Sequence record: MN871446.1
Length of the DNA stretch: 64,000 nt
From: Klebsiella phage KpLz-2_45
Direction: 5' to 3' (one strand)
Of the stretch, positions 1-64,000 are shown piece by piece (positions within the stretch are counted from its first letter, which is position 1; the number at the start of each line of letters is the position of its first letter). The position numbers were made by a program, and so were the translations under genes. Under the pieces are notes generated by a model. The model did not search any database. It was not told the DNA's origin and was given only the letters and a program-made list of their open reading frames with translations.

Positions 1-24
1 AAAAAAAAACAAAGTAAACATAGA

Positions 25-52
25 CCTAGGAGAACCTTCGGGTTCTCCTAGG
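25..52 (-). terminator. rho-independent terminator-like hairpin
   Basis: CCTAGGAGAACC-TTCG-GGTTCTCCTAGG perfect 12-bp stem downstream of the HigA-like gene; T-rich tract follows on the minus strand. Confidence 0.5.
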
Positions 53-77
53 CTACATTTGCGCCAAAAAAGCGGAA

Positions 78-803
78 TTATTTAAACGCCGGGTGCAGTT
101 TGATCGCTTTCACTTCGGCGGCCAGCTCTTTATCAGCTTTGGCTTCAGCGAGGTCAACCGCCTGCTGGAGATTAACCCAGAATTCGACGGTGGTTTTGGT
201 AGCCTTTGCCAGGCGGTGCGCGGTGCGGATCGTCAGTTTGGTTTTGCCGTTGATCAGACGAGACAGCGTTGCCGTCGCCAGACCGATATGCGCAGCGAAA
301 TCAGTCGGAGAAATTTCTTTCGGTTCCAGGTATTCTTTCAAAAGAATTTCGCCCGGCGTAGAAGGTTTGCGTGCTTTTGCCATTTTCGGTTTTTCCTTTG
401 GTTTTTCAGGAGGTTGTGTACCATTACTGTTATTGCATAATACTACTTCTTGACGTGAAAGATTACCGAGGAACAGAATCGAGCCAACAGTGAAAATCGA
501 CTGCTTTACGCCGTCTGGTGTATTACGGAAAAGGGAGACCTGATTTTTATTTTTCTGCAGAAGATCAATGAGCAAATTAACGTGATAATCTGGCGGGTTA
601 TTCAGATCGCGGAAGAGCAGTGCTTCAGCTTCTGTAAAGCTGATCTTCTTCTCCTGTACCATCGCCATCTGAAGAGGGAATTTTAACTTATGGACTAAGA
701 TCCGATACGGTAATGAAACTACCGTTTTCAAATTACCCTCTTTATCGAGAATGAATCGGTTGAGCTCTTCGTCTGTAATGTCATTGTTAACGTAATGAAT
801 CAT
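78..803 (-). CDS. HigA-family XRE helix-turn-helix protein with a ~140-aa N-terminal extension of unknown function. The canonical HigA domain could also initiate alone at 383.
   Basis: The C-terminal 101 aa (MAKARKPSTPGEILLKEYLEP...TVEFWVNLQ) match the HigA antitoxin HTH family end to end. An in-frame ATG at 383 has an AAGGAAA SD. The N-terminal 140 aa resemble nothing I recognise and join via a PEKPKEKPK linker. Confidence 0.7.
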   Translation of the reverse strand: MIHYVNNDITDEELNRFILDKEGNLKTVVSLPYRILVHKLKFPLQMAMVQEKKISFTEAEALLFRDLNNPPDYHVNLLIDLLQKNKNQVSLFRNTPDGVKQSIFTVGSILFLGNLSRQEVVLCNNSNGTQPPEKPKEKPKMAKARKPSTPGEILLKEYLEPKEISPTDFAAHIGLATATLSRLINGKTKLTIRTAHRLAKATKTTVEFWVNLQQAVDLAEAKADKELAAEVKAIKLHPAFK

Positions 804-818
804 TTTTATTCCCTCGTC

Positions 819-1184
819 TTATGGCATCGCAACCCAATAAGGATTGTCGAGATTATCGGCACACCAGCGCGCAACTTTTAGAAATTCTTCAAAGTCAGAA
901 AAACCAATGTTATTGCGTTGTGTTTCTGTCATTGGCCAGCGGGTCAGTAATTGAAGTTTCTCCAGGAAAAATTCATCTATTTTACCGTAGAGAATCCCCT
1001 CTTTTTCTTGTCCACTGAAAACAATATTGAGATAATTGTTAGTGAAATTGACCACCGAATGATAATTGGAGTGGGTAATGAATAACGAGTTATCCAGAGG
1101 ACAAGTACTGGGAACCTGTGCGAAAGGTTTATTACCGTCCTCGCTGTCTTCTTTGAGTTCGCCGAATTGGAATAAGATCGCCAT
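819..1184 (-). CDS. hypothetical protein
   Basis: 121-aa minus-strand ORF packed between neighbours; no recognisable motif. Confidence 0.5.
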   Translation of the reverse strand: MAILFQFGELKEDSEDGNKPFAQVPSTCPLDNSLFITHSNYHSVVNFTNNYLNIVFSGQEKEGILYGKIDEFFLEKLQLLTRWPMTETQRNNIGFSDFEEFLKVARWCADNLDNPYWVAMP

Positions 1185-1208
1185 TTATTTTATCCTTTAT
1201 AGCGTAGG

Positions 1209-1233
1209 TCCTGGGAGATAGTCTCTCCCAGGA
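1209..1233. other. perfect 10-bp inverted repeat (TCCTGGGAGA-TAGTC-TCTCCCAGGA) without adjacent U-tract
   Basis: Read directly; lies between genes 1298-2104 and 819-1184. Confidence 0.45.
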
Positions 1234-1297
1234 CGATGAGGCCATTAAACGTTTTTATTTTTCTCTTGGGTTGTTATTGCTTCCCATCTAAGAGAAA

Positions 1298-2104
1298 TTA
1301 AATTCTCTCTACCACAGCTTTTAACCAGGCTTTAACGATGTCCTGATTCAGTAAAGAAAGTTCATTGCTACCAAACCCCGGTTCAACAATGTGTAACCGA
1401 TAATTCTGGTCGAGATTATCCACTCCTACGGCAGGGGAAATCGTATAAACTCGGTTTGAATTAAAACCAAACGAAGGCCCGTTTTCTGAGTTAAAACTAA
1501 CACCCGCCTTTAACATTACCCTCGTTTTAATTCCGGCAAAAAGCGCGTAGAAGACGACAGAGATTTTTGGTTTCAGGACTACCCCATCTTCGAATCTTCT
1601 TCCATCAAAAATAGGAACATTTATTTTACGTTCGTGACAGAATTCTGCAATTACGTCGAAGAATGGGTTTAAAGTAACAACCTTAACCGGTAACTGATTA
1701 TAAACGTCGATAACCTTATCATTCTTGAAACCAATGCCATGACGGTTTACAAGAAAATAATAAATATATTCGCCGAACCAATTCATAACCCGCCCAAGTT
1801 GAGAGACGAACTTCTCTTCTTGACCTTCAATATTTGAGTAAAGCCTATAGGGCTTCTGATTGATAAAACGAATAATTAAGTTATTGTCATCCACGCGTTC
1901 CGCAATCGATAACCAACGCATATCGGTTGTTTTGTCATGGGTAATCACCGGGATAATTTTATAATTCTCATTATCTCGTTCCGGCATAATATAATTTTTA
2001 AGCCCAGGACGTTCTTCGCCGAGCCTAATACGGAACTCTGGGGTATAAGGGTGCACCAGAGCAGTATCATTGGTGTTTTGGACTTCATTTGGTAAAATAA
2101 TCAT
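1298..2104 (-). CDS. hypothetical protein
   Basis: 268-aa ORF; conserved promoter-like motif and hairpin upstream (2181-2218). Confidence 0.55.
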   Translation of the reverse strand: MIILPNEVQNTNDTALVHPYTPEFRIRLGEERPGLKNYIMPERDNENYKIIPVITHDKTTDMRWLSIAERVDDNNLIIRFINQKPYRLYSNIEGQEEKFVSQLGRVMNWFGEYIYYFLVNRHGIGFKNDKVIDVYNQLPVKVVTLNPFFDVIAEFCHERKINVPIFDGRRFEDGVVLKPKISVVFYALFAGIKTRVMLKAGVSFNSENGPSFGFNSNRVYTISPAVGVDNLDQNYRLHIVEPGFGSNELSLLNQDIVKAWLKAVVERI

Positions 2105-2180
2105 CGTACAGTTTCCTTCTTCGTGACCAGTTAGTGGCCCGTTACGTTAGATAAGAGAATTTTAGATTCTCAGATATAAA

Positions 2181-2203
2181 GTGTAGAGATGTTGTCTCTA
2201 CAC
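2181..2203. other. perfect 9-bp inverted repeat (GTGTAGAGA-TGTTG-TCTCTACAC) adjacent to promoter motif 1; no U-tract
   Basis: Read directly; sits in the 5' leader of gene 1298-2104. Confidence 0.5.
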
Positions 2204-2207
2204 TAGA

Positions 2208-2218
2208 GTGATATAGAC
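2208..2218 (-). promoter_or_regulatory. conserved promoter-like motif copy 1 (GTGATATAGAC core)
   Basis: One of 8 near-identical intergenic copies; upstream of gene 1298-2104. Confidence 0.5.
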
Positions 2219-2219
2219 G

Positions 2220-2771
2220 TTAACCAGATTGGGTTTCGGTATCCTTTACGTAAATACCCGTTTCTACATCTAGTGTAAAACCCACGACCTCCAGATTAAC
2301 CCGCTCATTACCTTCGGCTGTAATCTTGAAACGTGCATTACAAGTCTCAATGTTAACTTCCCCGTCGACGCAGATAAATGCATCATCGATCAGCCCCGGT
2401 ATATCGATTTCAGTCCCGTTGACTAAATCGAATACTCGGAAGTTATACGTCGTATTCTGAGTGGGGCGAAAACGCGGGTACTGAACAACGACGTGACCTG
2501 AACTTTCGAGTTCACCATCTTCGTTAAATTTAGTGTAACGGATGAGCACTTTGTCCACCGCAAAATTTGACAGTGTACGTATTTGCATATCGGTGAATGT
2601 TAACTCCCCGCTAGCAGCCGCCAAACCAACCAAATTAAACCCGACGTCAGAGTTTGCTTTAAAGAACACTTGTCCTTCTGCCTCAGGAATTCCGGTAACA
2701 AAATACTCTTGGTTTTCTTTGATGATCTTAAACTGCATTTTCTTAATATCGGTAAACATAGCTTTGTCCAC
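2220..2771 (-). CDS. hypothetical protein (GTG start)
   Basis: 183-aa ORF; AGGA SD before the GTG start. Confidence 0.5.
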   Translation of the reverse strand: MDKAMFTDIKKMQFKIIKENQEYFVTGIPEAEGQVFFKANSDVGFNLVGLAAASGELTFTDMQIRTLSNFAVDKVLIRYTKFNEDGELESSGHVVVQYPRFRPTQNTTYNFRVFDLVNGTEIDIPGLIDDAFICVDGEVNIETCNARFKITAEGNERVNLEVVGFTLDVETGIYVKDTETQSG

Positions 2772-2779
2772 TTAATATC

Positions 2780-3211
2780 CTATTCGATGTTGCTGTATTG
2801 ATCACCCACCCATACTACGGGCGTTAATAGTCCTCGACCGATTTCCTGCTCGCGGTCTTTTTGTTTGTCTTCGTCGGAAAAACCGTCGATGCGCATGAGT
2901 TGATGAGGTCGAAAGGCAGCATTAAAATAAGTACCCCCTGAATCTAAGAAAGATTCTGCTAATCCCTTAAAGCATCCACCAACTAACCCCCAATGAAATT
3001 CCACATAGGACCGAACTTTACCATTAACCATCCAAACTTCCCGTCCCGAGATAACTTCTGCAACATTCTCTAATCCATTTTCGTTAACGGTGACTTGAAG
3101 CATATTTCCTGGCGAAATACTAACGCCAAGAATGACTTCTTTCCCGACATTTTCTGGATTTTTAGAGTCTCGGATGACTATTGCCCGACAACCGGGTTCT
3201 AAAGGTTTCAT
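2780..3211 (-). CDS. hypothetical protein
   Basis: 143-aa ORF; strong SD (AGGGGAAAG) before ATG. Confidence 0.5.
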   Translation of the reverse strand: MKPLEPGCRAIVIRDSKNPENVGKEVILGVSISPGNMLQVTVNENGLENVAEVISGREVWMVNGKVRSYVEFHWGLVGGCFKGLAESFLDSGGTYFNAAFRPHQLMRIDGFSDEDKQKDREQEIGRGLLTPVVWVGDQYSNIE

Positions 3212-3588
3212 TTATCTTTCCCCTGCACAAGGAAATATTCACGTATTCCCTCAGCTAATGGACCAAAGTCAGAAACCAACTGTAATAGGGATAATTGGTC
3301 ATCAGTCTGTCGCAGCCTTTCGAGCCCTATATGAGGAGGCTTCAGACCGACAGTAGAGAGCTCTAGTTTACCGAGGTATATCTTTGTCTGCCCTCGATCG
3401 AGGAACGCATGAAATGACAATTCCGGTCCAGTGGCAAGGATCATCCCGTCGAAGGGATTCTTTCCGTTATAAACACTCCCCCTTTGAAAGTGGAAAGCTG
3501 CTGCTACTTTCTCTCCCTCTCCTAATTCTTTTTGGCAATGTTTCAACCAACGTTCAGTGAGTTCCGCTTCTTTGAATTTGAATTCCAT
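3208..3588 (-). CDS. hypothetical protein
   Basis: 126-aa ORF; ATGA overlap with downstream gene; AGGAG SD. Confidence 0.5.
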   Translation of the reverse strand: MEFKFKEAELTERWLKHCQKELGEGEKVAAAFHFQRGSVYNGKNPFDGMILATGPELSFHAFLDRGQTKIYLGKLELSTVGLKPPHIGLERLRQTDDQLSLLQLVSDFGPLAEGIREYFLVQGKDK

Positions 3589-3607
3589 TTTGTACTCCTA
3601 TAATCAA

Positions 3608-3639
3608 AATAAAAAGTATAGGGGATTTCTCCCCTATAC
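3608..3639 (-). terminator. rho-independent terminator
   Basis: GTATAGGGGA-TTTC-TCCCCTATAC stem followed by a U-tract on the minus strand, after gene 3659-5350. Confidence 0.6.
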
Positions 3640-3658
3640 CGGCCTTATGTTCCCAAAC

Positions 3659-5350
3659 TTAGAAGTGGCGCGTCAGGGAATAGCGAACCATTACCCCGTC
3701 TTCATTTTCCGCCAGCAGTTGGAATTCACCCGTACTGCGGTAGATCTCCACACCGGTGTTTCCCGGAATCTGCAGACCGGCTACAACCTGCCCTTCGACC
3801 TGCTCCAGTGGATTCGCCTGAGAGAATGCTTCGACAACCCGACGAACGTCACGAAGTTCGTGATTGAGGTCTTCAGCAAACAATGCGGATTGTTTCGCTA
3901 CGTTATCTTTCCAGCCCTCAAGTACCAGGAGCATCCCGCGATCTGGTGTCTGATAGCTGAAGGTTTCTTTCCCGCCCCATACTGCTGGCGTGAGCGAAAT
4001 ACCCACTACCTTGACACGTTGACCCGCTGTCTCCGACCACTGACCGATCGGGCTTCCGTTCTGATAGCTGTAGCTCGCTACGCTGTTACGTTTCTCTTCG
4101 CTGTCCCAACGATAGATCGGTTTTGCATCCGGGTCGGCCTGCGCGGTGAATTGCGCAAAGTTATAACGGCCGTAGTGCCCGCCTCTTAACTCAACGAACA
4201 GCGCTTTCGCCTTCGGTAACACCTCCGCGATAAATTGCATCAGTGAAATATCCCCGCCACTTACTACCGAGCGCTGAGGCTCTGTTTTATTCTCTTTGGT
4301 TTTCAGGCCATCGAAAATACTTCCCTTAGCTTCAGTAGCCGCTTCTGTTTCTTTCGGTTGCCAGAACCATTCCTGAATATCAGCCAGCGTAGCGAAACGG
4401 CGACGGAACGCCGACTCAATCCCTAATTCAGCGACGAGCTTTTTCGCTTTTTCCAGCTGTTCTTCAGTCGGGGCTTCGGTTGCCCGCATGTAGTTGACGC
4501 CTTCGGTACGGATGCGGAATTGGTTAATCCCGTAACGCAGATTACCGTCTTTAATATCGTCGAGCAACACCCCAACCGCCGTAGTGTGGAAATGGATGAT
4601 ATCTTTGTTATCAAAGTCCATCGCTTCCCAAACCAGGTTGGTTTTGATATTGTTGTTTTTCGTTTCATGGAAGGCGGTGTAGAGTTTGTGCCACTTCATG
4701 AATTGGTTTTTGAACTTGGTGAGGTGCTTCAGTTCACCGTATTCAAACAGTTCATAAGCGGCGCGAACGGTATTCGATTCCCAGCGCAACAGACCGCTTT
4801 GAAGAATACGCACCAACTCACGCGCCTCTGCTTCTTTACCCAGACGCTCTTCGTCGTTCTGATAAACGAAGATCAATTCTTTCGACGCGCAGTTCAGGGT
4901 ACCGTTGAAATGGCGGAATTTACCGGAATGCGGGAAAGAATAGTCAGCGACGTTTTCAACCACGATGTTTGCCACCGGGCATTTTGAGATCACTTTGTTT
5001 AACGCAGCCACGAATGCGTAGACGTTGTTCGTCGGTTCGCCTTCTGCTTCCACGTCAACGTTGAACGCCATCGACTTCACTAACCCGTCGACAATCGTTA
5101 CGTATTGACCGTATTTGTTCAACCAACGCTCACAGGTTTTGCAGCGATACTGCTGACGTTCTTCTTCCGGGAAAAGTTCCAGGTAGTGCTGATATAAACT
5201 TTTCCCCGTGCTGTGTTCAACATCGACACGATAAATGTCATCGTTGATATCGTGCAGAGAAAGATTGTGTTCAATAACGTCTACTAAGGTTTCGTAGAAA
5301 CGATCAGAAGCTTCGGTGACGGTATTAACAGCAACAATTTGATCAGTCAT
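3659..5350 (-). CDS. large hypothetical protein (563 aa from ATG; ORF track extends to a TTG at 5386)
   Basis: Long uninterrupted ORF; AAGGA SD 7 nt before the ATG at 5350. No recognised domain. Confidence 0.55.
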   Translation of the reverse strand: MTDQIVAVNTVTEASDRFYETLVDVIEHNLSLHDINDDIYRVDVEHSTGKSLYQHYLELFPEEERQQYRCKTCERWLNKYGQYVTIVDGLVKSMAFNVDVEAEGEPTNNVYAFVAALNKVISKCPVANIVVENVADYSFPHSGKFRHFNGTLNCASKELIFVYQNDEERLGKEAEARELVRILQSGLLRWESNTVRAAYELFEYGELKHLTKFKNQFMKWHKLYTAFHETKNNNIKTNLVWEAMDFDNKDIIHFHTTAVGVLLDDIKDGNLRYGINQFRIRTEGVNYMRATEAPTEEQLEKAKKLVAELGIESAFRRRFATLADIQEWFWQPKETEAATEAKGSIFDGLKTKENKTEPQRSVVSGGDISLMQFIAEVLPKAKALFVELRGGHYGRYNFAQFTAQADPDAKPIYRWDSEEKRNSVASYSYQNGSPIGQWSETAGQRVKVVGISLTPAVWGGKETFSYQTPDRGMLLVLEGWKDNVAKQSALFAEDLNHELRDVRRVVEAFSQANPLEQVEGQVVAGLQIPGNTGVEIYRSTGEFQLLAENEDGVMVRYSLTRHF

Positions 5351-5402
5351 TCTTTTATCCTTTACAGTGAAATAGGTTCTATTCAAACAAATGAGAAGAG
5401 GT

Positions 5403-5915
5403 TTATTTTCGGAACAGCGAGAAGAAACGTTTAAAAAGACTCGGTTTCTTCTCTTCTGGAATAATGTTTTTCTCTACCTCAACCGCTTCAGTACTTTCTT
5501 CTGTGGCCCCTACATTCTTAAACCGTTTTTCGGTCATTGACCGGGTCAGGTACTCATTGCCGAGATAAACGTTTTTATTGCGAATAAAGTCACGGAAACT
5601 TTCTTGTGCTTCTACTGCTCGTCCTTTACTGTCGTAATAAACCCTATAGTTTCTGACACTGTTGTTATCGACGCCTTGTAATTGGATCGTGTAACCCTCA
5701 CCCGCTTCATTGATTTCGTCGGTAACCAGGTTTAAACACCTGGACGGAATAACAAACGTCGCGCTGTCCCCTAAGATTTCCAGTCCTTGGCCGTTATCAA
5801 CAATCACCCAATAGCGGGCACTAAATGTTTTCAGCATTTTGTCAAACGGGAGCGGAAGGAGACCCTCAACAGAACCCGTCTCGTTGGGAGTATCACTTTT
5901 AAACTCAGTTTTCAT
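5403..5915 (-). CDS. hypothetical protein
   Basis: 170-aa ORF; GGAG SD. Confidence 0.5.
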   Translation of the reverse strand: MKTEFKSDTPNETGSVEGLLPLPFDKMLKTFSARYWVIVDNGQGLEILGDSATFVIPSRCLNLVTDEINEAGEGYTIQLQGVDNNSVRNYRVYYDSKGRAVEAQESFRDFIRNKNVYLGNEYLTRSMTEKRFKNVGATEESTEAVEVEKNIIPEEKKPSLFKRFFSLFRK

Positions 5916-6273
5916 GCGGCAGCTCCGGTGTCAGGTCACCCACTTTCAGTACCGTGACAGCGTGATTCTCTCTATCGTACGGTACAAAAACAATACAAAA
6001 ATAACGTTCTTCTTGCATCAGCTGAACAATTTTCCCTTCTGCTTTGATGTCTTTCCCTTCCCACACAACGGCAGTGAAAACCGTATCAAAATCAAACACC
6101 GAATCGCCGGTTGATTTTTTACATTCTGCTTCGGTTTCACTGGTAACGACGATCTTCGTGTCACCTACGTAATAAAAACGTTTACCGTCACGAATATAGA
6201 AAGTGGCGTCGGCATCGCGCATAGGCTGAAAATCCACAAAATCCATTTCTTCTAAGATCATTGTTCTGGCCAT
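5905..6273 (-). CDS. hypothetical protein
   Basis: 122-aa ORF; 11-nt overlap with downstream gene. Confidence 0.5.
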   Translation of the reverse strand: MARTMILEEMDFVDFQPMRDADATFYIRDGKRFYYVGDTKIVVTSETEAECKKSTGDSVFDFDTVFTAVVWEGKDIKAEGKIVQLMQEERYFCIVFVPYDRENHAVTVLKVGDLTPELPHEN

Positions 6274-6275
6274 TT

Positions 6276-6581
6276 TTAATCCTCGTAATCGATAACTTCG
6301 TTAGTAAACGGAAAACGGTTCGCTAACATTTCCATACAGGTTCCAACCGAATCCCCGATGAAATAATAATCGTAAAGCATTCCGTTTTCATGGCGATGTT
6401 TGACGTGCAGGATCAGTCCTTTTCGATCAGCTGCGTAGAAGTCATTAAACCACGCAGAGGTGTTATACTCACCTGCGCCGAATACAGCACGCAGATAATC
6501 CTTCACGGTCATCTGGCTGTTTTCTGGGAAGAAACCAAACGACTTGATTTCAAATAGCTCAAAACGATGTTCTAACTGCAT
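6276..6581 (-). CDS. hypothetical protein
   Basis: 101-aa ORF. Confidence 0.5.
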   Translation of the reverse strand: MQLEHRFELFEIKSFGFFPENSQMTVKDYLRAVFGAGEYNTSAWFNDFYAADRKGLILHVKHRHENGMLYDYYFIGDSVGTCMEMLANRFPFTNEVIDYED

Positions 6582-6644
6582 ACCATATCTCCTTATTAAA
6601 AGTACATAGAAGCTCTCCTGAGGCTTTCGCCTCAGGAGACAATA

Positions 6645-7265
6645 CTATTTACGCTTTTTCTTTTTGGATTGCCCAGAAGCGTGTTTAGAGACCCGTTTCG
6701 GACGTGCCGGTGGCGCAGTAAAGAGATTGCGTTTTCCGCCCATACTGAAACCCCCGTTGAAAGAGAAACTGGTTTGGAATTCAGCCGGTAACGCTTCTTT
6801 GAATTTGGTTTTCCACGCCAACCGCAACGCTGACTGAATCACCTGGAAACTACCCGGAACAAACCAGTCACCGGGGTTACGTTCGATCAGCGTTTTCCCG
6901 CCGTAGCTCGCAGTAACACTCTTTTCTTCTTGGTTAACAACGACGCTGACAACGGGATGTTCGATCGCCGGTTTCTCATCACTGAGCTGAGACATACTGT
7001 CTATTTCGATAGTGTCTCCAGACTGCGAATGATTTTGAGCTTTACGCACATCGGGGATAAAAGCTGGCTCGTCTAAGTAAATAAGACGACTTTTTTCTAT
7101 CGGGGTTTCTGCTGTTATTAACTGCATTTTTTCTTCGGGAATAAAGGCAGGATCATCTACCGGAGTAGTGAATCGCGTCTGACCGCGACCGAGAACTTCA
7201 CGGCTCTCCGCGTGAGTTTCAGCAGTGATAGCACTTTCTACACCTTCAATTTTTTTACTTTCCAT
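6645..7265 (-). CDS. hypothetical protein with lysine-rich C-terminus (SKKKKRK)
   Basis: 206-aa ORF; strong SD AAGAAGGAAAG; basic tail. Confidence 0.5.
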   Translation of the reverse strand: MESKKIEGVESAITAETHAESREVLGRGQTRFTTPVDDPAFIPEEKMQLITAETPIEKSRLIYLDEPAFIPDVRKAQNHSQSGDTIEIDSMSQLSDEKPAIEHPVVSVVVNQEEKSVTASYGGKTLIERNPGDWFVPGSFQVIQSALRLAWKTKFKEALPAEFQTSFSFNGGFSMGGKRNLFTAPPARPKRVSKHASGQSKKKKRK

Positions 7266-7292
7266 TTTACTTTCCTTCTTTTATAAAAATGA

Positions 7293-7625
7293 TTAACGAC
7301 GGCGTTTAATTTTAATCGGTTTACTGCGCACTTTCTTCTTTGTCACCATCCGACCTTTAGCGTGTTTAGAAACACGGATTGCTTCCAGTCGTTCGATCTC
7401 ATGATCAATCGTTTTCCCATTCTCATCCAGAATACGATTAAGTACAGTGATTTCGATATTCTTTGCTTTTACTTTTAATAACGGAAAGTGTTTCTTAAAA
7501 ATGTCTGCAAGGATATCGAAATTGATAGTGGATGTCTTTGGATCTACGGCATCACGGAACATGGTGTGATGAAGAGCATGTCCCTGAACGCGCGCAGAGA
7601 GTGTATTCTTTACCCGTTCTTTCAC
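7293..7625 (-). CDS. hypothetical protein with highly basic C-terminal tail (KKKVRSKPIKIKRRR), GTG start
   Basis: 110-aa ORF; GGAG SD before GTG. Confidence 0.45.
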   Translation of the reverse strand: MKERVKNTLSARVQGHALHHTMFRDAVDPKTSTINFDILADIFKKHFPLLKVKAKNIEITVLNRILDENGKTIDHEIERLEAIRVSKHAKGRMVTKKKVRSKPIKIKRRR

Positions 7626-7680
7626 GGTGGCGTTCTCCAGAGGCGTTAGAGGATTCTGTTCACAGATACGTCACGCGCCT

Positions 7681-7713
7681 AAAAAATAATGAGAGGGGAC
7701 GAACCCCTCTCTC
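7681..7713 (-). terminator. rho-independent terminator
   Basis: GAGAGGGG-ACGAA-CCCCTCTC followed by TTATTTTTT on the minus strand. Confidence 0.65.
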
Positions 7714-7720
7714 TTCAATG

Positions 7721-8194
7721 TCAATTAACGAAATAGATGATCACATCTTCTGACAATGTAAAGTTGGTCAGTAACGCGTCGTAGAACTTTTCTTTGCGAA
7801 CGCGCGTAAAGTAGAAATACGCTTCGTCAATGTAGACGTGCGTAATCGGCGCTTCGCGGTAAAACTGAGTGTAACCGCGCTCATACGGTTTCCCAGCAAT
7901 AGCCCTGACCTTTTCCGTCGGTGGATTAGCGTCACCGTAGAGACGCGCCTCAAAGTCATCCAGAAGCGTTTCTGTCGGGAGAAAGACCATCGAGTACTTA
8001 GGGTTTTTCTTCACTCGATCGAGTACCCATTTCGTCTTACCGGTTTGACGCGGTATTTTAAACCCGATTGTCCGACATTCGCGGAGAATGGTACCACGTC
8101 GCCAATCAATTCGTTTCGCCATTTCCGAGGTCTCAGAAATCAACGTTTTCTCTAGTGTCTGCGCTATCAATTCGAAATCAACTTTCTTAGCCAT
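7721..8194 (-). CDS. hypothetical protein
   Basis: 157-aa ORF. It has PRQTGKT and VYIDEA motifs, but the spacing does not fit a canonical Walker A. Confidence 0.45.
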   Translation of the reverse strand: MAKKVDFELIAQTLEKTLISETSEMAKRIDWRRGTILRECRTIGFKIPRQTGKTKWVLDRVKKNPKYSMVFLPTETLLDDFEARLYGDANPPTEKVRAIAGKPYERGYTQFYREAPITHVYIDEAYFYFTRVRKEKFYDALLTNFTLSEDVIIYFVN

Positions 8195-8224
8195 GACGTC
8201 TTTAACCTTTTAACGTTTTAACGT

Positions 8225-8575
8225 TTACAAAGAATGGAACCATCCGTTTTCGTCTGGTTTCTCGGGGAATTTAAACGCGACAGTTTTATTGCGTTTAGCG
8301 AACTCTTGGTAGACCTTAGTACCGACCCAAAACCCACGCCGGATAATTTCAACATCGTCCCCGTTCAAACGGAAAGAGAACCGATGCTTCCCCGGGTCAA
8401 ACGCGATGTCCAGGAAATGACCATCTTCTAATTCGTCTACTGCGGACGTAAAGCGAAAATAGCCGCTTTTGTAAAGACACCCTGCCCGACTGGTTTGTCT
8501 GGAATTACCTACATTTTTAGGGACAGAAAGAAAACGCAAATTATCCAAATCAAGTTTCATGTTAATACCTGTCAA
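8225..8575 (-). CDS. hypothetical protein
   Basis: 116-aa ORF. Confidence 0.45.
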   Translation of the reverse strand: MTGINMKLDLDNLRFLSVPKNVGNSRQTSRAGCLYKSGYFRFTSAVDELEDGHFLDIAFDPGKHRFSFRLNGDDVEIIRRGFWVGTKVYQEFAKRNKTVAFKFPEKPDENGWFHSL

Positions 8576-8898
8576 TCGGTAAAGGTAATCGAAAAAGTTC
8601 CTTCGTTGCGATGCCAGTTAACCAGGAAGGGTAACCCTATTTCTTTTAAGATCTCGTTCAGAGCACTTGCAGGAGTTTCTTGTTGACTTCTCCCGAAAAA
8701 GGGATTAGCGATGGTATTTTGTAGCTCCCAGAAACGGTTACCGTTTTTCCGCTTCTTAGAGAAGCGTTTTCGAGACGTGACGGGTTGTTTCAGATAGAGA
8801 TGCAAAGGGCCTTTGTTACTCTGAACCACCACTAAACGTACAAACTGTTCGCTGTAACGTAACTCACCAAACAAAATGTCTTTGATTTTCTTTAGCAT
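8572..8898 (-). CDS. hypothetical protein
   Basis: 108-aa ORF; 4-nt overlap. Confidence 0.45.
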   Translation of the reverse strand: MLKKIKDILFGELRYSEQFVRLVVVQSNKGPLHLYLKQPVTSRKRFSKKRKNGNRFWELQNTIANPFFGRSQQETPASALNEILKEIGLPFLVNWHRNEGTFSITFTD

Positions 8899-9125
8899 TC
8901 GTTTAAATCTCCAGTAATCATCGTGGTTAGATTCCTGACTTTATTCAGGGTCGCAATGTCTTTTTCGACCGAGGCCACCGGGATGTTGTAAAAGAAAGCG
9001 ATCTCTTCTACTCGCATACCATGATTGGCAGCGTTCTCCATCGTTCGGGCGATCTGCGGATTTTCGAGTTGTGACATCAGTTCGTCAAACTCGGCCAGGT
9101 AAGCCAGATATTTGTCACGTTGCAT
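8892..9125 (-). CDS. small helix-turn-helix protein (sigma-70 region-4 / LuxR-like HTH)
   Basis: 77 aa; MRVEEIAFFYNIPVASVEKDIATL resembles a region-4 type HTH. Paralogous to the next gene. Confidence 0.45.
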   Translation of the reverse strand: MQRDKYLAYLAEFDELMSQLENPQIARTMENAANHGMRVEEIAFFYNIPVASVEKDIATLNKVRNLTTMITGDLNEC

Positions 9126-9157
9126 CCTTAGGTACCTTTTTACTGTGGCGGGTCAAA

Positions 9158-9457
9158 CTACTCATCGTACCCTTCTAATAGCGGGCTATGTCCGTTTTTA
9201 GAGATCCAAGCCTCCGCTAACTTATCAGATTTTTTCATAATCTCGGTGGCCTCGGTATAAATTTTAATATCATGATCGACATCATCTACCGGAACAGAAA
9301 AAGCGGCGGCAATGGTCTCGTCGTCTAAACCGTTTTCTCGGAACTGAATAAAGTAATGAGGTAAGTCAGTCCCGTGGTGTCTCGCGGTAAAAAGTTGATC
9401 GTATCCTTTCATCCAAAGTTGATGGATTTCCATTTCTTCCTGTTTTTCTTTTGTCAT
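9158..9457 (-). CDS. small HTH protein, paralog of 8892-9125
   Basis: 99 aa; LDDETIAAAFSVPVDDVDHDIKIY aligns with the HTH of the neighbouring gene. Confidence 0.45.
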   Translation of the reverse strand: MTKEKQEEMEIHQLWMKGYDQLFTARHHGTDLPHYFIQFRENGLDDETIAAAFSVPVDDVDHDIKIYTEATEIMKKSDKLAEAWISKNGHSPLLEGYDE

Positions 9458-9485
9458 ATTTTCACCTCTTTCTGAATTTTATACA

Positions 9486-10460
9486 TCAGTCTTCCTTACT
9501 GCTCCCGGAAACTACGCTAGTACGAATCCACTTTATTTTCAGTTGGCGATTAGGGCTATTACGAGCACCGGTCCAATAGCCGTGCCAGTGTGCCCGTCTG
9601 ATATGCGCTGCTCGCCCGGTCGTCTTCTGTCCTTTCTTTCGCTTCTCGATTTCTTCGAGGTAATCGACCCCTACCGGAAACTTACGGTGTGCGTTCAGGA
9701 ACCGTAGGCTATAGTGTTTACCCGACCGTTTCATCTGGGTAAGTCGAAAGGTATTACGGAAGTCAGCGCGGTCTTGCAACTCGTATTCCTGCGCAACAAA
9801 CAATGCCACGTTGAGTAGCTTAGTGTACGTTTCACGGTACCCGTCACGCATTAGAATATCGACAGCTTTAACCGTATCGATATTGTATTCTTTTGCAGCC
9901 CGTACAATAGTAGGGTCAGAAGCAATGACCTCCTCCAGTGTCAAACCTTCATCAAACGGGAAGAATAACGTTTGCGGGAAGCCGTTATCATTATACGGGT
10001 AAACGATCGTTAGACCCTCTTTCCCGCTCCAGTGTGTAACCGTAGAAAGGAAAATCCCTTCGATAGTCGGTTCCTCCGGGAGAGGGTGTTTGATAGGGCA
10101 CGCTGAAAGGTCGACGTACCCGGTCCAATGAGGGATAGTTTTCAAAACACTGAGCGGCAATTTACCGTTGAATTCAGAGTCCAATACATCGGGTAATAAT
10201 TCAGTAGGGATCTGATATTCAGGTTTAGTAATTTGCCAGCAATACGCCATGCTCATATGCCAAAAGATTTCACGATAATACGGGTTAGTTAAATCGATCT
10301 TATTGTTCCAGTTACGATTCTCTCCCCATATTTCGATAGGGTAGAAATACGGTGGAACCTCCCCTTTCTTTTCCGTGAGGATACGATTGAAGAAATCCTT
10401 CGCGTCCCATGCCCGTAAACGGGGTAAGAGCGTTTTCTCCACTGTCTCCAGTATTTTCAT
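9486..10460 (-). CDS. hypothetical protein
   Basis: 324-aa ORF; GAGGAG SD. Confidence 0.55.
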   Translation of the reverse strand: MKILETVEKTLLPRLRAWDAKDFFNRILTEKKGEVPPYFYPIEIWGENRNWNNKIDLTNPYYREIFWHMSMAYCWQITKPEYQIPTELLPDVLDSEFNGKLPLSVLKTIPHWTGYVDLSACPIKHPLPEEPTIEGIFLSTVTHWSGKEGLTIVYPYNDNGFPQTLFFPFDEGLTLEEVIASDPTIVRAAKEYNIDTVKAVDILMRDGYRETYTKLLNVALFVAQEYELQDRADFRNTFRLTQMKRSGKHYSLRFLNAHRKFPVGVDYLEEIEKRKKGQKTTGRAAHIRRAHWHGYWTGARNSPNRQLKIKWIRTSVVSGSSKED

Positions 10461-10724
10461 TTAGCTCTCCTCAGACTCGCGTGTTCCCAGGTTCCCGTTT
10501 CCGTTAAAGACGATTTGATAGTCTAACGTACCTTTACTGTTCAGCTCCTCTAAATGCTCAGAGACGGCCTCGTTATAGGGTTTGAGTAAGTGGTTCTTAC
10601 CCAGCGCCTCTAACGTCATGAAAATGATCAGGGTACTTTGATCAATCGGCGTAATGTTCTTATTCGTCAAGATCTCAATGACACGCGGAATATTCGCCTT
10701 GAGTTTCTCTAGGTCTTCATTCAC
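10461..10724 (-). CDS. hypothetical protein (GTG start coupled to upstream stop; track gives a TTG at 10763)
   Basis: AAGGGGA SD 6 nt before a GTG that overlaps the upstream stop. Confidence 0.45.
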   Translation of the reverse strand: MNEDLEKLKANIPRVIEILTNKNITPIDQSTLIIFMTLEALGKNHLLKPYNEAVSEHLEELNSKGTLDYQIVFNGNGNLGTRESEES

Positions 10725-11322
10725 CCGTAATCCCCTTATAAAACAATTCCATCCCTTTCTCAACGTTACTGCAAAAGACAGAGAAAAGCGCCTCTCGTAG
10801 CGATTGCGGCCGGAAGGGGTTATTGGCCTGCACGTGAACGTCGTAAACCGCTTTGTTTGCTAAACGTGCAGTGAACGTTTGTTTTGTCAATTTAAGCGTC
10901 TTGACGTCATGGCCGTAGGATTTACAGACCTTCCGTCCCTCGGTAAAGACCAACCCCATCGCACCGTGACCAACCAAAAGTTTGTCAGTCGGTACGAGTA
11001 GCGGGTGCTCTTTAGTACGGGGGCTAACAACCGTCCACCACATGTTCACAGGGATGAACCAATATGCATCTTTCGGGTTAAGATGCGTCCAGTCGCGGAT
11101 GCAGTTGTACATCTCTTCCTGCGTGGTCGGGCGGAAGTCGACCTGAACCCCGTTCATATTTTCACTGCGGTCATATTCGTAGATTTTACGACCCATCTTA
11201 ACCGAATAGACAAAAGCAATAATCGAATTATCTTGACGTAAAAGATTTTCTCTTGCCCATTTCCCGTATTCGATCTCTAACGCAATGACTTTTTCTGCAA
11301 TGCTGTTTTCCATCTCGTTCAC
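10717..11322 (-). CDS. hypothetical protein
   Basis: 201-aa ORF. Confidence 0.5.
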   Translation of the reverse strand: MNEMENSIAEKVIALEIEYGKWARENLLRQDNSIIAFVYSVKMGRKIYEYDRSENMNGVQVDFRPTTQEEMYNCIRDWTHLNPKDAYWFIPVNMWWTVVSPRTKEHPLLVPTDKLLVGHGAMGLVFTEGRKVCKSYGHDVKTLKLTKQTFTARLANKAVYDVHVQANNPFRPQSLREALFSVFCSNVEKGMELFYKGITGE

Positions 11323-11325
11323 CGA

Positions 11326-11700
11326 TTAATTAACTAATTTTTTCAGACTGACTTTCTCTAAGCCAGAGAACATTTCTGAGATTGAATTACCAAAACCTTC
11401 CCCTTTCAACTCTTTTTCAAGCGCGTGGTAAAGTTCGTCGAGCGTTTCATACTCTATTTTCGTTAATGAAGTTGAATAAGCCTTGGCCCGCGCCAAAATT
11501 TCTTCCTTGTAAACGTAAGCGAAAGCTTCGATTTTAGATAAATCGCGCACAGCAGCAACCGTAAGGGCACTGTGCAATTTCTGAGATGCTTTTGGGTTCT
11601 GTAGCGTCGCCGAGATATTCCCAACAAGAAACCCAATAACGTAGTCTGATTGTTTAAAGGCAGAGAATAATTTTTCATCGACGTTTTTCAGCGTGTTCAT
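11326..11700 (-). CDS. hypothetical protein
   Basis: 124-aa ORF. Confidence 0.5.
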   Translation of the reverse strand: MNTLKNVDEKLFSAFKQSDYVIGFLVGNISATLQNPKASQKLHSALTVAAVRDLSKIEAFAYVYKEEILARAKAYSTSLTKIEYETLDELYHALEKELKGEGFGNSISEMFSGLEKVSLKKLVN

Positions 11701-11733
11701 TTTGTTTACCTTTTGTGTTTTAAGAAAAAATAA

Positions 11734-11922
11734 TTAAATATCTAAAGTGGGGTTCCACCAAGTAGCCAGACCGTCCAGCTCTTTGACAACTTTCGCCGCC
11801 TGTCGTGCAGGAATACGATACTTTCTTGCGACTCGGCGTTTTGCGCTTTTTACCGTGGTCATACAGGTAGACAGATCGTAGGTGACCAAATTATCAATTT
11901 TCTTACGCAGTGATTCTTTCAT
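11734..11922 (-). CDS. small basic hypothetical protein
   Basis: 62-aa ORF in a gap between genes. Confidence 0.4.
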   Translation of the reverse strand: MKESLRKKIDNLVTYDLSTCMTTVKSAKRRVARKYRIPARQAAKVVKELDGLATWWNPTLDI

Positions 11923-11936
11923 TGTTTGGTTCTCTG

Positions 11937-12203
11937 TTATTGGATAATGATGGTGTTGTCGCTTTTCTTGAGGATCTGTTCACGGGTGTAGAGTTGACTA
12001 TCAAAACCCGTAGATGAGATAAAAACGCCGTTACCGAAATTGATGTAGCAGCCATCGCTATAAATGACTTCCACTTGTGAATAAAGCCGTTTCGTTAGTT
12101 TACACTGCTCTAAATCGTATTCTTTCTTTTTAGAAAGAAAATAAGGCGTTGCCAACAGCATTAGAATAACCAAACCAAGAAGAACATATGTCAATTTTTT
12201 CAT
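11937..12203 (-). CDS. small membrane-anchored protein (N-terminal TM, no lipobox Cys)
   Basis: 88 aa; MKKLTYVLLGLVILMLLATPYFL hydrophobic anchor. Confidence 0.5.
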   Translation of the reverse strand: MKKLTYVLLGLVILMLLATPYFLSKKKEYDLEQCKLTKRLYSQVEVIYSDGCYINFGNGVFISSTGFDSQLYTREQILKKSDNTIIIQ

Positions 12204-12460
12204 GCGAGTTTCTCTCTGAGTGCCATGTAAAGTAAACCGACTTGATCGGCGATGATTTTTCCTCGGCTGATGACAATCGGTTTCTGCGCTCCGTAGAACT
12301 CAATCGTTAACTTGATAAAAGGGACATCGCCAAGTATCCCTTTTATTTTACGACATTCTTCTTCCTTGCGGACGTTTCTGACATCACGAAGAAAGAAAAT
12401 GTAATTCTTATCGTTATCGTCAACAATGACTTTATTACCTACGATACTAAACTTAGGCAT
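12200..12460 (-). CDS. hypothetical protein
   Basis: 86 aa; ATGA-type coupling. Confidence 0.45.
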   Translation of the reverse strand: MPKFSIVGNKVIVDDNDKNYIFFLRDVRNVRKEEECRKIKGILGDVPFIKLTIEFYGAQKPIVISRGKIIADQVGLLYMALREKLA

Positions 12461-12794
12461 GTTTTCTTACCTTAACTAAGGGAACATTAATCGATTTAAC
12501 GTTGTTGATTTTATAGCGCTGATTAGAAACCCCAAAGGAGCGTACTCGGATTCCAGTCTCTCCGACAAAACGTAGGTGAGAAAGATCAGAGAGCAAAGTA
12601 ACAAAGTCTCTTTTGGTTATTCGGCTCCATCCCAGAATAGCAACGGCGTTTTCCCCGACCAAACTCTCGATACAGATTTGAACAGGGTGGGTGTTAGGGG
12701 CGGCCAGAGACCGCCCCTCAATGACTGATTCTAACCAATTGCTAAGAGGAGTAGATTCCTCTAACGTGGGGATACGGTATTCTTTAACTGCCAT
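12453..12794 (-). CDS. hypothetical protein (ATG start; track gives a TTG at 12806)
   Basis: ATG 11 nt before the upstream stop. Confidence 0.45.
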   Translation of the reverse strand: MAVKEYRIPTLEESTPLSNWLESVIEGRSLAAPNTHPVQICIESLVGENAVAILGWSRITKRDFVTLLSDLSHLRFVGETGIRVRSFGVSNQRYKINNVKSINVPLVKVRKHA

Positions 12795-13284
12795 AGCTGT
12801 TCTCAAAGCGGAAGAAAGAACCCTCGATGGAGACCATCACCTTGCTTTCCGCAGGGTACAATTCGTCTAAGGCATCTGCCATCACTTTCTCAATATCGAT
12901 GTCGCCCCTCACACACGGACAAATACCGCCAGTGATTTCTTTAGTGGCGGTCGAGTCAAGCGTGAGCTTCATGACAAGGTCACAGTCAGCATCGACACAC
13001 GCCATGACACTGACGTTGTCTCTTTCATAGTCCAACTGGAAGCGGTAGTTATCATTGCCTGAATTATGGATACGGAATTCCTCAGGGATTTCCCCCGTCT
13101 TGTTACATTTCTCAAGAAGCGAAAGGACAAGATTGACGTGTTCTTTGACTAAATGAACAACGTTGTTTTTCATTTTCTCTACGGCTTCTTTTTGTCCTTT
13201 AACATGGGACATAATCGCTTTGAAAGCGACGTCAGAAGAAACAAAGGTTTTTAAAACTGCAGCAGAACGAAATTCAGTGGACAT
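12784..13284 (-). CDS. hypothetical Cys-rich protein
   Basis: 166 aa; first gene after promoter motif #2. Confidence 0.5.
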   Translation of the reverse strand: MSTEFRSAAVLKTFVSSDVAFKAIMSHVKGQKEAVEKMKNNVVHLVKEHVNLVLSLLEKCNKTGEIPEEFRIHNSGNDNYRFQLDYERDNVSVMACVDADCDLVMKLTLDSTATKEITGGICPCVRGDIDIEKVMADALDELYPAESKVMVSIEGSFFRFENSYGS

Positions 13285-13340
13285 TTTTTATCTCCGTGTT
13301 AAGTACAAACTATTTAAAGACCAAGTAATTTTTGTTACCT

Positions 13341-13367
13341 TCACTCAAGTGATATAGGCTTTAAAAC
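13341..13367 (-). promoter_or_regulatory. conserved promoter-like motif copy 2 (TTCACTCAAGTGATATAGGCTTTAAAAC)
   Basis: Immediately after terminator 13376-13409 and 60 nt upstream of gene 12784-13284. Confidence 0.55.
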
Positions 13368-13375
13368 GAATCGAA

Positions 13376-13409
13376 ACAAAAAAAAAGAAAGAGGGAATGA
13401 CCCCTCTTT
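13376..13409 (-). terminator. rho-independent terminator
   Basis: GAAAGAGGG-AATGAC-CCCTCTTTC followed by T9 on the minus strand, after the AAA ATPase gene. Confidence 0.7.
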
Positions 13410-13421
13410 CTTTTATTAGCC

Positions 13422-14738
13422 TTAGTTCAGAGAACGCCCTGTTTGAACGACGACTTCGCCTTCTTTCAGGTAGATTTTCTTGCGTGGCTTACGCAGCGCC
13501 GTTGCCAGCGGGATATCGCTTTTAGGAACGACATCAAACTTCGGTAAACCCGCAGCAGCGCGGGCTTCAACAGCCTCCATCGGAGTCAGCATACGGAAGT
13601 GTAACGGCTCGCCAAGATAGTGACGGCCATCGCGCATCAGTGCTGGTTCGATTTTTGATTTGTCGGTCAGGTTAGTGGTAATAATGATTTTACGCGTGGT
13701 GGCGCTCCCTACACCATCAGTTTCGTTCAGCAATTCTGACATCATCGTGTTACCGTCAGCACGCGGACGTAAGAGGATATCCCCATCTTCCACAATCACG
13801 ATTGGGAAGGTAGGCTCTTTACGGGTTTTCGCATCGTGGCTGTTTGGCAGCGTCAGCATATTACGGGTATTTTCAAAATGCGAACGGTCTTTGAAAAGTT
13901 CATAACGCGCATTTTCACCACTGGAGATTTCAACCCTTTCCATTTTGTCGTCGCTGAACGCGAAGATCTTAGAGATGAATTCTGGGTTTTCGAGGACCTC
14001 AGTTTTCTTCGCGTAGATCGGGAAAAGGTTCAGCGCCACGCAGGCAGCGGAAATGGCGGTCGATTTCCCGGTGCCCGGTTCGCCCATGAGAATCAGAACC
14101 GATTCATCAGACTGAATAAAGTCTTCGATGAGCGCTTCCACACCGCCGTTCAGGAACGGATAGAACTCCTTCTTCGTTTCGCCGCTATGACGCATGACTC
14201 TAGGTTCAAGGTGAGTCATTTCACCCATTGGCGTTTTCCGAATAACGACTTCAGAATAATAAAATTCCTCTTTCGTTTCGTCAGTACGGTGATCGATTTT
14301 GATATTTTCTTGGATCTGAATCAACAGATCGTCGTAGATATCTTTCGCCATCATACCTTCGATAGAGAGGTTAGACCTAATGTCGCTTTGAACGCGGATA
14401 CAGGCGATCGGACGATTGTATTTATCCAGTCCGATGAACTGGTCATCGTCGTGCTGGAAGAAGCGATGTTTTTCCAGGAACGCAGTTAACCACTGCGTGG
14501 ATTCGAAGTAGTATTTATTCTGATCGAACATTCGATCGGTATCGATGTTGAAGATAGGGAGTCGATTTGCAGTCAGGAAATGACGTACCATTTTATTGAC
14601 ACGAATTTCTTCCTCGTTATTGCCTACGAAACGTGCGTAGCTCCCGTAAGCTTCGCCGAACGATTCGAAGATATCATTCAGTGATTTAATAGGTGCGTTA
14701 TCAGAGAGAGATCCAGAGAAAAAAGCGTGCTTGTCCAT
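13422..14738 (-). CDS. AAA+ ATPase (classic AAA/BCS1-like clade) with an N-terminal ~220-aa domain of unknown function
   Basis: Walker A GEPGTGKST, Walker B IVIVEDGD, LLNETDG second region of homology, PALMRDGR arginine finger; AAGGAA SD. Confidence 0.8.
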   Translation of the reverse strand: MDKHAFFSGSLSDNAPIKSLNDIFESFGEAYGSYARFVGNNEEEIRVNKMVRHFLTANRLPIFNIDTDRMFDQNKYYFESTQWLTAFLEKHRFFQHDDDQFIGLDKYNRPIACIRVQSDIRSNLSIEGMMAKDIYDDLLIQIQENIKIDHRTDETKEEFYYSEVVIRKTPMGEMTHLEPRVMRHSGETKKEFYPFLNGGVEALIEDFIQSDESVLILMGEPGTGKSTAISAACVALNLFPIYAKKTEVLENPEFISKIFAFSDDKMERVEISSGENARYELFKDRSHFENTRNMLTLPNSHDAKTRKEPTFPIVIVEDGDILLRPRADGNTMMSELLNETDGVGSATTRKIIITTNLTDKSKIEPALMRDGRHYLGEPLHFRMLTPMEAVEARAAAGLPKFDVVPKSDIPLATALRKPRKKIYLKEGEVVVQTGRSLN

Positions 14739-14780
14739 TTAAAGTTCCTTAACGTTGTTTGTATCAGGGTGGGTTTATTT

Positions 14781-14807
14781 CAATAACGTGATATAGATCT
14801 TAAAACT
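14781..14807 (-). promoter_or_regulatory. conserved promoter-like motif copy 3
   Basis: Between hairpin 14822-14845 and the AAA ATPase gene start. Confidence 0.55.
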
Positions 14808-14821
14808 TTTAGAAAACAGGA

Positions 14822-14845
14822 GAGAGGAGGCGTTTGCCTCCTCTC
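14822..14845 (-). terminator. terminator-like hairpin
   Basis: GAGAGGAGGC-GTTT-GCCTCCTCTC, T-rich downstream. Confidence 0.5.
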
Positions 14846-14847
14846 GA

Positions 14848-15201
14848 TTAATGAAACCAGTCGTAGCTGATCAGTCCGAGATGAACAGAGCACCAAACGA
14901 TAAAATAAAAGGTCAATAACACCGCCGCTACTAATACCTCCGGTTCCTTCTTAAATTGATAACGCTTAAAAAGGTAACCCGGATAGAATATTAGCCACCA
15001 GTAACTGGGCGATTGATCATTTTTCCCGGTACTTAATTGGAATTTATCCAGGAAGATCGAGAAGAACAACCAGACGATATAAAGGAAACTGATTACCCAA
15101 AGGTTATCAAACGGGAACGAATGATTTTCTGACTGGGAAAAGCAAATCGAGTAATAGCCGAAGGTAAGTAGATAACCGATTAACCACCACGCTATTTTCA
15201 T
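14848..15201 (-). CDS. small polytopic membrane protein
   Basis: 117 aa, 3-4 hydrophobic segments. Confidence 0.5.
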   Translation of the reverse strand: MKIAWWLIGYLLTFGYYSICFSQSENHSFPFDNLWVISFLYIVWLFFSIFLDKFQLSTGKNDQSPSYWWLIFYPGYLFKRYQFKKEPEVLVAAVLLTFYFIVWCSVHLGLISYDWFH

Positions 15202-15665
15202 TGTAGCATATCCGTACTGTAGGTTGAGATTAGAGCCTTGAGCTGTTTAAGGTTATATTTTCCTTTTAATTCCTCCCATGGGCCGTCTTTAAAAAACTGC
15301 ATTTCAATGCTACGACAGTCAACATAACTAGAATAACCTTCTACTTTAATAACTAGTCGTAAACCGACCAACCGGCTAGGGGGTACTTTGGGTAACTTCA
15401 GCGGGATATGAATACTGAAATTATTCTTTCGCATAATCCCTTGGTTATTGGAATCGGGAATACGGTAGACTTTAGCCGAACTCCACGGATCGACGTAATT
15501 GGCTTTGGTAATATCGTTAACGTCGAAAAGAGAATACGCGGTGCGCTCTAGCGCCTGCAAGTAAAGATCAGTCCTTAGCCAAGGAAGATCTAAATCGTAG
15601 ATGTCTTTTAAAGACCGACTAAGCGGAGTGTTGAGTTTAAATTCCATTGCGTTTTCTTTTACCAT
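15198..15665 (-). CDS. hypothetical protein
   Basis: 155 aa; ATGA coupling. Confidence 0.5.
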   Translation of the reverse strand: MVKENAMEFKLNTPLSRSLKDIYDLDLPWLRTDLYLQALERTAYSLFDVNDITKANYVDPWSSAKVYRIPDSNNQGIMRKNNFSIHIPLKLPKVPPSRLVGLRLVIKVEGYSSYVDCRSIEMQFFKDGPWEELKGKYNLKQLKALISTYSTDMLQ

Positions 15666-15967
15666 TAAAAGATGAGTCTGATTTCAAAACGCACAGGTAT
15701 TTTCAAGTGCTTCAATTTTGCTCTTGCTTTTCCTGAACAGGCGACTTCAAGCACCAGTTTCTCTGGTAAGTGGTAATCGAACTTGTTCAGATACTCGATA
15801 CGTTTCTTGATAGACTCGATTGCAGTATTAATCAAGAACGGCGACCCTGTCGGTTTCCCGTCTAACGTGAAATAACCTTTAAGCGGGAGAATACCGAACA
15901 AGGAATTAATAGAGGCTGCCCATTCGGGCAGCCCTTCTATCGCGCGATAATACGGAAGTTGTTTCAT
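15665..15967 (-). CDS. hypothetical protein (ATG start overlapping upstream TGA)
   Basis: ATGA overlap; track start at 15970 is a GTG one codon earlier. Confidence 0.45.
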   Translation of the reverse strand: MKQLPYYRAIEGLPEWAASINSLFGILPLKGYFTLDGKPTGSPFLINTAIESIKKRIEYLNKFDYHLPEKLVLEVACSGKARAKLKHLKIPVRFEIRLIF

Positions 15968-17295
15968 CACTTACCTTTCATCACCAATGTGCACGATTGC
16001 CAGATACCGCGTTCCCAAGCCGCAATCTGGGCGTTCTGTAAAAGTACGACCTGATCAGAAAGGTCGCCGTTTTTAGGAACGACTTCATTAGCAGGAATAG
16101 TCATACGCAGCTCTTCCCCTTCGAAGTAGACCTCTGTAATAGCATCCGCACTGAGATTCTCTTCGACGTTGAGCATAATCCATTGATCTGCTTTACGTAC
16201 TTCATTCTCAGCCATGATATCCGCGTATTGAGTAATCAGTTTACGATTACGCACTGTCTCCTCAGAACTCGATACACGCCCGCTGTGGATGGTCCAGAAT
16301 TCTCCACCAAAATGCGCATAGCCGCTCTTCTTAACGTCCCCGTCTTTAAGCCCAGCAGAGCCAAATAAACGGATAGCCGGAGAGGCCATCAGGCCACGCC
16401 AACGTAACGCGTCGCGTACTAACTCGTTGTGCTCATCGATGGTATTAGCGCCATTAGTGAAAGTCTCTTTAAAACCGAGGTTTTTAATTTCATCGGTGCT
16501 CGGGGTTTTTAGTGTAACTGATGCCCCGGATGCGGGTAACTCAATATTTACTTTTTTCGCTAATTCACCGCGGATAAAAGCCTGAAGTTCATCAGACGTT
16601 TCAGTGACGGGGATAGCGAAACGATCGTTGACGTCAGGGACTGGTTTCAGGTTAAAACCGAGCAGGTTGTTCCGGCCATTACGGAAGGTGATCAACACGG
16701 TACTGTTGTCGTTCTGGACGCGGACGTCATTGATAGGGCCGTTATAATCGGAACCGCTTAGAGTTTCATACAGCGCCCGGATTTCCGTTTCAACATCTTC
16801 GCTAAACTGCGCTTTCGGGTAAGGTTTAGTCATCCCCGGTTCCTGAAGTCCAAAATCCCATTCGATTATCTCGTGAATCTCTCGCCTTGGTTTGTTGGGT
16901 TCAATAACCGATTGACGACGAAGCTCAGTCAGCTCTTGCGCCATACGGCGGACTTCGTACATGAATACCGTACAGCCGTCAGGTTGAGTAGGAAGAGTTT
17001 GATAATATTCGATACGATTCAGCGGGATGCGATCTTGCTTGTCCATTTCAACCTCGGTCAGTTTGTCTAATAAAGTGATTTCGTTGTAAGCGCCAAATAC
17101 GGTATCTAAGCCATATTTGTACTCATGAATTTGTTCGATGGGTAATTTACCGTAAAAGATATAATCGATACCGTTACACGGTTCGCAAATAACCCCGCCG
17201 AGTGCTTCAATACGCTTAGTATACTGTTCACGGCTGAACCGACTAAACTCACCCACTAATGCAATGTGCATTTTATCCAGAGTATCACCTGACAT
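15967..17295 (-). CDS. hypothetical protein with N-terminal BRCT-like domain
   Basis: 442 aa; IALVGEFSRFSREQYTKRIEALGGVICEPCNGIDYIFYGK fits the BRCT pattern seen in NAD-ligase C-termini. Rest unknown. Confidence 0.55.
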   Translation of the reverse strand: MSGDTLDKMHIALVGEFSRFSREQYTKRIEALGGVICEPCNGIDYIFYGKLPIEQIHEYKYGLDTVFGAYNEITLLDKLTEVEMDKQDRIPLNRIEYYQTLPTQPDGCTVFMYEVRRMAQELTELRRQSVIEPNKPRREIHEIIEWDFGLQEPGMTKPYPKAQFSEDVETEIRALYETLSGSDYNGPINDVRVQNDNSTVLITFRNGRNNLLGFNLKPVPDVNDRFAIPVTETSDELQAFIRGELAKKVNIELPASGASVTLKTPSTDEIKNLGFKETFTNGANTIDEHNELVRDALRWRGLMASPAIRLFGSAGLKDGDVKKSGYAHFGGEFWTIHSGRVSSSEETVRNRKLITQYADIMAENEVRKADQWIMLNVEENLSADAITEVYFEGEELRMTIPANEVVPKNGDLSDQVVLLQNAQIAAWERGIWQSCTLVMKGK

Positions 17296-17314
17296 TCGTT
17301 ACCTCTTTAATTAG

Positions 17315-17878
17315 TTAAAACCAATCTTCAATAGCGCGTTCTAAGTCGTTTACACTACTGCTCAACCACTGACTCTCGTCTGTCCACTCTACCCAAGGGT
17401 GAACGACGTCAAGTAGACTACAGTCTTTCCTGACTTTGATAACACTGAGATCATGGTTGGCGACGATTTCGTGTTGGGGTAGGGAGAAATAGATCAGCCC
17501 GGTTTGTGACGACTCGTCCCAGTATGTCCCCGTACTACACGGAAGTTTACAACCTTCCTCATTCAGTCCAGAAATCCCATTCTCCCAGAAGGTTTTCACC
17601 CAAGGACCGCTTTCATCTAAGTCCCGCATTGCCCTATCGGCAAAATCATCAAAAGAAAATTGCCAGCGGTCTAAGCAACGTCCTACTTTCTCGAGAAATA
17701 CTTTACGGGTAAGGGGTTCTTCGGCAAAGGTAGGGCTATTGAAAAGCGGTTCGTCTTTCCGATTCATCTGTTCACGGATTGTCCCGGTGAGATCCCAACG
17801 TTCTGTGCTGTCAGACAACACTGTCAAGATCTCGTCTACGAGTTCACGAGTCAATACAACAACTTTATCATTCGGCAT
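17315..17878 (-). CDS. hypothetical protein
   Basis: 187 aa; AGGAAGGAAA SD. Confidence 0.5.
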   Translation of the reverse strand: MPNDKVVVLTRELVDEILTVLSDSTERWDLTGTIREQMNRKDEPLFNSPTFAEEPLTRKVFLEKVGRCLDRWQFSFDDFADRAMRDLDESGPWVKTFWENGISGLNEEGCKLPCSTGTYWDESSQTGLIYFSLPQHEIVANHDLSVIKVRKDCSLLDVVHPWVEWTDESQWLSSSVNDLERAIEDWF

Positions 17879-18380
17879 TTCGCAATTTCCTTCCTATCAA
17901 TTCTATTTCATCCAACAAGGGTTTCAACGTATAAAGACCCTCGATCGCTTCTAGTGGGTTATCCGCCCGTAATCGAGACACGGTTTCGCGGTGACGTTCA
18001 AACCACTCAGCGTCGGTCTCAGGAACTTCTAGTATCTCCCACCACCTCGCTTCCGATTTCTTTTTCTTCCCGAAACGTTTTCCTTCGTGAAGTTGAACCT
18101 CTTGAACAACAAACCGGCCTCTTCCGGTGGTGATCTCTTCAGGTTCACCAATAGGGGAATACTCTTCAGTAATACTCCCTACCCATTTCTCTTTGAAGTT
18201 TATTTCCCAACGGCATTTACTCCCCCAGGCAAAATAAATCCCCGTGGTTTCGATCAGTAAGACTTTACCGTTTTCGGATGCGAATGAGGCCGCCGGAGAA
18301 ATTCCACGACGGTAAAGCGTTCGATTACCAACAATTAACATTTTACCGTGTTCGCTAGAGACGAAAGAGGCCAGAATCAT
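17868..18380 (-). CDS. hypothetical protein (TAATG-coupled ATG; track extends to 18404)
   Basis: GAGGAAAA SD before the ATG at 18380. Confidence 0.5.
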   Translation of the reverse strand: MILASFVSSEHGKMLIVGNRTLYRRGISPAASFASENGKVLLIETTGIYFAWGSKCRWEINFKEKWVGSITEEYSPIGEPEEITTGRGRFVVQEVQLHEGKRFGKKKKSEARWWEILEVPETDAEWFERHRETVSRLRADNPLEAIEGLYTLKPLLDEIELIGRKLRNAE

Positions 18381-18625
18381 TATTTCATTTTCCTCAGGTT
18401 CCATTGCACGATAATTTCTTCGTATTTCTCAATGGCCGTTTCTTGGTCATGAAATACCAACCAACCCATCTTGCTTGGGTTAGACGTATAGAGCAGCCCA
18501 ATTGAAGGTTTAGCGCCGCCCCAGTTTGTATTGAGTTTTGAAATAGGCGGAGTAACATGTACCAATTCGCCAAAGTCAATGACATGATCGTTGATAATAA
18601 CACTTTTAATTTCTTCGTCGGTCAC
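18380..18625 (-). CDS. hypothetical protein
   Basis: 81 aa; first gene after promoter motif #4. Confidence 0.4.
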   Translation of the reverse strand: MTDEEIKSVIINDHVIDFGELVHVTPPISKLNTNWGGAKPSIGLLYTSNPSKMGWLVFHDQETAIEKYEEIIVQWNLRKMK

Positions 18626-18662
18626 GGTAGGAACTCCTTATAAACGATTTTGTTTACGTTCT

Positions 18663-18689
18663 TTCACTAGGGTGATATAGGTGTGAAAC
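18663..18689 (-). promoter_or_regulatory. conserved promoter-like motif copy 4
   Basis: After hairpin 18683-18705, upstream of gene 18380-18625. Confidence 0.55.
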
Positions 18690-18721
18690 AGGGTCGAGTT
18701 GACCCTGTTCCCATAGTACGT

Positions 18722-20101
18722 TTAACTTACAGCTTTTAAGACGTTATAACTTACTGCTTCGACAGGTTTAGTGACGTCGTACGTCCGTAGCGCGTTTTCA
18801 TAGGCTACCGGGTCATGTTTGTTCAGCATGAAAAGCGCTTGAACAGATGCACCTGGTAAAGGAGAGAAAGGAAGGTTATTACTAGGTTCCGTATCAGGGA
18901 ATGCCATTTTGAAGAACTGACGAATTTCTTTATCGCCTAATACTTCTACTTCAGCCCTGACGTCTATTCTCCCGTCCCGCAGCAGCGCATCGTCAAGTTT
19001 CTCAGGGCGGTTAGTCGTCAGGAAAACGATAACATCATTCAACCGCAAGACGCCGTCTAACGCGTTGAGGAAATCTGACAAGCTACCGTTTAGGTACTCG
19101 TCCATTGCTTTATCGTCAGAACTTTGTTCTTCAACGACGAAAGGGGTATTTTTGAGTTCTTCTGGGTTTTCCGGTTTGTTTCCCTCTTTTAAGTCAATGA
19201 TAACCTTTTCTTTACTCCGCGCTTTCGTGAACGAATACGTATCAATATCCTCGATAATCACAACCCCGCCAGCTGCTCGTTGGAAAAGCGCTTGGTATTG
19301 TAATCCACCGGCGGGTTTGAGGATATGAATATCGCGCCCTAACGCGGCCGCTAATGCCGAAATCAAACTGCTCTTTCCGGTGCCTGGTAAACCGTATAAC
19401 AACACTGTGAACTTATAAGCCAGTCCTCGTGATTCGTACCAGTCTTTACTCTTATTAAAATCGAAGATAGGGTCGATTAACTCGCGCTGGACTTTATCCG
19501 TAACGACTATGGTTTTAAGGTCTCTTTTCTTCAGTCGGCACAAATAATTCCAACTGTCGGTAGTATTGACAAATGTCCGTATGTTGTCTTTACCCGTGTC
19601 TTTCAGCATAAACTCATCCATCAGGTTTAAGATAGGTTTATGGCTGCGACCGAATTTACTAATGCTAAGACGGTATTTCGAATTACTCGCAGCGTTAGCA
19701 TCAATTTCCGTGATAGAGAAAACAAACACAGTGCCCTTATGAAGAAAGAAATGTGACCCCACACCAGGCCCCACTGCGGCGGACTCTCCATTCACGTCGC
19801 CATCAATAGTTATCGTCCTACTCCAATGGAACCAGCTATTCTTAGCAAACCATTTCAGGAACGCCCCGTATTGTTCGGAGTTATAATTACTCCAGTTGGT
19901 TCCTGAGGTGTTAAAGACCAAACTGGTAACAAATTGACGTTTGACCCATTGTACTACCGCCTTGGGCGTTTTGATTAACCCCCAACCAATCGCCCCTGAT
20001 ACCGCGATAGAGCTCGCGGCGACAATCGCGTTCTGTGCCATGGGGTAGTCTTTAAAGTTAGAAAGAATATGGTCGTAAAATGACATTAGTTGTTCGAGCA
20101 T
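18722..20101 (-). CDS. BCS1-like AAA+ ATPase with N-terminal membrane anchor
   Basis: TM helix at residues ~20-45, then LLYGLPGTGKSS (Walker A), VVIIEDID (Walker B), LLNALDG, TTNRPEKLDDALLRDGR. Organisation is like the BCS1 family. Confidence 0.8.
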   Translation of the reverse strand: MLEQLMSFYDHILSNFKDYPMAQNAIVAASSIAVSGAIGWGLIKTPKAVVQWVKRQFVTSLVFNTSGTNWSNYNSEQYGAFLKWFAKNSWFHWSRTITIDGDVNGESAAVGPGVGSHFFLHKGTVFVFSITEIDANAASNSKYRLSISKFGRSHKPILNLMDEFMLKDTGKDNIRTFVNTTDSWNYLCRLKKRDLKTIVVTDKVQRELIDPIFDFNKSKDWYESRGLAYKFTVLLYGLPGTGKSSLISALAAALGRDIHILKPAGGLQYQALFQRAAGGVVIIEDIDTYSFTKARSKEKVIIDLKEGNKPENPEELKNTPFVVEEQSSDDKAMDEYLNGSLSDFLNALDGVLRLNDVIVFLTTNRPEKLDDALLRDGRIDVRAEVEVLGDKEIRQFFKMAFPDTEPSNNLPFSPLPGASVQALFMLNKHDPVAYENALRTYDVTKPVEAVSYNVLKAVS

Positions 20102-20162
20102 TATTATTCCCCGTTATGGTAATTATAGTCGCACCATATTCTTACTCTCTGCCGTAAAAAGC

Positions 20163-20194
20163 AAAAAAAAAAGAGGAGGGAAACCCCTCCTCTT
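20163..20194 (-). terminator. rho-independent terminator
   Basis: AAGAGGAGGG-AAAC-CCCTCCTCTT followed by T10 on the minus strand. Confidence 0.7.
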
Positions 20195-20199
20195 TTAGC

Positions 20200-20364
20200 T
20201 TAGTCTAAATCGTTGAGTTCCTGACGTACGATCTTTTTACTGATACGACGTTCAGCGCGGTGAGTCAAGAGTTTAGAGTATGGACCGGGGATTGTTGGAT
20301 TACCTGGCCGGGCGCTCCAGAATTCTTGACTTTGAGCCTTAGAACCGCGTTTGGTTCTTGCCAT
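20200..20364 (-). CDS. small basic protein MARTKRGSKAQ... (54 aa; not in ORF track)
   Basis: ATG with a GAGGA SD 9 nt upstream; sits between a strong terminator (20163-20194) and gene 20423. Confidence 0.35.
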   Translation of the reverse strand: MARTKRGSKAQSQEFWSARPGNPTIPGPYSKLLTHRAERRISKKIVRQELNDLD

Positions 20365-20422
20365 GATTTGAGTCCTCGAGTTAAATTAGGTAATCGAGGA
20401 CGGACTTGAAAATAATGCATTT

Positions 20423-20806
20423 TTATCCCGCAGTAAAAATAAACCAGTCTTTATCAAAATCAAATGATTTATTTTTAAGAATTAAAAAGAGTTTTAATCC
20501 TTCGTAATCGTTCCATCGATCGTCGGTTTGCTCGTTATTACGCGCAGTAATCTCAGAGACGATTAATGGGATATCATTCTTAGTAATAACCCACGGCCCC
20601 AAGTCATCGTTAGAGCAGAGGTTCGCAGCAGCCATAATTTCGGCTAATGTATGCTGATTCTTCCAGGATGCTATTCTCTTTGGTGAGACAGCATCATTGT
20701 TAAAAACTTCATCGTATTCAAATGTTTTCCCTACACCACCTTCACCTGTAACCGGTTCCAATACCGTGTCTTTATCGACCGAATAAAACGTGAGAAAAAA
20801 TCCCAT
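20423..20806 (-). CDS. hypothetical protein
   Basis: 127 aa; GGGGAGGGG SD. Confidence 0.5.
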   Translation of the reverse strand: MGFFLTFYSVDKDTVLEPVTGEGGVGKTFEYDEVFNNDAVSPKRIASWKNQHTLAEIMAAANLCSNDDLGPWVITKNDIPLIVSEITARNNEQTDDRWNDYEGLKLFLILKNKSFDFDKDWFIFTAG

Positions 20807-21172
20807 CTATTCCCCTCCCCAAAAATAAGTTAAGATTGAATCGAAGTCAGCGATGCACCAGAAGGTATCTAACTCAATCCAAGAATCAATAATGTCGGAA
20901 GAACCCTCTACTATCCAAGTATCCAACAGTTCCCTGATCTCATCACCCGTTAAAACAAAATGAATTCCGGGTCGAGGGAAATTATACTTGGCCTGTACCA
21001 GTTTATGGAAAGACTCCGCGCTTTTTCCGCTGATTCCACGCACCGCTAACACCGGTCCAAGGTTATGTCCGTAGGTTAAGTATTGCCGTGTTTTCCCTGC
21101 TTCTGTTTCGTAGTTGTCTATCTTTTCGGGTATCACACAGTCACGCTGAAATTCCCTCAGTTCAACAAACAT
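20807..21172 (-). CDS. hypothetical protein
   Basis: 121 aa; GAGGG SD. Confidence 0.5.
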   Translation of the reverse strand: MFVELREFQRDCVIPEKIDNYETEAGKTRQYLTYGHNLGPVLAVRGISGKSAESFHKLVQAKYNFPRPGIHFVLTGDEIRELLDTWIVEGSSDIIDSWIELDTFWCIADFDSILTYFWGGE

Positions 21173-21175
21173 AGT

Positions 21176-21649
21176 TTAACCCTCGAACCGATAAACAATG
21201 ATTTCAAGATTGGTATCCTTAAAAGCCCGCTCAATGTTTTGGCGGACCATTTCCCAATCACCACCGGCCAGCCCGCATCCGATTAAAGGAAAACCAACTT
21301 TTAACGGCTTCTCTTCCTTTTTGAGAATCGATGCCATTATCTTCATTGCCAGATACTGTGCGCTATAATGCGTTTTATATCCCGGATCTGAATGGTCGTG
21401 GTGAAATTGGCCACAAAGATTGAAACCCCACTGCTCATCCTTTTTGGCGGCCGTTAATTTCCCCAATCTGTTTTTGACAGGGCGTTTGTCAGCAAAGTAA
21501 GGCTCAGCTATCCAGGGAAAAGCTTCGAAGATCTTAACAGCGATGCCACTCTTTGCGATCCCAAAGCAGTTTACTTGGTGGGCAATGACGTCGACTTCCT
21601 TATTAAAGAAAGCCTCAATCAAATCCCCTTTAATTTCGGTATAGGTCAT
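21176..21649 (-). CDS. macro-domain protein of the TARG1/OARD1/DarG-macro type (ADP-ribose or O-acetyl-ADP-ribose hydrolase)
   Basis: 157 aa. KGDLIEAF...DVIAHQVNCFGIAKSGIAVKI and KVGFPLIGCGLAGGDWEMV...LEIIVY match the TARG1-family motifs (KGDLF, PRIGCGLDRL..W). Confidence 0.75.
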   Translation of the reverse strand: MTYTEIKGDLIEAFFNKEVDVIAHQVNCFGIAKSGIAVKIFEAFPWIAEPYFADKRPVKNRLGKLTAAKKDEQWGFNLCGQFHHDHSDPGYKTHYSAQYLAMKIMASILKKEEKPLKVGFPLIGCGLAGGDWEMVRQNIERAFKDTNLEIIVYRFEG

Positions 21650-21667
21650 TGCCCAAACTCTCCGTAT

Positions 21668-22282
21668 TTAATTGATGATAAACTTACAATCTTCGAGATG
21701 GTATTCTCGCCCGCCAAAACAAAGTTTCTTAACGTAGTTAGGACGAGGAAGATTAACGTTGTCCATGTAGGCATTATGGGAAACTAATGACTTGTTAATT
21801 ATTTTCCCTTTGTTGTATTCGACGAGTTTCCCTGGGTGTTCTTGGGAAAAGCCAAACCCTGAGAATTTCAACTTTACATGAGAATGAAAAGAGAGATTTC
21901 GCCAGCCTGGGAATTTCAACCCTTTAACGTGCGCGGCGATAAAACGAATCAGAGCGGTATAAATTTTACCCAGTTCGCTCACTGTCAGTCGTTCTTCTTC
22001 ATCGCCAAAACGGAAAATAATCTTGACGTCATGACCGTCCAGATTACGATGCCAGTCGATGATAAAACGAGAATAATAACCGTACAGTCCATTCTCGGCG
22101 ACAGTGCGGTTGCGATAGGTTTGTGCCGTCTCAGAGTCGTAACGATAGGCGCCTGGCTCCAAAGGCTGCCCGCGTCTGAAACCAATAAACTGTGCGAGCT
22201 GTACCGCTTGGATTAAAGTCAGGTGCACGGCGGTACCGAACTTGTTAGTGATAATAAAAATGGGACTTGAAGACGTATGCAT
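21668..22282 (-). CDS. hypothetical protein
   Basis: 204 aa, immediately downstream of the macro gene. Confidence 0.5.
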   Translation of the reverse strand: MHTSSSPIFIITNKFGTAVHLTLIQAVQLAQFIGFRRGQPLEPGAYRYDSETAQTYRNRTVAENGLYGYYSRFIIDWHRNLDGHDVKIIFRFGDEEERLTVSELGKIYTALIRFIAAHVKGLKFPGWRNLSFHSHVKLKFSGFGFSQEHPGKLVEYNKGKIINKSLVSHNAYMDNVNLPRPNYVKKLCFGGREYHLEDCKFIIN

Positions 22283-22887
22283 TAATTTGACTCCTGTAGT
22301 AGTTTGGCTATTTCAGTAACGAATTCGGAATGATCCTCTAATTTATCGCTACCGATCTCTGAACGTCTTATTTGATCATCGACATATTTAGAGATTAAGG
22401 CGTTGATTTTACCAGCTGGGCTGGAGAGAAATTCTTTTGATTCGGCGTAGTCATTATTCCAATGACGAATATAATACTCTGGAGAAAATCTTTCCGGCGT
22501 GTTGAAGTTTTGTAATTCTCCCTTTGCGAGTAACTTGAGGCTCTCTGAAAACAAAACATCAATACTGCGACCTGGGTAGTCATCCCTATAGCTAAATTGG
22601 ACGGAAATCGAAAATGTATTAATAACAGGGTGATCGCCACATCGTTCGATGACTTCCTTTTTCCAATTGGCTAAAGGCCCATTTTGTAAAGCGAATGTTA
22701 ATACATCCTCGGAAATAATCTCGTCACCATAGTGCTCTCGGTTGAAATTTTCGATTTTATCTGTTAATGACTTGAATAAATATGTTTGATTTGAACGAAT
22801 AAAAACCGGGTAATAATCATTAGTGATTAAGTCCCTTTCTTCCTGATTTAACGGCTCTTTAAGAAAACCGAGTTTTGTTCTTGACAT
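22282..22887 (-). CDS. hypothetical protein
   Basis: 201 aa; TAATG coupling. Confidence 0.5.
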   Translation of the reverse strand: MSRTKLGFLKEPLNQEERDLITNDYYPVFIRSNQTYLFKSLTDKIENFNREHYGDEIISEDVLTFALQNGPLANWKKEVIERCGDHPVINTFSISVQFSYRDDYPGRSIDVLFSESLKLLAKGELQNFNTPERFSPEYYIRHWNNDYAESKEFLSSPAGKINALISKYVDDQIRRSEIGSDKLEDHSEFVTEIAKLLQESN

Positions 22888-22897
22888 ACCCTATCCC

Positions 22898-23302
22898 CTA
22901 ATTGAAATTAAACACTAAACGCTCAACACCTTTTGATTTAAGAATATTTAATTTCTCAAACCACTCTTCTCCAAGATGTTCTCGCCAAGTCGCTGTTGTC
23001 CCTTGTCCCTCAGGTAGAGTATCGTGACCGTCTCGGCGATCCTCCACTAACTGATCGTAATCAAACTCGAACAGATATTTTGTTTCCAGTGTGTAATTAT
23101 AGTCGCAGTCGTAATTAATTGGCTCTCCTGCCTTTTCCCACTTGTAAGGTAACGGAGGGACTCCGGCGTGGTTCCGGACATCAGCAAACCAACCGTAAAT
23201 GAAATAAGATTGGAAATCAAACCAATCTACACCGCCAGAGATTCCTTCCCACTTCCCATTTTTATTTTTCTTTTCAAACCGCCCGTAAATGTAAGCGCCC
23301 AT
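22898..23302 (-). CDS. hypothetical protein
   Basis: 134 aa. Confidence 0.5.
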   Translation of the reverse strand: MGAYIYGRFEKKNKNGKWEGISGGVDWFDFQSYFIYGWFADVRNHAGVPPLPYKWEKAGEPINYDCDYNYTLETKYLFEFDYDQLVEDRRDGHDTLPEGQGTTATWREHLGEEWFEKLNILKSKGVERLVFNFN

Positions 23303-23303
23303 T

Positions 23304-23627
23304 CTATTTTTCCTCTACCTTGTAGTAAAGAGTAAGACCGTATTCGAAAGGATGTATCAAAGAGAGACTATGCCAGCAATTATCGTTTACAGGGAGCCCT
23401 TCTTCTGAGGCAGTGACTCCTTGTAGACGTTTGAGAAGACTGAAGAGAGTGTCGTTGTCGGTCTCATTCATCCACTCTTTAAGTTGAGACATCAGATTGG
23501 CGACACCGATAGTTAGCCTATAGTTAATAGTTGTAACATCCCGATCTTCTGGTGTTACTGTAACCGCCGCGACTTTTCTGTCCAGTAAGTCCATTCGAGT
23601 GTAAATAACTGCTAAATAAATTTTCAT
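23304..23627 (-). CDS. hypothetical protein (ATG with AAGGGGGA SD; track extends to a TTG at 23651)
   Basis: Strong SD 5 nt before the ATG at 23627. Confidence 0.45.
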   Translation of the reverse strand: MKIYLAVIYTRMDLLDRKVAAVTVTPEDRDVTTINYRLTIGVANLMSQLKEWMNETDNDTLFSLLKRLQGVTASEEGLPVNDNCWHSLSLIHPFEYGLTLYYKVEEK

Positions 23628-23682
23628 TAGTATCCCCCTTATTAAACACAAGGTGAGAGGAAAGACCCCTCACCTTTTTACC

Positions 23683-23997
23683 TTATTTTTGCCTGATACG
23701 GAGTTCGAGTTTAATCGATAAATCGTCACCGTCAGTTTCATCAAATGAGAGACTCCGCCAGATTCCTATTTCTCCGCCGTACGCGTAGAAATAAATCTCC
23801 CTTTCGAAAATAACGAAGAGCTTCTCAATAATCGCTGTTTCTTCATTCGTAAAAGCAAATGACGGAGAAAGCGATTCCGAACGATGTTTAGGTAGTCCCT
23901 GTAACAATTCTACGGAATCATTAAACTCCGTCGAAGTAACACCGGAGTGACGAGCGTGACCAACTACCAGACACGTTTCTAAAACGCACGTTGTCAT
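23683..23997 (-). CDS. hypothetical protein
   Basis: 104 aa; ATGA-coupled to the ThyA-family gene. Confidence 0.45.
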   Translation of the reverse strand: MTTCVLETCLVVGHARHSGVTSTEFNDSVELLQGLPKHRSESLSPSFAFTNEETAIIEKLFVIFEREIYFYAYGGEIGIWRSLSFDETDGDDLSIKLELRIRQK

Positions 23998-25373
23998 ACC
24001 GACACCTGTAATTTAATGGCTGGGTGATGCTTGTACTCAGTGAAGACGAAATCTTCATAGGTGAGTTCAAACAACCCTTTCTTCGGCATCTCTGAGTTAT
24101 AGTAGTGCTCAGAGCGAACGTAACACTCAACCGGTTTGTAAGGCTCGCGAGTTAACTGTAACTTCGCTTCCTCTAACTGATTATTGTAGATATGGACGTT
24201 AGTCAGATTACCAACCAGCTTATTGGGCGCCATACCGAGCTCATGAGCAAATGACAGCAACATGAAGGCGTAGAAAGCCTGGTTAAAGGGCTCACCGGTC
24301 ATTGTGTCACAGCTCCGCATACTGTATTTCAAACTCAGCCACTGCGTCGGTACGTGGTTCTCCGTCAACCATTCCGCTTTACGCTCAGGGGACATTTTCG
24401 GCTGGTCACAATGTTCTTCGCTGTAGCAGTCCGACATATGGTCTTCCCAAAGATCCTGGAAGTACGGGTTAGCATTGTTCCTGCACCATTTTAACCGCTC
24501 GCTCAATGTCATCTCTTCTACGTAGAACTCTACCAGGAAATGACACGGGGTAAGGCATGGTTTACCCTCCACAATATTTTCCTGCGGCGTAACCTTAACG
24601 GTCTTAGTGCGTGGTACACCATGACTTGCTAAGAACTCTTCGCAGTTATCGGTCTTGCCATGATATTCCAGGCGCGGCCAGAAAATAGCATAAAGGTCCG
24701 GACTGTGAGTTTTTAAATGTTCCCACATCTCGTCACTACTGAGAGTAACTTCTTTCGTTTCTTCCGGCATCCAAAGCGGGTTCCACGCCGAGATCAGGAT
24801 ACGACGCGATTCCGGATTGTTCCGTAGGAGATCGAGCGCATACGCGATTTGGTCAACGCCCTTCTTCTCTAATGGATTCTCGGAGAAGTTTCGCCATGCT
24901 GACCCGTAAGGGGCATTAAGGTCACCCGCTTTGTTCACGGTGACCTGGCGAGTACGCGGTACACCTTTTTCATCTAGCCAACGATGGCCGTCTTCAACAG
25001 GCTGAATGGAGATCCCTTTGCTGTAAAACTCGATGTGAGCTTCTTTGTTGTTCTCTTCAAGCCACTTCAGGCGCTCGTAGTTTTCCAGAGGAACTTCTTT
25101 CACCACGTCAGCTTCTAAACGCCACGGGTCCCAGAACTTGACATTATTCTCCACCATGGTATCGAGGTGGAGTTCCCCGTTTAACATTGCCTTGTACTCA
25201 AACCACGCAGATTTACGCGGAACGAACTTCGTGGTGAGCAGAGGGAATTCCCCGGTCGAAAGGTCGTACTTCAGTTTCGCATCAAAAATAGAAATCGTCC
25301 CCGTTCCCGTCCTGTCTCCTCGCTGACGACCGGTTTCGATAATTTCACGTAGTAGATCGAGATACTGTTTCAC
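23994..25373 (-). CDS. thymidylate-synthase-family enzyme (dUMP-specific; thymidylate synthase or dUMP hydroxymethylase) with three inserted ~55-aa repeat modules; GTG start
   Basis: MKQYLDLLREII..DRTGTGT..F..PLLTTK, RRILISAWNP, TPCHFLVEFYV (catalytic Cys), SMRSCDTMTGEPFNQAFYAF (Asn specifying uracil). 459 aa versus ~264 for E. coli ThyA. Confidence 0.85.
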   Translation of the reverse strand: MKQYLDLLREIIETGRQRGDRTGTGTISIFDAKLKYDLSTGEFPLLTTKFVPRKSAWFEYKAMLNGELHLDTMVENNVKFWDPWRLEADVVKEVPLENYERLKWLEENNKEAHIEFYSKGISIQPVEDGHRWLDEKGVPRTRQVTVNKAGDLNAPYGSAWRNFSENPLEKKGVDQIAYALDLLRNNPESRRILISAWNPLWMPEETKEVTLSSDEMWEHLKTHSPDLYAIFWPRLEYHGKTDNCEEFLASHGVPRTKTVKVTPQENIVEGKPCLTPCHFLVEFYVEEMTLSERLKWCRNNANPYFQDLWEDHMSDCYSEEHCDQPKMSPERKAEWLTENHVPTQWLSLKYSMRSCDTMTGEPFNQAFYAFMLLSFAHELGMAPNKLVGNLTNVHIYNNQLEEAKLQLTREPYKPVECYVRSEHYYNSEMPKKGLFELTYEDFVFTEYKHHPAIKLQVSV

Positions 25374-25765
25374 TATTCTTTTTCCTCTTTAGCGATTTTA
25401 TAGTGTTTAGGGGCTTTATTCACACTTACGAATTCCCCGGTAAACCAACCTTCCGATTGCTCAATGATACGGTAATAGAACATCCGGTTATACCTCGTTC
25501 CGCTCCGGGAAGTAATCAGCCGGGTTAATTCGGCCGGAAGCGAAAACGCACCAGAGAGCACTTTATACAGGTAATCTTTCCCTACCCGAAAACGAAACTC
25601 TAACGTGATAGGGTCGTATTCGAATTCGAGCGACGAATAAGGTTCAGGCTGTAAGTCCCTGAACCCTGCGGAGAGGTAACAACTCCCGCCTGGTGCAATA
25701 CGGAGATAGACCGGTTTTAGGTTAGGAAGTTTATTGGTCTTCGGAACAAACTTTTCAAAGGCCAT
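25373..25765 (-). CDS. hypothetical protein, paralog family A (shares EFEYD..T..FRF.VG and GWxxGEF with 26953-27366)
   Basis: ATG with AGAGAG SD; track starts at a TTG at 25792. Its N-terminus MAFEKFVP parallels MPFIKVP of the paralog. Confidence 0.5.
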   Translation of the reverse strand: MAFEKFVPKTNKLPNLKPVYLRIAPGGSCYLSAGFRDLQPEPYSSLEFEYDPITLEFRFRVGKDYLYKVLSGAFSLPAELTRLITSRSGTRYNRMFYYRIIEQSEGWFTGEFVSVNKAPKHYKIAKEEKE

Positions 25766-25807
25766 TTTGTTCTCTCTTATTAATTTAATCAAATAAAATC
25801 AAGACGG

Positions 25808-25840
25808 AATAAAAAGAGAGAGGGGAGTACCCTCTCTCTT
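25808..25840 (-). terminator. rho-independent terminator
   Basis: AAGAGAGAGGGG-AGTA-CCCTCTCTCTT followed by TTTTTATT on the minus strand, after macro gene 2. Confidence 0.7.
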
Positions 25841-25843
25841 CAT

Positions 25844-26440
25844 TTATCTACCTGTACGCTTATTTGTCCAAGAAGACAATCGTTTCAAATTATCTCGATG
25901 AACCAATAAATCACCCCAATTTTTCTCGGGAGAGTTATCACCAGATGTAGCTCTCTGGTAGGCATACATAATTTGCTCGTAAGAAACCTCTACAGGCATC
26001 CCGCCTGTCGCTGTGCAGAATAACGGCATAACGACGTTTTTTATCGCCCGATCTGGAGAAATACGGTTGAAATATTTTATCTGGCAAAAAGCAGCCAGCG
26101 CCGCGTGATATGCAATATCTTTACTTTTTGTCGGGCTAGGGAATCGCATCGTCGGTGCATAGCACAATTGAACTGCTTCACTCAGTGAAACGGTGATAGC
26201 CTGCCCCACTGGCATTTCTTTACCCCAGAATTGTTTGATGACCGTTTGGACAGTTTCTTGGGAGCGAGGAAACTTGTCCCTTACTACTTTGTCAAAACCA
26301 CCGTCCATAATACCAAACGAGTTACCAGGTGTAATAATGCAGTCGTAATCCTTACCCGGGACCATCGTTCTGAAATCCCGTTTTTCAAAATTTGGCCAGC
26401 TATCAAAGCCAGATAAATCAATTATCTTTAGATTAAACAT
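25844..26440 (-). CDS. macro-domain protein (second, divergent)
   Basis: 198 aa; YDCIITPGNSFGIMDGGFDKVV resembles the N-A-A-N..GGGV loop. AITVSL...CYAPTM and NVVMPLFCTATGGMP resemble the macro P-loop-like GxG motif. Confidence 0.65.
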   Translation of the reverse strand: MFNLKIIDLSGFDSWPNFEKRDFRTMVPGKDYDCIITPGNSFGIMDGGFDKVVRDKFPRSQETVQTVIKQFWGKEMPVGQAITVSLSEAVQLCYAPTMRFPSPTKSKDIAYHAALAAFCQIKYFNRISPDRAIKNVVMPLFCTATGGMPVEVSYEQIMYAYQRATSGDNSPEKNWGDLLVHRDNLKRLSSWTNKRTGR

Positions 26441-26454
26441 TTTTGGTTACCTCT

Positions 26455-26934
26455 TTAATTAAAAAAGAAATTAGGGAATGGAAGCATTGACTTTTTCTTG
26501 TAGTCGCGATAGACGATTTCAATCGTTAACTTAGCCCCTGCTTTTGAGGTGAGAAGAAGCACGTCAGAAATGTAATGCGTATTCGTTATCTTCTTTTTCC
26601 GGTAAAGGCCAAGAACTTTTTCGGACTTCTCATTAATTACGTAGTCGCTTTCCAGCCTTACTCGGATTTCTCCTTCGGAATTAGTTCGAATGGCCAGTTG
26701 GAAGTTGATAGAAAGTAGTGGCGTAGTAACCTTAACTTCCCCTTTCTCTCCGATACCCTTCTTCAGTTTTTCTTGGAAAGTGGTACTTTCTGCGTTACTT
26801 CGTAAATACTCAGTAACCTCATCGATTACTTTTGAGATTACTACAATCAAATCCCCTTCCGAAAAAACCTTTTCTTCTTGTTTCGGTTCTTCAAGTGCCT
26901 GAAATAGTTTAGCGAGCGGGTCACTGGATGCCAT
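26455..26934 (-). CDS. hypothetical protein
   Basis: 159 aa. Confidence 0.5.
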   Translation of the reverse strand: MASSDPLAKLFQALEEPKQEEKVFSEGDLIVVISKVIDEVTEYLRSNAESTTFQEKLKKGIGEKGEVKVTTPLLSINFQLAIRTNSEGEIRVRLESDYVINEKSEKVLGLYRKKKITNTHYISDVLLLTSKAGAKLTIEIVYRDYKKKSMLPFPNFFFN

Positions 26935-26952
26935 ATAATTTCCCCTAGTTAC

Positions 26953-27366
26953 CTATTTAACCCAAGTGTCAACCGGGCGAATAAAACTTTTGAATTCGCC
27001 GTACCACCACCCGTCTTCTTTTAACACGGGTTTAAAGTACGCCGATCGTCTGGCAAAACCTTTTGTGTGTTGGCCGTCTGCCAAGAGTTGTTTATTCCAG
27101 ATTGTACGTAATACTGTTGTCGGGAGAAGAAACGTACCACTCCCTGACAGCGGACGATCGAAATAAGGGCCAACCTGAAAACGAAAATGACCTGTTTCAG
27201 TATCGTATTCAAAATCAATCGTATCGTCGCCAATGTCAAATTGATTCAAAAATGTTTTCGATAAAGAACAATCGGAATCCCGAGAGAGGCGTACGTACTC
27301 TACGTGATAACTGCGTTCCCGGTGAATATCTTTCACTTGTGAATAAGGGACTTTGATAAAGGGCAT
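26953..27366 (-). CDS. hypothetical protein, paralog family A
   Basis: 137 aa; AAGGAG SD; paralogous to 25373-25765. Confidence 0.5.
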   Translation of the reverse strand: MPFIKVPYSQVKDIHRERSYHVEYVRLSRDSDCSLSKTFLNQFDIGDDTIDFEYDTETGHFRFQVGPYFDRPLSGSGTFLLPTTVLRTIWNKQLLADGQHTKGFARRSAYFKPVLKEDGWWYGEFKSFIRPVDTWVK

Positions 27367-27418
27367 TCACTACTCCTTGAAAAATAAAAAGACGGAGGAA
27401 TAACCCCCGCCTGATAAA

Positions 27419-27781
27419 TTAACAAATGACCGCGTCTACAAACAGCGCCGACATCGAACGGACTGGCGTAAGCGACTCTTTTAACGTAGGGAAGAATTTA
27501 CCTTCCGAACTGATGAATAAACACGCGCAGTCTACTTGACCCCGATTTATCCGCTGCGCCATTGCTAAGGTATTCGGTAACGGAATGACCTTGATCGAAG
27601 CGATCAATTTCGGTCCGAGGTAATCAGTAATGACCTCTTTGAATTTCGCGCGAGTCCGCGGGTCACCGTATACCTTTACGGTCTTACCCTTCATCAGGTT
27701 ATTCGCAATGAAAGCGGAATAATGCAACATCGCAGATTCGTTGAAGGTGCCTAACACTTTAATGGACTGGATTCGTTTCAT
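27419..27781 (-). CDS. hypothetical protein (ATGA-coupled start; track alternative at 27796)
   Basis: ATG overlapping the upstream TGA. Confidence 0.45.
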   Translation of the reverse strand: MKRIQSIKVLGTFNESAMLHYSAFIANNLMKGKTVKVYGDPRTRAKFKEVITDYLGPKLIASIKVIPLPNTLAMAQRINRGQVDCACLFISSEGKFFPTLKESLTPVRSMSALFVDAVIC

Positions 27782-28323
27782 TTTGTAAAAACCCAATAAA
27801 CGTCGTAAAATGGAATAGCATGGATTCCCGAGGGGAGGTTGTCGATCTCTTCGATATCTTTCATATCGAGTAAATTGACAACTAACCCGGTGGATAATAA
27901 TCGCTTGAGGCTATACGCCACCGCACCAAGCGGAATTTCGAAGGTAATCGCCTTTTGACATTTGAAATGACTGACCAGTTTGCGCGGATTATCCGCTAAC
28001 CGTTCGAGATAATCTTTATACGTTTCCCCGTCGTGACCACGCAGCGGCCACTGCCAGATAATTCCGTCTGCGGCTACTATCGCCTCCCCTCGAAAACGAT
28101 AAGGATTTTGATATTGCTCCCATTTGAGATACCCCGGTTGGTACATAGAGCCGTGATCAAGGATCTCCAATTCTTTCCCTGCTATGGCTTCACGAATCAT
28201 TTCTGCAAGGGCCGGTATGAGAACAGTTTCCCCTGCGGCATTTTTACCAAGAGCGACCTTCTCTCCTTCCACTAAACCGTAGACGTCAGCCGCGTAAGCG
28301 CCCCGTTCAAACTTAAATTTCAT
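27778..28323 (-). CDS. hypothetical protein, translationally coupled downstream of Tpt1
   Basis: 181 aa; ATGA overlap with Tpt1 stop; Gly-rich KVALGKNAAGETV segment. Confidence 0.5.
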   Translation of the reverse strand: MKFKFERGAYAADVYGLVEGEKVALGKNAAGETVLIPALAEMIREAIAGKELEILDHGSMYQPGYLKWEQYQNPYRFRGEAIVAADGIIWQWPLRGHDGETYKDYLERLADNPRKLVSHFKCQKAITFEIPLGAVAYSLKRLLSTGLVVNLLDMKDIEEIDNLPSGIHAIPFYDVYWVFTK

Positions 28324-28883
28324 TCTTTTTTCTCCTCTACTTTAAAACACCCAACTGGAACATGTTCGACCAGCCAAACCCCGTTCAACGCTTTGTAGAA
28401 CACGTAGCCGCGTTCCAATAGTTTCTGGGTATCAATACTCAAGACTACGAGCGACCCTTTCTTAGCGTACCGTAATCCCACTAACCGCGCGGTCTCGATG
28501 TGATCGGTTAAATGGACAAACTGGCGGGATTGCGGATTGAGTCCATTCTCAAAAATACTCTCTAAATTCCCCGATGCAGTGCCGTGGTAAAGTACCTCAG
28601 GCGGTACCTCTTCATTGAAGGCCATTTCATTTACCGGGAATGAATGCCCCTGTACAGCACGGATAGAAGAAAGATCATCGGATAACCCAAATCGTTTCTT
28701 ATCGTCCGTCTCTACAACGTGCATAATTTCCTGTAACGTAACTACCTTATTCTGTTCAGAGAATGCTGCAATCAGGTCGTCGAGTCTGACATAGCCAAGT
28801 TCATCAGGCGTTAATTTCAAAGCCTGAGGCCGATGGCGTAAAATGAAACACAGTGTTTTTGATAACTTAATTGGATCGTTCAA
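28320..28883 (-). CDS. kptA: RNA 2'-phosphotransferase Tpt1/KptA family (NAD+-dependent)
   Basis: 187 aa. KLSKTLCFILRHRPQALKL..D..GYV.LDDLI, DKKRF, IRAVQGHS, LYHGTASGNLESI, VHLT, VGLRYAKKGSLVVLSID, NGVWL align with E. coli KptA along the full length. TTG start with an AAGGG SD. Confidence 0.85.
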   Translation of the reverse strand: MNDPIKLSKTLCFILRHRPQALKLTPDELGYVRLDDLIAAFSEQNKVVTLQEIMHVVETDDKKRFGLSDDLSSIRAVQGHSFPVNEMAFNEEVPPEVLYHGTASGNLESIFENGLNPQSRQFVHLTDHIETARLVGLRYAKKGSLVVLSIDTQKLLERGYVFYKALNGVWLVEHVPVGCFKVEEKKE

Positions 28884-28887
28884 ATTA

Positions 28888-29415
28888 TTACCCTTGGAGC
28901 GTATAACCTGCGCCGTAAACTTCGATCAATTGATCCCAAATAGGATCTACCCAAACGGGTACTTTGAACCCAAGATGTTCTTCTTCACGGTATAACCAGC
29001 CTTTCTTCTCGGTGAAAGAGAAGAAGTTATCTCTGCTCTTTTTAAGGTTATCGTAATAGGCAAACATTTTGTGGTCGGTCGCTTCTGCTTTATATTTCGC
29101 ATAAAGCCATTTACGGTATTGCGCTTCGATTTCAGTATATTCCACTGGCTCATACCCAGAAAGAATCGTCACACCACCCGTTGAATTCTCCGGGTAGCGC
29201 TGGAGTCCATCCCAAATAGCGGGTAGGGGGATAAAATCCCCTAATTCCCAAATATCGAACATGGGTGTCAGAACAGAGCGGGGTTCGTCCGGGCAAACAC
29301 TGAACGTTGCATTGCGGAACGCAGCTTCTTTATTTTCAGCGGCGATTAATAACACTGTCGCTTCTTTAGATTCAGGGAGATCGTAAAACTTCTCACTCGC
29401 CAGAAACAGTTTCAT
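28888..29415 (-). CDS. hypothetical protein between Tpt1 and HD hydrolase
   Basis: 175 aa; AGGGGAA SD. Confidence 0.5.
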   Translation of the reverse strand: MKLFLASEKFYDLPESKEATVLLIAAENKEAAFRNATFSVCPDEPRSVLTPMFDIWELGDFIPLPAIWDGLQRYPENSTGGVTILSGYEPVEYTEIEAQYRKWLYAKYKAEATDHKMFAYYDNLKKSRDNFFSFTEKKGWLYREEEHLGFKVPVWVDPIWDQLIEVYGAGYTLQG

Positions 29416-30121
29416 TGTTATTCCCCTGTGCAGTTAGGCCAAAATAATGACAACTACCTTGCGCAACAACTCGGTATTTTTTCGCGTGTGCCGCGCCTAA
29501 CGCAGTGTAAAACTTGAGATTGCTGATGTAGTCAATGTTTCTTTTCGTAAACTCTTCTCGTGACTGACCGAAGCGAATACCGATCTCTTGGTAAAGTCCG
29601 TTGAAGATGTCTTCATCGAGATAAGACATCGCGTAGAGTTGATCGGCGTCCCGGATAATGCCGAATAAATAACGCATACCGGTACCGCCGGGATACTGCG
29701 GAAAAGGGTCGTCGAAGTTATAATGCGTGAATCCGACTAATAAAGTGATCATCGCTTTGTTAGCCGTAGGAAACTCACGCCAGAAACCTAATTGCTCAAG
29801 TTGCTGTAAAGTGTACTCAATATTCTTCCAGTCATCTTTCTCTCCTAAGTGACAGAAATCGTGAACTAGTCCTGCGATGACGGCTGATTCAAAATCCTTC
29901 TCAGAGAGCCCGTAATTTGATGGCTCAAGATTGGAAAGAAGATAACCTGTCAGTACACCTACGCCAATTAAATGGCGTGTGGAGTGGTACGGTCGCCCTG
30001 CGTTGTGTTCTTCTACCCAGCGAATGATCCCATTGTAGTCATTGAAGAAACAACGTCCCCAGATCGGGTTCATTTCCTTCAGTCCGTAATTATCCCAGAA
30101 GACTGAGAACTCACTGTGCAT
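29393..30121 (-). CDS. HD-domain metal-dependent phosphohydrolase
   Basis: 242 aa; H..H (YHSTRHLIGV), HD (AGLVHDFCH) and a downstream D (IIRDADQLY) are the characteristic HD signature. Confidence 0.7.
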   Translation of the reverse strand: MHSEFSVFWDNYGLKEMNPIWGRCFFNDYNGIIRWVEEHNAGRPYHSTRHLIGVGVLTGYLLSNLEPSNYGLSEKDFESAVIAGLVHDFCHLGEKDDWKNIEYTLQQLEQLGFWREFPTANKAMITLLVGFTHYNFDDPFPQYPGGTGMRYLFGIIRDADQLYAMSYLDEDIFNGLYQEIGIRFGQSREEFTKRNIDYISNLKFYTALGAAHAKKYRVVAQGSCHYFGLTAQGNNNETVSGE

Positions 30122-30827
30122 TTTTAACCTCGTTATACGCGTTGTTTACTGCCACCAACGTTTTGCTCACCGCCTCATTGTCTGGGAGAGTAAGCGGCCA
30201 GCTGGGGTGCATGTTGATGTAATATTCGTTCTCGCCAGGAGCGAAGACGATAAAGAATGTATGGTCAGCGTTCACTTCCGCAGAGAGCCGATTAATGGCG
30301 ATATTGTAATAGACCCGACACCCTGCTTTCTCTCCGACTGCCTTTAGTTTGTCTGGGTTGATTAATGGGTTGTTTAAGAAGGACTCAACTGTCCCTTTAA
30401 ACGGGAGAATATTCATTTCGCCGTTAGAGGAATCCGTCGGGCCGCGATACAGTTTAACGGCATCCTGACAATACTCTTCTACCCGATCGCAATACGTCGC
30501 AATCAACGCTTCAGGTACTGCCGAGAGTTTGTCGGTGAGTTTATCAATCAGTACCGCGGTATCGGCTTCATCTGACCGGACCATGATCATCGGAAACCAT
30601 TTATTCAGCAGACAGAAGAAACGGGGGTCTACGCCGTGATTAACGAGGTAAGAAACGAATTCACTGGTAGCGATCCCTGCCACCCAGCCGTAGGGCTTAA
30701 AGGTACCCGGAGGAGCCCAATCTTCATCAGACCAAAATTTACGGAGATAAAATTCGTCCCGTTTAAGACGTTGGATGAAGAAAGTGAACTCTGGTTTATG
30801 ATTCAGAAAACGTTCGATGAAATCCAT
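30111..30827 (-). CDS. hypothetical protein
   Basis: 238 aa. Confidence 0.5.
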   Translation of the reverse strand: MDFIERFLNHKPEFTFFIQRLKRDEFYLRKFWSDEDWAPPGTFKPYGWVAGIATSEFVSYLVNHGVDPRFFCLLNKWFPMIMVRSDEADTAVLIDKLTDKLSAVPEALIATYCDRVEEYCQDAVKLYRGPTDSSNGEMNILPFKGTVESFLNNPLINPDKLKAVGEKAGCRVYYNIAINRLSAEVNADHTFFIVFAPGENEYYINMHPSWPLTLPDNEAVSKTLVAVNNAYNEVKNAQ

Positions 30828-31276
30828 TATTTATCCTCGAGGTGAAAACGAATTTTAAAGACGGGATAATCAGTGATCTCGTCTTCATTGAGTAAAAGGA
30901 TGCGAATAGCTTTGATATTAAAGCCGAAAATCAATTTGAAATCTATAGCCTGCTCTTCACAATACGTAGTGCGACAGACATTATTCGAAATGAGATCGTT
31001 ATCGGGATTAACAAACAAACAATTCTCCGGCAATTGACAGTCTACCCCACGATAGCAAATCGATAGAATCTCTAGACGGGTTATTTTTCTGTCGACAGGA
31101 AGTTGGTCTCTAAGCTTGTAAATCTTGTCTTTATCAACGATGAGATCAGCGTAGTCGAGTTTAGGTCCGAATAGGTTAAGGGTTATTTCTTCATTCAACA
31201 GTCTATTGATCTCGAAAACTTTTACTTTATCAGAAATATCCCTTTTCAAGATTTCTTTAATTTTTTCGATGGACAT
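30827..31276 (-). CDS. hypothetical protein
   Basis: 149 aa; AAAGGAG SD; first gene after promoter motif #5. Confidence 0.5.
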   Translation of the reverse strand: MSIEKIKEILKRDISDKVKVFEINRLLNEEITLNLFGPKLDYADLIVDKDKIYKLRDQLPVDRKITRLEILSICYRGVDCQLPENCLFVNPDNDLISNNVCRTTYCEEQAIDFKLIFGFNIKAIRILLLNEDEITDYPVFKIRFHLEDK

Positions 31277-31300
31277 TTATTTCTCCTTTTATTTTTCCTC

Positions 31301-31328
31301 TACATCTAAGTGATATAGACTTGAAAAC
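31301..31328 (-). promoter_or_regulatory. conserved promoter-like motif copy 5
   Basis: After terminator 31358-31385, upstream of gene 30827-31276. Confidence 0.55.
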
Positions 31329-31357
31329 AAATCCAAAAGAAAAAGAGAACATAGAAC

Positions 31358-31385
31358 CTTCCTCTCTCCCGAAGGAGAGAGGAAG
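31358..31385 (-). terminator. terminator-like hairpin
   Basis: CTTCCTCTCTCC-CGAA-GGAGAGAGGAAG, T-rich tract downstream. Confidence 0.55.
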
Positions 31386-31392
31386 CGTCAAA

Positions 31393-31797
31393 CTATAGTT
31401 GCTGACCCATGGCCGCCGCTACAATCACTGCAACGAAGATCGAAACAATGCCGGAGAGAATGTACCAGACAAACCACAGGCGGGAGTTACCGTTGCGATT
31501 CTGGCGCTTATAGACATAAACCGGAGAGAGCAGCCACCACCAACCCGATGGGACAAAGGCCCCTTCTTTCTTCAGCATTTCACGGTCGGTGATGAACCAA
31601 CCCGTAAACAGTATCAGTGAGATCAGCCAGCCGATGGTTGGTAAGGCGACCTGAATCGCAGTGAAGATCGGCTGTGAGAAAATGATGAAAAGCATGAAGA
31701 ACGGCGTCATCAGCTGAGGCTTAGTGCCTTTCTTGAAGAAAGTGTAACCGTTCGCGTTTTGGTATTGGATTTCTGTTTCAATAGTGTTCTGGGACAT
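31393..31797 (-). CDS. polytopic membrane protein
   Basis: 134 aa, four hydrophobic segments; first gene after promoter motif #6. Confidence 0.5.
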   Translation of the reverse strand: MSQNTIETEIQYQNANGYTFFKKGTKPQLMTPFFMLFIIFSQPIFTAIQVALPTIGWLISLILFTGWFITDREMLKKEGAFVPSGWWWLLSPVYVYKRQNRNGNSRLWFVWYILSGIVSIFVAVIVAAAMGQQL

Positions 31798-31862
31798 TTT
31801 ATTACTCGCTTAGTTAAAGGTTGTTGTTAAATGATTTTAAAGTGACTTATCTGTCGTATATG

Positions 31863-31887
31863 CAATCAAGTGATATAGATGTTAAAT
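31863..31887 (-). promoter_or_regulatory. conserved promoter-like motif copy 6
   Basis: Overlaps the stop of 31882-32433; upstream of membrane protein gene 31393-31797. Confidence 0.5.
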
Positions 31888-32433
31888 GATTTCGATATTG
31901 AAGGCGGGTTCGGGGATGCCTTTAAAAGCGCATTCGTTACTGACGAGTTCACTCAGACCACCGCCGATATAAACATCTTTAAGTCCGCGTTTGCTATAAG
32001 TACGTTTGCCGATGGGACTTTCTGCGGAGCAATCGTTCCGGAAAAGAAGATAAATTCTTTGCCCATCAAAATCGGTGTAGATTGAATAATCAGTAACGTC
32101 TTCTTGTTCGCCAGGTTCAGCAAAACAAAAATCAATAACGTTCGCGGAGAGTAGCCAGAAAAACCGAAGGTATTCCCGTAACAGATCGATATGAATAACA
32201 GAGAACTCGCCGCCTTTGTTAATTTTTTCTATCAGCTCTTTAACCGGAACTTCAGAAGAGGGCGAACCAACACCGTGAAGATCTCCCAGAATTTCCCACG
32301 CTGGATCGTTATCCCGTTGAACAAAAAGAAACTCTCCACTTTTCTCGTCATACATCACTGATGCCAACTCGGATTCGAGAAGTTTTAACCCTGCACGGTA
32401 ATTCTCAATTAAAGAAGTTTCTGTGTTTTCCAT
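31882..32433 (-). CDS. hypothetical protein
   Basis: 183 aa. Confidence 0.5.
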   Translation of the reverse strand: MENTETSLIENYRAGLKLLESELASVMYDEKSGEFLFVQRDNDPAWEILGDLHGVGSPSSEVPVKELIEKINKGGEFSVIHIDLLREYLRFFWLLSANVIDFCFAEPGEQEDVTDYSIYTDFDGQRIYLLFRNDCSAESPIGKRTYSKRGLKDVYIGGGLSELVSNECAFKGIPEPAFNIEII

Positions 32434-32862
32434 TTAAAATACCTCTATTTGCAAAAAGTTTTGATGTGGATTGACTTCTAGTTCAAACTGAACATCGTCA
32501 TCTGAGATGTAACTCCCAAGATCAATTTTCTCAAAGAAAAATCGATAGATCGTTGGCCACCCGCAATAAACATCGATATGCTGAGAGAACTTCTCAAAGA
32601 CCTCGTATAACCTATCTGGGTTGTCAGTAGGCGGGGGATCCTCAGCGCTGTCTGGGTAACAGGGCTCGATAAATTGGTGGTAGGCTTGCTCTGAAAACGC
32701 CTGATGTAAAATTTTCCCAGCATACTTTGAATCTGCGTTTTCAGCGGTAAGAATGACCGCCCAGAAAAGGGCTGTCATGACGTAAATGCGGTCATCAGGA
32801 TCCTTGATCTTCCGCAAACCCATCGAGAGTCTCTCCGGAATCCCCAAAATGAACGTTCCCAT
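32434..32862 (-). CDS. hypothetical protein
   Basis: 142 aa; strong AAAGGAAAAAG SD; overlaps the 3' end of the upstream gene by 68 nt. Confidence 0.45.
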   Translation of the reverse strand: MGTFILGIPERLSMGLRKIKDPDDRIYVMTALFWAVILTAENADSKYAGKILHQAFSEQAYHQFIEPCYPDSAEDPPPTDNPDRLYEVFEKFSQHIDVYCGWPTIYRFFFEKIDLGSYISDDDVQFELEVNPHQNFLQIEVF

Positions 32863-34000
32863 CTTTTTCCTTTATCCTCATGATAAACGAGTAGCAATAA
32901 CTGATCTTTCTGCCAAATCTCCGGAGATGATCACGGTCGAAAGAGTCAGTCACGTTAGGAATCAAACCCATAGACAAAAAGCTTTCGTCAAAGATTTCTA
33001 CGTCTTTACCGTAGTCAGAAAAGAAACCACGGAGATTGACTTCGAGACGCTCGATCAAACGAGTTATGTCTAGTTCAACTTCTGGTATCGTTAATCTAAG
33101 GTTAAGAACAAAGTCATTTTTGTCCAGCGTTAAAGAAGCTTCTAGTACAAAAGATTGATCCATTGTTAAATCGATAATCGATTGACCTTTTAACTCCATA
33201 ACGGAAATGTTCTGTAACGTTGTCTCGGAAATGTAGTCCGAGATTTTCCGTGAGAAAAAGCCGATGCTATCGATGTACTCTTTTTCCAACTTCCTCTTCA
33301 TTTCGTTGGTGAATGACAAAAGCTGATGATAAACCTCTACCGGTTTTCCTTTTACCGAGAATTTATTTACGTCAGCATCAGGTAAACAAAAGACGATTTC
33401 CTCGGACTTTTCGTCTCTGCTGGAAAAAATGTCCCAGGGGGAATTAAGGGTAACATACCCAAGATCATTAGATAACGTATCCATTATCCACTTTTTCCAA
33501 TGCCATTCAATGACAGAGCTATTCTGATCGTTAATAGACGATCGAATAATGGTTCGGATATCCGAACCATTCAGACCCGGGAAAGACTGAGTAAGTTGAA
33601 ACCTAATCGCATCTTCCCATTCCCATCCAAACGTAGGGATTTCTACCGTAATACGCCACAGACCCATGAAATCCCGCGTCAATGAAAACTTTACACTGTT
33701 TTCTGGGAATATTGAGTCCGCTTTATTTCTCAGTAAGATTCCTTCCTCCGTCGTTTGAACAAGCATATTTTGATTACTCGATAACAACTTACGTAACAAA
33801 GTTAAAGACTCTTCGCCGGGATAAAGTTGTTTTGCCATTTCTTCTTGGATTTCGTTTACTTTCTCCTTGACCAAATTGTCATCAATCACCGAGTAAGAAA
33901 GAGAAGACTTTCCTTTATTTTTTACTAAAACAAAATAGATCGAAGTCACGCCGGCACCAATTAATGCCAAGAGCCCTAACGCAAAAAGAATTTCAGCCAT
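32795..34000 (-). CDS. membrane-anchored protein (N-terminal TM) of unknown function
   Basis: 401 aa; ILFALGLLALIGAGVTSIYFVLV anchor. Confidence 0.55.
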   Translation of the reverse strand: MAEILFALGLLALIGAGVTSIYFVLVKNKGKSSLSYSVIDDNLVKEKVNEIQEEMAKQLYPGEESLTLLRKLLSSNQNMLVQTTEEGILLRNKADSIFPENSVKFSLTRDFMGLWRITVEIPTFGWEWEDAIRFQLTQSFPGLNGSDIRTIIRSSINDQNSSVIEWHWKKWIMDTLSNDLGYVTLNSPWDIFSSRDEKSEEIVFCLPDADVNKFSVKGKPVEVYHQLLSFTNEMKRKLEKEYIDSIGFFSRKISDYISETTLQNISVMELKGQSIIDLTMDQSFVLEASLTLDKNDFVLNLRLTIPEVELDITRLIERLEVNLRGFFSDYGKDVEIFDESFLSMGLIPNVTDSFDRDHLRRFGRKISYCYSFIMRIKEKDGNVHFGDSGETLDGFAEDQGS

Positions 34001-34184
34001 TTACTTTACCCTTTGAGAATTCAACGAATTCACCTGCGAACTGAATCAGCTCAGCACCGTTCGGTTGAGTATCGGTATTTAACATACCGGCTGCGACGAG
34101 GACATCGTATAATGCCTCGGCTAATAACTGACGCTGATGAAAAACATCAGCAGGATCATTATCGGGCAGATAGACTTTAGACAT
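33993..34184 (-). CDS. small hypothetical protein
   Basis: 63 aa ORF filling a gap; 8-nt overlap with the next gene. Confidence 0.35.
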   Translation of the reverse strand: MSKVYLPDNDPADVFHQRQLLAEALYDVLVAAGMLNTDTQPNGAELIQFAGEFVEFSKGKVNG

Positions 34185-34185
34185 G

Positions 34186-34674
34186 TTAAATTTCCTCTAT
34201 GATTGTGTTTTCATCCAATGTTGATGACAGAAGAACCAGTAAATGCCCTGCTGCCATTGATACATCATTACCTAAGGCTTTTATCACTACTAAGTTTATA
34301 AATTCCAAATTAACTCTGGGTAAGCCACCCCTGAGTTGTTTTACGACTTGATCCTTTACGTCTTGGGAAGTTAAGATCAATCTTTTGCGTTCTATCTTTA
34401 CCCTTACTTTCCCATAAGGATCTTTCTCAATACGAGTATTATTCTTCCTCATTGTGACGTTATTAACTGCTCCGGTTTTGACCGCTTTTATCGCGATTAA
34501 AATGGAAAATGTTTGATTAGAAGCTTCTTCGACAATTGCATTAGTTAACGTGGTAATATATTCTTCGGATATATTGCGTTTTGTAGAGGATGTACGTTTT
34601 CGATAAATAAGCAATCCTTTTGAGATAACAATAATTGCTAGTAATACTACCATTGTTATTCCAATAAAGTCCAC
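34186..34674 (-). CDS. membrane-anchored hypothetical protein (GTG start)
   Basis: 162 aa; GGAGGGG SD before GTG; N-terminal TM. Confidence 0.5.
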   Translation of the reverse strand: MDFIGITMVVLLAIIVISKGLLIYRKRTSSTKRNISEEYITTLTNAIVEEASNQTFSILIAIKAVKTGAVNNVTMRKNNTRIEKDPYGKVRVKIERKRLILTSQDVKDQVVKQLRGGLPRVNLEFINLVVIKALGNDVSMAAGHLLVLLSSTLDENTIIEEI

Positions 34675-34691
34675 TTTCGTCCCCTCCGGAA

Positions 34692-35096
34692 TTAGTGCTT
34701 GTCTTTTACTACCACCGAGGCTTTCTCGGGGTCTGTGTCGTGCGCCAAAGAAATGTTTCCCAGATCTTCGCGGAAAGCGTAGTGCAGAACTGTCGTTGTT
34801 GCGTCATTTTGGGTGATATCTACAACGCCACTTTTCTCGTTCTGACTTTGGATCGTTAAATCAATACTTTCCCATTCAACGGTATCCAATTCACGATTAG
34901 ACGACAAGAACCAAACGTTATCGCCTACAGCCTCTTCATTGTCCATGAAAACGGCCAGATAACGTTCACCGGGAACTAAATGAGTGAAGCGATCACTGGC
35001 GATCCAGAAGGGGATGAGTTCATTACCAAATTTTAAGACGAGATTGGCTTGCTCGCCTTTGTCATTGAGAGGGACTTCGTTAGGATTCAATTCCAT
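34692..35096 (-). CDS. hypothetical protein (ATG at 35096 with GGAGGAG SD; track extends to 35111)
   Basis: SD lies in the last codons of the upstream gene. Confidence 0.5.
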   Translation of the reverse strand: MELNPNEVPLNDKGEQANLVLKFGNELIPFWIASDRFTHLVPGERYLAVFMDNEEAVGDNVWFLSSNRELDTVEWESIDLTIQSQNEKSGVVDITQNDATTTVLHYAFREDLGNISLAHDTDPEKASVVVKDKH

Positions 35097-35097
35097 T

Positions 35098-36015
35098 TTA
35101 TTCTCCTCCAAAAGATTGTTGTATGGCAGTACGAATATCGATGGTTGGGGGAGGAATGATTACATCCCAATCTAAATCGGGTCGTACTGCAATAAATGCA
35201 CTACGGCGTTTCTGTAGCTCTACTTTTAAAAGGTCGTCATCTTTAAAAAGGTATCCCTTCTCTAAGAGATCAAACACTTCTATTTCACCTACGCCGAATT
35301 CATCAACCAAAGCCCAGAATACTTCATAGCCTTTTACAGATAACCACCCGCCCGCTGACCCGCCATGTTCCTCCCAATCTAAATTACCGAGCTGATAAGC
35401 CACCCAAAAATAAACCGGCTGAGGTAATCTCGCCCAGATCTCCCCTCGTTTTTCATAAAGGTCTGTTGTATCCGTTTTAGTAGGGGAGACAGCACGTTTA
35501 CGCAAGGCGAGATGAGTCATGAATTTGAATAAGAACCACTTACTATTACGTTTAGCGGCGTCTGGGATACTGAGAGTCGGGGTGAAATCCCCGGGGACTT
35601 CGTCGTCGCCGTCCGGACAGATCTCAATATATTTTTCGACAAAAAGTATCGTGAGTTTACCCAAATTTGTTAAGTTCCCTTCGGGGGTAATAATACCCTG
35701 ACGAATCGCTGTTTCCGTGAAAAACTCCACGCCACCAGGGTACCCCATGTAATCCATTTTTGTCCCTGACACAACAGCATTAATCTGAGCTAACCAAAAT
35801 ACCTGTGCCTCGAAAGGCATACCGCAGCCGCAAAAACCGAGAACGTCGTAAAGGAAGTACTGCTTAGCATCGTCTAAAACTGTTTCCACTCCGTTAAGAA
35901 TAATGGGGGAATTATCTCCCCAATCCTCTTTTAGTTCGAAAGTTGGCGTTTCCAGCAATGGAATAATTGGATTTTTGCCACGGATATTGCCATATTTAAT
36001 TTCAATACTTTCCAT
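35098..36015 (-). CDS. hypothetical protein
   Basis: 305 aa. Confidence 0.55.
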   Translation of the reverse strand: MESIEIKYGNIRGKNPIIPLLETPTFELKEDWGDNSPIILNGVETVLDDAKQYFLYDVLGFCGCGMPFEAQVFWLAQINAVVSGTKMDYMGYPGGVEFFTETAIRQGIITPEGNLTNLGKLTILFVEKYIEICPDGDDEVPGDFTPTLSIPDAAKRNSKWFLFKFMTHLALRKRAVSPTKTDTTDLYEKRGEIWARLPQPVYFWVAYQLGNLDWEEHGGSAGGWLSVKGYEVFWALVDEFGVGEIEVFDLLEKGYLFKDDDLLKVELQKRRSAFIAVRPDLDWDVIIPPPTIDIRTAIQQSFGGE

Positions 36016-36025
36016 CTTTTTTTCC

Positions 36026-36382
36026 TCAGTGCAGTTTTCTTTTATCTTCTTCGGTCAACCTATACCGCATCTTGATAGGTGGGTCATTATTGAATAAGGC
36101 GTCTAGCGTCACCGTTGTTTCGTCTTTATCCGTGACCCGAACCCATGTGAAAATATATTCCGAATCAGACTCGTTGATATATTTTAACACTCGCGCCATA
36201 AAGGGCATTTCAAGGTCTTCGTCACAAAACATCGGATTGATGTAAACTCCTATCGAAAGAGGGTCCTTTAAACGGGATAACAGGTAAACTTTCCCTATTT
36301 CCATTCCGGACGGACCGCCTTCCACGGGGTAAAAGTTGACATCGCCAACGTTGGATTTTAACACCATAATTGCTTCGCGCAT
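36026..36382 (-). CDS. hypothetical protein
   Basis: 118 aa; GAAAGGAGGG SD. Confidence 0.5.
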   Translation of the reverse strand: MREAIMVLKSNVGDVNFYPVEGGPSGMEIGKVYLLSRLKDPLSIGVYINPMFCDEDLEMPFMARVLKYINESDSEYIFTWVRVTDKDETTVTLDALFNNDPPIKMRYRLTEEDKRKLH

Positions 36383-36420
36383 AAATTAAACCCTCCTTTC
36401 ATTCAGAGCAATTGACGAGA

Positions 36421-36450
36421 AAATAAAAAAGGAGAGGCAAAAGCCTCTCC
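36421..36450 (-). terminator. rho-independent terminator
   Basis: AGGAGAGGC-AAAA-GCCTCTCCT followed by TTTTTTATTTT. Confidence 0.7.
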
Positions 36451-36456
36451 TCTCAT

Positions 36457-36744
36457 TTAATGTCTTTTTTGCCGTATCCAAAGATTCTTAGTTGGAATCC
36501 AGATAGCAACAATTTCCCCATGAACATGTTTAACGCGCGCCCCTTCTGGCCATCTGGGAATTACTTTTGTAATCTCTTCAACTTCATGATACCAAAGACG
36601 ATCAGGCAAAGTAAAAGCCAAAACACGCAAGTAACCGTACTTCATGGAACTTTCTTTACCGTCTATGACCATTTCGATCCACTTCCCGGAATGTTCATAA
36701 CTTTCAAGAATTCCTATTTTTTCTACGGAATCAGAATCGCTCAT
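36457..36744 (-). CDS. hypothetical protein
   Basis: 95 aa; AGAGGTG SD. Confidence 0.45.
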   Translation of the reverse strand: MSDSDSVEKIGILESYEHSGKWIEMVIDGKESSMKYGYLRVLAFTLPDRLWYHEVEEITKVIPRWPEGARVKHVHGEIVAIWIPTKNLWIRQKRH

Positions 36745-36756
36745 TTACACCTCTGG

Positions 36757-37197
36757 CTATTTTTCAGGCGGTAGGCCGTTATTAAAACGGTTCGCTTCCA
36801 TCACCGGGAGATTCGCTTCTGTCGGGACGTAGATCACTTGGTTCTTAGTTTGCTGTAAGCTATCTACCCAAAGGTAACGGAGATACGCTTCGTTGTTCTT
36901 CAAGCTGTCACCAATGATCTTGTTCGCCTTGGCGACACCGCCTGCACGAATAACCTCTGCCTCCGCCAAACTTTTAGCGGACTCTTTCTTAGCCTCTGCT
37001 TCCTGTACGGCGATCTGACGATCCTGCGTGGCTTTCATCAGAGCGGCTTTCCCCGCCATCCCCTGCTGCCAAACATTGTAGTACGGGCACCCCGCCATCA
37101 GCAGCACTATAAACGCAACAATGCCGATGGCCGCCCATTTACCCACCTTCTTTAATAACGACTTTACGTCGAAATCATTATCAGCGTAACGATTCAT
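36757..37197 (-). CDS. membrane-anchored protein with SPFH/band-7 (HflC/prohibitin) C-terminal-like coiled region
   Basis: 146 aa; N-terminal TM, then AEAEVIRAGGVAKANKIIGDSL..N..YLRYLWV...VIYVP...LPV resembling the C-terminal part of the SPFH family. Confidence 0.5.
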   Translation of the reverse strand: MNRYADNDFDVKSLLKKVGKWAAIGIVAFIVLLMAGCPYYNVWQQGMAGKAALMKATQDRQIAVQEAEAKKESAKSLAEAEVIRAGGVAKANKIIGDSLKNNEAYLRYLWVDSLQQTKNQVIYVPTEANLPVMEANRFNNGLPPEK

Positions 37198-37227
37198 TTC
37201 TATTTCCTATTTTTTAAACCAGTAAAC

Positions 37228-37917
37228 TTATTTGTTGGTTTTGGTGATATACCACTTCCAAAGGCCGTAGAAAGCATTCATCAAGAATACTGCCCACTGT
37301 GCCACCTGCGCCCATGAACCCGGTTGATTAAGCGCCGGGATCACCCACAGATAAATCGTGACGCAGTTGATAATGATCCAGAGAATCCATTGTTCTGGCT
37401 GCTGCTTGATCATCATCCACATGGCGATGAGCGATGCGACTAAGCAGAACGCGTCTAATGCAGGAAACGGATCCTGCGTAGTTTTCAGGTATTCGGTCAG
37501 GCCATACCAGAAGATAACCCCAACAACCAGATAAGTTATCACGTCACGTAAAGTGATCGTTTTAACCGCTACGTCAGCTTTGGCTGGAGTTTTGCCCAGG
37601 TCTTTCGTCCAGTAATAAATACCGATAAACTGCATGGGAAGGTAAATAGCGTTCAACGCCGCATTGGCATAAAGGCCGGTATTGTACGAAACAATACCGT
37701 AGGTAATTACGCCAATCGTCCCCCAGTAATAATTAGAGACGCGACCCTTCGCCACCAGAATCACGCAGACGACGTTAGTCAGCGCTGCCGTGAATTCTAA
37801 CGGACTGGCTTGCCAGCTCCCTAATCCGACGACGATTAACGCTACGATCAGCCAAAAGTATTCGACTTTCTTCCAGTGCGCAAAGTCAGTGAAAGTTTTC
37901 ATTACCAATGAGTTCAT
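37228..37917 (-). CDS. pnuC: nicotinamide riboside transporter PnuC
   Basis: 229 aa. Collinear with E. coli PnuC: multi-TM profile, WxxVE, NVVCVILVAKG, IYYW, ILWIIIN-type conserved stretches. AAGGA SD. Confidence 0.85.
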   Translation of the reverse strand: MNSLVMKTFTDFAHWKKVEYFWLIVALIVVGLGSWQASPLEFTAALTNVVCVILVAKGRVSNYYWGTIGVITYGIVSYNTGLYANAALNAIYLPMQFIGIYYWTKDLGKTPAKADVAVKTITLRDVITYLVVGVIFWYGLTEYLKTTQDPFPALDAFCLVASLIAMWMMIKQQPEQWILWIIINCVTIYLWVIPALNQPGSWAQVAQWAVFLMNAFYGLWKWYITKTNK

Positions 37918-38061
37918 CTATTAAATCCTTCGAGAAAAGTTGAGATGTAACTTGCGGATCTCAGATTAAGTTTGTCGCCAAATACAGCGTGGTAAAAGCG
38001 ATAGTTATCGCCTAACATCCGCTTTATTTTGCGTTGCGTACGCCGTTGTTGAGTCATGAAA

Positions 38062-39273
38062 TCATCCACCCCAATCAGCGGGGTTCTGATGAGAACCAGC
38101 CTCGATGCTTTCTACCATACTCCAATCTTTATCAAAGTTACCACCGCTGGCAGCAGGAGGGAACTTATTTGGAATTTCTGGAGCGCTCTGGCCGGCAGTG
38201 CCGTTACCGGATAACAAGTTATCAACCGCTTCACGTGATTGATCTAAACGACCTTTGTAAGAGTCCCCTTTAATGAATACAGTGCGCCCCCATGGTGTTT
38301 GGTTTTTAAATTCCCAAAGCATTTGTTGGAAGAGACTCTCTGTTTTCTCGCGGTCAGGATTCAGCCGCAGACCATCATCGACCCATGGTACTTCCGGCGA
38401 AAGAATCAACACGAGATCGTAATGCTCTTCAGCCGCGATAGCAGAAACAATAGGGTTAGGTTTACCCTCGTACAGCCGATGGTAATATTCCGTAATGAAG
38501 GCGTTCGTATCGATGAAACAGAGTCGATTAGAAGTACGTAATGCTTCCTCCTCCAGCTCTTTGTGACGATACGCAATCAACGGGTAGTCAGAACTACGGA
38601 GAGTCGCTTCCGAACCCGCTAAGACCGTTTCACAGTACGTACGGCCGTACTCTTCAACCCAGCTGGTATTGTAGAGTTTGGCGAGGTTCTTGACGAGGGA
38701 ACTTTTCCCAGAACTCTCAACGCCTAATACGACCACCCGCAAACAATAATCTTTACGGACAATGCTCGGGAGATATTCCCAATGGTCGTAAAGGTTTTCA
38801 CGGATCATCGTGGCGGAGATGGGGACGCGGGTACGGTTACTGTCAACGATAACGTGTTCTACAAAACCGAGGTGCGTTTTGTATTTTTCATCGTAATCCA
38901 GCTCGCTACTGAAAATAGCAATGCTCTGCGCCTGACTGTGATTAGCTGCCAGTCTACCTGCCTCGTTGAAAATCTTAGCGCCGAGCAGAGCAGCGTATTC
39001 TTTCCAGCCGTTCGGGTATTCCGGTACAGAAGCCTCATCAATGAAATCGATCGTGACGTGCTCTGTATCCGCGTAAGTCTGTTGCAGCCAGCGCAGACGA
39101 TTCTTGAAATTGAGTACCTTTTGGTCTCGTGGCGATTGTTTATCCAGCCAACGTTGGTCGTGGGAAAGAATGACGAGGACATGCTTAGACTGCACAGCAG
39201 CCTCTGTGATTAAGTTGATGTGCCCCAACGTAAGGGGTGCGAATTTACCGATTACTACGCCTAAGTCAAACAT
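38062..39273 (-). CDS. nadR: NadR-type bifunctional NMN adenylyltransferase / ribosylnicotinamide kinase. It lacks the N-terminal HTH repressor domain and has a ~50-aa C-terminal Gly/Ser-rich extension.
   Basis: GKFAPLTLGHINLI (NMNAT H-x-G-H), LRWLQQT, YPNGW, ISATMIRENLYDHWEYLP, VVVLGVESSGKSSLVKNLA (RNK P-loop), RLCFIDTNAFIT, YDLVLILSPEVPWVDDGLR match E. coli NadR throughout. Confidence 0.9.
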   Translation of the reverse strand: MFDLGVVIGKFAPLTLGHINLITEAAVQSKHVLVILSHDQRWLDKQSPRDQKVLNFKNRLRWLQQTYADTEHVTIDFIDEASVPEYPNGWKEYAALLGAKIFNEAGRLAANHSQAQSIAIFSSELDYDEKYKTHLGFVEHVIVDSNRTRVPISATMIRENLYDHWEYLPSIVRKDYCLRVVVLGVESSGKSSLVKNLAKLYNTSWVEEYGRTYCETVLAGSEATLRSSDYPLIAYRHKELEEEALRTSNRLCFIDTNAFITEYYHRLYEGKPNPIVSAIAAEEHYDLVLILSPEVPWVDDGLRLNPDREKTESLFQQMLWEFKNQTPWGRTVFIKGDSYKGRLDQSREAVDNLLSGNGTAGQSAPEIPNKFPPAASGGNFDKDWSMVESIEAGSHQNPADWGG

Positions 39274-39291
39274 CTGATATACCCTTCCTTA

Positions 39292-39606
39292 TTAGCCTAC
39301 GAAATGGTGATAAAGACGATGCAAGTCCCAGCCCTTATGATTCATCGCATTGAATCCCTGCTCATTCTTGACTACCACCTTGACGGCGTAGTCTTCCATC
39401 AGAAGGAAATCCCGCCCTGACTTAGAATGAATATCGCCATCGTAGACCGGACCATCTACAATCAGCTGGTTCATCGTGCCGATAACATGGCCAACGTCAT
39501 TCCGCTCGAGTAACATCGTCACGGTTTTCTCTAACTCGGCAGCGTACGCCATATCTACTTCTTCATCGGCATCTAGACCACAAATCTCAATAATCTGATT
39601 CAACAT
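39292..39606 (-). CDS. hypothetical protein
   Basis: 104 aa; AAAGGAAA SD. Confidence 0.45.
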   Translation of the reverse strand: MLNQIIEICGLDADEEVDMAYAAELEKTVTMLLERNDVGHVIGTMNQLIVDGPVYDGDIHSKSGRDFLLMEDYAVKVVVKNEQGFNAMNHKGWDLHRLYHHFVG

Positions 39607-39619
39607 GTTTTAGTTTCCT

Positions 39620-40012
39620 TTATTCGGTCCAGGGACGGAAAGTCCATGTACGAACTTTGTATTTACGATTATCAAAACGACGGCTACGGATATAGACCTC
39701 TACAGTTAAACTCGTTGCCGTTGGGGTGAGAAAAACAACCAGGTGTGCGGGTTCGTACTGGTACACCTCCGCTAAAGAAACAAACGCCGAGAACGGCAGA
39801 CTTTTCTTTTCAGCGGAACGGAGATTCCGATAGAGCAGTTTCACTGCGCGTTTAGCGAACACCTGGTCGTGGTAACTGGCGTGACGGAGACTTTTCCGAT
39901 TAGCGTTTAACTTCATCAGAAACAAACGCTTCTCCGCCCATGGGAGGTAATAGCTCAAACTGATCCCTGCCCCAGAAAACAATATTGCTGATAGTGTTTT
40001 CATTAACGCCAT
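39620..40012 (-). CDS. hypothetical protein
   Basis: 130 aa; AGGAG SD. Confidence 0.45.
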   Translation of the reverse strand: MALMKTLSAILFSGAGISLSYYLPWAEKRLFLMKLNANRKSLRHASYHDQVFAKRAVKLLYRNLRSAEKKSLPFSAFVSLAEVYQYEPAHLVVFLTPTATSLTVEVYIRSRRFDNRKYKVRTWTFRPWTE

Positions 40013-40025
40013 TAATTTTCTTCTC

Positions 40026-40268
40026 CTATCGTATATCGTTGTTGTCTTTCTTGAACGGGTTATAGATGTTCAAGTACCAAACCAACCCGACGAATATTCC
40101 GATGCAGATAAAAGGCCATGCAATACCAATTGTCAAAACCTTCCAGATCTCCATACGGAGGACGACGCGGCGATACTTGGGGTTAACAATTGGTTTCCAA
40201 ACAATCATCAGAAACACAACCGCCCAGAGCGCCCCGCCGGCAGATATCAACATTCCCGCTGTACTCAT
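40026..40268 (-). CDS. small two-TM membrane protein
   Basis: 80 aa; ATGA coupling. Confidence 0.45.
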   Translation of the reverse strand: MSTAGMLISAGGALWAVVFLMIVWKPIVNPKYRRVVLRMEIWKVLTIGIAWPFICIGIFVGLVWYLNIYNPFKKDNNDIR

Positions 40269-40579
40269 GACTTCACACCTACCGTTAAAAGGAGGGTTCG
40301 CAGGTAATCCGCATCCGGGTTGAGTACAACACTGAACCGACTGTTGTCGTGAATCAGAATCAAATCACCAGGATAAAGAACTGCGGTGTGATTTCCGTCG
40401 TACACGAAATTCAAGGTCGCGTAATCTAACGCGTCTTGTTCAGGAAACCGTGGCGTGACGGGTGGTTCATTCAGGATATCGGCGGCGGGGTCGCCTGCCA
40501 GGATACGTAAGAACCCGTTGTACTCAGTCGGAACAATAGGGAGTTCCACATATTTCAGTTCAATCACGTGCGTTAACAT
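40265..40579 (-). CDS. hypothetical protein
   Basis: 104 aa. Confidence 0.45.
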   Translation of the reverse strand: MLTHVIELKYVELPIVPTEYNGFLRILAGDPAADILNEPPVTPRFPEQDALDYATLNFVYDGNHTAVLYPGDLILIHDNSRFSVVLNPDADYLRTLLLTVGVKS

Positions 40580-40596
40580 GATTCACCTCTTTATCG

Positions 40597-41091
40597 TTAG
40601 TTATTAAAGGATCGAAAGAATTCGTTGCCGTGTTTAACCCCGTCGAGAATGTCGTTACAGAGCTTTGGTATTTGTCTGATAACTAGGATATCCATAATCT
40701 TGAAATCGGCACAGTGGATAGCCCGGAGTTTTTCATAAGCGAGATCACCTTTAAGTGAACGCGTAATGCCGAGGAGATCACAGGTGTTTGTAACAGGGCA
40801 AAGAGAAAACCAACCTTGCTTTGCGTAGGTGTCAAAGTCCATGATTAGTTTTCTTAGACCGACTTCTTTAAACGGGTCATTACCCGCTGAGGGCCAGTTG
40901 ATAGCCCTGGTTAACGGGTGAAGCGAATTTAACCAGAGAACGAAAGGGTCCGACTCTTCATAGGTCGCGTTTTCAGGAGCAAGATTACTCAGCGCTGTTC
41001 CGTTACCAATGCCGCTAAATTGTTTCTGATTTTCCATCGTTACCTTATCCACACCCGTCGCAAAGACTTTACCAAAAAATTTAATAAGCAT
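40597..41091 (-). CDS. hypothetical protein
   Basis: 164 aa. Confidence 0.5.
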   Translation of the reverse strand: MLIKFFGKVFATGVDKVTMENQKQFSGIGNGTALSNLAPENATYEESDPFVLWLNSLHPLTRAINWPSAGNDPFKEVGLRKLIMDFDTYAKQGWFSLCPVTNTCDLLGITRSLKGDLAYEKLRAIHCADFKIMDILVIRQIPKLCNDILDGVKHGNEFFRSFNN

Positions 41092-41351
41092 TAGAGCCCC
41101 TCGGTTGAGAACATTTTTAACCCGTGTCGATAGTGAACGCGGTTTTTCAATAGATGACCCATCTCAGCACATTTTTTCAGCCTGGTCGCAAGTAACGTTT
41201 TCCCCATCCGGCGTGGCGCTGAAATTGTGAGATTACTGTCTAAATCATCAAAATAGGGTTTGGATACTTTAATGAGGAAAATATGGTTGGCGGTGACGGA
41301 ACTTCTTTTCAGTTTCCCTCTCTGTATTTTCAAACATTTTTTCAAGGCCAT
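41091..41351 (-). CDS. hypothetical protein
   Basis: 86 aa; 1-nt overlap. Confidence 0.4.
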   Translation of the reverse strand: MALKKCLKIQRGKLKRSSVTANHIFLIKVSKPYFDDLDSNLTISAPRRMGKTLLATRLKKCAEMGHLLKNRVHYRHGLKMFSTEGL

Positions 41352-41360
41352 AGCGTCTCC

Positions 41361-41486
41361 TTATTCTAGTGAATCATAGAGCTTCTTACCAATAGCAAAC
41401 AGTATCTTAAGTATCGCACCGGAGATGTACCAAGCACCACCGTAACAGAAGATTACGAAGATAACGATTTTCCATTCTACTGGCAT
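41361..41486 (-). CDS. small hydrophobic peptide MPVEWKIVIFVIFCYGGAWYISGAILKILFAIGKKLYDSLE (41 aa; not in ORF track)
   Basis: GGAGGTG SD 4 nt before the ATG; single predicted TM; fills an otherwise empty 190-nt gap. Confidence 0.4.
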   Translation of the reverse strand: MPVEWKIVIFVIFCYGGAWYISGAILKILFAIGKKLYDSLE

Positions 41487-41548
41487 AGTACACCTCCGGT
41501 ATTTAAGAAATAATAACTGAGAGAGGGCATTATCCCTCTCTCAGTCGG

Positions 41549-42175
41549 TCAATATAAGTTTTCGGAATAAAGTTCGTTGTTAATAATGATAACGTTGGGA
41601 CGTGTGGCGTTAATTTGTCCGGCGTGTTTCGCAATGACAAACGCGTCTTCTCGATTCCAATAACGATCCCATTGATCGATAAACCCTTGTCCGCTACCGT
41701 GCGGGAAATTGACAGGTTCTTCACCTGCCTTTGCTCGGAGGCGTTTGATCTCATCGCCGAGGATATGCTGTAGAAGCGAACCGTGGCGCGAAGAAGGAAT
41801 GACCAAAGGCTCTTCTTCTTTTAACCCCAGTGCTTCTCCGAGTCTTTCATTCGGTTTCACTGTTCCCCAGATATTTGCCGCTGAAACGATACGGACCTGA
41901 ACAAAGATACCTGGTGACGGCTCGTGTACGCAAATAGCCGGGAGGGTTGCTCTTTGTTCTTCAGTGAGTACTTCGTCATCAGCGTAGCCTTCCTCTTTAC
42001 GGAAATGAGATTCGGCTAATTGACACGACGCGAGGATATCCATGGCCAATTTGCGAGCAGAGTCGATATCAAACTCGTACTGCCCGCTCTTTAACTGAAT
42101 AACCTTATCATCGCGAATGTCGTAATCGCGGATATCTACTCGACTGTAGTCACCTTCATGAATCATTTTAGTCAT
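41549..42175 (-). CDS. hypothetical protein
   Basis: 208 aa. Confidence 0.5.
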   Translation of the reverse strand: MTKMIHEGDYSRVDIRDYDIRDDKVIQLKSGQYEFDIDSARKLAMDILASCQLAESHFRKEEGYADDEVLTEEQRATLPAICVHEPSPGIFVQVRIVSAANIWGTVKPNERLGEALGLKEEEPLVIPSSRHGSLLQHILGDEIKRLRAKAGEEPVNFPHGSGQGFIDQWDRYWNREDAFVIAKHAGQINATRPNVIIINNELYSENLY

Positions 42176-42458
42176 TAAGATTCTTCCTCAAGGAAAGTTT
42201 CTGTCCCAGTTTGAGGGTGCGGATCGGAAGTTCGATTGACCCACACGCATTGGCGATAATGGTTCCTGTCGGTGTTCCGACCACCGCAGTGAATTCATCG
42301 GGATGTTTCTCAATCAACCCGATGCTGGCGGAGAACAGATCTTCATCGCGCGCGAGTAGATGTAAATCAGTTTCACTTACGATGTCGCCGATGTAAGGGT
42401 AATTTGGATTGCGGTCATAGGCGACAGTTGGAGACTGCTTGACTTTCTTTGCCGACAT
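42168..42458 (-). CDS. hypothetical protein
   Basis: 96 aa; 8-nt overlap. Confidence 0.45.
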   Translation of the reverse strand: MSAKKVKQSPTVAYDRNPNYPYIGDIVSETDLHLLARDEDLFSASIGLIEKHPDEFTAVVGTPTGTIIANACGSIELPIRTLKLGQKLSLRKNLND

Positions 42459-42886
42459 TATTCCTTCCCTCCGGAGATAACCGAAAATGGGTTTGGTTTC
42501 TTAGTTTCTTTTACCGGTTCAGCGGGTTCGTCAGAACGCCCGTCAGCAGTGATGAGTTTTTGCGGGAGTTGAATCATCTGTTCCGGGTTATCAGGGTTAA
42601 ACATCTGAATGACGGACCCCCACGGGAAAGTGTCTGAGGCGAGTTTACCCCCGAAACGCCCTTCGAAGAACAACCCTTCGTCCAGTGAAGAAAGCTGACA
42701 GGAATGCGGAGAAACATTCAGTGTCAATACGTGATAACCCTGCATGTTAGGTACCGGTTTGACATATTGACGAAGAATGGGATTCACGGTGATTTCGGTA
42801 CCAAAGACCGTGATGTAAATACGACTGCCATTATCGATAAGCCAGCTATAACCTGCATCAAACAACGCTTTATTTAAAGAAGACAT
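42458..42886 (-). CDS. hypothetical protein
   Basis: 142 aa; first gene after promoter motif #7. Confidence 0.5.
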   Translation of the reverse strand: MSSLNKALFDAGYSWLIDNGSRIYITVFGTEITVNPILRQYVKPVPNMQGYHVLTLNVSPHSCQLSSLDEGLFFEGRFGGKLASDTFPWGSVIQMFNPDNPEQMIQLPQKLITADGRSDEPAEPVKETKKPNPFSVISGGKE

Positions 42887-42915
42887 GTGTTACTCCCGAT
42901 TGTTATTTAATTACC

Positions 42916-42943
42916 TTCACTCAGGTGATATAGATTTTAAAAG
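42916..42943 (-). promoter_or_regulatory. conserved promoter-like motif copy 7
   Basis: Overlaps the stop of 42917-43411; upstream of 42458-42886. Confidence 0.5.
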
Positions 42944-43411
42944 CCGTCGAGTTTCTTCCCAAAACTCCACTAACCATTCTCCGCTTTTAGGCGTAACAAC
43001 TTTAACGTCGTCTTCCCAGACACGCGCCCCTTTCTCCATTCGCCAATTACCGAAAACGTAGTAATGGGTAAAAGGTAGGGTTGAATTGACCAGCGCTTGG
43101 TATTGGTGTTTGTAAGTATTCAATTTCGCCAGATTAGCAGCTTTGATAATCGAGAGGAAATCGGGATGATGAACCACTTCCAGTTTCTTCCCAAATGCTT
43201 TCGCCTCGTTACCGTACAAGCCTCTGAGGTATTGGTGTTTAAAACCGGTTTTTGCGTAATACCAAAACCCTTCCATACTTTCAAAGTTTCCGTACTCAGG
43301 GTGAATGAAAGGTGTCTTTGGAAAGTGAGAGAGAAAGAACCCGAGACGGTTCTTGGACTTAGAGTAAATGTTGATGTGGTCAATACCGTCATTGTTTGGG
43401 TTCAAAGTCAT
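42917..43411 (-). CDS. hypothetical protein; possible NADAR (YbiA/DUF1768-like) ADP-ribose-processing domain (tentative)
   Basis: 164 aa. INIYSKS..LGFFLSHFP and EGFWYYAKTGF loosely parallel YbiA INFYS..YGDFSNFA and EHYFQAQKF. C-terminal LVEFWEETRRLL parallels LGYLLMELREQL. By-eye similarity only. Confidence 0.45.
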   Translation of the reverse strand: MTLNPNNDGIDHINIYSKSKNRLGFFLSHFPKTPFIHPEYGNFESMEGFWYYAKTGFKHQYLRGLYGNEAKAFGKKLEVVHHPDFLSIIKAANLAKLNTYKHQYQALVNSTLPFTHYYVFGNWRMEKGARVWEDDVKVVTPKSGEWLVEFWEETRRLLKSISPE

Positions 43412-43667
43412 CAGGTGCTACCTTCCTGTACGCGTAAGTTTTTCGGAGAATATGTTTTTTCATCGGGCCCCAATAATTATTTTTGATACGATAGATTAAA
43501 TGAAGTTGTTTAATCGTATAGTTGAACCGTCTTTCCGCTGTATCGAGGAATAATAACACAGGGGTCATCAATTTACGGGCTTTAACGATTTTTCTTTTAT
43601 TTGTCCATATGACTTTAATCAGAACTTGATTCAACAAGTTATTCAAATCGCTGTTATCTATCGCCAT
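43389..43667 (-). CDS. hypothetical basic protein
   Basis: 92 aa. Confidence 0.4.
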   Translation of the reverse strand: MAIDNSDLNNLLNQVLIKVIWTNKRKIVKARKLMTPVLLFLDTAERRFNYTIKQLHLIYRIKNNYWGPMKKHILRKTYAYRKVAPDDFEPKQ

Positions 43668-43668
43668 T

Positions 43669-43896
43669 TTAGAACCCCGGTGTAGTTATCCAAAACCAAA
43701 CTTCTTCGTAGATACGAAAAAATGTCGGCCACAGCAGTAGAGTCGTTCCCAAAACAAATGCGAAATTGTTTATTTTTTTCTTTAGGGGTAATCTTCGAAA
43801 TAGATCAAGAATAAAAGACAGTATCATAAGGGCAAATAGTAAAGCAGCAAAAAGCAACATCCACTCCCCGACAACAGTGGTTGAGTAAAGGTTCAT
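43669..43896 (-). CDS. small membrane protein (ATG at 43896 with GGGAG SD; track extends to 43971)
   Basis: Strong SD directly after the upstream stop; two hydrophobic segments. Confidence 0.45.
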   Translation of the reverse strand: MNLYSTTVVGEWMLLFAALLFALMILSFILDLFRRLPLKKKINNFAFVLGTTLLLWPTFFRIYEEVWFWITTPGF

Positions 43897-43907
43897 TTTC
43901 TTACTCC

Positions 43908-44312
43908 CTAGCACCAGTAAAAGATAGACCCCAATACCACCAACGCAGCAATAATGAAGGTTAATACCCATTTATCGTGTAGAAAACTTCCTTTTGTTTT
44001 TCCCGCTGAAAAGGCTGGCTTCCCATCATTGAGTCGCCTTACGATCGTCTCTACTTCGTAATAGTAATTTTCATACCGGTCAGAAATACCCTTCTCGTCG
44101 TAAAGTGAACCGTCCATTTTATATCTTAACGGTAGAAGGTTACGTGATAGAATATAACCGTCACTGTTTTTTATCACTGCCCATTTCGGTTCAATGGAAG
44201 GACTAGTACGCGGAAACAGTTTAATATCGGGACTTCGTTTTGCTTCGAGAACAAAAAACTTAGGTTCCTTACTCTCTTCTATCTTTATATCCCCACCTAT
44301 TATTTCCACCAT
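43908..44312 (-). CDS. C-terminally membrane-anchored protein, paralog family B
   Basis: 134 aa; shares LPL.Y...RLNDG and a C-terminal TM with 44300-44728. Confidence 0.5.
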   Translation of the reverse strand: MVEIIGGDIKIEESKEPKFFVLEAKRSPDIKLFPRTSPSIEPKWAVIKNSDGYILSRNLLPLRYKMDGSLYDEKGISDRYENYYYEVETIVRRLNDGKPAFSAGKTKGSFLHDKWVLTFIIAALVVLGSIFYWC

Positions 44313-44728
44313 ACCGTTATCCCCTGTTGAATGAGAAAACCGACAGAAAAAAGAAACCCTGCTAATAACATTCCCGCCGCCATTTGTAATAATGGACTTT
44401 GATTGAAAACGGCTTTAAACCGGTTCCATCGGGTATTATAGAAGTCTATTTCAAATCCTGCGATGACACGATCATTTAAACGCCCTGCTTCTTTTTCTGC
44501 ACCTTCTTTAAAACGATAAGCGAATAATTCCTGACAACCTAATGCATCGGCTAGGTTTCCGTTCGGCCCTGGGTAACACAACGGAAGTTCATTAGAAGAA
44601 ATGACTGCGCCGTTGATATTCACGACAACCCAACTCCCCTTTGCGTCAGGGTGTTCAATCGCTCGAAAGAATTTTCTTTCGATGTAATAAAATTGAGGGC
44701 CCGAAGGCCCTCTTTTATTTTTTTCCAA
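44300..44728 (-). CDS. C-terminally membrane-anchored protein, paralog family B
   Basis: 142 aa; ELPLCYPGPNG...RLNDRV and a C-terminal TM. Confidence 0.5.
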   Translation of the reverse strand: MEKNKRGPSGPQFYYIERKFFRAIEHPDAKGSWVVVNINGAVISSNELPLCYPGPNGNLADALGCQELFAYRFKEGAEKEAGRLNDRVIAGFEIDFYNTRWNRFKAVFNQSPLLQMAAGMLLAGFLFSVGFLIQQGITVWWK

Positions 44729-44749
44729 AAGGAACGTCCTCTTTAGAAC

Positions 44750-45337
44750 TTATTTAACGCCTGATGAACCAAAGCCGTTAGTTCCGCGTTCTGACGATGC
44801 GCTGAACGCGGTCACCTCTTTCAAGTCCAGGTGCCAGATCGGTACCACGATCAGTTGCGCGATACGGTCACCGGGGTTGATAGTGAACGGAACGTCAGAA
44901 CGGTTCCAGGCGGGGATACCGATGATATTTTGGTAGTCGCTGTCGATAATGCCTGTCAGGTTACCCAAAACAATTCCGTTCTTGTACCCTAACCCGGAGC
45001 GCGGATGGGTATTCAACATGAAGTTCGGGTTATTCAGGTGAATAGCAACACCGGAGGAAATCATCTTGCATTCTCCCGGATTCAGTACAACAGGTTCATC
45101 GATTGCCGCCCGCAGATCGACCGCAGCAGAACCAGGGGTCGCGTAGTCCAGTTTACCCCATTCGCTCTCATAACGCGAGTCATGGTAGATAATTTCTGCT
45201 GGGATGAACTGACGCGGATCCGGGTCCGCGATACGAAAACGCTGAACGGTATCAACGGTAGATCCCAGCTGGGAGTGGTGTACGATAGTCCCTGTTTCGG
45301 TCTTAAAATAATTCAGGATTTCTTTTGGCTCAGACAT
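44750..45337 (-). CDS. dut: dUTP diphosphatase (dUTPase) with ~45-aa N-terminal extension
   Basis: All five Dut motifs are present: ATPGSAAVDLRA, PRSGLGYKNGIVLGN, GIIDSDYQN, PGDRIAQLI, ERGTNGFGSSG. Near-collinear with E. coli Dut. Confidence 0.9.
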   Translation of the reverse strand: MSEPKEILNYFKTETGTIVHHSQLGSTVDTVQRFRIADPDPRQFIPAEIIYHDSRYESEWGKLDYATPGSAAVDLRAAIDEPVVLNPGECKMISSGVAIHLNNPNFMLNTHPRSGLGYKNGIVLGNLTGIIDSDYQNIIGIPAWNRSDVPFTINPGDRIAQLIVVPIWHLDLKEVTAFSASSERGTNGFGSSGVK

Positions 45338-45437
45338 TTTTAAACTCTCTTAGGTTATTACGGTGATTAATCAAACAAAGTCGGTGTGCCGTTGAAAAAT
45401 ATAGCCGGGAGAGAGCCGTAGCTCTCTCCCTAAACTA

Positions 45438-47507
45438 TTAAGCGGTTTCGTAATCAGTAATCTGACGACTGGTGTAAATGAACCGGTAAGGGTTAGGTTT
45501 GCTGTACTGTGCTACCGCACCGATCGGCGTATTGTAGAGATGAATCTCGCCGCTTCCATACGTTTGGAAGCTTGACTTCACGCCGTTGTCGTAACTACAG
45601 CTGTAGAAGTAAGATGCCCCTCTACCATAAACGTTAGAACCTACCGTATCTTTCCCGACGACGTACAACGCACCTTTAATACTGTCGGTGCTTTGGTTGC
45701 CGCTGGCGATCGTTTCGAGGTGAGCCACGAAGGTATTCAACCCGTACTCTTCGATAGGGTAACCGTCTACATTTCGGTAAGTCGATTTGAATCGAATCCC
45801 GGTTACACCCGGCCCCACTAATGACCCACGTTTTTGTCCATTACCCGAACCGAAGTGATTCTCAGATACGCAACTGACTTCGAGGAACGTACCTTGTACT
45901 CCCAACGGAATTGTCTGACGGTCACTGCCGTGATAGGTACCGTAAGTCCCGCCGTTACTGAAATGGCAATCTTGAGAGAAGACCTCAGCCCCGTAGTTGT
46001 TCAGACACGCCGTTGAACAGGTTCCGGTAACCTCCACGCCCTTCAACCATAAAGACGGTTTCGCGTTGATCGCCACAGACTCAGCGCCCAAACCAATGTC
46101 GGTGTCAGAGACTTTCACATTGGAAACGTAAATTGTGCTGTTCCCAGTGAAATTCAGTCCCGTGTTCTTCACGACAACTTTAACGTTACTGTCAGGCTTA
46201 CGGCTGTTCGACGTCTGGACAATGATCGCAGTGGACGTCACGCAGTAGCTTCCTACTGTGGCCACTACCGCAGCAGGACCGTCTACTTCCACTAAGCGTT
46301 TAGGTAACCCGTTACTGTCTAACGTGCCGTAGTCAAAGACACCGGCGATATTTAGACCTGTTGCTAAATATTGATAGACAACGTTAGAGTCGGAGTAAAG
46401 CGACCAGTTAGTGATCCCCAGATCGCCCGTAAAGGTCGGTACGGTGCCACCGGTGCCATAGATACCGATCTTACGGTCATTCACTGTACGTTGAACGAAG
46501 AACGGTTTAGAGCCCTTCACGACGATACTGGTGGCAATAGGCGATTTATCAATTGCAGCGTTAAGAGTTTTCAGTGGGTTAGCTTCACTTCCATCATTCC
46601 CGTCTGCACCGAGATCAGAGTCAACGTAGTAGACCATCCCGTAGGGGAAGTACCATTCGCTCAGATCAAAGTCGGTTGAGAATCGCATCAGTCCCTGGGC
46701 CAACGCTCCCTCGTAAGGGAAGACCGCAGCGAGTGGATCAAAAACCGCAGGGAGTTTAGGAACTACCGGCAAACAGTTATTTGCACTGTCGTAACTGGTC
46801 TCGTAAGAAGGACCGGTCAGTTCCAGTAATTGCCCAGCGCGGAAACGCGCCACTGTATTACCCGATTGTAGCGAACTTTGAGTCATTGACAACGATCCGT
46901 CATTCCCTAAAATAATCCCAGTATTCGCGGCAGTCGGTAAGAAACTCCCTTGTTTCCCAACCACAAAGTTTTCGCCGTTAATTCGGCTCTTCCCAGAGAG
47001 CGTAAAGGTTTTACCGTCTGACTGATAAAGTTGATACGGGGTGCGGAGCCAATCGCGAATCGTGGTTTCTTGACCGAAATAAACTTCGAGTGTCCCGATG
47101 TACATCAATGAAGTAGCAACGGTTTTCAGTGTAAAGACACCGATTGTGGTCGTCAACGCAGTGGGAATGAAGACTTCCTGTTTGATATCGGTCATGTCCA
47201 GCTGTAGGCCGTACAACGTATTCAAACGGGTAACGATATCTTCGGCCGTGAATATTCCGGCAGTAGACATGAACACCACGGGCTCGGTCAGGACTCTATT
47301 GAGATTGACCCGGTTGTAATCAAAGACTGCTGAATCACGGTAGTCACCTGCATCGGTCGCTACCGCGGTGATACGCGTGTTAAAATTCCCGGTCGTCAGG
47401 GCAGTGAGGTTGATGAAATCCAAATCGCTTTCTTTAAAAAAGGCACCGTACTGCGTGTTCAGCTGACGAACCAGAAGCGCTTTACTTTTTAACGAGAAAT
47501 CTGTCAT
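45438..47507 (-). CDS. tail fibre / tailspike protein (receptor-binding protein), paralog of 47524-49584
   Basis: 689 aa; Gly/Ser/Thr/Asn-rich beta-rich composition; shared SRKPDSNV motif and similar N-terminus with the next gene. Confidence 0.7.
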   Translation of the reverse strand: MTDFSLKSKALLVRQLNTQYGAFFKESDLDFINLTALTTGNFNTRITAVATDAGDYRDSAVFDYNRVNLNRVLTEPVVFMSTAGIFTAEDIVTRLNTLYGLQLDMTDIKQEVFIPTALTTTIGVFTLKTVATSLMYIGTLEVYFGQETTIRDWLRTPYQLYQSDGKTFTLSGKSRINGENFVVGKQGSFLPTAANTGIILGNDGSLSMTQSSLQSGNTVARFRAGQLLELTGPSYETSYDSANNCLPVVPKLPAVFDPLAAVFPYEGALAQGLMRFSTDFDLSEWYFPYGMVYYVDSDLGADGNDGSEANPLKTLNAAIDKSPIATSIVVKGSKPFFVQRTVNDRKIGIYGTGGTVPTFTGDLGITNWSLYSDSNVVYQYLATGLNIAGVFDYGTLDSNGLPKRLVEVDGPAAVVATVGSYCVTSTAIIVQTSNSRKPDSNVKVVVKNTGLNFTGNSTIYVSNVKVSDTDIGLGAESVAINAKPSLWLKGVEVTGTCSTACLNNYGAEVFSQDCHFSNGGTYGTYHGSDRQTIPLGVQGTFLEVSCVSENHFGSGNGQKRGSLVGPGVTGIRFKSTYRNVDGYPIEEYGLNTFVAHLETIASGNQSTDSIKGALYVVGKDTVGSNVYGRGASYFYSCSYDNGVKSSFQTYGSGEIHLYNTPIGAVAQYSKPNPYRFIYTSRQITDYETA

Positions 47508-47523
47508 TTTAAATTCGCCCCAG

Positions 47524-49584
47524 TTAAGCGGTATAAATGAATTGATACGGGGTCAGAAGCTGTGTGGCCGGTTTAGTGCCAATGTCGGTATCGAACAGGG
47601 CGATTTTCCCTACTCCGTTTGGAATGAACGAGAACGCCGAGTTATCCCCTTTACAACTCCAGTACTGAGCCGATGCAGCGGTCGTCGCATTCGCACCGGT
47701 GGTAAAGTGCGCCAGATTACTCAACGTGTTCGTCACGCTATTGGACTGGCAAGCGATATTCACCGAGAACGTTCCTTCACCGGAGTCTTTGACGTGAGAA
47801 CCGTCACAATGGCTGTATACGGAGTTCAGACGCAGGATTGTCCCGTACGCAGAGAGACCGGAGGCCGCAGAGGTATGGTTACTATCAAAACCGCAGTAGC
47901 TGACTGTTGCTCTATTCTCCACGATCCAATACTTACTGTTCATCGCAGGTAATACACGGTCACTGTTGTAACTGAATCCGCCACTGAAACCAAATTGTGC
48001 AACACAGTCTTGGTGTGCAACGTTATAACCGTAGCTTCCGAAGGATGGGCCCTTGAACGTCCACCCGAACCGACAGGCGTTCATGTACAGATACCCGTAG
48101 GTTCTCGGTGTGGTCATGTCTGCGATAAAGCCATTGTAGGAGAGATCAAAATTACATTTCTCCATGAACACGTTACCCGCATCGGCGACTGACCCTGAGA
48201 GCGTTTTTGCAATCAGGTAAACATTACTGTCTGGCTTGCGGCTATCGGTTAATCGAACGTAGACCCGATTATTGGTGTTGTCGATGTAATACGAGTGCGG
48301 AGTGTTCGCACAGTCAGCAATCGAGGTCTTAGCAGTCATTCTCCCGTACCCGGCATCGCTGTATACCGTTTTGTCTACCACGGCAGCAATGTCACTGATT
48401 TTACTGTACCAGGTGTTGGCATCGTACCCTGACCAATCAGTACTTTGACGGGTGGAGGTAAAGGTAGGGTTAACGTCACCGTAACCAATAATATCGACCG
48501 TACGTTGGCGAATAGTTTGTGTCCAGCCAGAGTCGGCATCGTAGTAAAGATCCGCGTAACCTTTTACGCGAATAACTCTGGCAGCAGGCAGTCGGTTTAT
48601 CGCACGACGGAAGGTTTTGAACGCAGTCGCTGCGGTCGAACCGTCATTGGTGTCGGAACCGTCTTTGACATCAACGAAGACCACTGTACCTGTACCGGCA
48701 CGTTTACTGGTGACGTCGAAACCCAGAGAGTAGGTCAATGTCCCCGCATTCAACGACGCTGTTAACCCTAACGTTTCAGGGATCACTGCAAGCTGAGACG
48801 GTAACATCGGCACTTTAGGAAGCAAGTTACCCGTGGCGTCGTAAGACGTTTCACCGTTGACTCCTAAGGTCTCCAGTAGACGACCATTGCGGAAGCGTCC
48901 TATCAACGTGTTCTTGCTGTTTGGGTGATAGTCGATTGCCGGGATAATATTCCCAGTAGGAGAAAGATAAAGCGCAGTTAACCCGGAACGTTGCGAAATA
49001 GTACGGCTGACGTCAACGATGTCTTTCCCAGCCAGTTTCCAGTGACCGCCTAAAAAGCTGAGGGTGTTATAGTCACTTCCCACGGTAAACTGTAGCGCAT
49101 TGAAATATTGGTAAACCGCCTCTTGTTTGCCGAGATAGATAGTTACGCTACCGGTGTACACGAGGTGATTATCTGCCACGCTGACTGTGATCTTTCTGAC
49201 GCCAGTGGCAATGTCATCTGGGCGATACGGGCCGTCTACGAGATCAGTGGTAGTTAGGGCGAGTTGGTATTTCTCGTTCAGGTACGGAATTAAATCAACG
49301 ATACGAGAAAGGGTATAGTCTTCCAGTTGACAGTAGGGTCGGGCCAATAGCGTTTTAAAGCTCAGGCGATTATACTGTAATGTTACACCGAGCGATTGCA
49401 GGGACGAGCCGTTAGTGACGTTAATCGTCGTATTCAAACCGTTAACAACGGTAGTGTTAACAGCGGGTGTACCTAACGAGATTGACGAAGTCGTGTACAT
49501 TGTCCCGTTTGCTTCGTTAATCAGGTCAACGGCAATCTGTTTTGGGGTCTGTTTTAAATCAACCATTTTCAATTCATCCCTCAT
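47524..49584 (-). CDS. tail fibre / tailspike protein
   Basis: 686 aa; TDSRKPDSNVY motif; composition typical of beta-helix RBPs. Confidence 0.7.
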   Translation of the reverse strand: MRDELKMVDLKQTPKQIAVDLINEANGTMYTTSSISLGTPAVNTTVVNGLNTTINVTNGSSLQSLGVTLQYNRLSFKTLLARPYCQLEDYTLSRIVDLIPYLNEKYQLALTTTDLVDGPYRPDDIATGVRKITVSVADNHLVYTGSVTIYLGKQEAVYQYFNALQFTVGSDYNTLSFLGGHWKLAGKDIVDVSRTISQRSGLTALYLSPTGNIIPAIDYHPNSKNTLIGRFRNGRLLETLGVNGETSYDATGNLLPKVPMLPSQLAVIPETLGLTASLNAGTLTYSLGFDVTSKRAGTGTVVFVDVKDGSDTNDGSTAATAFKTFRRAINRLPAARVIRVKGYADLYYDADSGWTQTIRQRTVDIIGYGDVNPTFTSTRQSTDWSGYDANTWYSKISDIAAVVDKTVYSDAGYGRMTAKTSIADCANTPHSYYIDNTNNRVYVRLTDSRKPDSNVYLIAKTLSGSVADAGNVFMEKCNFDLSYNGFIADMTTPRTYGYLYMNACRFGWTFKGPSFGSYGYNVAHQDCVAQFGFSGGFSYNSDRVLPAMNSKYWIVENRATVSYCGFDSNHTSAASGLSAYGTILRLNSVYSHCDGSHVKDSGEGTFSVNIACQSNSVTNTLSNLAHFTTGANATTAASAQYWSCKGDNSAFSFIPNGVGKIALFDTDIGTKPATQLLTPYQFIYTA

Positions 49585-49658
49585 TATACGGGGCGGTTAA
49601 AGTACGAGTCATAGAAAGGTTTTGGGACAAAAAAGAAAAGCGCGAGAAGGAGACAACA

Positions 49659-49686
49659 GGAGAAGAGAGCAGACGCTCTCTTCTCC
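49659..49686 (-). terminator. terminator-like hairpin after the acidic-protein gene
   Basis: GGAGAAGAGAGC-AGAC-GCTCTCTTCTCC 12-bp stem. Confidence 0.5.
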
Positions 49687-49692
49687 TGGGAA

Positions 49693-50100
49693 TTATTCAT
49701 CGTCTTCGAAGTCTTCCGGTACAGATTGGTAATCGTCATCGTCGTAGTCGTCCCAATCCTCTTCCTCGCTGTCGTCAAGTTCATCGATGATCTTGTTGTC
49801 AGCTTCTTCCATGAACCAGCCTTTCTCAGCCAGTGTAGCAGCAAAGACGTTGTTCCCTTCTTCGATCAGCGTTTCGGTCACCGCCCCTGAGTCATTCTCA
49901 GTAACGGCAACCACCGTGAGTTCTTCGCCGTCAGCGGTCTTATCGTTGACATCCGTTTTATAGAGTTCAAACCCTAACTGTTCGTTGACACTTTCTAATG
50001 TTTCAGAAAGGTCGAGTGGGTCAACCGGACGGCCGTCGTTGTCGATGACTTCGAAAGTCTCTTCGTCGGTACTGAATTTCAGGATAGTGCGATTTGTCAT
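49693..50100 (-). CDS. highly acidic protein (C-terminal DDSEEEDWDDYDDDDYQSVPEDFEDDE)
   Basis: 135 aa, >30% Asp+Glu; ATGA-coupled; own terminator hairpin downstream. Confidence 0.5.
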   Translation of the reverse strand: MTNRTILKFSTDEETFEVIDNDGRPVDPLDLSETLESVNEQLGFELYKTDVNDKTADGEELTVVAVTENDSGAVTETLIEEGNNVFAATLAEKGWFMEEADNKIIDELDDSEEEDWDDYDDDDYQSVPEDFEDDE

Positions 50101-50426
50101 TTCCAGTCCTCCTGGGTGCGTTTAATAAAGAGTGCGTCAACGACAGTCAGATCGACAGGGATCAGCTCAGTCGCCGCATGGGGTTGTATAAAGTAAAGCG
50201 TCAGAGTTGTGTCGTTGGTGAGTTTTCCAACCACGTTGTAAAGAACACCGTTGTACATTCCGGATGTGCCGGTTTTCAGATTGAGTGCAACAATGAGTTG
50301 TCGTCCCAGTAAATCGCAGTTGTTACCAGGGTAAGTGTCGCGGAGTTTAAAGAGTACTCGACCCACCTTTTCTTGCCATTCTTTCATTAACACATTGAGA
50401 ATCGTTTCTCTTGTAATAACCTGCAT
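50097..50426 (-). CDS. hypothetical protein (ATG at 50426 with AAGGAAG SD; track extends to a TTG at 50534)
   Basis: Shorter start leaves a plausible 120-nt divergent intergenic region. Confidence 0.45.
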   Translation of the reverse strand: MQVITRETILNVLMKEWQEKVGRVLFKLRDTYPGNNCDLLGRQLIVALNLKTGTSGMYNGVLYNVVGKLTNDTTLTLYFIQPHAATELIPVDLTVVDALFIKRTQEDWK

Positions 50427-50547
50427 CTTGTCTTCCTTATTGGTCGTTATCATAGAAAGTTTACTTAAAAATAGATTTGGGGTAGTCAAGAAAAACAGGC
50501 GGTATATTGCTATGTTAACACCTAAAATGAACAAGGCATAAGTAGCG

Positions 50548-50760
50548 ATGAACTATTCAATCATTCCCACCACAGCGCAAAAGATTGTTGAGATTACCCG
50601 CAGTAAAATTGACCCGAATGCGGTCACGCTCATTTTCGAAGACGGGGCAAACGAAACATTTCTGGATTGGTTTGTCCAGAAACATAAACCAGCAATCGGT
50701 CGTTTTCTGGCCAAAGACACCGACGGTTTCCTGCACGTAGTAGACACGATCGACGCTTAA
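50548..50760 (+). CDS. hypothetical protein. It is the only plus-strand gene in the window.
   Basis: 70 aa; convergent with 50800-51045 across a shared bidirectional terminator hairpin. Confidence 0.5.
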   Translation: MNYSIIPTTAQKIVEITRSKIDPNAVTLIFEDGANETFLDWFVQKHKPAIGRFLAKDTDGFLHVVDTIDA

Positions 50761-50769
50761 AAGAACACA

Positions 50770-50800
50770 GAAAGGAAAGGGGTTAGTCCCCTTTCCTTTC
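50770..50800. terminator. bidirectional terminator between convergent genes
   Basis: GAAAGGAAAGGGG-TTAGT-CCCCTTTCCTTTC 13-bp stem between the plus gene 50548-50760 and the minus gene 50800-51045. Confidence 0.6.
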
Positions 50801-51045
50801 TAGTCTATATTGTTTTTCAGGATGTCTTCGGCAGGGTAGAAATGATCTTCTACGATTTTACCGAATTGATGGGCGCCAGTGAGTGCGTTTTCTACGGGGG
50901 TGATGTAAGCGGCTTTATTGTCCCACGGCGGGAGAAGCTCTGAGAGCAACAGTGCGGCTTCGTTTAATAAAGCTAGGTTCTCGTCAGGGACGAATGATAT
51001 TGTCTCTTGTAGGCTCTCTAAGAGCGCTATACGGGGAGTAAACAT
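50800..51045 (-). CDS. hypothetical protein
   Basis: 81 aa; AAGGG SD; first gene after promoter motif #8. Confidence 0.45.
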   Translation of the reverse strand: MFTPRIALLESLQETISFVPDENLALLNEAALLLSELLPPWDNKAAYITPVENALTGAHQFGKIVEDHFYPAEDILKNNID

Positions 51046-51178
51046 AGTTGACCCTTAAAGGTGAAATAAGACAGGGACCGAAGTCCCTGAACTTATAAAT
51101 TAAAATGAATGTCTCGTTATTAACCGGCACTGTGAGAAACGGTTAAATAGGAGTAATCGGAGGGTGTCTTATTTCCTC

Positions 51179-51206
51179 TTCACACTTGTAATATAGATGT
51201 GAAAAA
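51179..51206 (-). promoter_or_regulatory. conserved promoter-like motif copy 8 (GTAATATAGAT variant)
   Basis: In the 170-nt gap after the tailspike gene 51216-52943, upstream of 50800-51045. Confidence 0.5.
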
Positions 51207-51215
51207 GAATCGAGA

Positions 51216-52943
51216 TTAAGTAATTTTCATCCACCAAATATCATTAATAAAATTCCCATCGATATCGGTGGTGGTAGTATTAGATCCCGACCCTTTCAAA
51301 ACAGTACCTGGCATAGTTTTAATCTTTCTTGCACTTGCAACGGACACTGGTGGTTGAGATGGAATATAACCGATTTTAGGATCGGTAATATTAACATTGG
51401 TGCACGTTCCTGCTAATTGCACGGCGGCAGCGGCGGCTGTAATGTCAGCTGCTGACCATACTTGTGAAAAAGCAACAACGTTAGTTAAAACAGTGGCTGC
51501 TTTACTGTAATTGACCGTGTCTGTTATAGGTTTAAGAATATTTAAACCGTCATTATATCTGGCGTAATAGACCGAGTCCTGAATAACTAATCGAGGAACT
51601 TCACCCTGTAACAACGGGAAATTATTATTACTAGCGAGGTATTTACTGGTTCGAGAAACGGTGTCAATAAAGACGCAGTTCCTGACCACATTGTTGTAAT
51701 TAATGTTACCAGAACGAATGTTGGTGCAATAGTCGTAACCGGAAGAAGGATATGGTAATCGTTGAATACCGTCATTGAAAAAGAACGAAAACTCAACAAC
51801 ATTGTTACCTTGGCCATTCCTTCGATCATAGAACCATTGCGCCTGTGTATAAGTGCCGGAATAGGGGGCGTACGCCGCTCGTGCTCCACCTTGTACACTT
51901 GTAGAAGAATTGCCCATAAATAGAATCGAGGCGCCATTGTTGAAGCCAATGATATTTCTTGCCACCGAATCCCACGTACAGTAATCAAAATCAATGATTT
52001 CATTATCGGTAACCGAAGGGTGCATACCACCGCCGAAAATGTTTTCAATCATGATTCGATTACAACGCCATGTCCAAAACCCCGCATCGGCATATAGCGT
52101 TTCAGTGTTCTCTAACGCGTTATCCCATCGGTATTTTGAATACGTAATATTCCGCATGACTGACTGATATTTGTCCACAACGTAGGCGGAGTTTAAAGAC
52201 TCCACGCCAGCAAACTGACAGCCTCCTTTTGAGATTCCTGTCATCTCAATATTCTCTACTTTGACCCCGCGAGAATAATACGTCCCTTTAGAGTTGTCAG
52301 TAATATCATCTGCTTTCCAATGGTTCCCCACGATGTTAATGGATCTCGCTACATTGAAAAATGAAGAATTTCTGACACCAAAAACATTCGCCCTATTTGT
52401 GGCGGCACCATCTAAACGTATATTGACGGCGGAATCATAGTCTTTATGATTTCCGCTTCTGCCAATCGGATCGCTAATAAATTTACAATTATCAATCCAT
52501 ACGTCGACATCAGTTTCCACAGTTACCGGTGGCAATTCAAACCAAATAAAACAGCTACTGTTATTATCGACCGAAACAAGATTGTTTCGGGCATAAAACT
52601 CTATTCCGCTGACGGTAACGCTTTGTACCTTACGTGCGGTCAAATGCATTGCACGATAGCTATACCCATCGAGCGCAGTGGCAGCTTTAAAATAGTCTGT
52701 GTTAATCCATTTTGGTTTTGGTCCAGTCCCATAACTTGTAATATAAGACATGGTCCCCGTTGTGTTGTACAAAGAGGTTAAGCCAAAATTAACGTTCTCA
52801 TAAATAGTTGTCCCTGCTTTTAGTGCAATAGTACAAGGGTGACTGAAACCTTGTGCAATCAATGCAGAAAACGTTTTAAATGGTGAGTCTTTTGTCCCCG
52901 TACCGTTCACTGATACGGTAGGATCAATGTAATAATAGTTCAT
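51216..52943 (-). CDS. tailspike-like right-handed beta-helix protein (pectate-lyase-fold depolymerase candidate)
   Basis: 575 aa; repeated Asn/Gly/Val-rich short beta-strand pattern; AAGAGG SD; own terminator. Confidence 0.65.
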   Translation of the reverse strand: MNYYYIDPTVSVNGTGTKDSPFKTFSALIAQGFSHPCTIALKAGTTIYENVNFGLTSLYNTTGTMSYITSYGTGPKPKWINTDYFKAATALDGYSYRAMHLTARKVQSVTVSGIEFYARNNLVSVDNNSSCFIWFELPPVTVETDVDVWIDNCKFISDPIGRSGNHKDYDSAVNIRLDGAATNRANVFGVRNSSFFNVARSINIVGNHWKADDITDNSKGTYYSRGVKVENIEMTGISKGGCQFAGVESLNSAYVVDKYQSVMRNITYSKYRWDNALENTETLYADAGFWTWRCNRIMIENIFGGGMHPSVTDNEIIDFDYCTWDSVARNIIGFNNGASILFMGNSSTSVQGGARAAYAPYSGTYTQAQWFYDRRNGQGNNVVEFSFFFNDGIQRLPYPSSGYDYCTNIRSGNINYNNVVRNCVFIDTVSRTSKYLASNNNFPLLQGEVPRLVIQDSVYYARYNDGLNILKPITDTVNYSKAATVLTNVVAFSQVWSAADITAAAAAVQLAGTCTNVNITDPKIGYIPSQPPVSVASARKIKTMPGTVLKGSGSNTTTTDIDGNFINDIWWMKIT

Positions 52944-52952
52944 CTAAACCTC

Positions 52953-54776
52953 TTAATTTGCGAGTTTTACCAACACGTCTATCCAAACTGCCGGGCCCAG
53001 ATCTACTGGGGAGCTACTCAACGCTTCTGTTACCGTGATCGCGTTAGTTGTTGTATTCAGTGTGGCAGTAGTAAGGACTTGCCTAACGCTAAACGCAAAT
53101 GTATGTGCAGTTGTATCCGTTGCACCAATAACGTATCGATAACTGTTAGCATTATTTGGTATCTGAGGTAGCCTTATCTGCCAAGGCATATCTGTCGCAA
53201 GATCAGCACCTGTGATCGTGAAATTAAGACTCGGTATTGTGCATGTTAATGAATCAACACCACTTTCAAAATTGGTGGCGTAACAAAAAGAAGAAACGAA
53301 TTTCTTAAAGGGAGCGGCATTGATAACCGAATCAGCCGGGTGGTTGTAATGACAACGCAATACAGCATAACCCTCTGGTACGTCAAAACTCGAACCATCA
53401 TTGAGTAACACGCGACGATAGTTTGACCCTGTATAGGCGGTGTTCGCCCAAATAATCCCTGCAGGGGTCGAACCACTGAGCGACGTCAATTGTGACCCGC
53501 CCATGTATTTATTCCAATTCCATGTGATCAAGTTTGCATTTCCGGAGTTCACGCAAGTAGAACTCAAATAAGTGGAATGCGCCGGAGTTCTTAGGTAGAA
53601 ATTCACCGTTCCGGTTGTTGTATCTTGAACCAAACCAATAACCGGTTGGAGGGCGTTTTTTACATCGCTATTATCCAACATCTTACCCGAACCAATCCCT
53701 GTAAAACGAACGTACTTATTAATGTTGTATTGAGTAAACGCGGTAACGACATCTGGTAAATTGACATCGAGAACATATGTCAAAACATTGCTATTTGTCG
53801 CGTTCCCAATATTAATTAAGCAGGAGAAACGTGCGCCGATAAGATTGGATGGGTTTACAATAGTTGCGAAATTAATGAAGTTAGCATTAGCACTGTCTAC
53901 GGTGAAGTAGGTGTCGTAAGAATTGGCCAGACTCCGTCCAATAGAATCAAGCTGAGCTAATTCTCTGACAGCTGTGCCGTTCGCCCAACTCCAACGATAA
54001 CGCCCAGCGTCAGTGAAAGGGACTAACCCTGTTTGGAGCGGAGAAACAGTAAAGATTCTTGGGAGATTTGTGGTTTTATCATAACTCCACATGATCGCTG
54101 GGGAGGTTTCATCATCCGCTTGGCCGTCTACAGGGAATCGCGCAATGACGTCTTGATAAGGACCTCTCCAGTAGCCTGTGCCTTCAGCAAAAGGTACATG
54201 AATGTTTCTTGCAGTTCGGTGTCCGTCAACGGTAGCTGAGGTTTTCAGTCTTCCGCGGTTATCAATGAGAATGGTACCCAGATTTTTCTTTCCGCCGAAG
54301 TTAATGCCAGCTACCGCTTGAATATCTTCAGGGGCCGGGTTGACGTCGTATTGACCTTTTACGCTCATTTGATCTTCAACGGAAATATCGTCAGAAGCAG
54401 AGGGCCCGTTTCCGTCAGTTGTTCCTTTATTATCAATTTCGCCCTTAAATTCCGCTAACAAATTTTCAACGACGCTCAAAGCCTGATCAATTACCCCAAG
54501 ATCTCTCCATGGGCCAACGTTAAAACTTCCTGTTGTCGTTACCAAGTTTAAAGTTCCATCTTGGTTTCTGGTGAAACTTTGCAACGTTCCCGTAGCTGAA
54601 ACTGTTTCGAAACAGTTGTTTGTATTAAAATCAAAAAGCACGTTTACATTGGAAAGGTCGACATTTGTCTCGAGTACCGCTATTTGATTTGTTTCTAATC
54701 CCAGTAGAGTACAAAGGTTACGAAGAATGATCTCTTTTGTTGTACTTCCGTTGGGTTGGACTAAACGATTTAACAT
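52953..54776 (-). CDS. tail fibre / tailspike protein
   Basis: 607 aa; N-terminus (LNRLVQPNGSTT...NVDL) is similar to that of 59875-62145. Confidence 0.65.
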   Translation of the reverse strand: MLNRLVQPNGSTTKEIILRNLCTLLGLETNQIAVLETNVDLSNVNVLFDFNTNNCFETVSATGTLQSFTRNQDGTLNLVTTTGSFNVGPWRDLGVIDQALSVVENLLAEFKGEIDNKGTTDGNGPSASDDISVEDQMSVKGQYDVNPAPEDIQAVAGINFGGKKNLGTILIDNRGRLKTSATVDGHRTARNIHVPFAEGTGYWRGPYQDVIARFPVDGQADDETSPAIMWSYDKTTNLPRIFTVSPLQTGLVPFTDAGRYRWSWANGTAVRELAQLDSIGRSLANSYDTYFTVDSANANFINFATIVNPSNLIGARFSCLINIGNATNSNVLTYVLDVNLPDVVTAFTQYNINKYVRFTGIGSGKMLDNSDVKNALQPVIGLVQDTTTGTVNFYLRTPAHSTYLSSTCVNSGNANLITWNWNKYMGGSQLTSLSGSTPAGIIWANTAYTGSNYRRVLLNDGSSFDVPEGYAVLRCHYNHPADSVINAAPFKKFVSSFCYATNFESGVDSLTCTIPSLNFTITGADLATDMPWQIRLPQIPNNANSYRYVIGATDTTAHTFAFSVRQVLTTATLNTTTNAITVTEALSSSPVDLGPAVWIDVLVKLAN

Positions 54777-54795
54777 GATTATTCCTTGTAGAAAG

Positions 54796-54817
54796 CCAGA
54801 GAGGGATTCCTCTCTGG
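54796..54817 (-). terminator. terminator-like hairpin between two RBP genes
   Basis: CCAGAGAGG-GATT-CCTCTCTGG. Confidence 0.4.
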
Positions 54818-54822
54818 TGTTA

Positions 54823-57501
54823 TTATACCGTATAACGCCACGTCGAGTTCGTTAGCGTGACTGCGCCGGTGATCGTAATGTTGACCCTTTCTTGGTAATA
54901 CAGCACCAAGTTCAACGGGTAAGTACCCGCGGCTGTATAATTGTACAATATTTGGTCGTTCACTTTGATAACGCATGTACCACCAGAAGGGACAGTCAAA
55001 TCACCGTGGTACTTACCCGCGCGACGATAATTATAGACGTAGTCAACGCCTGTTAATGGTAGTGCGGTTGTCGTCAAATCAACATGGGTAGCGTCCCGCA
55101 TTCCAAAAGATGATTGTGTCCCGTCCCCATATCGAATACGTGAGTAGCTTGTTTGTGCGCTCTGGAAATACGCCAGTTGACTTTGTAGCTTAAGGTAAAT
55201 GACGTAATTAAAATTATTATCGTCCCATTTACAGTTCCGAGTACTAAAGAAGAAATTGGGATTAGGACTGTCTACACGGACGATGTACATCTGATCTTCG
55301 GTGAGGTTAGTCCACCCAGAATGGGTATTATAGAATTCGATATTATCGAGCGTCATTTTCCCGTAAAGAACAGTTGCGTCTACGTAGAACACAGGTTGCG
55401 CTGCGTAACCTCCAGCGTAGTAATCGAGATTGTAGAAGATCCCTTTCGAAATTGTGACAATACCAGTATCATTAGGTTGACCAATGCGTTGTCCGGTATA
55501 TTGTAACTTGGTCGTATCGTTAGTGACGTAGACCACTCTTGACATATACCAGCCCGTAATATCGGCAATGCCAACGTAAGCATTGTAGCCCATGCGAATA
55601 AACTCGCCAGGATAATACGCATTAACAAGGCCGATTGAAACACGGGAGTTACAGATTTCAATACAGTACGCGCCGGGGAGGGTTTGGGCAAGAGTCGGGC
55701 CGCCTTGGACACCAAAGATCTTGTTGATAGTGATCGCTGGAGTATCCCAAATTCTGACGTGAGGACCGCCGCCTGAACCTACTAACAGACTTCCTATCGT
55801 TACTGTTCCGCAAGTATCAATAATCAATCCACCTGTCGCCAGCAGCGGTGGGACAAAGTCTTCGTAATGTTCTAGTCCTACATCGTACATTTCTTTCAGA
55901 ACGGAAGCTTGGGAATTATTCTGCTCCCAAAGGTATTCAACTTTACCTAAGCCTGAACCAGTGTTTCGAAGATAGAACCCGCGACCCACTGTTTTGTTAT
56001 TCATCCTTAATGTACCAAGATTCTGAATGGACGGTAGGACGACGGTAAGATCTGGCCACTTCGCTGTTACATCGGTATAATTAGACTTCCCTAAGGAGTA
56101 AAGTACGGTTCCTGCGTAAGCACCTGCCGATATCTTAATATCCGGGGCGTTAACCATACTTTCCAGTCGTAACGCGTAGTTAGTGTCCACCAAGCCAGCA
56201 ATCTGTGCAGTGGTGTAATTATTGACTTGGAATGTCAGCGAGGTGTTGTCAATCTCAATATCGAACAGCGGACGGTTCGCTTGCACCACAAACCAACCCG
56301 CCCCTTGATCTAACGCATAACGCCCCGTAATACCGAAACGATCGCCGGAATTAGTTGGAAGAATCCACGACAGAGATTCAGGGAATGTTCCACAGCGAAT
56401 ATAATGGCGCTGAGCAAGGTAGACCACGCCTTTATCTAACCCGGTAATAATCGATTGCGGGTAACCGTTAGAGGAGAGTTGTCCGGCTGCTTTCAATGCA
56501 TTTTTAAATGCGGTATCTTGGGGTGCGGTGGTTTGGTCGTAACTCTTAACGCCTGCCCAGGCGAGCTTCACTACGTTCCCATTGATTCGACGTTTCCAAA
56601 GTCTGCCTAATTTATCAACAAGATGAACGCAGTCATCATCTGTTTTACTACCAGCTACGCTTTGTCGATCGAAAATCCCTTCCCCACCATCACCGGCGGT
56701 GCTGTAACCGTAAAGAGACAACGTGCTTGCATAACCCGTATAGTTGCGAAGATCAGCGTAATTCCCTGTACCGACCAGCCCTGCTCCATAGACGCTACTT
56801 AAATCAGCAGTAGCTACCCGCGCGCCTATGGCGGCCTCTACGGTGCCGCCTGCTGCCATTCCGATATTTGCAGCACCTGTCGGCCCGCTAAATAGACTGA
56901 GCAACGCTTCGTTGACTTTCTCAATGTCATCGCTACCAAAACAGATCGCTACTACGGTTTGATTTTCTTTTACTGGTGTAGCGAGTTTAAAGCTCAACAT
57001 ATCGCCAGCAACTAATTCAAAACCTACGTCTTTAAACTGACGCAAACCATCGACGTACACTTCCTGTACTGCGACATTCCCCGCTAAAGGAACCGTGAAG
57101 GTTTGCTCCCCGCCGTTACTTAACCCGCCATTATAAACCCACTGTACAATCGCCCCTTTATTCTTCAGAGCTTTATTCAACAGCGCGTAAGTACCGTAAG
57201 TGATTTGTTCACTATTAGCATTCAATAACGGGGTGGCGCCACCGGCACTGTTAACCCAGCCTTGAACATGCTCTTTAGTATCGTCAGTGTAAACAAAGAA
57301 CACATCGCCAGGAACCGTTGCCGAAACACCCGCCGCAGTACTCGAGTAGGCGTTCTCAAACATGATACTTTCACGTAACGCACGGAGTGTTGTTTTATAC
57401 GTGTCGTTTTCTTCTTTAACTTGAGCAATGGGGATAAACCCATTCTCTGAGGCTACCGACAAAGCCGGTAATTCGGTAATCTTTAAGCTAGACTTATCCA
57501 T
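54823..57501 (-). CDS. tailspike protein (largest, 892 aa)
   Basis: Long Gly/Thr/Asn/Tyr-rich ORF between two terminator hairpins. Confidence 0.7.
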   Translation of the reverse strand: MDKSSLKITELPALSVASENGFIPIAQVKEENDTYKTTLRALRESIMFENAYSSTAAGVSATVPGDVFFVYTDDTKEHVQGWVNSAGGATPLLNANSEQITYGTYALLNKALKNKGAIVQWVYNGGLSNGGEQTFTVPLAGNVAVQEVYVDGLRQFKDVGFELVAGDMLSFKLATPVKENQTVVAICFGSDDIEKVNEALLSLFSGPTGAANIGMAAGGTVEAAIGARVATADLSSVYGAGLVGTGNYADLRNYTGYASTLSLYGYSTAGDGGEGIFDRQSVAGSKTDDDCVHLVDKLGRLWKRRINGNVVKLAWAGVKSYDQTTAPQDTAFKNALKAAGQLSSNGYPQSIITGLDKGVVYLAQRHYIRCGTFPESLSWILPTNSGDRFGITGRYALDQGAGWFVVQANRPLFDIEIDNTSLTFQVNNYTTAQIAGLVDTNYALRLESMVNAPDIKISAGAYAGTVLYSLGKSNYTDVTAKWPDLTVVLPSIQNLGTLRMNNKTVGRGFYLRNTGSGLGKVEYLWEQNNSQASVLKEMYDVGLEHYEDFVPPLLATGGLIIDTCGTVTIGSLLVGSGGGPHVRIWDTPAITINKIFGVQGGPTLAQTLPGAYCIEICNSRVSIGLVNAYYPGEFIRMGYNAYVGIADITGWYMSRVVYVTNDTTKLQYTGQRIGQPNDTGIVTISKGIFYNLDYYAGGYAAQPVFYVDATVLYGKMTLDNIEFYNTHSGWTNLTEDQMYIVRVDSPNPNFFFSTRNCKWDDNNFNYVIYLKLQSQLAYFQSAQTSYSRIRYGDGTQSSFGMRDATHVDLTTTALPLTGVDYVYNYRRAGKYHGDLTVPSGGTCVIKVNDQILYNYTAAGTYPLNLVLYYQERVNITITGAVTLTNSTWRYTV

Positions 57502-57550
57502 TTCGGTACCTGTATAGTCTGGGTAAATAAGAGGGTATCTAGATCGTCAT

Positions 57551-57585
57551 AAAAACACAAGAGTAGGGCCGATCGGCCCTACTCT
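57551..57585 (-). terminator. rho-independent terminator
   Basis: AGAGTAGGGCC-GATC-GGCCCTACTCT followed by a U-rich tract on the minus strand. Confidence 0.6.
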
Positions 57586-57600
57586 CTATATTTTCAGCGC

Positions 57601-57810
57601 TTAACTTCCTTCTTCTTCAAAACGATTATAGGTTACCGATCTGGTGTCATCAATCAGTCCAGAGCTCTGAAGTGTCTGGTCAGCCAACATTAGGATAACG
57701 CTATCGTTGGTTTCCTCCGTCTCGAAGGTTGCTACCGCACCTTCTGAATGAGTAGAAGAAACCAAATAATTATTCTCTAATGCGGTTGTCGTAATATAAA
57801 AAGTTTTCAT
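57601..57810 (-). CDS. small acidic protein (possible tail-fibre-associated)
   Basis: 69 aa; coupled 3 nt after the upstream gene; followed by a terminator. Confidence 0.4.
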   Translation of the reverse strand: MKTFYITTTALENNYLVSSTHSEGAVATFETEETNDSVILMLADQTLQSSGLIDDTRSVTYNRFEEEGS

Positions 57811-57813
57811 GTC

Positions 57814-59796
57814 TTAACCTATCAAAAGTCGGTCACAAGTAACCGTCGGATTTTTTAATGTTATCGTCCCCACGAAACCGGTAATACGCAACCCGACTCT
57901 AGCAAATTGCATAGGGTTTGTTGTGTTAGTGTACGAGTTGGCCACTACTGCTTGAGTACAAAAACCTTGATAAGCCCCTAATAAATTATTAGCAGTCGCT
58001 AAAGCGCCGACATCAACGGCTGCGCTGTATACGGTTGATGTTGTTTTATCGGCAATCGCGGTGCTGTTCAGTGTTAAAGTGCTATGGACCTCAACACCGC
58101 ACGATACGTTCACGTTACCTGTCAAAGCACTGTCAACGATAATAGAACCTAACGCACGGAATTTATCATAAGGTAATAGATCGAATGGCATAGAGCACAT
58201 GATATAAAAGACACTACTTGTTGATGCAGATGTTACAGAGATACCCTGTAAATTGTCGGTAGGATCAACTGCCGAGTAGGTCCATGCGCCGTTTACATTA
58301 TACCAGCCGTATGAATCCGCAGTATTGATATTTGTCGAATATGCCGACCCAGCCGTCCCAGAAAATCTATTGGTGCTAATAACCCGTTCATCTGTTGCTG
58401 TAGGGTTAAATTTGGCAAGGAAAATACTAGCGGAAGTTAAGACGTCTTCTTTCGACTTTTGCCAGTCGACATCAATAGCATTATTAGCCGGCGCTCCGTT
58501 AATAATCAAAGATTGATATCCGGTTGTAGCCTGTAAAAAGGTCTCGTTACCCATGAATACTCGGGTTTCTTTGTCTATATTTACATAGCTGTTAATAGTA
58601 GAAGAGAAAAACCAAGTTCTATTCCATACCGTTTGTCCGGTACGTAAGTCAATTACGCACCCAGTGAAATTTATCTTTTTCCCTTGTTTTGGGTATAGTG
58701 TTGAGTTAACAACATTAACCAACATTCCTTGGACGCCTTCGATATGACATCTATCAAAAACAATATTAGCATTCCCACTTTTAGTGATTTTCACCATATC
58801 ACCGGTAGGGTAATCTAGCGAACAGTTAGAAAAGAACATTTCGAATGCGTTGTTTTCAATGTAGATTAAATCTGAATCTGAATCTGCGATAGTGGCATTA
58901 TCGAAAGTAAGTTTTTCCCCAGAGTTTGTCTTGCTATCGCCGAGTATAGCAATCGCATAATTATTACGACCTAAATGAAATGTCGAGAACGTATTGATGT
59001 AGTTATCGACGGGGTTAATCTTGATTCCATAAAAGAAACCCAGTGACTGAAAGTTGTTAATTGTGGCGCCACGAACATCGATAAAACCAGAAACTGAATT
59101 TCCGATTGTAATTCCTGCATTACTGGTTCTAGCGGCGCCAGTAGGGTGCGTCAATGTTAACCTGCCACCAACAAAAATAGAACGTTCGGATTCCCATAAT
59201 AAAACTTGTCTTGCCCTAACAGTACTGGTGAAAAGTGTATCTAATAAAGTAGGGAAATGACTGTTATCAATCACAATACCGTCGGTATTAGTGACCCCGT
59301 AGAAATCGAAATAAGTATCCGATTCCATTTTTAAGGTGACGAATGACGGAAGATAAATTGTACCCGACAGAGCGTACCTATTTGCGCCAAATTTTATTGC
59401 GGGGATTTTGATAGTGGTCGTAAAATTAATAATTCCTAATGCAGTGCTATACTTGATAGCGAGGTCGGTAGCAATTTTATTAATGCACGCCGAGAGATCT
59501 GTAAAACCTGGCTTCCCTAATAAGAAAAGTGGGTTGTAACCCTCTGAAAGATCAGCCCTCCAAAACTTTCCAGTGACTGACAAAAAGAGAGAATAGCCAT
59601 CATCTACAGCACTAGAAAGGGTGTCATCGTAATAGAGGACTTCGTTTAATACAGGACCGCCTGTGAATGCACGCTGAAGAATCACACTTTGTCCACTAAC
59701 CCAGGGTTTAAAACTACGTAAATCGTCAAGAGTACTGAGTACAACTCTTGAATATTCGCCGTTACTGCCTCGCGGTTTATTAAAATCAGTTAACAT
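57814..59796 (-). CDS. tailspike protein, N-terminal module homologous to 59875-62145
   Basis: 660 aa; LDDLRSFKPWVSGQSVILQRAFTGGPVLN versus IADLRKFEPWYAGQKIILERAVQGGPLIN in the next gene; GAGGT SD. Confidence 0.7.
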   Translation of the reverse strand: MLTDFNKPRGSNGEYSRVVLSTLDDLRSFKPWVSGQSVILQRAFTGGPVLNEVLYYDDTLSSAVDDGYSLFLSVTGKFWRADLSEGYNPLFLLGKPGFTDLSACINKIATDLAIKYSTALGIINFTTTIKIPAIKFGANRYALSGTIYLPSFVTLKMESDTYFDFYGVTNTDGIVIDNSHFPTLLDTLFTSTVRARQVLLWESERSIFVGGRLTLTHPTGAARTSNAGITIGNSVSGFIDVRGATINNFQSLGFFYGIKINPVDNYINTFSTFHLGRNNYAIAILGDSKTNSGEKLTFDNATIADSDSDLIYIENNAFEMFFSNCSLDYPTGDMVKITKSGNANIVFDRCHIEGVQGMLVNVVNSTLYPKQGKKINFTGCVIDLRTGQTVWNRTWFFSSTINSYVNIDKETRVFMGNETFLQATTGYQSLIINGAPANNAIDVDWQKSKEDVLTSASIFLAKFNPTATDERVISTNRFSGTAGSAYSTNINTADSYGWYNVNGAWTYSAVDPTDNLQGISVTSASTSSVFYIMCSMPFDLLPYDKFRALGSIIVDSALTGNVNVSCGVEVHSTLTLNSTAIADKTTSTVYSAAVDVGALATANNLLGAYQGFCTQAVVANSYTNTTNPMQFARVGLRITGFVGTITLKNPTVTCDRLLIG

Positions 59797-59831
59797 TGCC
59801 TATACCTCAGAATTGAAAGACTAAGTCATAG

Positions 59832-59863
59832 AAAAATCAGAGGAGGTCATGTACCTCCTCTGA
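59832..59863 (-). terminator. rho-independent terminator
   Basis: TCAGAGGAGGT-CATGT-ACCTCCTCTGA followed by ATTTTTCT. Confidence 0.6.
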
Positions 59864-59874
59864 TTAATTTGTTA

Positions 59875-62145
59875 TTATTCGTTAATGAACCAAAAAACAG
59901 GTAACTTAACGAAAACGGAACCAGTAAAACCGGTTAAGTTAATAGAAAGGCTAAGCTGATCCGCATAACTGGCTTTTCTAACTACCATCGGGAACGCTAT
60001 ATAACCAACATCCGATAAACCGGTGATCGTTTTTTTCTTCGTAAAATGTGTATCTGTCGAAATAGGGGTTCCGTTATCAGTGGCTATAAGTGCCCTACTC
60101 TCTGTCACTGTTGCAACGCTTCCTGAGACAGTCCCCGCATAGGTCGGGTAATCTAAATACTTAATTGTGTTGTAAACGCTCAATCCACTAGTGTAGTCCG
60201 ATCCTTGTTTGATGGAAATAACTGACGCTAAAATAGGATTCAAAAGACCGTTTGAGGTTACTCTTTTCATCAGCTCAAGCGTTGTTATATTACTGGTTGC
60301 AGTACTATTTATTTTTACAGTAACATAGCCGTCGTCATCTAAAGCAGCTAATTTGGTGATAGTGACTCCAGCGCCTGTGAAACTAAATTTAATCTGTGAT
60401 TGGGAATCTGTTTGGTTTATCATATCGGTATCTGTAGCAACCGAATTAAAATAGTGTCGCCATCCCATAATCGACTGTTGATAATCCCCGATCAGAGGAG
60501 TTAATGAACGTAAAACCCCGGACGGGTGAATTGTATTATATCCGCCTTTTACTACGCAGACAAACTGATCTCCGGTCCCATCACCGTAGTCGCCGCCTTT
60601 GTTAGTTTGACCGGTTAAAGAATAATACGGGGACCAATATTCATTAGGTAACTCCCATGCGCATGAATCAAAGGTCACACCTAAATCTTTATCTGGTGCT
60701 GAAATCATTTGGCGAACATAACTCGCTCTGAAAGTACTAGAATAGTAAGCAGATTTAAAATTATTAGGGTAAATAAAAGTCCCGAGGAACTCAAAAATAT
60801 TACGAATATTCCAAGTGCTATTCGTAAACATTTGGGTTTTTTCTGGCTGGTTAATTAATTTCCCCCCGAACCCTTCAATCCAACCCCTTTCCATTCTGAC
60901 CCTAACCCCGGAACTATATTTATTACATTTGAAAACATCGCCATCGGTATAATCAAGGCTACAATCCACGATAGAAATTATCCCGGCCCTGTCAAAGAGG
61001 AAATGAGCCAATGTAGTGTTCCCGATAACTCCATTTTTGAATACTATTTTTTCCCCTGAATTTATCGGAGTGTCGTTACTTTCAAAAAAGACTCCGGCTA
61101 CGCAATCTGCAATGTTAAAATCTGAAAAAGTATTGCAATAAAAGTTAATGTAATTAATTCTGATCCCGTACTTAAAGCCTTTCACGCGGAAGTTCTTGAT
61201 ATTTAAATCGCGAACCGACATTGGTGAAGTACCATATGTCGCTAACCTTATTCCCGCTCCAGTTGTTGTATCTTTACCTGGGCCTAAAATAAAGAAAGAC
61301 CCGCCATTAGCGTTAAAGAAATTCGACCCCTGAGTATCGACGAAATTACTATCCGGCATCTGGCCAGCTGCAACACCAGTGATACCTTCATTCGTGATAA
61401 CGATCGCGTCATCGTTTGTTAGAGAAGTGACTAAATAAATATTCCCATAAGAGACTAAAGAAAAGAACGAGGGGATTTTAACTTGTTTCTCTAGCACGTA
61501 TTTATCAGAAAACTGAGGAAAGAAAATCTGAGTGCTAACACCGAAAGTATTCTTGTTAGCGGAAACTTTGGCGGTAGTAAAATCAACAATTTTTTGGATT
61601 GCGGCTCCTGTACCCGTACCGTCGCTTTTCACTCCGGCCAAACGAATATCTACCCCTTTAGAGACATCAACTTTCCAACGGGCACCTTTGGGAGTCACCA
61701 TAATTGAGAAGTCATTATCAGCGGAAGCAACGTCGCTAGAATCATAATTGGCAATAATATTGATTAGCGGACCGCCTTGTACAGCACGCTCTAAAATAAT
61801 TTTTTGCCCTGCGTACCACGGCTCAAATTTTCTGAGGTCGGCAATCGTCGCGATAGAAACGGTTGTCAACGCTGCGGGAAACGCCGCTCCCTGGAATACC
61901 CCTTTATCAGTCGTTATCGTCGCCACGGTACCGCTGATACTGATCCCTGAAACAACCCCCGTGACGGCACTGACGTTGAAGATTTCTTTTGACGCTGGAT
62001 CAACGCCGAAAGAAAAAATGGTCAGGTCTACATTTTTATCGAGTGTAGCAATACTACTCAACGGGATATTTAATAACTGAGAGAACATTTCTGCGCTTGA
62101 CTGAACAGACGTCGTTCCGGATGGTTGGATGAAATTGGTTTGCAT
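59875..62145 (-). CDS. tailspike protein
   Basis: 756 aa; AAGGAA SD; terminators on both sides. Confidence 0.7.
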   Translation of the reverse strand: MQTNFIQPSGTTSVQSSAEMFSQLLNIPLSSIATLDKNVDLTIFSFGVDPASKEIFNVSAVTGVVSGISISGTVATITTDKGVFQGAAFPAALTTVSIATIADLRKFEPWYAGQKIILERAVQGGPLINIIANYDSSDVASADNDFSIMVTPKGARWKVDVSKGVDIRLAGVKSDGTGTGAAIQKIVDFTTAKVSANKNTFGVSTQIFFPQFSDKYVLEKQVKIPSFFSLVSYGNIYLVTSLTNDDAIVITNEGITGVAAGQMPDSNFVDTQGSNFFNANGGSFFILGPGKDTTTGAGIRLATYGTSPMSVRDLNIKNFRVKGFKYGIRINYINFYCNTFSDFNIADCVAGVFFESNDTPINSGEKIVFKNGVIGNTTLAHFLFDRAGIISIVDCSLDYTDGDVFKCNKYSSGVRVRMERGWIEGFGGKLINQPEKTQMFTNSTWNIRNIFEFLGTFIYPNNFKSAYYSSTFRASYVRQMISAPDKDLGVTFDSCAWELPNEYWSPYYSLTGQTNKGGDYGDGTGDQFVCVVKGGYNTIHPSGVLRSLTPLIGDYQQSIMGWRHYFNSVATDTDMINQTDSQSQIKFSFTGAGVTITKLAALDDDGYVTVKINSTATSNITTLELMKRVTSNGLLNPILASVISIKQGSDYTSGLSVYNTIKYLDYPTYAGTVSGSVATVTESRALIATDNGTPISTDTHFTKKKTITGLSDVGYIAFPMVVRKASYADQLSLSINLTGFTGSVFVKLPVFWFINE

Positions 62146-62175
62146 TTAATTGAATTCCTTTAGGCATCAAGAAAG

Positions 62176-62208
62176 AATAAAAGAGGGAAAGGTTTTCCTT
62201 TCCCTCTT
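62176..62208 (-). terminator. rho-independent terminator
   Basis: AAGAGGGAAAGG-TTTT-CCTTTCCCTCTT followed by a T-tract. Confidence 0.65.
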
Positions 62209-62212
62209 TACG

Positions 62213-62515
62213 TTAACTACCGAGTGTAGCGCCTAACAATAAAGCCAGCTCGCTCTCGGCTTGTTGCAAAATCTTTTCCCCATCCGTCGTCTCAGTCAGG
62301 ATTTTAAAGGTCGTTTCTCCCGGAGAAAATTCATCTGCTTCAATACTGAAATAAACTTCCGCGGTATCTCCGACAAATTTCCCGCCGTAGTTTATGCTCA
62401 GCGCAGTGTATGTTAAAGAAATTGTTCTTGGAATAGGGTTGCTGAACATCCCGAATTCTTCGACAGATTCTTTAACAAAGACCTCTTTCGTTATTGTAAA
62501 ACTCATTGTGAGCAT
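62213..62515 (-). CDS. hypothetical protein
   Basis: 100 aa; 3 nt after the upstream stop. Confidence 0.45.
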   Translation of the reverse strand: MLTMSFTITKEVFVKESVEEFGMFSNPIPRTISLTYTALSINYGGKFVGDTAEVYFSIEADEFSPGETTFKILTETTDGEKILQQAESELALLLGATLGS

Positions 62516-62518
62516 TCC

Positions 62519-64000
62519 TTAGAGTTGAGTGATTTCAATTTCAATCCCGTAGACATTCCCCGCAACAGCAGTATCGGTGTTTTGGGACGTCCCGCGATAT
62601 AAGGCTGGAGGGATAACAATGTCAAAACACTGTCCATTGTTTGCTGAGAAATATCCCGCTTGCATACCCATGTAGGTTTGTGCATAAATCGTGTTTGTCG
62701 TGAAAGACGAATAAGGAGATAATGTCGTCGTATAAACACTATTTGACAGCGTAGTCTCTGCTTTTAATTTTTCGTGTTCAATGACCGAAGCAACATAACT
62801 TTGACCCTGGGTACTAACAGTATACGTTCTACTGTTGACGTGGTTAGAGCCATTTATTCTGATTTCAACCTTGAAGGTACTGTTCACGGGCAAATTCGTG
62901 ACCCTGATAATTCCGTTATCAGTTGTAGCCGTTGCTGTTGAGGTTAGGCTGGTTCGATAACATATACGGGCTCCCTTGGTCTGGATTGGGGAACGCGCAC
63001 CGTATGGCGAATTGCCGTAGTTACAGCGCCCATATGTATACGTACTCCCATCAGATGTCGGGTACGCAAGATTATCCCAGGCCGGATAACTGTTAACATT
63101 ACCCGCTGTAGGAACAATAAGGACTCCGTCCGTATAGCCGAATTGGTTATCATCATTTTGCCATCTAACATCAACGCAACTGTTCAATGTTTCCGTAACG
63201 AAGGTTCTGACCAACGTACCGAAGTTAGATTGTTTAAGGCCATCAAAACGGGTTTGTACTTCTCCCTGCACAAAACCAGAATAAGCCCTGACGTAGAAAA
63301 TTATTTGGGGATCGTTCGCATAAGTTACCCCTATCCAGCCGCCAACATCGAAATGACTAGAGTACATGAAGGCGCGATCAACGTTATTACCGCCACCTAA
63401 AACAACGGCTTTCGATGCCTTCCCTACCCCAGAACCAAAGTTAAAATAATAACGTTTAACTGTTGTACCGTAGAAACTTTGCCACGCCGATTTCGAATAA
63501 AAGAGGATACCTTGTAAGCAGTGACGAATGTTTAAGTTCTCTGCATAGAAGTTCTCTGTCCAAGAAATCTCGTTACAAACCACGACGGCCGCCGAAAGAA
63601 CATAACCATGTGCATGGAAGTTCTTGAGTTCATTACCCCAACCATCTGCGAACCGGACAAAGTGAAGCGGATTGACCGTATCGGTGCAATAAGCGTAAAT
63701 TCCGGACAGTTTACCTGGGTTCCAACAAGGAGCCCCTGCTACGGTATTGAAGAATTTAATACCGTAGGTTTCCCCACCTGTCTTAAACTTATGATTTAAC
63801 TGGACAGAATCCATCCCCGTCCCATCACCGCCACGAATGTGCAATGGGCATTTGGTGACGTCAACTGCGACGCTGCCATAAAACGTGTACATGGTATTGG
63901 AAGGTGGGATAGTAATCAATGTGATATTTTTCAGGCGACTGAATGCTACGGCAGCGGTAAGTGCGTTCGTAATATCAGAGCCTGCAATCACTCCGTAATT
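62519..64000 (-). CDS. tailspike/beta-helix protein, 5'-truncated by window edge
   Basis: ORF open to the window end (no in-frame stop between the GTG at 63991 and position 64000). Composition is like the other RBPs, and it lacks the N-terminal anchor domain seen in them. Confidence 0.6.
   Translation of the reverse strand, partial: NYGVIAGSDITNALTAAVAFSRLKNITLITIPPSNTMYTFYGSVAVDVTKCPLHIRGGDGTGMDSVQLNHKFKTGGETYGIKFFNTVAGAPCWNPGKLSGIYAYCTDTVNPLHFVRFADGWGNELKNFHAHGYVLSAAVVVCNEISWTENFYAENLNIRHCLQGILFYSKSAWQSFYGTTVKRYYFNFGSGVGKASKAVVLGGGNNVDRAFMYSSHFDVGGWIGVTYANDPQIIFYVRAYSGFVQGEVQTRFDGLKQSNFGTLVRTFVTETLNSCVDVRWQNDDNQFGYTDGVLIVPTAGNVNSYPAWDNLAYPTSDGSTYTYGRCNYGNSPYGARSPIQTKGARICYRTSLTSTATATTDNGIIRVTNLPVNSTFKVEIRINGSNHVNSRTYTVSTQGQSYVASVIEHEKLKAETTLSNSVYTTTLSPYSSFTTNTIYAQTYMGMQAGYFSANNGQCFDIVIPPALYRGTSQNTDTAVAGNVYGIEIEITQL

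Follow-up and report, generated by a model that had tools for sequence, protein, structure and literature searches.

Probable early promoters of a virion RNA polymerase in a Klebsiella jumbo phage

Introduction

A short motif recurs between genes in the window analysed here, a stretch of 64,000 nucleotides from Klebsiella phage KpLz-2_45. Which RNA polymerase (RNAP) reads this motif, and at what stage of infection? Comparison with related genomes and with published promoters suggests that all eight elements of the window serve as early promoters, read by the virion RNAP (vRNAP), and that the Klebsiella jumbo phage carrying them is a phiKZ-like, nucleus-forming member of the Chimalliviridae. 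We put the probability of this reading at roughly 0.87. Elements of this kind are well known, and for this phage group they were previously undescribed.

Eight copies of a tripartite element

The 10-nt core, GTGATATAGA on the plus strand and TCTATATCAC on the minus (coding) strand, was found by a search of the window at eight positions (Table 1), exactly those listed in an earlier note on this DNA. A scan with the pattern YCTATATYAC produced 8 matches against 0.37 expected, on the minus strand only and at the same sites; none of 100 shuffles of the window reached 8 matches. A 38-nt positional weight matrix (PWM) retrieved these sites and no others from the window; they score 33-47 bits, whereas the maxima in ten shuffled 304-kb genomes, taken as background, were 6-13 bits. 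Every plausible gene of the window is encoded by the minus strand, and thus the claim that the copies are oriented toward minus-strand genes holds. The TATATCAC sequence at 37244 and the one-mismatch cores at 19710, 39307 and 35279 were rejected as chance matches lacking the flanking elements. No copy was found by the window scan in the tailspike block at 51.2-64 kb, in agreement with the earlier observation that no tailspike genes are served.

The motif had been described as approximately 27 nt long. However, the element spans about 38 nt and includes an extra conserved block, T-C-n-A, about 12 nt upstream of the core. Read on the coding strand, it consists of three blocks and an invariant TG: T-C-n-A (at about -30), TTTnA (about -20), YCTATATCAC (about -10), then 6 nt, then TG. 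Besides the core, the information content is highest at TTTnA and T-C-n-A. The core has the form nTATATYRC in the 27-29 sites that constitute the genome-wide copy number, and YCTATATYAC in all eight sites of the window. It is mostly TATATCAC, with C at about -9; TATATTAC occurs at 51188 and at a few other sites. In the 27 sites used for counts in the start region, the core is followed by T at offset +6 (27/27) and by G at offset +7 (26/27). We predict that these are positions -1 and +1, the start being a G 6 nt past the core.

The earlier note also treated an inverted element, TCAC...GTGA, as a constant feature. The pattern TCAC/TTAC-N4-GTG(A/T) is present in five of the eight window copies, and small HTH-like ORFs were noted at 8892-9457. 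Such half-sites (TCAC-N4-GTGA) could form the operator of a dimeric regulator, or else the element could act at the RNA level, in processing or as a 5' structure. However, the G that completes the palindrome is found in only 11 of the 27 genome-wide sites, as against the nearly invariant T and G adjacent to it. The element is strongly asymmetric, with three different blocks, and strand-specific in 29 cases out of 29, which is unexpected for a symmetric operator. As RNA, a stem of 4 bp closing a loop of 4 nt is not stable, and the strongest conservation falls upstream of the predicted transcript. Both an operator and an RNA-level element are thus extremely improbable. Judging by the sequence, the -10 block ends in TCAC and the start-site block reads GTGA, and their juxtaposition gives the palindrome incidentally; it is not a dimer site.

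Table 1. Predicted promoters, hairpins and a candidate transcript in the window (distance, from the core to the start codon)
Feature	Position	Strand	Core	Predicted start	PWM, bits	ORF served	Leader, nt	Distance, nt	Details
Early promoter 1	2198..2234	-	2217-2208	2201	39.2	1298-2104	97	104	about -33 to +4; ORF of 268 aa, no match in a Pfam search
Hairpin	2180..2204	-							10-bp stem; begins 4 nt past the promoter 1 core; -13.3 kcal/mol, z = -4.0
Early promoter 2	13339..13375	-	13358-13349	13342	46.6	12784-13284	58	65	ORF of 166 aa
Intrinsic terminator of AAA-ATPase gene 13422-14738	13383..13414	-							14-bp stem, then TTTTTGTTTC
Early promoter 3	14778..14814	-	14797-14788	14781	40.6	13422-14738	43	50	AAA ATPase (Pfam AAA, 4.7e-08)
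Intrinsic terminator upstream of promoter 3	14822..14845	-							10-bp stem, 7 GC pairs
Early promoter 4	18662..18698	-	18681-18672	18665	44.8	18380-18625	40	47	ORF of 81 aa
Hairpin after BCS1-like AAA ATPase gene 18722-20101	18685..18711	-							11-bp stem; -18.5 kcal/mol, z = -5.1
Early promoter 5	31300..31336	-	31319-31310	31303	33.3	30827-31276	27	34	ORF of 149 aa
Terminator hairpin upstream of promoter 5	31358..31385	-							12-bp stem
Early promoter 6	31860..31896	-	31879-31870	31863	40.9	31393-31797	66	73	ORF of 134 aa
Early promoter 7	42915..42951	-	42934-42925	42918	39.5	42458-42886	32	39	'SspB-like' in MJ359 annotation
Early promoter 8	51178..51214	-	51197-51188	51181	37.2			143	TATATTAC variant of the core
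Candidate short early transcript	51062..51181	-		51181					about 120 nt, from promoter 8 start to terminator hairpin

Terminators and genes around the promoters

Six of the eight copies had been said to follow a terminator hairpin; we found this arrangement at four of the eight (13349, 14788, 31310 and 18672). The terminator of the AAA-ATPase gene lies directly upstream of promoter 2. At promoter 4, the loop and the 3' arm of the hairpin hold the -30 and -20 blocks, so that terminator and promoter overlap; a terminator is annotated at the orthologous position in the record of the related phage FBKp24. The hairpin at promoter 1 was rejected as an upstream terminator, as it is placed downstream of the core, at the 5' end of the predicted transcript. 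The distances between core and start codon (Table 1) do not all fall within the 40-90 nt given before. Promoter 8 begins 1 nt past the stop codon of the tailspike gene 51216-52943. The upstream halves of promoters 1 and 6 overlap the 3' ends of ORFs 2220-2771 and 31882-32433, respectively, and promoter 7 is embedded in the final codons of ORF 42917-43411. Thus conservation of these three sites (2208, 31870, 42925) partly reflects coding constraint.

Genome-wide distribution and conservation

The window is 99.6% identical to the Klebsiella jumbo phage KpXa_1 (about 304 kb), in whose genome chimallin and the tubulin PhuZ are encoded together with two sets of split genes for multisubunit RNAPs. 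FBKp24, a relative of KpXa_1 from the genus Maaswegvirus, has been placed in Chimalliviridae. In the scan of KpXa_1 the PWM reached 8 bits or more at 29 sites, all on the plus strand and none on the other; these sites are at gene boundaries, upstream of start codons. In MJ359, a 95% relative, every plus-strand hit is 41-152 nt upstream of a plus-strand CDS. The genes behind the motif in this phage include those for the nuclear shell protein (chimallin), the non-virion RNAP (nvRNAP) pair 098/099 and an AAA ATPase; no copy was observed near the nvRNAP gene MJ359_140.

The motif is retained in relatives with about 78% nucleotide identity. Across four phages, 73% of the motif columns are invariant, compared with 54% and 50% in the 40-nt flanks. 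Promoter 1 is conserved in MJ359 (at 275162), and the MJ359 counterpart of promoter 7 has its core at 234113, within CDS 246 that ends at 234130. Positions -33 to -7 of promoter 5 are invariant in the four phages, and the stem of its upstream terminator shows compensatory changes. Promoter 4 is conserved in MJ359, FBKp24 and Centimanus, the downstream genes being different in the last two, and promoter 8 in four phages, the upstream tailspike genes being not alignable. The same motif was found 78-129 nt upstream of the chimallin genes of Moabite, PhiEaH1 and PCH45, whose chimallins show no more than 27-37% identity; the copy upstream of chimallin is kept in four genera. The chimallin of phiKZ is too diverged and was missing from the tblastn search at 1e-10. 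Jumbo phage contigs from IMG/VR also show the -30 block, although it was outside the search pattern.

Several copies occur where the gene content of relatives differs: upstream of 51188, downstream of 18672, and at 245130 in MJ359, which carries an extra copy there. One could take the copies for scars or boundaries of recombining gene cassettes with no role in transcription. However, they share no flanking sequence outside the motif positions, conservation follows individual positions as it does in binding sites, and the same architecture precedes the same gene, chimallin, in distant genera. A role as cassette boundary would add to the promoter function rather than replace it, and we give hardly any credence to scars as the sole explanation.

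Candidate RNA polymerases

MJ359 encodes, along with chimallin and PhuZ, seven pieces of RNAP beta and beta' subunits (PHROGs, E = 9e-45 down to 0), and its chimallin, PhuZ and RNAP genes are 99.7-100% conserved in KpXa_1. Two of the pieces match solved chains of the phiKZ nvRNAP, PHIKZ071 (gp71; 4e-77) and PHIKZ055 (gp55; 3.5e-65). A 1495-aa beta-like protein is part of the second set, of which only three polypeptides were recognised; the vRNAP of phiKZ has at least five (PMC13282480). Genes 209/210 sit among genes of virion proteins. The two papers on phiKp24 mention neither RNAP nor promoters, and no virion proteomics was found for this clade.

The motif might instead serve the host RNAP, which would use sigma-70 or be redirected by a factor of the phage, of the sigma or HTH type. 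Indeed, TATATC begins with the same four bases as TATAAT, the site 42962-42934 is a weak sigma-70-like match, and jumbo phages devoid of their own RNAPs encode sigma factors (PMC7598289). However, the sites lack a -35 hexamer at a spacing of 16-18 nt as well as the T at the last position of the -10 box, and the sigma-70 scan leaves seven of the eight sites uncalled. The window shows no excess of sigma-70-like sites (21 vs 28, 34 vs 33, 33 vs 32). No sigma factor is annotated in MJ359, and the genome has two RNAP sets of its own; infection by phages of the phiKZ type is reported to be insensitive to rifampicin (PMC13282480). This makes recognition by the host enzyme very unlikely. The T4 late promoter was rejected as well, as its TATAAATA box at -10 is missing and the core is CTATATCAC in all sites. 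Thus the motif is, as proposed earlier, neither a sigma-70 nor a T4 late promoter. The likely reader is a whole phage-encoded polymerase; a factor acting on the host polymerase, or one of the small HTH proteins from 8892-9457 that the earlier note suggested, is unlikely.

Comparison with published early promoters

The published IUPAC consensus sequences of early promoters (PMC7058600) were used as probes. Single matches to these strings carry 4-8 mismatches: the N1M2 probe produced 13 hits at up to 8 mismatches (0.6 expected), the OBP probe 19 at up to 7 (4 expected), and the 201phi2-1 probe 13 at up to 4 (1 expected). All hits are on the coding strand, with none on the other, at a fixed offset to the core and in one register. 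The match spans 27-35 nt.

Early promoters of both phiKZ (PMC8244752) and 201phi2-1 (PMC11512511) are conserved at -10, -20 and -30, and the positions of the blocks described here are the same. Like those of phiKZ, which have the core TATATTAC and number 28-32 per genome, they occur in about 30 copies on the leading strand and pair an AT-rich, highly conserved stretch some 10 nt long, centred near -10, with a T-rich one that lies upstream of -19. In both systems, early operons including the nuclear shell gene are driven and two multisubunit RNAPs are present. However, the start sites are mapped in phiKZ and predicted here, and the core here is mostly TATATCAC. The phiKZ-like consensus sequences, N1M2 among them, agree with the element in all four blocks and in their spacing over 33-35 nt: T-B-Y-A, 5 nt, TTTyA, 4-5 nt, a core of the ATATTAT type, 4 nt and GTG. 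N1M2 has 31 copies compared with 27-29 in the Klebsiella phage. Unlike in these consensus sequences, the spacer past the -30 block is not restricted to AT here, and the core has C-A-C instead of T-A-T. Since T replaces the core C in phiKZ, OBP, N1M2 and AR9 (TATATTAC/T versus TATATCAC), the details of recognition may differ.

The 201phi2-1 promoter, TTTRARR-BTATATTAC-DWHD-GTG, shows the same tripartite conservation with GTG at the start region (PMC11512511), although experiments captured no more than six of these promoters, in another host and genus. AR9 early promoters, AAATATATATTAT-(6N)-G+1, likewise have an ATATTAT-type core, exactly 6 nt and a G start, and the starts of phiKZ and phiR1-37 are also 6 nt past the consensus (PMC5312081). 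The AR9 promoters depend on the vRNAP, as their transcription is insensitive to chloramphenicol (PMC5312081). Unlike the phage considered here, AR9 has uracil DNA, forms no nucleus, has a longer upstream A/T run, and its -20 and -30 blocks are undescribed.

Another possibility is that the motif is read by the nvRNAP or a modified form of it, and thus defines the middle class. The phiKZ chimallin gene, whose early promoter was mapped experimentally, has a middle promoter as well (PMC8244752), and the core observed here is one base off the phiKZ-type consensus (PMC7058600). However, the motifs published for the other classes differ from it, the middle one being a weak AT-rich/TACT element located about -22 to -24 and the late one TATG (PMC7598289, PMC8244752), whereas the match to the early consensus is in register and includes the 6-nt spacing to G+1. 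Moreover, the motif precedes nvRNAP genes themselves, and the nvRNAP cannot be the first to transcribe them. A middle-class promoter is therefore unlikely.

We conclude that the motif is probably an early promoter and that the vRNAP is the predicted reader. The strand bias, the placement at gene boundaries, the conservation and the in-register match bear out the earlier suggestion of a phage-specific promoter. It had been assigned to one non-late class, early or middle; this agrees with the match to the early consensus and with the tailspike block, and the early option is the one retained, the timing being predicted.

A possible transcription programme

The multisubunit, sigma-less vRNAP would be packaged in the virion and injected together with the DNA. 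It would read the three blocks of the approximately 38-nt element on the coding strand (T-C-n-A, about -32 to -29; TTTnA, about -24 to -20; YCTATATCAC, -16 to -7), and its transcripts would start with the invariant G that lies 6 nt past the core. In the window this would create eight early units on the minus strand (starts in Table 1) with leaders of 27-136 nt, and several of these units would have an intrinsic terminator on their upstream side. In other parts of the genome, further copies of the promoter would drive the chimallin and nvRNAP genes. The nvRNAP would then run middle and late transcription, including that of the motif-free tailspike genes.

A candidate early RNA and possible recombination joints

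The region downstream of promoter 8 is nearly invariant in four phages from the predicted start to a candidate terminator, a hairpin at 51089-51072 with a T-rich tail, upstream of ORF 50800-51045. The terminator stem shows compensatory changes, and the fold of 51062..51181 has an energy of -31.9 kcal/mol (z = -3.7). An Rfam search with this region found no match. Short transcripts terminated just past the start site, resembling this candidate, are known in 201phi2-1. Promoter 8 may produce a structured early RNA of about 120 nt conserved in the clade.

The terminator-promoter arrangement has a parallel in T4-type phages, where cassette boundaries named 'promoter-early stem-loop' (PeSL) consist of a terminator hairpin directly before an early promoter, between small early genes. 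PeSL units occur where relatives differ in gene content, and their promoters are of the sigma-70 type, served by the host RNAP. The same order, hairpin then promoter, is observed at the four window sites named above, although, unlike in PeSL, the promoters are not sigma-70. Terminator-plus-promoter units may double as recombination joints. Taken together, the two readings, the structured RNA and the joints, are tentative, and we consider them rather doubtful. If the first is true, the product would be a small RNA made by the vRNAP, or a leader with conditional termination, acting in the first minutes of infection. If the second is true, related jumbo phages would swap early-gene cassettes and neighbouring tailspike modules at these joints.

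The phage and its RNA polymerases

The window is 99.6% identical to KpXa_1 ('Serratia phage KpXa_1', MN871449, 304,264 bp), whose host is Klebsiella pneumoniae and whose record is unannotated, and two annotated Klebsiella phages, LPKP23 and vB_kp_MJ359 (MJ359), share about 95% identity with it. The match to vB_KpM_FBKp24 and Centimanus, both classified in the genus Maaswegvirus, family Chimalliviridae, covers part of the region at about 78% identity. Genes for PhuZ tubulin and a nuclear shell protein are annotated in MJ359, along with several labelled 'RNA polymerase beta subunit'. These were re-checked independently with PHROG profiles, which matched chimallin, the shell protein (9e-45), PhuZ (4e-82) and seven RNA polymerase pieces (9e-63 down to 0). 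Two pieces match solved chains of the phiKZ non-virion RNA polymerase (nvRNAP), PHIKZ071 (4e-77) and PHIKZ055 (3.5e-65). A beta-like protein of 1495 aa, encoded between virion-protein genes, has only weak matches, all to bacterial beta, and thus belongs to a second polymerase set. Chimallin, PhuZ and the polymerase pieces are 99.7-100% conserved in KpXa_1. The identities and these genes thus indicate a phiKZ-like nucleus-forming jumbo phage with two multisubunit RNA polymerases of its own.

The MN8714xx records, including KpXa_1, are unannotated genomes of about 300 kb deposited as 'Serratia phage ... UNVERIFIED_ORG' with the host Klebsiella pneumoniae. Chimallin (80% amino acid identity) and DNA identity both place the Maaswegvirus phages closest to them among classified phages.

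Structure of the element

The 10-nt core GTGATATAGA (plus strand) is present at all eight positions where the earlier note had placed a promoter motif. With one mismatch allowed, the window contains eleven matches against 2.97 expected. The pattern YCTATATYAC retrieves these eight sites and no others, each on the minus strand (0.37 expected), and none of 100 shuffled sequences reached eight. No credible ORF of the window lies on the plus strand, in line with the claim that every copy serves minus-strand genes, and thus the coding-strand form of the core is TCTATATCAC.

Aligned on the coding strand, the copies form an asymmetric element of about 38 nt, longer than first described. It consists of T-C-n-A, five variable nucleotides, TTTnA, two or three nucleotides, YCTATATCAC, nnnA(G/T), an invariant TG, and aA directly 3' of the TG. 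The 38-nt matrix again finds exactly the eight sites in the window, at 33-47 bits. None was found in the tailspike block at 51.2-64 kb, as expected from the claim that no tailspike genes are served. One-mismatch cores at 19710, 39307 and 35279 and the sequence TATATCAC at 37244 lie inside ORFs, fail the full matrix and are not considered additional copies.

The inverted repeat TCAC-N4-GTGA, which the earlier note had seen in the motif, could mean a symmetric operator for a dimeric protein or an RNA hairpin. However, the G that completes it occurs in just 11 of 27 sites, so that most copies lack a full palindrome, and the element occurs strictly on one strand. Both possibilities were rejected. 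A host sigma-70 promoter was rejected too: sigma-70-like matches are not enriched in the window (21, 34 and 33 against 28.4, 33.4 and 32.4 expected) and coincide with just one site, as the motif's reported lack of sigma-70 resemblance had implied. The MJ359 annotation lists no sigma factor.

Candidate early promoters in the window (all on the minus strand)
Promoter	Core	Predicted start	Upstream context	Target	Leader (nt)
1	2217-2208	2201	motif overlaps 3' end of ORF 2220-2771	ORF 1298-2104	97
2	13358-13349	13342	terminator 13414-13383	ORF 12784-13284	58
3	14797-14788	14781	terminator 14845-14822	AAA ATPase 13422-14738 (Pfam AAA)	43
4	18681-18672	18665	11-bp hairpin 18711-18685 overlaps -30/-20 blocks	ORF 18380-18625	40
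5	31319-31310	31303	terminator 31385-31358	ORF 30827-31276	27
6	31879-31870	31863	motif overlaps 3' end of ORF 31882-32433	ORF 31393-31797	66
7	42934-42925	42918	within last codons of ORF 42917-43411	ORF 42458-42886	32
8	51197-51188	51181	1 nt past tailspike stop codon	ORF 50800-51045	136

Promoters, terminators and leaders

The upstream contexts show that a terminator precedes four of the eight sites, not six, and the distances from core to start codon are 34-143 nt, beyond the 40-90 nt first given for six of the sites.

The window contains two AAA ATPase genes, 13422-14738 and 18722-20101, the latter with a BCS1 N-terminal domain (Pfam 1.5e-10); further 'ATPase' paralogues are found elsewhere in the MJ359 genome. 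Both have a terminator and then an early promoter on the 3' side. The terminator hairpin of the BCS1-like gene (-18.5 kcal/mol) shares sequence with promoter 4 (18662-18698), its loop and 3' arm holding the -30 (TCGA) and -20 (TTT) blocks, and this overlap (18662-18711) is kept in FBKp24 and Centimanus. Terminator-like sites are enriched across the window (30, 34 and 32 found, about 20 expected). Strong hairpins scoring as terminators on both strands occur at 44695-44712, 50768-50802, 57559-57586 and 59835-59865.

A 10-bp hairpin at 2204-2180 (minus strand, -13.3 kcal/mol) begins 4 nt past the promoter 1 core. It sits at the predicted 5' end of the transcript, is followed by TTTATATC, and is conserved in MJ359. 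Its role may be to stabilise the 5' end or to attenuate transcription.

Between promoter 8 and the terminator hairpin 51089-51072, ahead of ORF 50800-51045, there is a stretch of about 120 nt (51062-51181, minus strand) that is almost invariant in four phages. Its terminator stem has compensatory changes, and a 7-bp internal stem, TTAACCG/CGGTTAA, is conserved. The stretch may be an early small RNA or a conditional-termination leader. A search of Rfam with it gave no match, and an exact-match scan of IMG/VR for its core retrieved FBKp24 alone, plus chance matches.

Distribution in complete genomes

The whole KpXa_1 genome was scanned, as the earlier note had suggested. The strict core occurs in 12 copies, all on one strand. 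These were used to build a weight matrix, which after one round of refinement gave, at a cut-off of at least 8 bits, 29 sites on the plus strand and none on the other; the maxima in ten shuffled genomes were 6.2-12.6 bits. In MJ359, all 28 plus-strand sites lie 41-152 nt upstream of plus-strand coding sequences, and none was found ahead of the minus-strand, mostly structural, genes. The nuclear shell gene (site 53356, CDS from 53437) and the nvRNAP pair 098/099 (site 66821, CDS from 66911) are among the genes served, as are those of an AAA ATPase and an SspB-like protein and a large number of small hypothetical genes.

MJ359 gene 140 (nvRNAP piece, 103262-104629) is the exception among the nvRNAP genes in having no copy nearby: the nearest lies about 10 kb upstream. 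Some nvRNAP subunits of 201phi2-1 are reported to pose the same puzzle. MJ359 has an additional, weaker copy at 245130 (25.9 bits; about window position 32434) ahead of gene 269 (212 aa). It is missing from the window, where the ORF (31882-32433, 183 aa) differs.

Comparison with known early promoters

In every RNA polymerase-encoding jumbo phage examined, early promoters are marked by a conserved AT-rich motif near -10 and are read by the injected virion RNA polymerase (vRNAP) (PMC7598289). In 201phi2-1 they are conserved at -10, -20 and -30 (PMC11512511); in AR9 they have the form AAATATATATTAT-(6N)-G+1 (PMC5312081). For phiKZ, the consensus and start spacing are those quoted in later papers citing the original transcriptome work. 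These give 28-32 early promoters, one of them preceding the shell gene PHIKZ054, with an extended -10 and a T-rich block upstream of -19 (PMC8244752; PMC10914365), the consensus TATATTAC (PMC7058600, Table 2), and a start 6 nt past the consensus, as in phiR1-37 (PMC5312081).

The published consensus sequences have the same blocks and spacing as the element described here. Three served as independent probes on KpXa_1, all from PMC7058600, Table 2: TBYAWWWWWTTTCARRYAKATATTATYWAAGTGWA of N1M2, BSHAWWWWWTTTYARRYAKATATTATYWWADTG of OBP and ...TTTRARR_BTATATTACDWHDGTG of 201phi2-1. They matched 13, 19 and 13 coding-strand positions (at most 8, 7 and 4 mismatches, respectively) and none on the other strand, against 0.6, 4 and 1 expected on both strands. 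Nearly all matches are matrix sites, at which the core offset is fixed. The bases 6 and 7 nt past the core are T in 27 of 27 sites and G in 26 of 27, the same spacing as from core to start in AR9 and, as quoted, phiKZ. With this G as +1, the core occupies -16 to -7, the T-run about -24 to -21 and T-C-n-A about -32 to -29.

Thus the earlier proposal of a phage-specific, non-late promoter was essentially right, given the in-register matches and the position ahead of genes. We put at nearly nine in ten the probability that the motif is the early promoter class of Chimalliviridae, which by homology would be read by the injected multisubunit vRNAP. There is no support for a reader of the sigma or HTH type working with the host polymerase. 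A middle-class promoter read by the nvRNAP is disfavoured, as the motif matches early consensus sequences in register and sits ahead of nvRNAP genes themselves.

Conservation among relatives

Five orthologous sites were aligned in four phages (the window phage, MJ359, FBKp24 and Centimanus). Invariant columns make up 73% of the motif versus 54% and 50% of the 40-nt flanks. At 31310 the promoter is fixed and the adjoining terminator stem has compensatory substitutions. The element recurs 78-129 nt upstream of the chimallin gene in three phages whose chimallins are only 27-37% identical to the one here. The matrix scores it at 24 bits in Serratia phage Moabite and 25 bits in Erwinia phage PhiEaH1, with a weak match of 14 bits in Serratia phage PCH45.

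The promoters at 18672 and 51188 are conserved at mosaic joints: at the former, the Maaswegvirus pair has other downstream genes, and the tailspike genes upstream of the latter (51216 onward) cannot be aligned between relatives. Terminator-promoter units may mark points of cassette exchange. The copies are unlikely to be pure recombination scars, as conservation is position-specific and the copies do not share flanks.

An IMG/VR scan for the -20, -10 and +1 blocks was used qualitatively, since true sites in jumbo contigs are mixed with chance matches. Among at least 50 loci there are several jumbo-size contigs, and in these the -30 block is present though outside the search pattern. Among the matches listed, many contigs of 220-317 kb have a CTATATCAC-type promoter with a TTGCA/TTCAA block at -30. 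Thus the C-at-minus-9 variant is widespread beyond cultured Klebsiella phages.

Significance

Early promoters of this kind are already well known, and current understanding is unchanged. We found no description of the element for this Klebsiella clade: the two phiKp24 papers make no reference to promoters, and one of them none to the RNA polymerase either; a literature search for the name 'FBKp24' returned nothing. With 8 promoters in the window and 27-29 in the genome, the sites provide a first map of putative early transcription units, with predicted starts, for an unannotated clade; its members are KpXa_1, MJ359, LPKP23 and, from Maaswegvirus, FBKp24 and Centimanus. They also offer orthogonal parts with which therapeutic Klebsiella jumbo phages could be engineered.

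The sites form a natural variation set for recognition of about 38 nt of DNA by a sigma-less multisubunit vRNAP, with C at -9, an invariant TG at -1/+1 and T-C-n-A at -30, to which conservation upstream of chimallin across genera adds. Judged from sequence, the small unknown genes at 1-51 kb would be early genes of the injected polymerase, the likely genes of host takeover and anti-defence.

Follow-up and report, generated by a model that had tools for sequence, protein, structure and literature searches.

Seven genes within 22 kb of Klebsiella phage KpLz-2_45 raise the question of whether this phage carries one coordinated system against ADP-ribosylating and NAD+-depleting host defenses. An initial annotation of a 64,000-nucleotide segment of record MN871446.1 (the window, to which all positions refer) assigned every one of these genes to NAD+ or ADP-ribose chemistry and read them as a single, previously undescribed unit. 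All seven are complete minus-strand ORFs (Table 1), and six of the seven family calls were correct as NAD+/ADP-ribose genes, the exception being the HD protein, a generic phosphodiesterase-like hydrolase. The genes probably represent four independent modules of already known kinds, not one system.

KpLz-2_45 is a nucleus-forming jumbo phage with a genome of about 300 kb. The window is 99% identical to MN871449, and the annotation of MJ359, a relative with 94.5% identity, includes chimallin, PhuZ, and split RNA polymerases. The stretch is a portion of a single-strand accessory arm of about 45 kb. Outside the window, close relatives, MN871449 among them, encode a macrodomain of the PhiKZ gp104 type and a NARP1-like pair made up of a Prs-like and a Nampt-like gene. 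The assignments to families and folds and the gene neighborhoods come directly from this analysis.

Table 1. Positions of genes and hairpins in the accessory stretch
Position	Strand	Feature	Basis
20169–20196	−	Intergenic hairpin + T-run	One of eight in stretch
21176–21649	−	Macro 1, macrodomain protein, 157 aa, T4 Tk.4/PHROG 335 family	PDB phmmer, PHROG, Tk.4 alignment
23650–23676		Hairpin + T-run	
25814–25840		Hairpin + T-run	
25844–26440	−	Macro 2, Macro_2/Appr-1''-pase-type macrodomain, 198 aa	Pfam Macro_2, yeast YMR087W, PHROG 2613
27390–27412		Hairpin + T-run	
28320–28883	−	Tpt1/KptA RNA 2'-phosphotransferase, 187 aa	Pfam PTS_2-RNA, E 3e-43
28888–29415	−	ORF175, conserved partner of HD and Tpt1	Overlap with HD gene, L017 homolog
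29393–30121	−	HD-superfamily phosphohydrolase, class-I phosphodiesterase-like, 242 aa	Invariant residues, family profile vs. PDE10A
31358–31385		Hairpin + T-run	
36427–36454		Hairpin + T-run	
37228–37917	−	PnuC-type nicotinamide riboside transporter, NARP3 component	Pfam NMN_transporter, E 3e-43
38062–39273	−	NadR-like NMN adenylyltransferase + ribosylnicotinamide kinase, HTH-less, NARP3 component	Pfam CTP_transf_like + AAA_28
41515–41546		Hairpin + T-run	
42917–43411	−	Divergent NADAR-fold protein, 164 aa, T4 gp30.3/AdfN homolog	
45407–45430		Hairpin + T-run	

Predicted NAD+ supply and ADP-ribose removal

The PnuC-NadR pair was called correctly and matches the published NARP3 pathway. PnuC has several hydrophobic segments, and NadR combines a CTP_transf_like domain (residues 7 to 159) and an AAA_28 domain (residues 179 to 323), with TLGH at residue 15 and the Walker A motif GVESSGKS at residue 184. 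Because the NMNAT domain begins at residue 7, NadR lacks an HTH domain. The two genes lie 145 nt apart on one strand, and this NadR shares about 62% identity with its counterparts in T5-like Salmonella and Escherichia phages, the group in which NARP3 (phage PnuC plus NadR; Bas30_87/Bas30_86) was defined and is common (Yan et al. 2026, PMC13464706). Like NARP3, the locus pairs a PnuC-type transporter with a neighboring, same-strand, HTH-less NadR that has NMNAT and RNK domains. It differs in its carrier, a chimallivirus jumbo phage, in a 51-aa ORF between the two genes (MJ359 has two there, of 156 and 133 aa), and in a NadR that ends in an additional Gly/Ser-rich extension of about 50 aa. The predicted activity of the pair is to rebuild NAD+: PnuC would bring in nicotinamide riboside, and NadR would phosphorylate and adenylylate it to NAD+, a supply that could offset NAD+-depleting defenses.

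The protein originally labeled a TARG1/DarG-type macrodomain, Macro 1, scored 20 bits against Pfam Macro, slightly under the 22-bit cutoff. A phmmer search of the PDB matched SCO6735 (E 6e-6), TARG1 (1e-5), DarG (1e-4), and BT1257, the four spanning E 6e-6 to 3e-3. By sequence, Macro 1 belongs within the broad class of SCO6735, TARG1, and DarG, as the label implied, but its family is that of T4 Tk.4. It matched PHROG 335 with an E of 1e-41 and Tk.4 over the full length (29% identity, E 9e-15), and N27, FNLxxQF, and the GCGxxxG loop are common to both proteins. Where TARG1 and DarG carry a catalytic Lys, Macro 1 has Gln81, which aligns with TARG1 Lys84 in the phmmer alignment, and Tk.4 likewise has Gln there. 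Deletion of tk.4 makes T4 sensitive to DarTG2, and Tk.4 is the anti-DarTG2 protein AdfM (bioRxiv 10.1101/2025.11.20.689424). The name AdfM has two published senses, T4 Tk.4 (HIDEN-SEQ preprint) and PhiKZ gp104 (Morgan et al. 2026, PMC13309987). Macro 1 resembles the first over its full length and in its motifs but differs from the second, with only 22% identity (E 0.03) and no TK(D)xWRxPS lysine motif. This lineage has another gene as its gp104-type ortholog, kpMJ359_103 (34% identity, E 5e-26), which lies beyond the window. As a member of the Tk.4/AdfM family, Macro 1 is predicted to strip DarT2-type ADP-ribose off phage DNA.

The possible NADAR-like protein had no match to Pfam NADAR. It belongs to a separate, widespread family present in 514 phage records (PHROG 652, listed without function), which an LPFTHYY motif sets apart from the AdfN/NADAR superfamily (Schuller et al. 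2023, PMC11543638). Conservation of the Lys from the NADAR Glu/Lys pair does not extend across this wider family. The T4 gp30.3 NADAR is the anti-DarTG1 protein AdfN (PMC11257639), and its relative here is predicted to strip ADP-ribose off guanine, the DarT1-type modification. For these modules, the counterdefense role first proposed agrees with experiments on homologs (NARP3, AdfM, and AdfN) in other phages, and it is by analogy to such tested homologs that enzymatic activities and defense targets are suggested for this locus.

Tpt1 and its neighbors

The counterdefense proposal is less apt for Tpt1, the HD protein, and Macro 2, for which RNA repair and the disposal of by-products are a better match than an anti-DarT role. 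The Tpt1/KptA call was sound: PTS_2-RNA matched over its full length (profile positions 4 to 176 of 177), and residues R16-H17, R64, and R120 are present. Tpt1 would take 2'-phosphates off RNA at the expense of NAD+. The call of a second macrodomain was also borne out, with a match to Pfam Macro_2 (E 4e-5, partial and under cutoff), to yeast YMR087W (1njr; E 9e-6, residues 31 to 171), and to PHROG 2613 (E 2e-32); homologs elsewhere in phages are annotated as Appr-1-p processing or macro. Macro 2 is predicted to dephosphorylate the by-product ADP-ribose-1''-phosphate. Phages are known to encode such an enzyme, the macro ADPR-1P phosphatase Adpp (bioRxiv 10.64898/2026.01.28.702374). Macro 2 resembles Adpp/Poa1p/YMR087W in matching Pfam Macro_2, one of three Pfam families used for calling Adpp, and the yeast Appr-1''-pase YMR087W. 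It differs from Adpp in position: about 30 kb separate it from the NARP1-like operon, and its homolog in a distant relative, L017 (44% identity), adjoins Tpt1 and an RNA ligase instead.

The HD sequence itself matched nothing in Pfam. Among 84 relatives, Y45, H46, H50, H87, D88, and D160 are invariant (as is H91 among eight close homologs), Pfam HD is matched by 43 and PDEase_I by 41, and the family profile matched PDE10A with an E of 1.4e-11. These similarities mark the protein as a genuine HD hydrolase that resembles class-I phosphodiesterases. It shows no tie to NAD+ or ADP-ribose, and the claim that every gene acts on these compounds holds for the other six; relatives of HD are fused to DHFR or lie beside ThyA.

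One tentative explanation joins Tpt1, HD, ORF175, and Macro 2 in an RNA-repair cassette, in which HD would open a cyclic phosphate (an RNA 2',3'>P end or ADP-ribose 1'',2''>P), Tpt1 would remove the junction 2'-phosphate, and Macro 2 would turn ADP-ribose-1''-P into ADP-ribose, from which NAD+ could be regenerated by the NARP1-like pair. The ORF175, HD, and Tpt1 genes form a tight, overlapping arrangement (the ORF175 5' end overlaps the HD 3' end by 23 nt), and HD is adjacent or nearly adjacent to Tpt1 in L011, L012, L013, and L017, a linkage kept down to 41% HD identity. The order in L017 is ORF175-HD-x-Tpt1-RNA ligase-Macro_2, with an ORF175 homolog (47% identity) directly upstream of HD; this group beside an RNA ligase and Macro_2 in a distant relative points to RNA repair. 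In the window, the Macro 2 gene lies 1.9 kb downstream of the group. L020 also has an RNA ligase, 1.6 kb away from its HD homolog, a cREC gene adjoins a DHFR-HD fusion in L018, the phosphodiesterase-like character of HD suits the scheme, and a KptA/2H/Macro RNA-repair logic has been published (PMC9503650). Against it, no RNA ligase is recognizable in the window or MJ359, which likewise contain no homolog of the FBKp24 RtcB or the L017 ligase, and Tpt1 is therefore left without an obvious phage-made substrate; a 2H enzyme was not found in this phage lineage either. Given that L011, L012, L013, and perhaps L017 are syntenic with the window, mere inheritance may explain the linkage, and farther HD homologs adjoin ThyA, Tad3, or an MFS transporter. 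ORF175 had no match in Pfam or PHROG, and its AF2 model (pLDDT 72) had no fold match in the PDB.

Just as doubtful is a role for HD in deoxynucleotide metabolism, for example as a dNTP/dNMP phosphohydrolase for thymidylate synthesis or base modification, its proximity to Tpt1 being incidental. DHFR fusions in 3 of the 84 relatives, ThyA immediately next to HD in L020 and no more than 6 kb from it in L021, and a ThyA homolog 4 kb off in the window, with a dUTPase gene in the same arm, all favor this role. The conserved HD-ORF175-Tpt1 arrangement argues against it, as do the nearest solved relatives of HD, which are cyclic-nucleotide phosphodiesterases, not dNTPases.

Prior work and gene distribution

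Iyer et al. (2021, PMC7824862; 2022, PMC9503650) described KptA, Macro, NADAR, and NadR as early genes that each stand alone but occur together in jumbo phages, and proposed for them a part in RNA repair and in countering ADP-ribose derivatives and the depletion of NAD+. The combination is thus not undescribed; the idea is already in print through that comparative genomics and through experiments on NARP3, AdfM, AdfN, and Adpp (2024 to 2026). The locus shares with their network the presence of all four families in a jumbo phage. It differs in the partners of KptA, which in their account are RNA ligases and 2H phosphoesterases, whereas here the conserved KptA neighbors are the phosphodiesterase-like HD and ORF175. 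This ORF175-HD-Tpt1 cassette is the sole part that may be new. Each module belongs to a family already described, and in several cases already tested, in other phages, which makes the locus a rich yet ordinary example.

The NAD+ genes could instead serve metabolism, feeding the reactions in which the phage itself uses up NAD+. Tpt1 is one such consumer, the biosynthetic demands of a jumbo phage are large, and the arm carries the nucleotide-metabolism genes ThyA and dUTPase. Such a role is improbable given that NARP3 and NARP1 homologs were shown to be specific against NAD+-depleting defenses and otherwise to carry little cost (PMC13464706; bioRxiv 10.1101/2024.02.11.579819).

A single coordinated system is very unlikely, even with all seven genes on one strand within 22 kb and a gene order that is syntenic among Maaswegvirus-like relatives. 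Clustering of NAD+/ADP-ribose genes is weak and marginal, barely beyond chance: permutations gave a P of 0.005 to 0.02 for single genes (6 of 9 within 41 genes) but 0.06 to 0.12 for functional units (4 of 6), and additional members are found at distances of 25 to 100 kb. Eight hairpins with T-runs (stems of 9 to 13 bp) in inter-ORF gaps divide the seven genes into at least five blocks. A terminator is annotated in FBKp24 at the gap corresponding to positions 36427 to 36454, and a second one gene further downstream, at the 3' end of an AAA ATPase gene; phage RNA polymerases may not terminate at these hairpins. The interleaved ORFs, first put at about 20 and expected to include missing partners, number about 43, and a Pfam search of them returned no matches and no related domain. 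Homologs act singly or in pairs in other phages (PMC13464706, PMC11257639), and each module has been seen independently in unrelated phages. In L017, the Tpt1 block adjoins the 40- to 43-kb block, without NadR/PnuC in between. Only PnuC-NadR and ORF175-HD-Tpt1 are conserved neighbors.

The accessory arm and its NAD+ and ADP-ribose families

Over 21 to 44 kb, the window shared 99% identity with 'Serratia phage KpXa_1' (MN871449; its host is K. pneumoniae), 94 to 95% with Klebsiella phages LPKP23 and MJ359, and, with partial coverage, about 80% with vB_KpM_FBKp24 (Maaswegvirus), all of which have genomes of ~300 kb. The annotation of MJ359 includes a nuclear shell protein (chimallin), split multisubunit RNA polymerases, and the tubulin PhuZ, which marks the phage as a nucleus-forming jumbo phage. 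All credible ORFs from position 78 to 49584 were on the minus strand, and the seven genes singled out by the initial annotation, each of which corresponded to a full ORF at the proposed coordinates, lay within an accessory arm of ~45 kb flanked by virion and tail-spike genes. The same arm encodes two AAA+ ATPases, the second with a BCS1 N-terminal domain, and a 459-aa thymidylate synthase homolog whose match to Pfam Thymidylat_synt (E 1e-65) fell into two stretches. A two-stretch match of a protein this long to a 266-position profile indicates large insertions; relatives in other contigs had 405 to 407 aa (L012 and L013) or 282 aa (L020).

Coordinates of genes, hairpins, and related loci (L001, MJ359 region; L009, FBKp24 region; L021, metagenomic contig)
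Feature	Sequence	Position	Strand	Remark
Macro 1	window	21176-21649	-	
Macro 2	window	25844-26440	-	
Tpt1	window	28320-28883	-	
ORF175	window	28888-29415	-	between Tpt1 and HD genes
HD protein	window	29393-30121	-	
PnuC	window	37228-37917	-	
NadR	window	38062-39273	-	
NADAR-like protein	window	42917-43411	-	
AAA+ ATPase, first	window	13422-14738		
442-aa ORF	window	15967-17295		site matching FBKp24 RtcB
AAA+ ATPase, second	window	18722-20101		
Thymidylate synthase homolog	window	23994-25373		
PnuC-NadR gap	window	37914-38069		51-aa ORF
Hairpin + T-run	window	20169-20196	-	gap between ORFs
Hairpin + T-run	window	23650-23676	-	gap between ORFs
Hairpin + T-run	window	25814-25840	-	gap between ORFs
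Hairpin + T-run	window	27390-27412	-	gap between ORFs
Hairpin + T-run	window	31358-31385	-	gap between ORFs
Hairpin + T-run	window	36427-36454	-	gap between ORFs
Hairpin + T-run	window	41515-41546	-	gap between ORFs
Hairpin + T-run	window	45407-45430	-	gap between ORFs
Hairpin + T-run, same family	window	50768-50802		gap between gene blocks
Toolkit locus outside window	MN871449	199146-201787		
Toolkit locus outside window	MN871449	295353-295796		
Toolkit locus outside window	MJ359	20189-20785		
PnuC-NadR gap	L001	19363-20247		156-aa and 133-aa ORFs
Macro 2 gene	L001	7330-7926		labeled 'tail protein'
Macro 2 gene	L009	14590-15189		labeled 'tail protein'
RtcB tRNA ligase	L009	935-2179		
Tad3 gene	L021	4619-5956		
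HD homolog	L021	6001-6750		

PnuC matched Pfam NMN_transporter over profile positions 1 to 174 of 175 (E 3e-43). NadR retained the TLGH and Walker A motifs and comprised a CTP_transf_like domain (NMNAT, residues 7 to 159) and an AAA_28 kinase domain (residues 179 to 323), which leave no residues for an N-terminal HTH domain. The two genes were on the same strand, 145 nt apart with a single 51-aa ORF between them, and were neighbors in all relatives, where one or two variable ORFs were inserted: the 51-aa ORF also in FBKp24, a 156-aa ORF in LPKP23, and two ORFs in MJ359. A PnuC-type nicotinamide riboside transporter and an HTH-less NadR with NMNAT and RNK domains, adjacent as a module, make this pair an example of NARP3, a pathway that overcomes Sir2-HerA and DSR1 and is common in T5-like Salmonella and Escherichia phages (PMC13464706). 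The window NadR was ~62% identical to NadR of such T5-like phages, and a counter-defense role for the pair is a reasonable expectation by homology. A Gly/Ser/Pro-rich C-terminal tail of ~50 residues (residues ~355 to 403) fell outside these alignments.

Macro 1 scored just under the Pfam Macro cutoff, matched PHROG 335 (E 1e-41), and had sequence matches to the SCO6735, TARG1, BT1257, and DarG structures (E 6e-6 to 3e-3). Two phage macrodomain types carry the name AdfM. One is T4 Tk.4, a macrodomain required against DarTG2 (bioRxiv 10.1101/2025.11.20.689424), and Macro 1 is homologous to it over the full length (BLASTP, 29% identity, E 9e-15), with a common FNLxxQF...PG...YSA motif. The other is PhiKZ gp104, a nuclear DarG2-like protein (PMC13309987), to which Macro 1 was only 22% identical (E 0.03) and whose lysine motif, TKxxW, it lacks. 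Assignment of Macro 1 to the PhiKZ type was rejected once the true gp104 ortholog had been located elsewhere in the genome: it is kpMJ359_103, a macrodomain gene of MJ359 outside the window (34% identity, E 5e-26, ATKDHWRYPS motif). Gln81 of Macro 1 occupies the position of TARG1 K84, and the argument that a protein without this lysine cannot be anti-DarT was dropped because T4 Tk.4, genetically anti-DarTG2, has the same Gln-containing motif. By analogy with Tk.4, it is reasonable to propose an anti-DarT role for Macro 1.

The NADAR-like protein had no Pfam match at E values up to 0.01, and in the PDB its family profile matched 8bau no better than E 0.18. Aligned by hhalign with T4 gp30.3, the NADAR protein AdfN, which acts against DarTG1 through catalytic residues E36 and K43 (PMC11257639), the same profile gave a probability of 94.5% and an E value of 8e-8, placing the window protein in the NADAR superfamily with an AdfN-like fold. 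The family calls of the initial annotation were good, including this tentative one. E47 and K54, seven residues apart, aligned with the AdfN catalytic pair, of which the lysine varies across the wider family. A His in the sequence LPFTHYY fits the His reported as the third catalytic residue of phage NADARs (PMC11543638). Homology to AdfN makes a DarT1-directed counter-defense role reasonable. One homolog, P0007, has an N-terminal DUF4326 domain.

One unit or several modules

The initial annotation had presented these genes as a single undescribed unit, a description that is not supported in view of the hairpins between them, members elsewhere in the genome, and prior publication of the families. 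A family of intergenic hairpins with 9- to 15-bp stems and purine-rich GAGAGG/GGAGAG 5' arms, followed by T-runs, occurred exactly between gene blocks and separated the NADAR gene, NadR-PnuC, HD-Tpt1, Macro 2, and Macro 1 into five blocks. These are likely terminators or RNA-processing sites of this phage; FBKp24 has annotated terminators in its arm, one of them at the gap matching 36454-36427. A sigma-70 promoter scan gave no enrichment and was uninformative, since the phage has its own RNA polymerases. None of the ~43 interleaved ORFs had a Pfam domain, and Pfam detected no related domain in 10 larger ORFs in 1 to 18 kb of the window.

Other members lie outside the window. An adjacent Prs-like and Nampt-like pair, which is the operational signature of NARP1 (bioRxiv 10.1101/2024.02.11.579819), was found ~4 kb beyond window position 1 in MJ359 and the near-identical MN871449, and both phages also have a third macrodomain, of the kpMJ359_103 type. 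With a polynucleotide kinase, a DHH phosphoesterase, and a second 'phosphohydrolase' in close relatives as well, next to the NARP1-like pair and the gp104-type macrodomain, the NAD+, ADP-ribose, and RNA-end toolkit is genome-wide. Clustering was assessed in the MJ359 gene order, with nine NAD+/ADP-ribose genes or with linked genes merged into six units. Six of the nine genes fell within 41 genes, with a chance probability of 0.005, or 0.02 if placement was limited to accessory blocks; for the merged units (four of six clustered) the probability was 0.06 to 0.12.

Iyer et al. (2021, PMC7824862; 2022, PMC9503650) described how large phages co-encode KptA, Macro, NADAR, NadR, and related proteins as standalone early genes, with proposed roles in RNA repair and in countering both NAD+ depletion and ADP-ribose derivatives. 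The general idea was set out there, and experiments have since addressed each module. The stretch reveals no new mechanism, and its genes are further members of described families. Homology makes the counter-defense reading reasonable in the case of the NADAR protein, Macro 1, and NARP3; as a claim about one system it is not supported. Against immunity based on NAD+ and ADP-ribose, this Klebsiella jumbo phage lineage combines many countermeasures of known kinds: NARP3 together with a NARP1-like pair, macrodomains of two types that have been linked to anti-DarT2 activity, a NADAR related to AdfN, and a macrodomain of the Appr-1''-pase type. The lineage is therefore a good natural setting in which to ask how the modules share the work, which ones have to reach the phage nucleus, and to what extent K. 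pneumoniae host range depends on them.

Macro 2, Tpt1, and the HD protein

Macro 2 had a partial match to Pfam Macro_2 under the cutoff (23.5 versus 27 bits) and, along 140 residues, matched the yeast Appr-1''-pase YMR087W (1njr; E 9e-6). Other phages have homologs that carry the annotation Appr-1-p processing or macro domain. In MJ359 and FBKp24 the gene is labeled 'tail protein,' which looks like a label passed on from proteins called 'tail assembly-like' (PHROG 14717); its product is probably a macrodomain. The phage macrodomain Adpp dephosphorylates ADPR-1''-P, letting NARP1 work against aRES (bioRxiv 10.64898/2026.01.28.702374). A gene of the Adpp kind would be expected within two genes of an Adps-Namat (NARP1) pair; Macro 2 is ~30 kb from the Prs-like and Nampt-like genes.

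Tpt1 was a full-length match to PF01885 (E 3e-43) and retains R16-H17, R64, and R120, which we take to be the Arg-His-Arg-Arg catalytic tetrad. The initial annotation's family calls for Tpt1 and Macro 2 were good; the two are a better fit to RNA repair and by-product handling than to an anti-DarT role, a logic already described for KptA, 2H, and Macro proteins (Iyer et al., PMC9503650).

The HD protein itself had no Pfam match. A full-library search recovered 87 relatives, among which Y45, H46, H50, H87, D88, and D160 were invariant; Pfam HD was matched by 43 of 84 relatives, PDEase_I by 41 of 84, and an N-terminal DHFR domain by 3 of 84. The family profile matched PDE10A (E 1.4e-11), and the H...HD...D metal-binding residues together with this match place the protein in the HD superfamily, near class I phosphodiesterases. 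The invariant residues and the HD, PDEase_I, and PDE10A matches therefore identify a real HD enzyme of the class I phosphodiesterase type. Its inclusion in an NAD+/ADP-ribose toolkit is doubtful: it did not belong by the criteria applied, and its Tpt1 neighborhood was the sole pointer to such a role.

That neighborhood is conserved, and the ORF175-HD-Tpt1 cassette is the only candidate for something new in the stretch. The ORF175, HD, and Tpt1 reading frames overlap or abut, and the three genes were adjacent or near-adjacent in contigs where HD identity was 68% (L012), 57% (L011), 47% (L013), and 41% (L017); a locus search with a narrow HD alignment recovered FBKp24 only. L017 is the most informative contig, with the order ORF175 homolog, HD, 144-aa ORF, Tpt1 (60% identity), RNA ligase (faint PF09414 match, KAHG motif), and Macro 2 homolog (44%). 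This order, with its RNA ligase and Macro 2, suggests RNA repair with disposal of the ADP-ribose phosphate by-products. In the lineage of the window, no RNA ligase was detected: neither the L017 ligase nor the RtcB of FBKp24 had a homolog in the window or MJ359, and the KxDG motif was absent from the ORFs between 1 and 20 kb in the window. At the site matching the FBKp24 RtcB tRNA ligase, the window carries a 442-aa ORF that is unrelated to RtcB and had no Pfam match. PHROGs gave no matches for the Tpt1 neighbors. ORF175 had only 8 close homologs; of its five AF2 models, one reached a mediocre pLDDT of 72, and Foldseek gave no fold match in the PDB.

A bolder proposal, which we regard as improbable, is that ORF175, the phosphodiesterase-like HD protein, and Tpt1, with RNA ligase and Macro_2 in L017, make up a type of phage RNA-repair cassette not described before, where an HD-type phosphodiesterase takes the place of the usual 2H cyclic phosphodiesterase and the Tpt1 by-product returns to NAD+. 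In such a cassette, the ADP-ribose 1'',2''>P from Tpt1 would first be opened, Macro_2 would then dephosphorylate the opened product, and the NARP1-like pair would turn the resulting ADP-ribose into NAD+. If true, this would close an NAD+ loop inside one phage.

Distant HD homologs point in another direction. In L020 the homolog is next to ThyA and 1.6 kb from an RNA ligase; others occur beside an MFS transporter (L019), as a DHFR fusion adjoining a cREC gene (L018), and beside Tad3 (L021). The ThyA, Tad3, MFS transporter, and DHFR associations suggest that the HD enzyme may serve nucleotide metabolism instead of RNA repair. The Tad3 case is a 268-kb metagenomic phage contig in which the HD homolog directly follows the Tad3 (PF25185) gene.

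What the first reader, a model, noticed from the sequence alone, without database searches (positions are those of the whole stretch)
21176..21649. TARG1/DarG-like macro domain as a stand-alone phage gene
The protein shows the KGDL..VxxxN..G.A.GIA N-terminal motif and the PxIGCGLxxxxW...I.VY C-terminal motif. Both are characteristic of the TARG1/OARD1/DarG macro clade, which hydrolyses ADP-ribose from Glu residues, O-acetyl-ADP-ribose and ADP-ribosyl-thymidine on DNA. It is not of the MacroD/YmdB type. In bacteria this clade is the antitoxin half of DarTG. A phage carrying the antitoxin domain alone would be a natural anti-DarT factor.
Basis: partly seen in the sequence, partly recalled or inferred. 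Interest (0 to 1): 0.75.

Follow-up and report, generated by a model that had tools for sequence, protein, structure and literature searches.

The report
Phage stand-alone anti-DarT macrodomain (AdfM-like)
This 157-residue gene of a 300-kb Klebsiella jumbo phage is a real stand-alone ADP-ribose-removing macrodomain, related to phage T4 Tk.4 (AdfM), which protects T4 from the bacterial DNA-ADP-ribosylating defence DarTG2, so it is a new member of a kind described in 2025-2026 rather than a new kind.

Summary
The ORF at 21176-21649 (minus strand, 157 aa) is real, under strong purifying selection, and carries the quoted motifs. By sequence and predicted structure it is a macrodomain of the ALC1-like class (TARG1, DarG, SCO6735, BT1257), not the MacroD/YmdB type.

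The TARG1 catalytic dyad is absent: Lys84 aligns to Gln81 and Asp125 to Ala128. This does not refute an anti-DarT role. Gln81 is invariant in the family. The same Gln, the GCGLAGG loop and the five-residue-longer "mobile loop" define the SCO6735/BT1257 subclass. SCO6735 removes ADP-ribose from DarT-modified thymidine, and its Gln85Ala mutant is dead.

The closest characterised relative is T4 Tk.4 (29% identity, also Gln-type). A 2025 preprint found it to be the one T4 gene needed on DarTG2 hosts and named it AdfM. PhiKZ gp104, also called AdfM, is a different, Lys-type DarG2-like branch.

The family occurs in 2,579 phage records. An RNA 2'-phosphotransferase (KptA) lies 6.7 kb away, but KptA occurs in only 96 phage records.

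This is a new member of a known kind, of modest interest. The function of this protein is inferred, not tested.

The parts
21176..21649 (-). Complete coding sequence (157 aa plus stop) of a stand-alone ALC1-like macrodomain, a putative DNA ADP-ribosylglycohydrolase of the AdfM / T4 Tk.4 type.
   Evidence: ORF. PHROG 335 at 1e-41. PDB hits. AF2 model at pLDDT 92.7 and Foldseek matches. Homology to T4 Tk.4. dN/dS of 0.01-0.06.
21658..21663 (-). Shine-Dalgarno-like GGAGAG, 8-10 nt upstream of the ATG.
   Evidence: Read directly from the sequence. The reverse complement of 21650-21669 is AAATACGGAGAGTTTGGGCA, followed by ATG.
21569..21580 (-). Codons for His24-Gln25-Val26-Asn27 (AHQVN). His24 and Asn27 correspond to SCO6735 His24 and Asn27, the conserved macrodomain Asn.
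   Evidence: Asn27 is invariant and His24 at least 90% conserved in 61-63 family members. Alignments to SCO6735. Mutational data for SCO6735 and DarG in PMC9411070.
21407..21409 (-). Codon for Gln81, the residue at the position of the catalytic Lys of TARG1 (K84) and DarG (K80) and of the essential Gln85 of SCO6735.
   Evidence: Alignments. Invariant in the family. The Q85A mutant of SCO6735 is inactive (PMC9411070).
21368..21406 (-). Codons for Phe82-His94, the 13-residue 'mobile loop'. It is five residues longer than in TARG1, DarG and T4 Tk.4, as in SCO6735 and BT1257.
   Evidence: Loop lengths and alignments. The long loop is described as the hallmark of the SCO6735 subclass in PMC9411070.
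21260..21280 (-). Codons for Gly124-Gly130 (GCGLAGG), the phosphate-binding loop. Ala128 sits at the position of TARG1 Asp125.
   Evidence: G124, C125, G126 and G129 are invariant. GCGLAGG occurs in 59 of 63 family members. It is identical in SCO6735 and BT1257.
20164..20196 (-). Terminator-like hairpin (12-13 bp stem followed by a T-run). It probably ends the minus-strand transcription unit that contains the macrodomain gene.
   Evidence: Consensus scan. Pattern match only; function was not tested.

Best explanation
The gene encodes a small, stand-alone macrodomain ADP-ribosylglycohydrolase that acts as an orphan 'antitoxin' against DarT2-type defence.

Proposed mechanism:
1. A DarTG2-carrying host releases DarT2 during infection.
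2. DarT2 ADP-ribosylates thymidines in single-stranded phage DNA and blocks replication.
3. The phage enzyme binds the ADP-ribose in its macrodomain cleft, formed by Asn27, the G35 loop and the GCGLAGG phosphate loop.
4. It hydrolyses the thymidine-ribose bond and restores the DNA.

Catalysis would be of the SCO6735 kind. Gln81 positions the substrate and water network in place of the Lys of TARG1 and DarG, and the longer mobile loop clamps the DNA.

Shown here: the fold, the class, the active-site make-up, homology to T4 Tk.4/AdfM and to SCO6735, purifying selection, and the absence of a DarT-binding domain.

Inferred: the substrate (ADP-ribosyl-thymidine DNA) and the biological role (anti-DarTG2).
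For: - ALC1-like macrodomain by sequence and by predicted structure.
- The best protein-family matches in defence and annotation libraries are DarG models, over the macro part only: PADLOC DarG 7.9e-12 and NCBIfam DarG 1.4e-11.
- The nearest characterised protein is T4 Tk.4: BLASTP E = 2e-14, E = 5e-21 for the RB3 orthologue, and 118 bits against a family HMM built without T4-like sequences.
- T4 tk.4 is the only T4 gene conditionally essential on DarTG2 hosts, and its knockout is sensitised (bioRxiv 10.1101/2025.11.20.689424).
- The query shares Gln81, GCGLAGG and the 13-residue mobile loop with SCO6735 and BT1257.
- SCO6735 removes DarT-made ADP-ribose from thymidine, rescues E. coli from DarT, and loses activity when Gln85 is mutated to Ala (PMC9411070).
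- Gln81, Asn27 and the glycine-rich loop are invariant in 61-63 homologues.
- dN/dS is 0.01-0.06.
- The family is in 2,579 phage records, mostly large virulent phages, as expected of a widely useful counter-defence gene.
- Orphan antitoxin-like enzymes are an established phage strategy: AdfN (PMC11825919) and PhiKZ AdfM (PMC13309987).
Against: - No experiment exists on this protein or on any member of its phage group.
- Identity to T4 Tk.4 and to SCO6735 is only 28-32%, a distance at which macrodomain substrate preference can change.
- For T4 Tk.4 only genetics is published, in a preprint. Its hydrolase activity on DNA is assumed there too.
- SCO6735 residues Lys34 and Lys89, which contact DNA, are not conserved here (Ser34, with Lys33 adjacent, and Asp85). 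The protein is near neutral (pI 7.7 vs 9.9 for SCO6735). The electropositive DNA groove proposed for SCO6735 may therefore be weaker.
- I did not show that Klebsiella hosts of this phage carry DarTG2. A DarG search of plasmids found Escherichia and Citrobacter, but Klebsiella was not among the 10 most frequent genera or the 25 rows shown.
- SCO6735 and TARG1 also act on Glu/Asp-linked protein ADP-ribose, so DNA need not be the only substrate.
Confidence: 0.6

Rival explanations
1. Clean-up enzyme of an RNA-repair pathway. The phage's KptA/Tpt1 removes RNA 2'-phosphates using NAD+ and produces ADP-ribose 1''-2'' cyclic phosphate. After ring opening, the macrodomain would dephosphorylate ADP-ribose 1''-phosphate, like yeast Poa1p. 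This is what the database label 'phosphatase' implies.
For: - A bona fide KptA gene (Pfam PTS_2-RNA, 3e-43) lies at 28320-28883 on the same strand, 6.7 kb away. A 'phosphohydrolase' (phrog_16069) lies two genes further on.
- Poa1p belongs to the same ALC1-like class and is detectably related: 2.7e-13 with the family profile and Foldseek probability 1.0.
- The KptA-2H-Macro pathway in large phages is proposed in PMC9503650.
Against: - KptA homologues occur in only 96 phage records against 2,579 for this macrodomain family.
- T4 has Tk.4 but carries no annotated KptA next to tk.4. Erwinia accounts for 61 KptA-positive records but fewer than 40 macro-positive ones.
- About a dozen unrelated ORFs separate the two genes.
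- Poa1p scores lowest of the ALC1-like reference enzymes against the family HMM (49 bits vs 73-118).
- Poa1p lacks both the Gln and the GCGLAGG loop; it has FGGSS and INSGIFG.
Confidence: 0.12
2. Eraser of ADP-ribose on proteins or RNA rather than on DNA. It would reverse Glu/Asp-linked protein ADP-ribosylation, or ADP-ribosylated RNA such as phosphate-end capping (which KptA/TRPT1-type enzymes can catalyse) or marks made by RNA-targeting defence ARTs. The aim would be to counter other ART-based defences or to tune the phage's own transferases.
For: - SCO6735 and TARG1, the closest solved relatives, also hydrolyse Glu/Asp-linked protein ADP-ribose (PMC9411070).
- The phage encodes an ART-fold enzyme, KptA.
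- An RNA ADP-ribosylating defence exists (CmdTAC, PMC11618068, title and abstract). Authors have speculated that phage erasers may cover such systems (PMC11825919).
Against: - SCO6735 strongly prefers DNA over protein in competition assays.
- The only phenotype known for a family member (T4 Tk.4) is against DarTG2.
- No other ART was seen among the neighbours scanned.
Confidence: 0.12
3. Binder or hydrolase of small ADP-ribose derivatives. It would deacetylate O-acetyl-ADP-ribose, or sequester or degrade ADP-ribose-based immune signals such as the Thoeris signals gcADPR and His-ADPR. This would fit a wider phage NAD+/ADP-ribose toolkit.
For: - Source annotations of some homologues read 'O-acetyl-ADP-ribose deacetylase'.
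- Macrodomains bind His-ADPR in Thoeris ThsA (bioRxiv 10.64898/2026.06.04.730250).
- The window also encodes PnuC and a NadR-like NMN adenylyltransferase for NAD+ salvage.
- Low-molecular-weight substrates for phage macrodomains are proposed in PMC9503650.
Against: - No member of this subclass has been shown to act on such signals.
- The 'deacetylase' names are automatic COG labels.
- No YmdB-type model matched the query in NCBIfam, and no MacroD/YmdB structure is among the top 50 Foldseek matches.
- The invariant Gln and the long DNA-clamping loop are features tied to DNA-ADP-ribose hydrolysis in SCO6735.
Confidence: 0.05

Closest known systems
T4 Tk.4 = AdfM (anti-DarT factor macrodomain), bioRxiv 10.1101/2025.11.20.689424
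   Same: - Stand-alone phage macrodomain of about 155 aa.
- Homologous over the full length: 29% identity with E = 2e-14, and 118 bits against the family HMM.
- Gln at the Lys84/Lys80 position, the conserved AH..N motif, and a glycine-rich phosphate loop.
- Same PHROG family and the same 'phosphatase / A1pp' annotation.
   Different: - T4 Tk.4 has the short 8-residue loop after the Gln and the loop sequence IGAGIGKG. The query has a 13-residue loop and GCGLAGG.
- The genomic neighbourhood differs: tk and vs in T4, ThyA and a BCS1-like ATPase here.
- Anti-DarTG2 activity was shown genetically for T4 only.
Streptomyces coelicolor SCO6735 (PDB 5E3B) and Bacteroides BT1257 (PDB 2FG1/2AFC)
   Same: - Best solved-structure matches by profile: 2.7e-22 for BT1257 and 6e-20 for SCO6735.
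- Gln in place of the catalytic Lys.
- Identical GCGLAGG loop.
- A mobile loop five residues longer than in TARG1 and DarG (PMC9411070).
- Both are stand-alone single-domain proteins, to judge from the solved chains (about 150-180 aa).
   Different: - They are cellular, not viral, proteins.
- Identity is only about 25-28%.
- SCO6735's DNA-contacting Lys34 and Lys89 are not conserved, and the phage protein is much less basic (pI 7.7 vs 9.9).
DarG2 antitoxin macrodomain (T. aquaticus 5M31/5M3E, M. tuberculosis 5M3I)
   Same: - Same ALC1-like fold: Foldseek E of about 1e-9 and TM-score of about 0.76.
- It is the only family hit in PADLOC and NCBIfam.
- Same presumed substrate, ADP-ribosyl-thymidine in ssDNA.
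   Different: - The catalytic Lys80 is replaced by Gln81, and there is no FPTK motif.
- There is no C-terminal DarT-binding domain and no adjacent darT.
- It scores 44 bits against an equivalog cut-off of 250.
PhiKZ gp104 = AdfM of chimalliviruses (PMC13309987)
   Same: A stand-alone phage macrodomain used as an orphan anti-DarT2 antitoxin, shown biochemically to remove DarT2-made ADP-ribose from DNA.
   Different: - It belongs to a different branch. It is DarG2-like with the FPTK lysine, and scores 133-138 bits on DarG models against 43-44 for the query.
- It is only 22% identical to the query.
- It scores lowest of all references against the query's family HMM (43 bits).
- It is imported into a phage nucleus. 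Whether this Klebsiella phage forms a nucleus was not examined.
Human TARG1/OARD1 (PDB 4J5R/4J5S)
   Same: - Top Foldseek match: E = 3e-10, TM-score 0.77-0.85, 27-28% identity.
- Shared KGDL start, PxIGCGL loop and C-terminal I.VY strand.
   Different: - The Lys84/Asp125 dyad is absent: Gln81 and Ala128.
- TARG1 has the short loop.
Yeast Poa1p, ADP-ribose 1''-phosphate phosphatase (PDB 6LFQ)
   Same: Same class of macrodomain. It is the source of the 'phosphatase / A1pp' label carried by the phage family.
   Different: - It lacks the Gln and the GCGLAGG loop and has large insertions.
- It is the weakest of the ALC1-like enzymes against the family HMM.

Membership tests
Macrodomain superfamily (Pfam PF01661) | Three-layer alpha/beta/alpha fold with a central mixed sheet and an ADP-ribose cleft. 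| tested here: met
   AF2 model at pLDDT 92.7 with alternating strands and helices. There are 102 PDB matches with E <= 0.001, and all of the top 50 are macrodomains.
Macrodomain superfamily (Pfam PF01661) | Score at or above Pfam's gathering threshold. | tested here: not met
   20 bits against a cut-off of 22, E = 7e-4. The divergent ALC1-like class is poorly covered by the model. Many homologues do pass (PF01661), and profile searches are unambiguous.
Macrodomain superfamily (Pfam PF01661) | Conserved Asn in the first loop and glycine-rich phosphate-binding loops. | tested here: met
   N27, G35, G124, G126 and G129 are invariant in 61-63 homologues.
ALC1-like class (TARG1 / DarG / SCO6735 / Poa1p) | Closest sequence and structural neighbours are members of this class rather than MacroD, PARG or other classes. 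| tested here: met
   No MacroD/YmdB structure is among the top 50 Foldseek matches, and the query gives no YmdB-type NCBIfam hit.
TARG1/OARD1 | Catalytic Lys84-Asp125 dyad. | tested here: not met
   Lys84 aligns with Gln81 and Asp125 with Ala128, in HMMER and in two MAFFT alignments.
DarG2 antitoxin | Catalytic Lys80 within the FPTK(K/R)HW motif. | tested here: not met
   The query has NLCGQFHH at this position.
DarG2 antitoxin | C-terminal DarT-binding domain, giving a full-length match to DarG models. | tested here: not met
   The 157-aa protein matches only positions 9-144 of 329 in PADLOC DarG. It scores 44 bits against the NCBIfam equivalog cut-off of 250.
DarG2 antitoxin | Encoded next to a darT toxin gene. 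| tested here: not met
   Ten neighbouring ORFs gave no PADLOC hit and no relevant Pfam or PHROG hit.
SCO6735/BT1257 subclass of ALC1-like macrodomains | Gln at the position of the TARG1/DarG catalytic Lys. | tested here: met
   Gln81 aligns with Gln85 and is invariant in the family.
SCO6735/BT1257 subclass of ALC1-like macrodomains | Mobile loop five residues longer than in TARG1 and DarG (PMC9411070). | tested here: met
   13 residues lie between Gln81 and Tyr95, as in SCO6735, against 8 in T4 Tk.4 and a similarly short loop in TARG1 and DarG.
SCO6735/BT1257 subclass of ALC1-like macrodomains | Hydrolysis of ADP-ribosyl-thymidine on ssDNA. | not testable with these tools
   Needs a gel-shift or AMP-Glo assay with a DarT2-modified or synthetic TCT(ADPr)C oligonucleotide.
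AdfM, T4 Tk.4 type | Full-length sequence homology to T4 Tk.4. | tested here: met
   29% identity with E = 2e-14. 32% with E = 5e-21 to RB3 Tk.4. 118 bits and E = 2e-37 against the family HMM. Same PHROG 335.
AdfM, T4 Tk.4 type | Required for phage growth on DarTG2-expressing hosts. | not testable with these tools
   Shown only for T4 (bioRxiv 10.1101/2025.11.20.689424).
AdfM, PhiKZ gp104 type (DarG2-like) | Close similarity to DarG2 macrodomains, including the FPTK lysine. | tested here: not met
   gp104 scores 133-138 bits on DarG models and 1e-24 against 5M3I. The query scores 43-44 bits and 1e-4. The two proteins are 22% identical.
Poa1p-type ADP-ribose 1''-phosphate phosphatase | Poa1p-like active-site loops, and functional coupling to KptA/Tpt1. 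| tested here: inconclusive
   The loops differ. KptA is present in this genome 6.7 kb away but absent from at least 96% of phages carrying the family. Enzymatic activity was not tested.

The most novel reading that the evidence does not exclude
The macrodomain may not be a single-purpose anti-DarT2 factor. It could be the eraser arm of a phage NAD+/ADP-ribose toolkit spread over about 18 kb of one strand: PnuC, NadR-like NMN adenylyltransferase, KptA and the macrodomain. In that case the Gln-type, long-loop enzyme would have broad specificity. It would remove ADP-ribose from DNA, from RNA ends and from proteins, and so counter several ART-based defences at once or recycle ADP-ribose while the phage rebuilds NAD+.
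Probability: 0.12. Interest if true: 0.55.

Novelty: new member of a known kind. Interest (0 to 1): 0.3.

Why it matters
It gives a testable function, anti-DarTG2 counter-defence, to a gene labelled only 'phosphatase' or 'hypothetical protein' in a group of 300-kb Klebsiella jumbo phages that are of interest for therapy.

It also shows that the phage 'AdfM' label covers two distinct macrodomain branches. One is Gln-type, related to T4 Tk.4 and SCO6735. The other is Lys-type, related to PhiKZ gp104 and DarG2.

The Gln-type branch is present in about 5% of deposited phage genomes (2,579 of 50,697). DNA ADP-ribosylation therefore appears to be a major selective pressure on large virulent phages.

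For the biochemistry of macrodomains, these phage proteins are a large natural sample of the lysine-free mechanism proposed for SCO6735.

Tried and rejected
1. **Membership in TARG1 or DarG proper.** Rejected, because the catalytic Lys/Asp, the DarT-binding domain and a darT neighbour are all missing.
2. **Identity with the chimallivirus AdfM (PhiKZ gp104).** Rejected. The two are 22% identical, and gp104 is Lys-type and DarG2-like.
3. **Functional coupling to the nearby KptA.** Considered because of the shared strand and NAD+ chemistry, then down-weighted. KptA is in 96 phage records against 2,579 for the macrodomain, and the two genes are separated by about a dozen ORFs.
4. **A partner protein among the neighbours.** Pfam, PHROG and PADLOC scans of the flanking ORFs gave nothing informative. 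A 51%-identical homologue on a 264-kb metagenomic contig merely shows the same synteny (ThyA ... macro ... BCS1-like ATPase), so it is not independent evidence.
5. **DarG2 on Klebsiella plasmids, as evidence of selective pressure.** 122 plasmids carry DarG-like genes, including Escherichia and Citrobacter. Klebsiella was not among the 10 most frequent genera or the 25 rows shown. Chromosomal DarTG2 in Klebsiella was not examined.
6. **Literature on this phage group.** Searching 'FBKp24' found no papers. The Kp24 genome paper mentions no macro or NAD genes.
7. **Promoter scan.** Sigma-70-like sites occur at chance level (12 found against 11.9 expected).
8. **First structure job.** It was rerun without them.
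Full report
**1. Observation**

The window carries an ATG-initiated ORF of 157 codons at 21176-21649 on the minus strand. A GGAG Shine-Dalgarno lies 10 nt upstream. The ORF sits in a dense run of minus-strand genes. A strong terminator-like hairpin at 20164-20196 probably ends the transcription unit.

The ORF has the same GC content as the window (44.3%). Against orthologues in three related phages it gives dN/dS of 0.01-0.06. It is therefore a native, functional gene.

**2. Where it comes from**

The surrounding 15 kb is 94-98% identical to a group of roughly 300-kb Klebsiella pneumoniae jumbo phages: KpXa_1, KpLz_1_41, MJ359 and LPKP23, with FBKp24 and Centimanus more distant. In those records the gene is annotated 'phosphatase' or 'hypothetical protein'.

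**3. What the protein is**

- The Pfam Macro hit is just below threshold (20 vs 22 bits), but PHROG 335 matches at 1e-41.
- phmmer against PDB sequences finds SCO6735 (6e-6), TARG1 (1.3e-5), BT1257 (2.5e-5) and DarG macrodomains (1e-4 and 3e-3).
- A profile of 61 homologues raises these to BT1257 2.7e-22, SCO6735 6e-20, TARG1 8e-16, DarG 4.5e-15 and Poa1p 2.7e-13.
- An AlphaFold2 model (pLDDT 92.7) has TARG1, DarG, BT1257, Poa1p and SCO6735 as its best solved-structure matches. No MacroD/YmdB structure is in the top 50.

**4. Active site**

TARG1 Lys84 and DarG Lys80 align with Gln81, and TARG1 Asp125 aligns with Ala128. This holds in HMMER pairwise alignments and in two independent MAFFT alignments.

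Gln81 is invariant in 61-63 family members, as are G8, N27, G35, A37, N77, P121, G124, C125, G126 and G129. GCGLAGG occurs in 59 of 63 members.

The same Gln and the same GCGLAGG loop are found in SCO6735 and BT1257. The query also has 13 residues between the Gln and the next conserved Tyr, as SCO6735 does. T4 Tk.4 has 8, and TARG1 and DarG have comparably short loops.

Hlousek-Kasun et al. (PMC9411070) report the following for SCO6735:
- It lacks the Lys and the Asp.
- Gln85 occupies the Lys position, and the Q85A mutant is inactive.
- The five-residue-longer 'mobile loop' is the hallmark of this subclass.
- It removes DarT-made ADP-ribose from thymidine faster than DarG or TARG1.
- It does not act on dG-ADPr.
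- It rescues E. coli and S. coelicolor from DarT.

The missing dyad rules out membership in TARG1 or DarG proper. It does not rule out DarG-like activity.

**5. Closest characterised relative**

tblastn finds the family in 2,579 of 50,697 phage records. These include T4-like phages, where the hit is gene tk.4 beside vs.

The query is 29% identical to T4 Tk.4 (E = 2e-14) and 32% identical to RB3 Tk.4 (E = 5e-21). An HMM of the query's family built without T4-like sequences scores the references as follows:

| Reference | Bits |
|---|---|
| T4 Tk.4 | 118 |
| BT1257 | 82 |
| SCO6735 | 73 |
| TARG1 | 60 |
| DarG | 56 |
| Poa1p | 49 |
| PhiKZ gp104 | 43 |

T4 Tk.4 also has the Gln (FNLYTQF).

A 2025 preprint (10.1101/2025.11.20.689424) screened a T4 transposon library on a DarTG2 host. 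It found tk.4 as the single significant hit, showed that a clean deletion sensitises T4, and named the gene adfM.

A second protein with the same name, PhiKZ gp104, was shown biochemically to remove DarT2-made ADP-ribose from DNA (PMC13309987). It belongs to another branch. It carries the DarG FPTK lysine, scores 133-138 bits on DarG models against 43-44 for the query, hits DarG at 1e-24, and is 22% identical to the query.

Orphan NADAR antitoxins against DarTG1 (AdfN) are also established (PMC11825919).

**6. Mechanism proposed**

By homology, the protein is an orphan antitoxin-like DNA ADP-ribosylglycohydrolase. It would remove the ADP-ribose that DarT2 puts on thymidines of single-stranded phage DNA, using the lysine-free, Gln-dependent chemistry proposed for SCO6735.

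- Shown: fold, class, active-site composition, homology and selection.
- Inferred: substrate and role.
- Caveats: 28-32% identity to the characterised proteins; the DNA-contacting Lys34 and Lys89 of SCO6735 are not conserved; the protein is near neutral (pI 7.7 vs 9.9); and I have no evidence that the hosts carry DarTG2.

**7. Rivals**

A KptA/Tpt1 RNA 2'-phosphotransferase (Pfam 3e-43) lies at 28320-28883 on the same strand, with a 'phosphohydrolase' nearby. This suggests a Poa1p-like role in clearing ADP-ribose 1''-phosphate (pathway reviewed in PMC9503650).

Against this:
- KptA is in only 96 phage records.
- T4 has Tk.4 with no annotated KptA next to it.
- About a dozen ORFs intervene.
- Poa1p is the poorest of the class against the family HMM and lacks the Gln and GCGLAGG.

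Erasure of protein or RNA ADP-ribose, or action on small ADP-ribose derivatives, cannot be excluded. SCO6735 also acts on Glu/Asp-linked protein ADP-ribose, though it strongly prefers DNA.

**8. Novelty and verdict**

The idea that a phage carries the macrodomain alone as an anti-DarT factor is right, but it has been published for homologues in 2025-2026. This gene is a new member of that kind, from a phage group where it had not been discussed.

The points of residual interest are:
- its SCO6735-like long loop, which is shared by only part of the phage family;
- the split of 'AdfM' into Gln-type and Lys-type branches;
- the neighbouring NAD+/ADP-ribose genes PnuC, NadR-like and KptA.

Interest is 0.3.

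Noticed in passing
window 28320-28883 (-) and 29393-30121 (-): There is a KptA/Tpt1 RNA 2'-phosphotransferase (Pfam PTS_2-RNA, 3e-43), with a 'phosphohydrolase' (phrog_16069, 2e-21) two genes upstream. KptA homologues occur in only 96 phage records, mostly Erwinia and Dickeya jumbo phages and Clostridioides phages. This may be an NAD+-dependent RNA-repair module.
   Followed up: partly
window 37228-37917 (-) and 38062-39273 (-): A PnuC nicotinamide-riboside/NMN transporter (Pfam 3e-43) lies near a NadR-like bifunctional protein with a cytidylyltransferase-like NMN adenylyltransferase domain and an AAA_28 kinase domain. This looks like a phage-encoded NAD+ salvage route, plausibly against NAD+-depleting defences.
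   Followed up: partly
window 23994-25373 (-); L007 106-2122: The thymidylate-synthase homologue is 459 aa against a 266-position Pfam profile, so it carries large insertions. In a more distant relative (a 264-kb metagenomic contig) the ThyA gene is split in two by a NUMOD3/I-TevI-like homing endonuclease gene. I did not test whether the enzyme makes dTMP or a modified pyrimidine.
   Followed up: no
window 18722-20101 (-) and 13422-14738 (-): There are two AAA+ ATPases. The first has a BCS1 N-terminal domain, which is unusual in phages. It is syntenic with the macrodomain gene in the distant relative L007.
   Followed up: no
window 44750-45337 (-): A dUTPase / dCTP-deaminase-like protein (Pfam dUTPase, 7.5e-27) is annotated 'dCTP deaminase' in phage MJ359.
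   Followed up: no
window 20164-20196 (-) and 23650-23676 (-): Two long G+C-rich hairpins lie on the coding strand. The first has a clear T-run. Together they bracket an eight-gene block that includes the macrodomain gene, so they probably mark transcription-unit boundaries.
   Followed up: no
literature and alignments: Two non-orthologous phage macrodomains have both been named AdfM. T4 Tk.4 is Gln-type and related to SCO6735. PhiKZ gp104 is Lys-type and DarG2-like. This invites annotation mix-ups.
   Followed up: yes
window about 45400-64000 (-), by correspondence with PQ182779.1 213000-232000: The right-hand third of the window encodes several large tail, tail-fibre, tail-spike and virion structural proteins, according to the annotation of the 95%-identical phage MJ359. 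This is consistent with the multi-depolymerase branched fibres described for phage Kp24.
   Followed up: no
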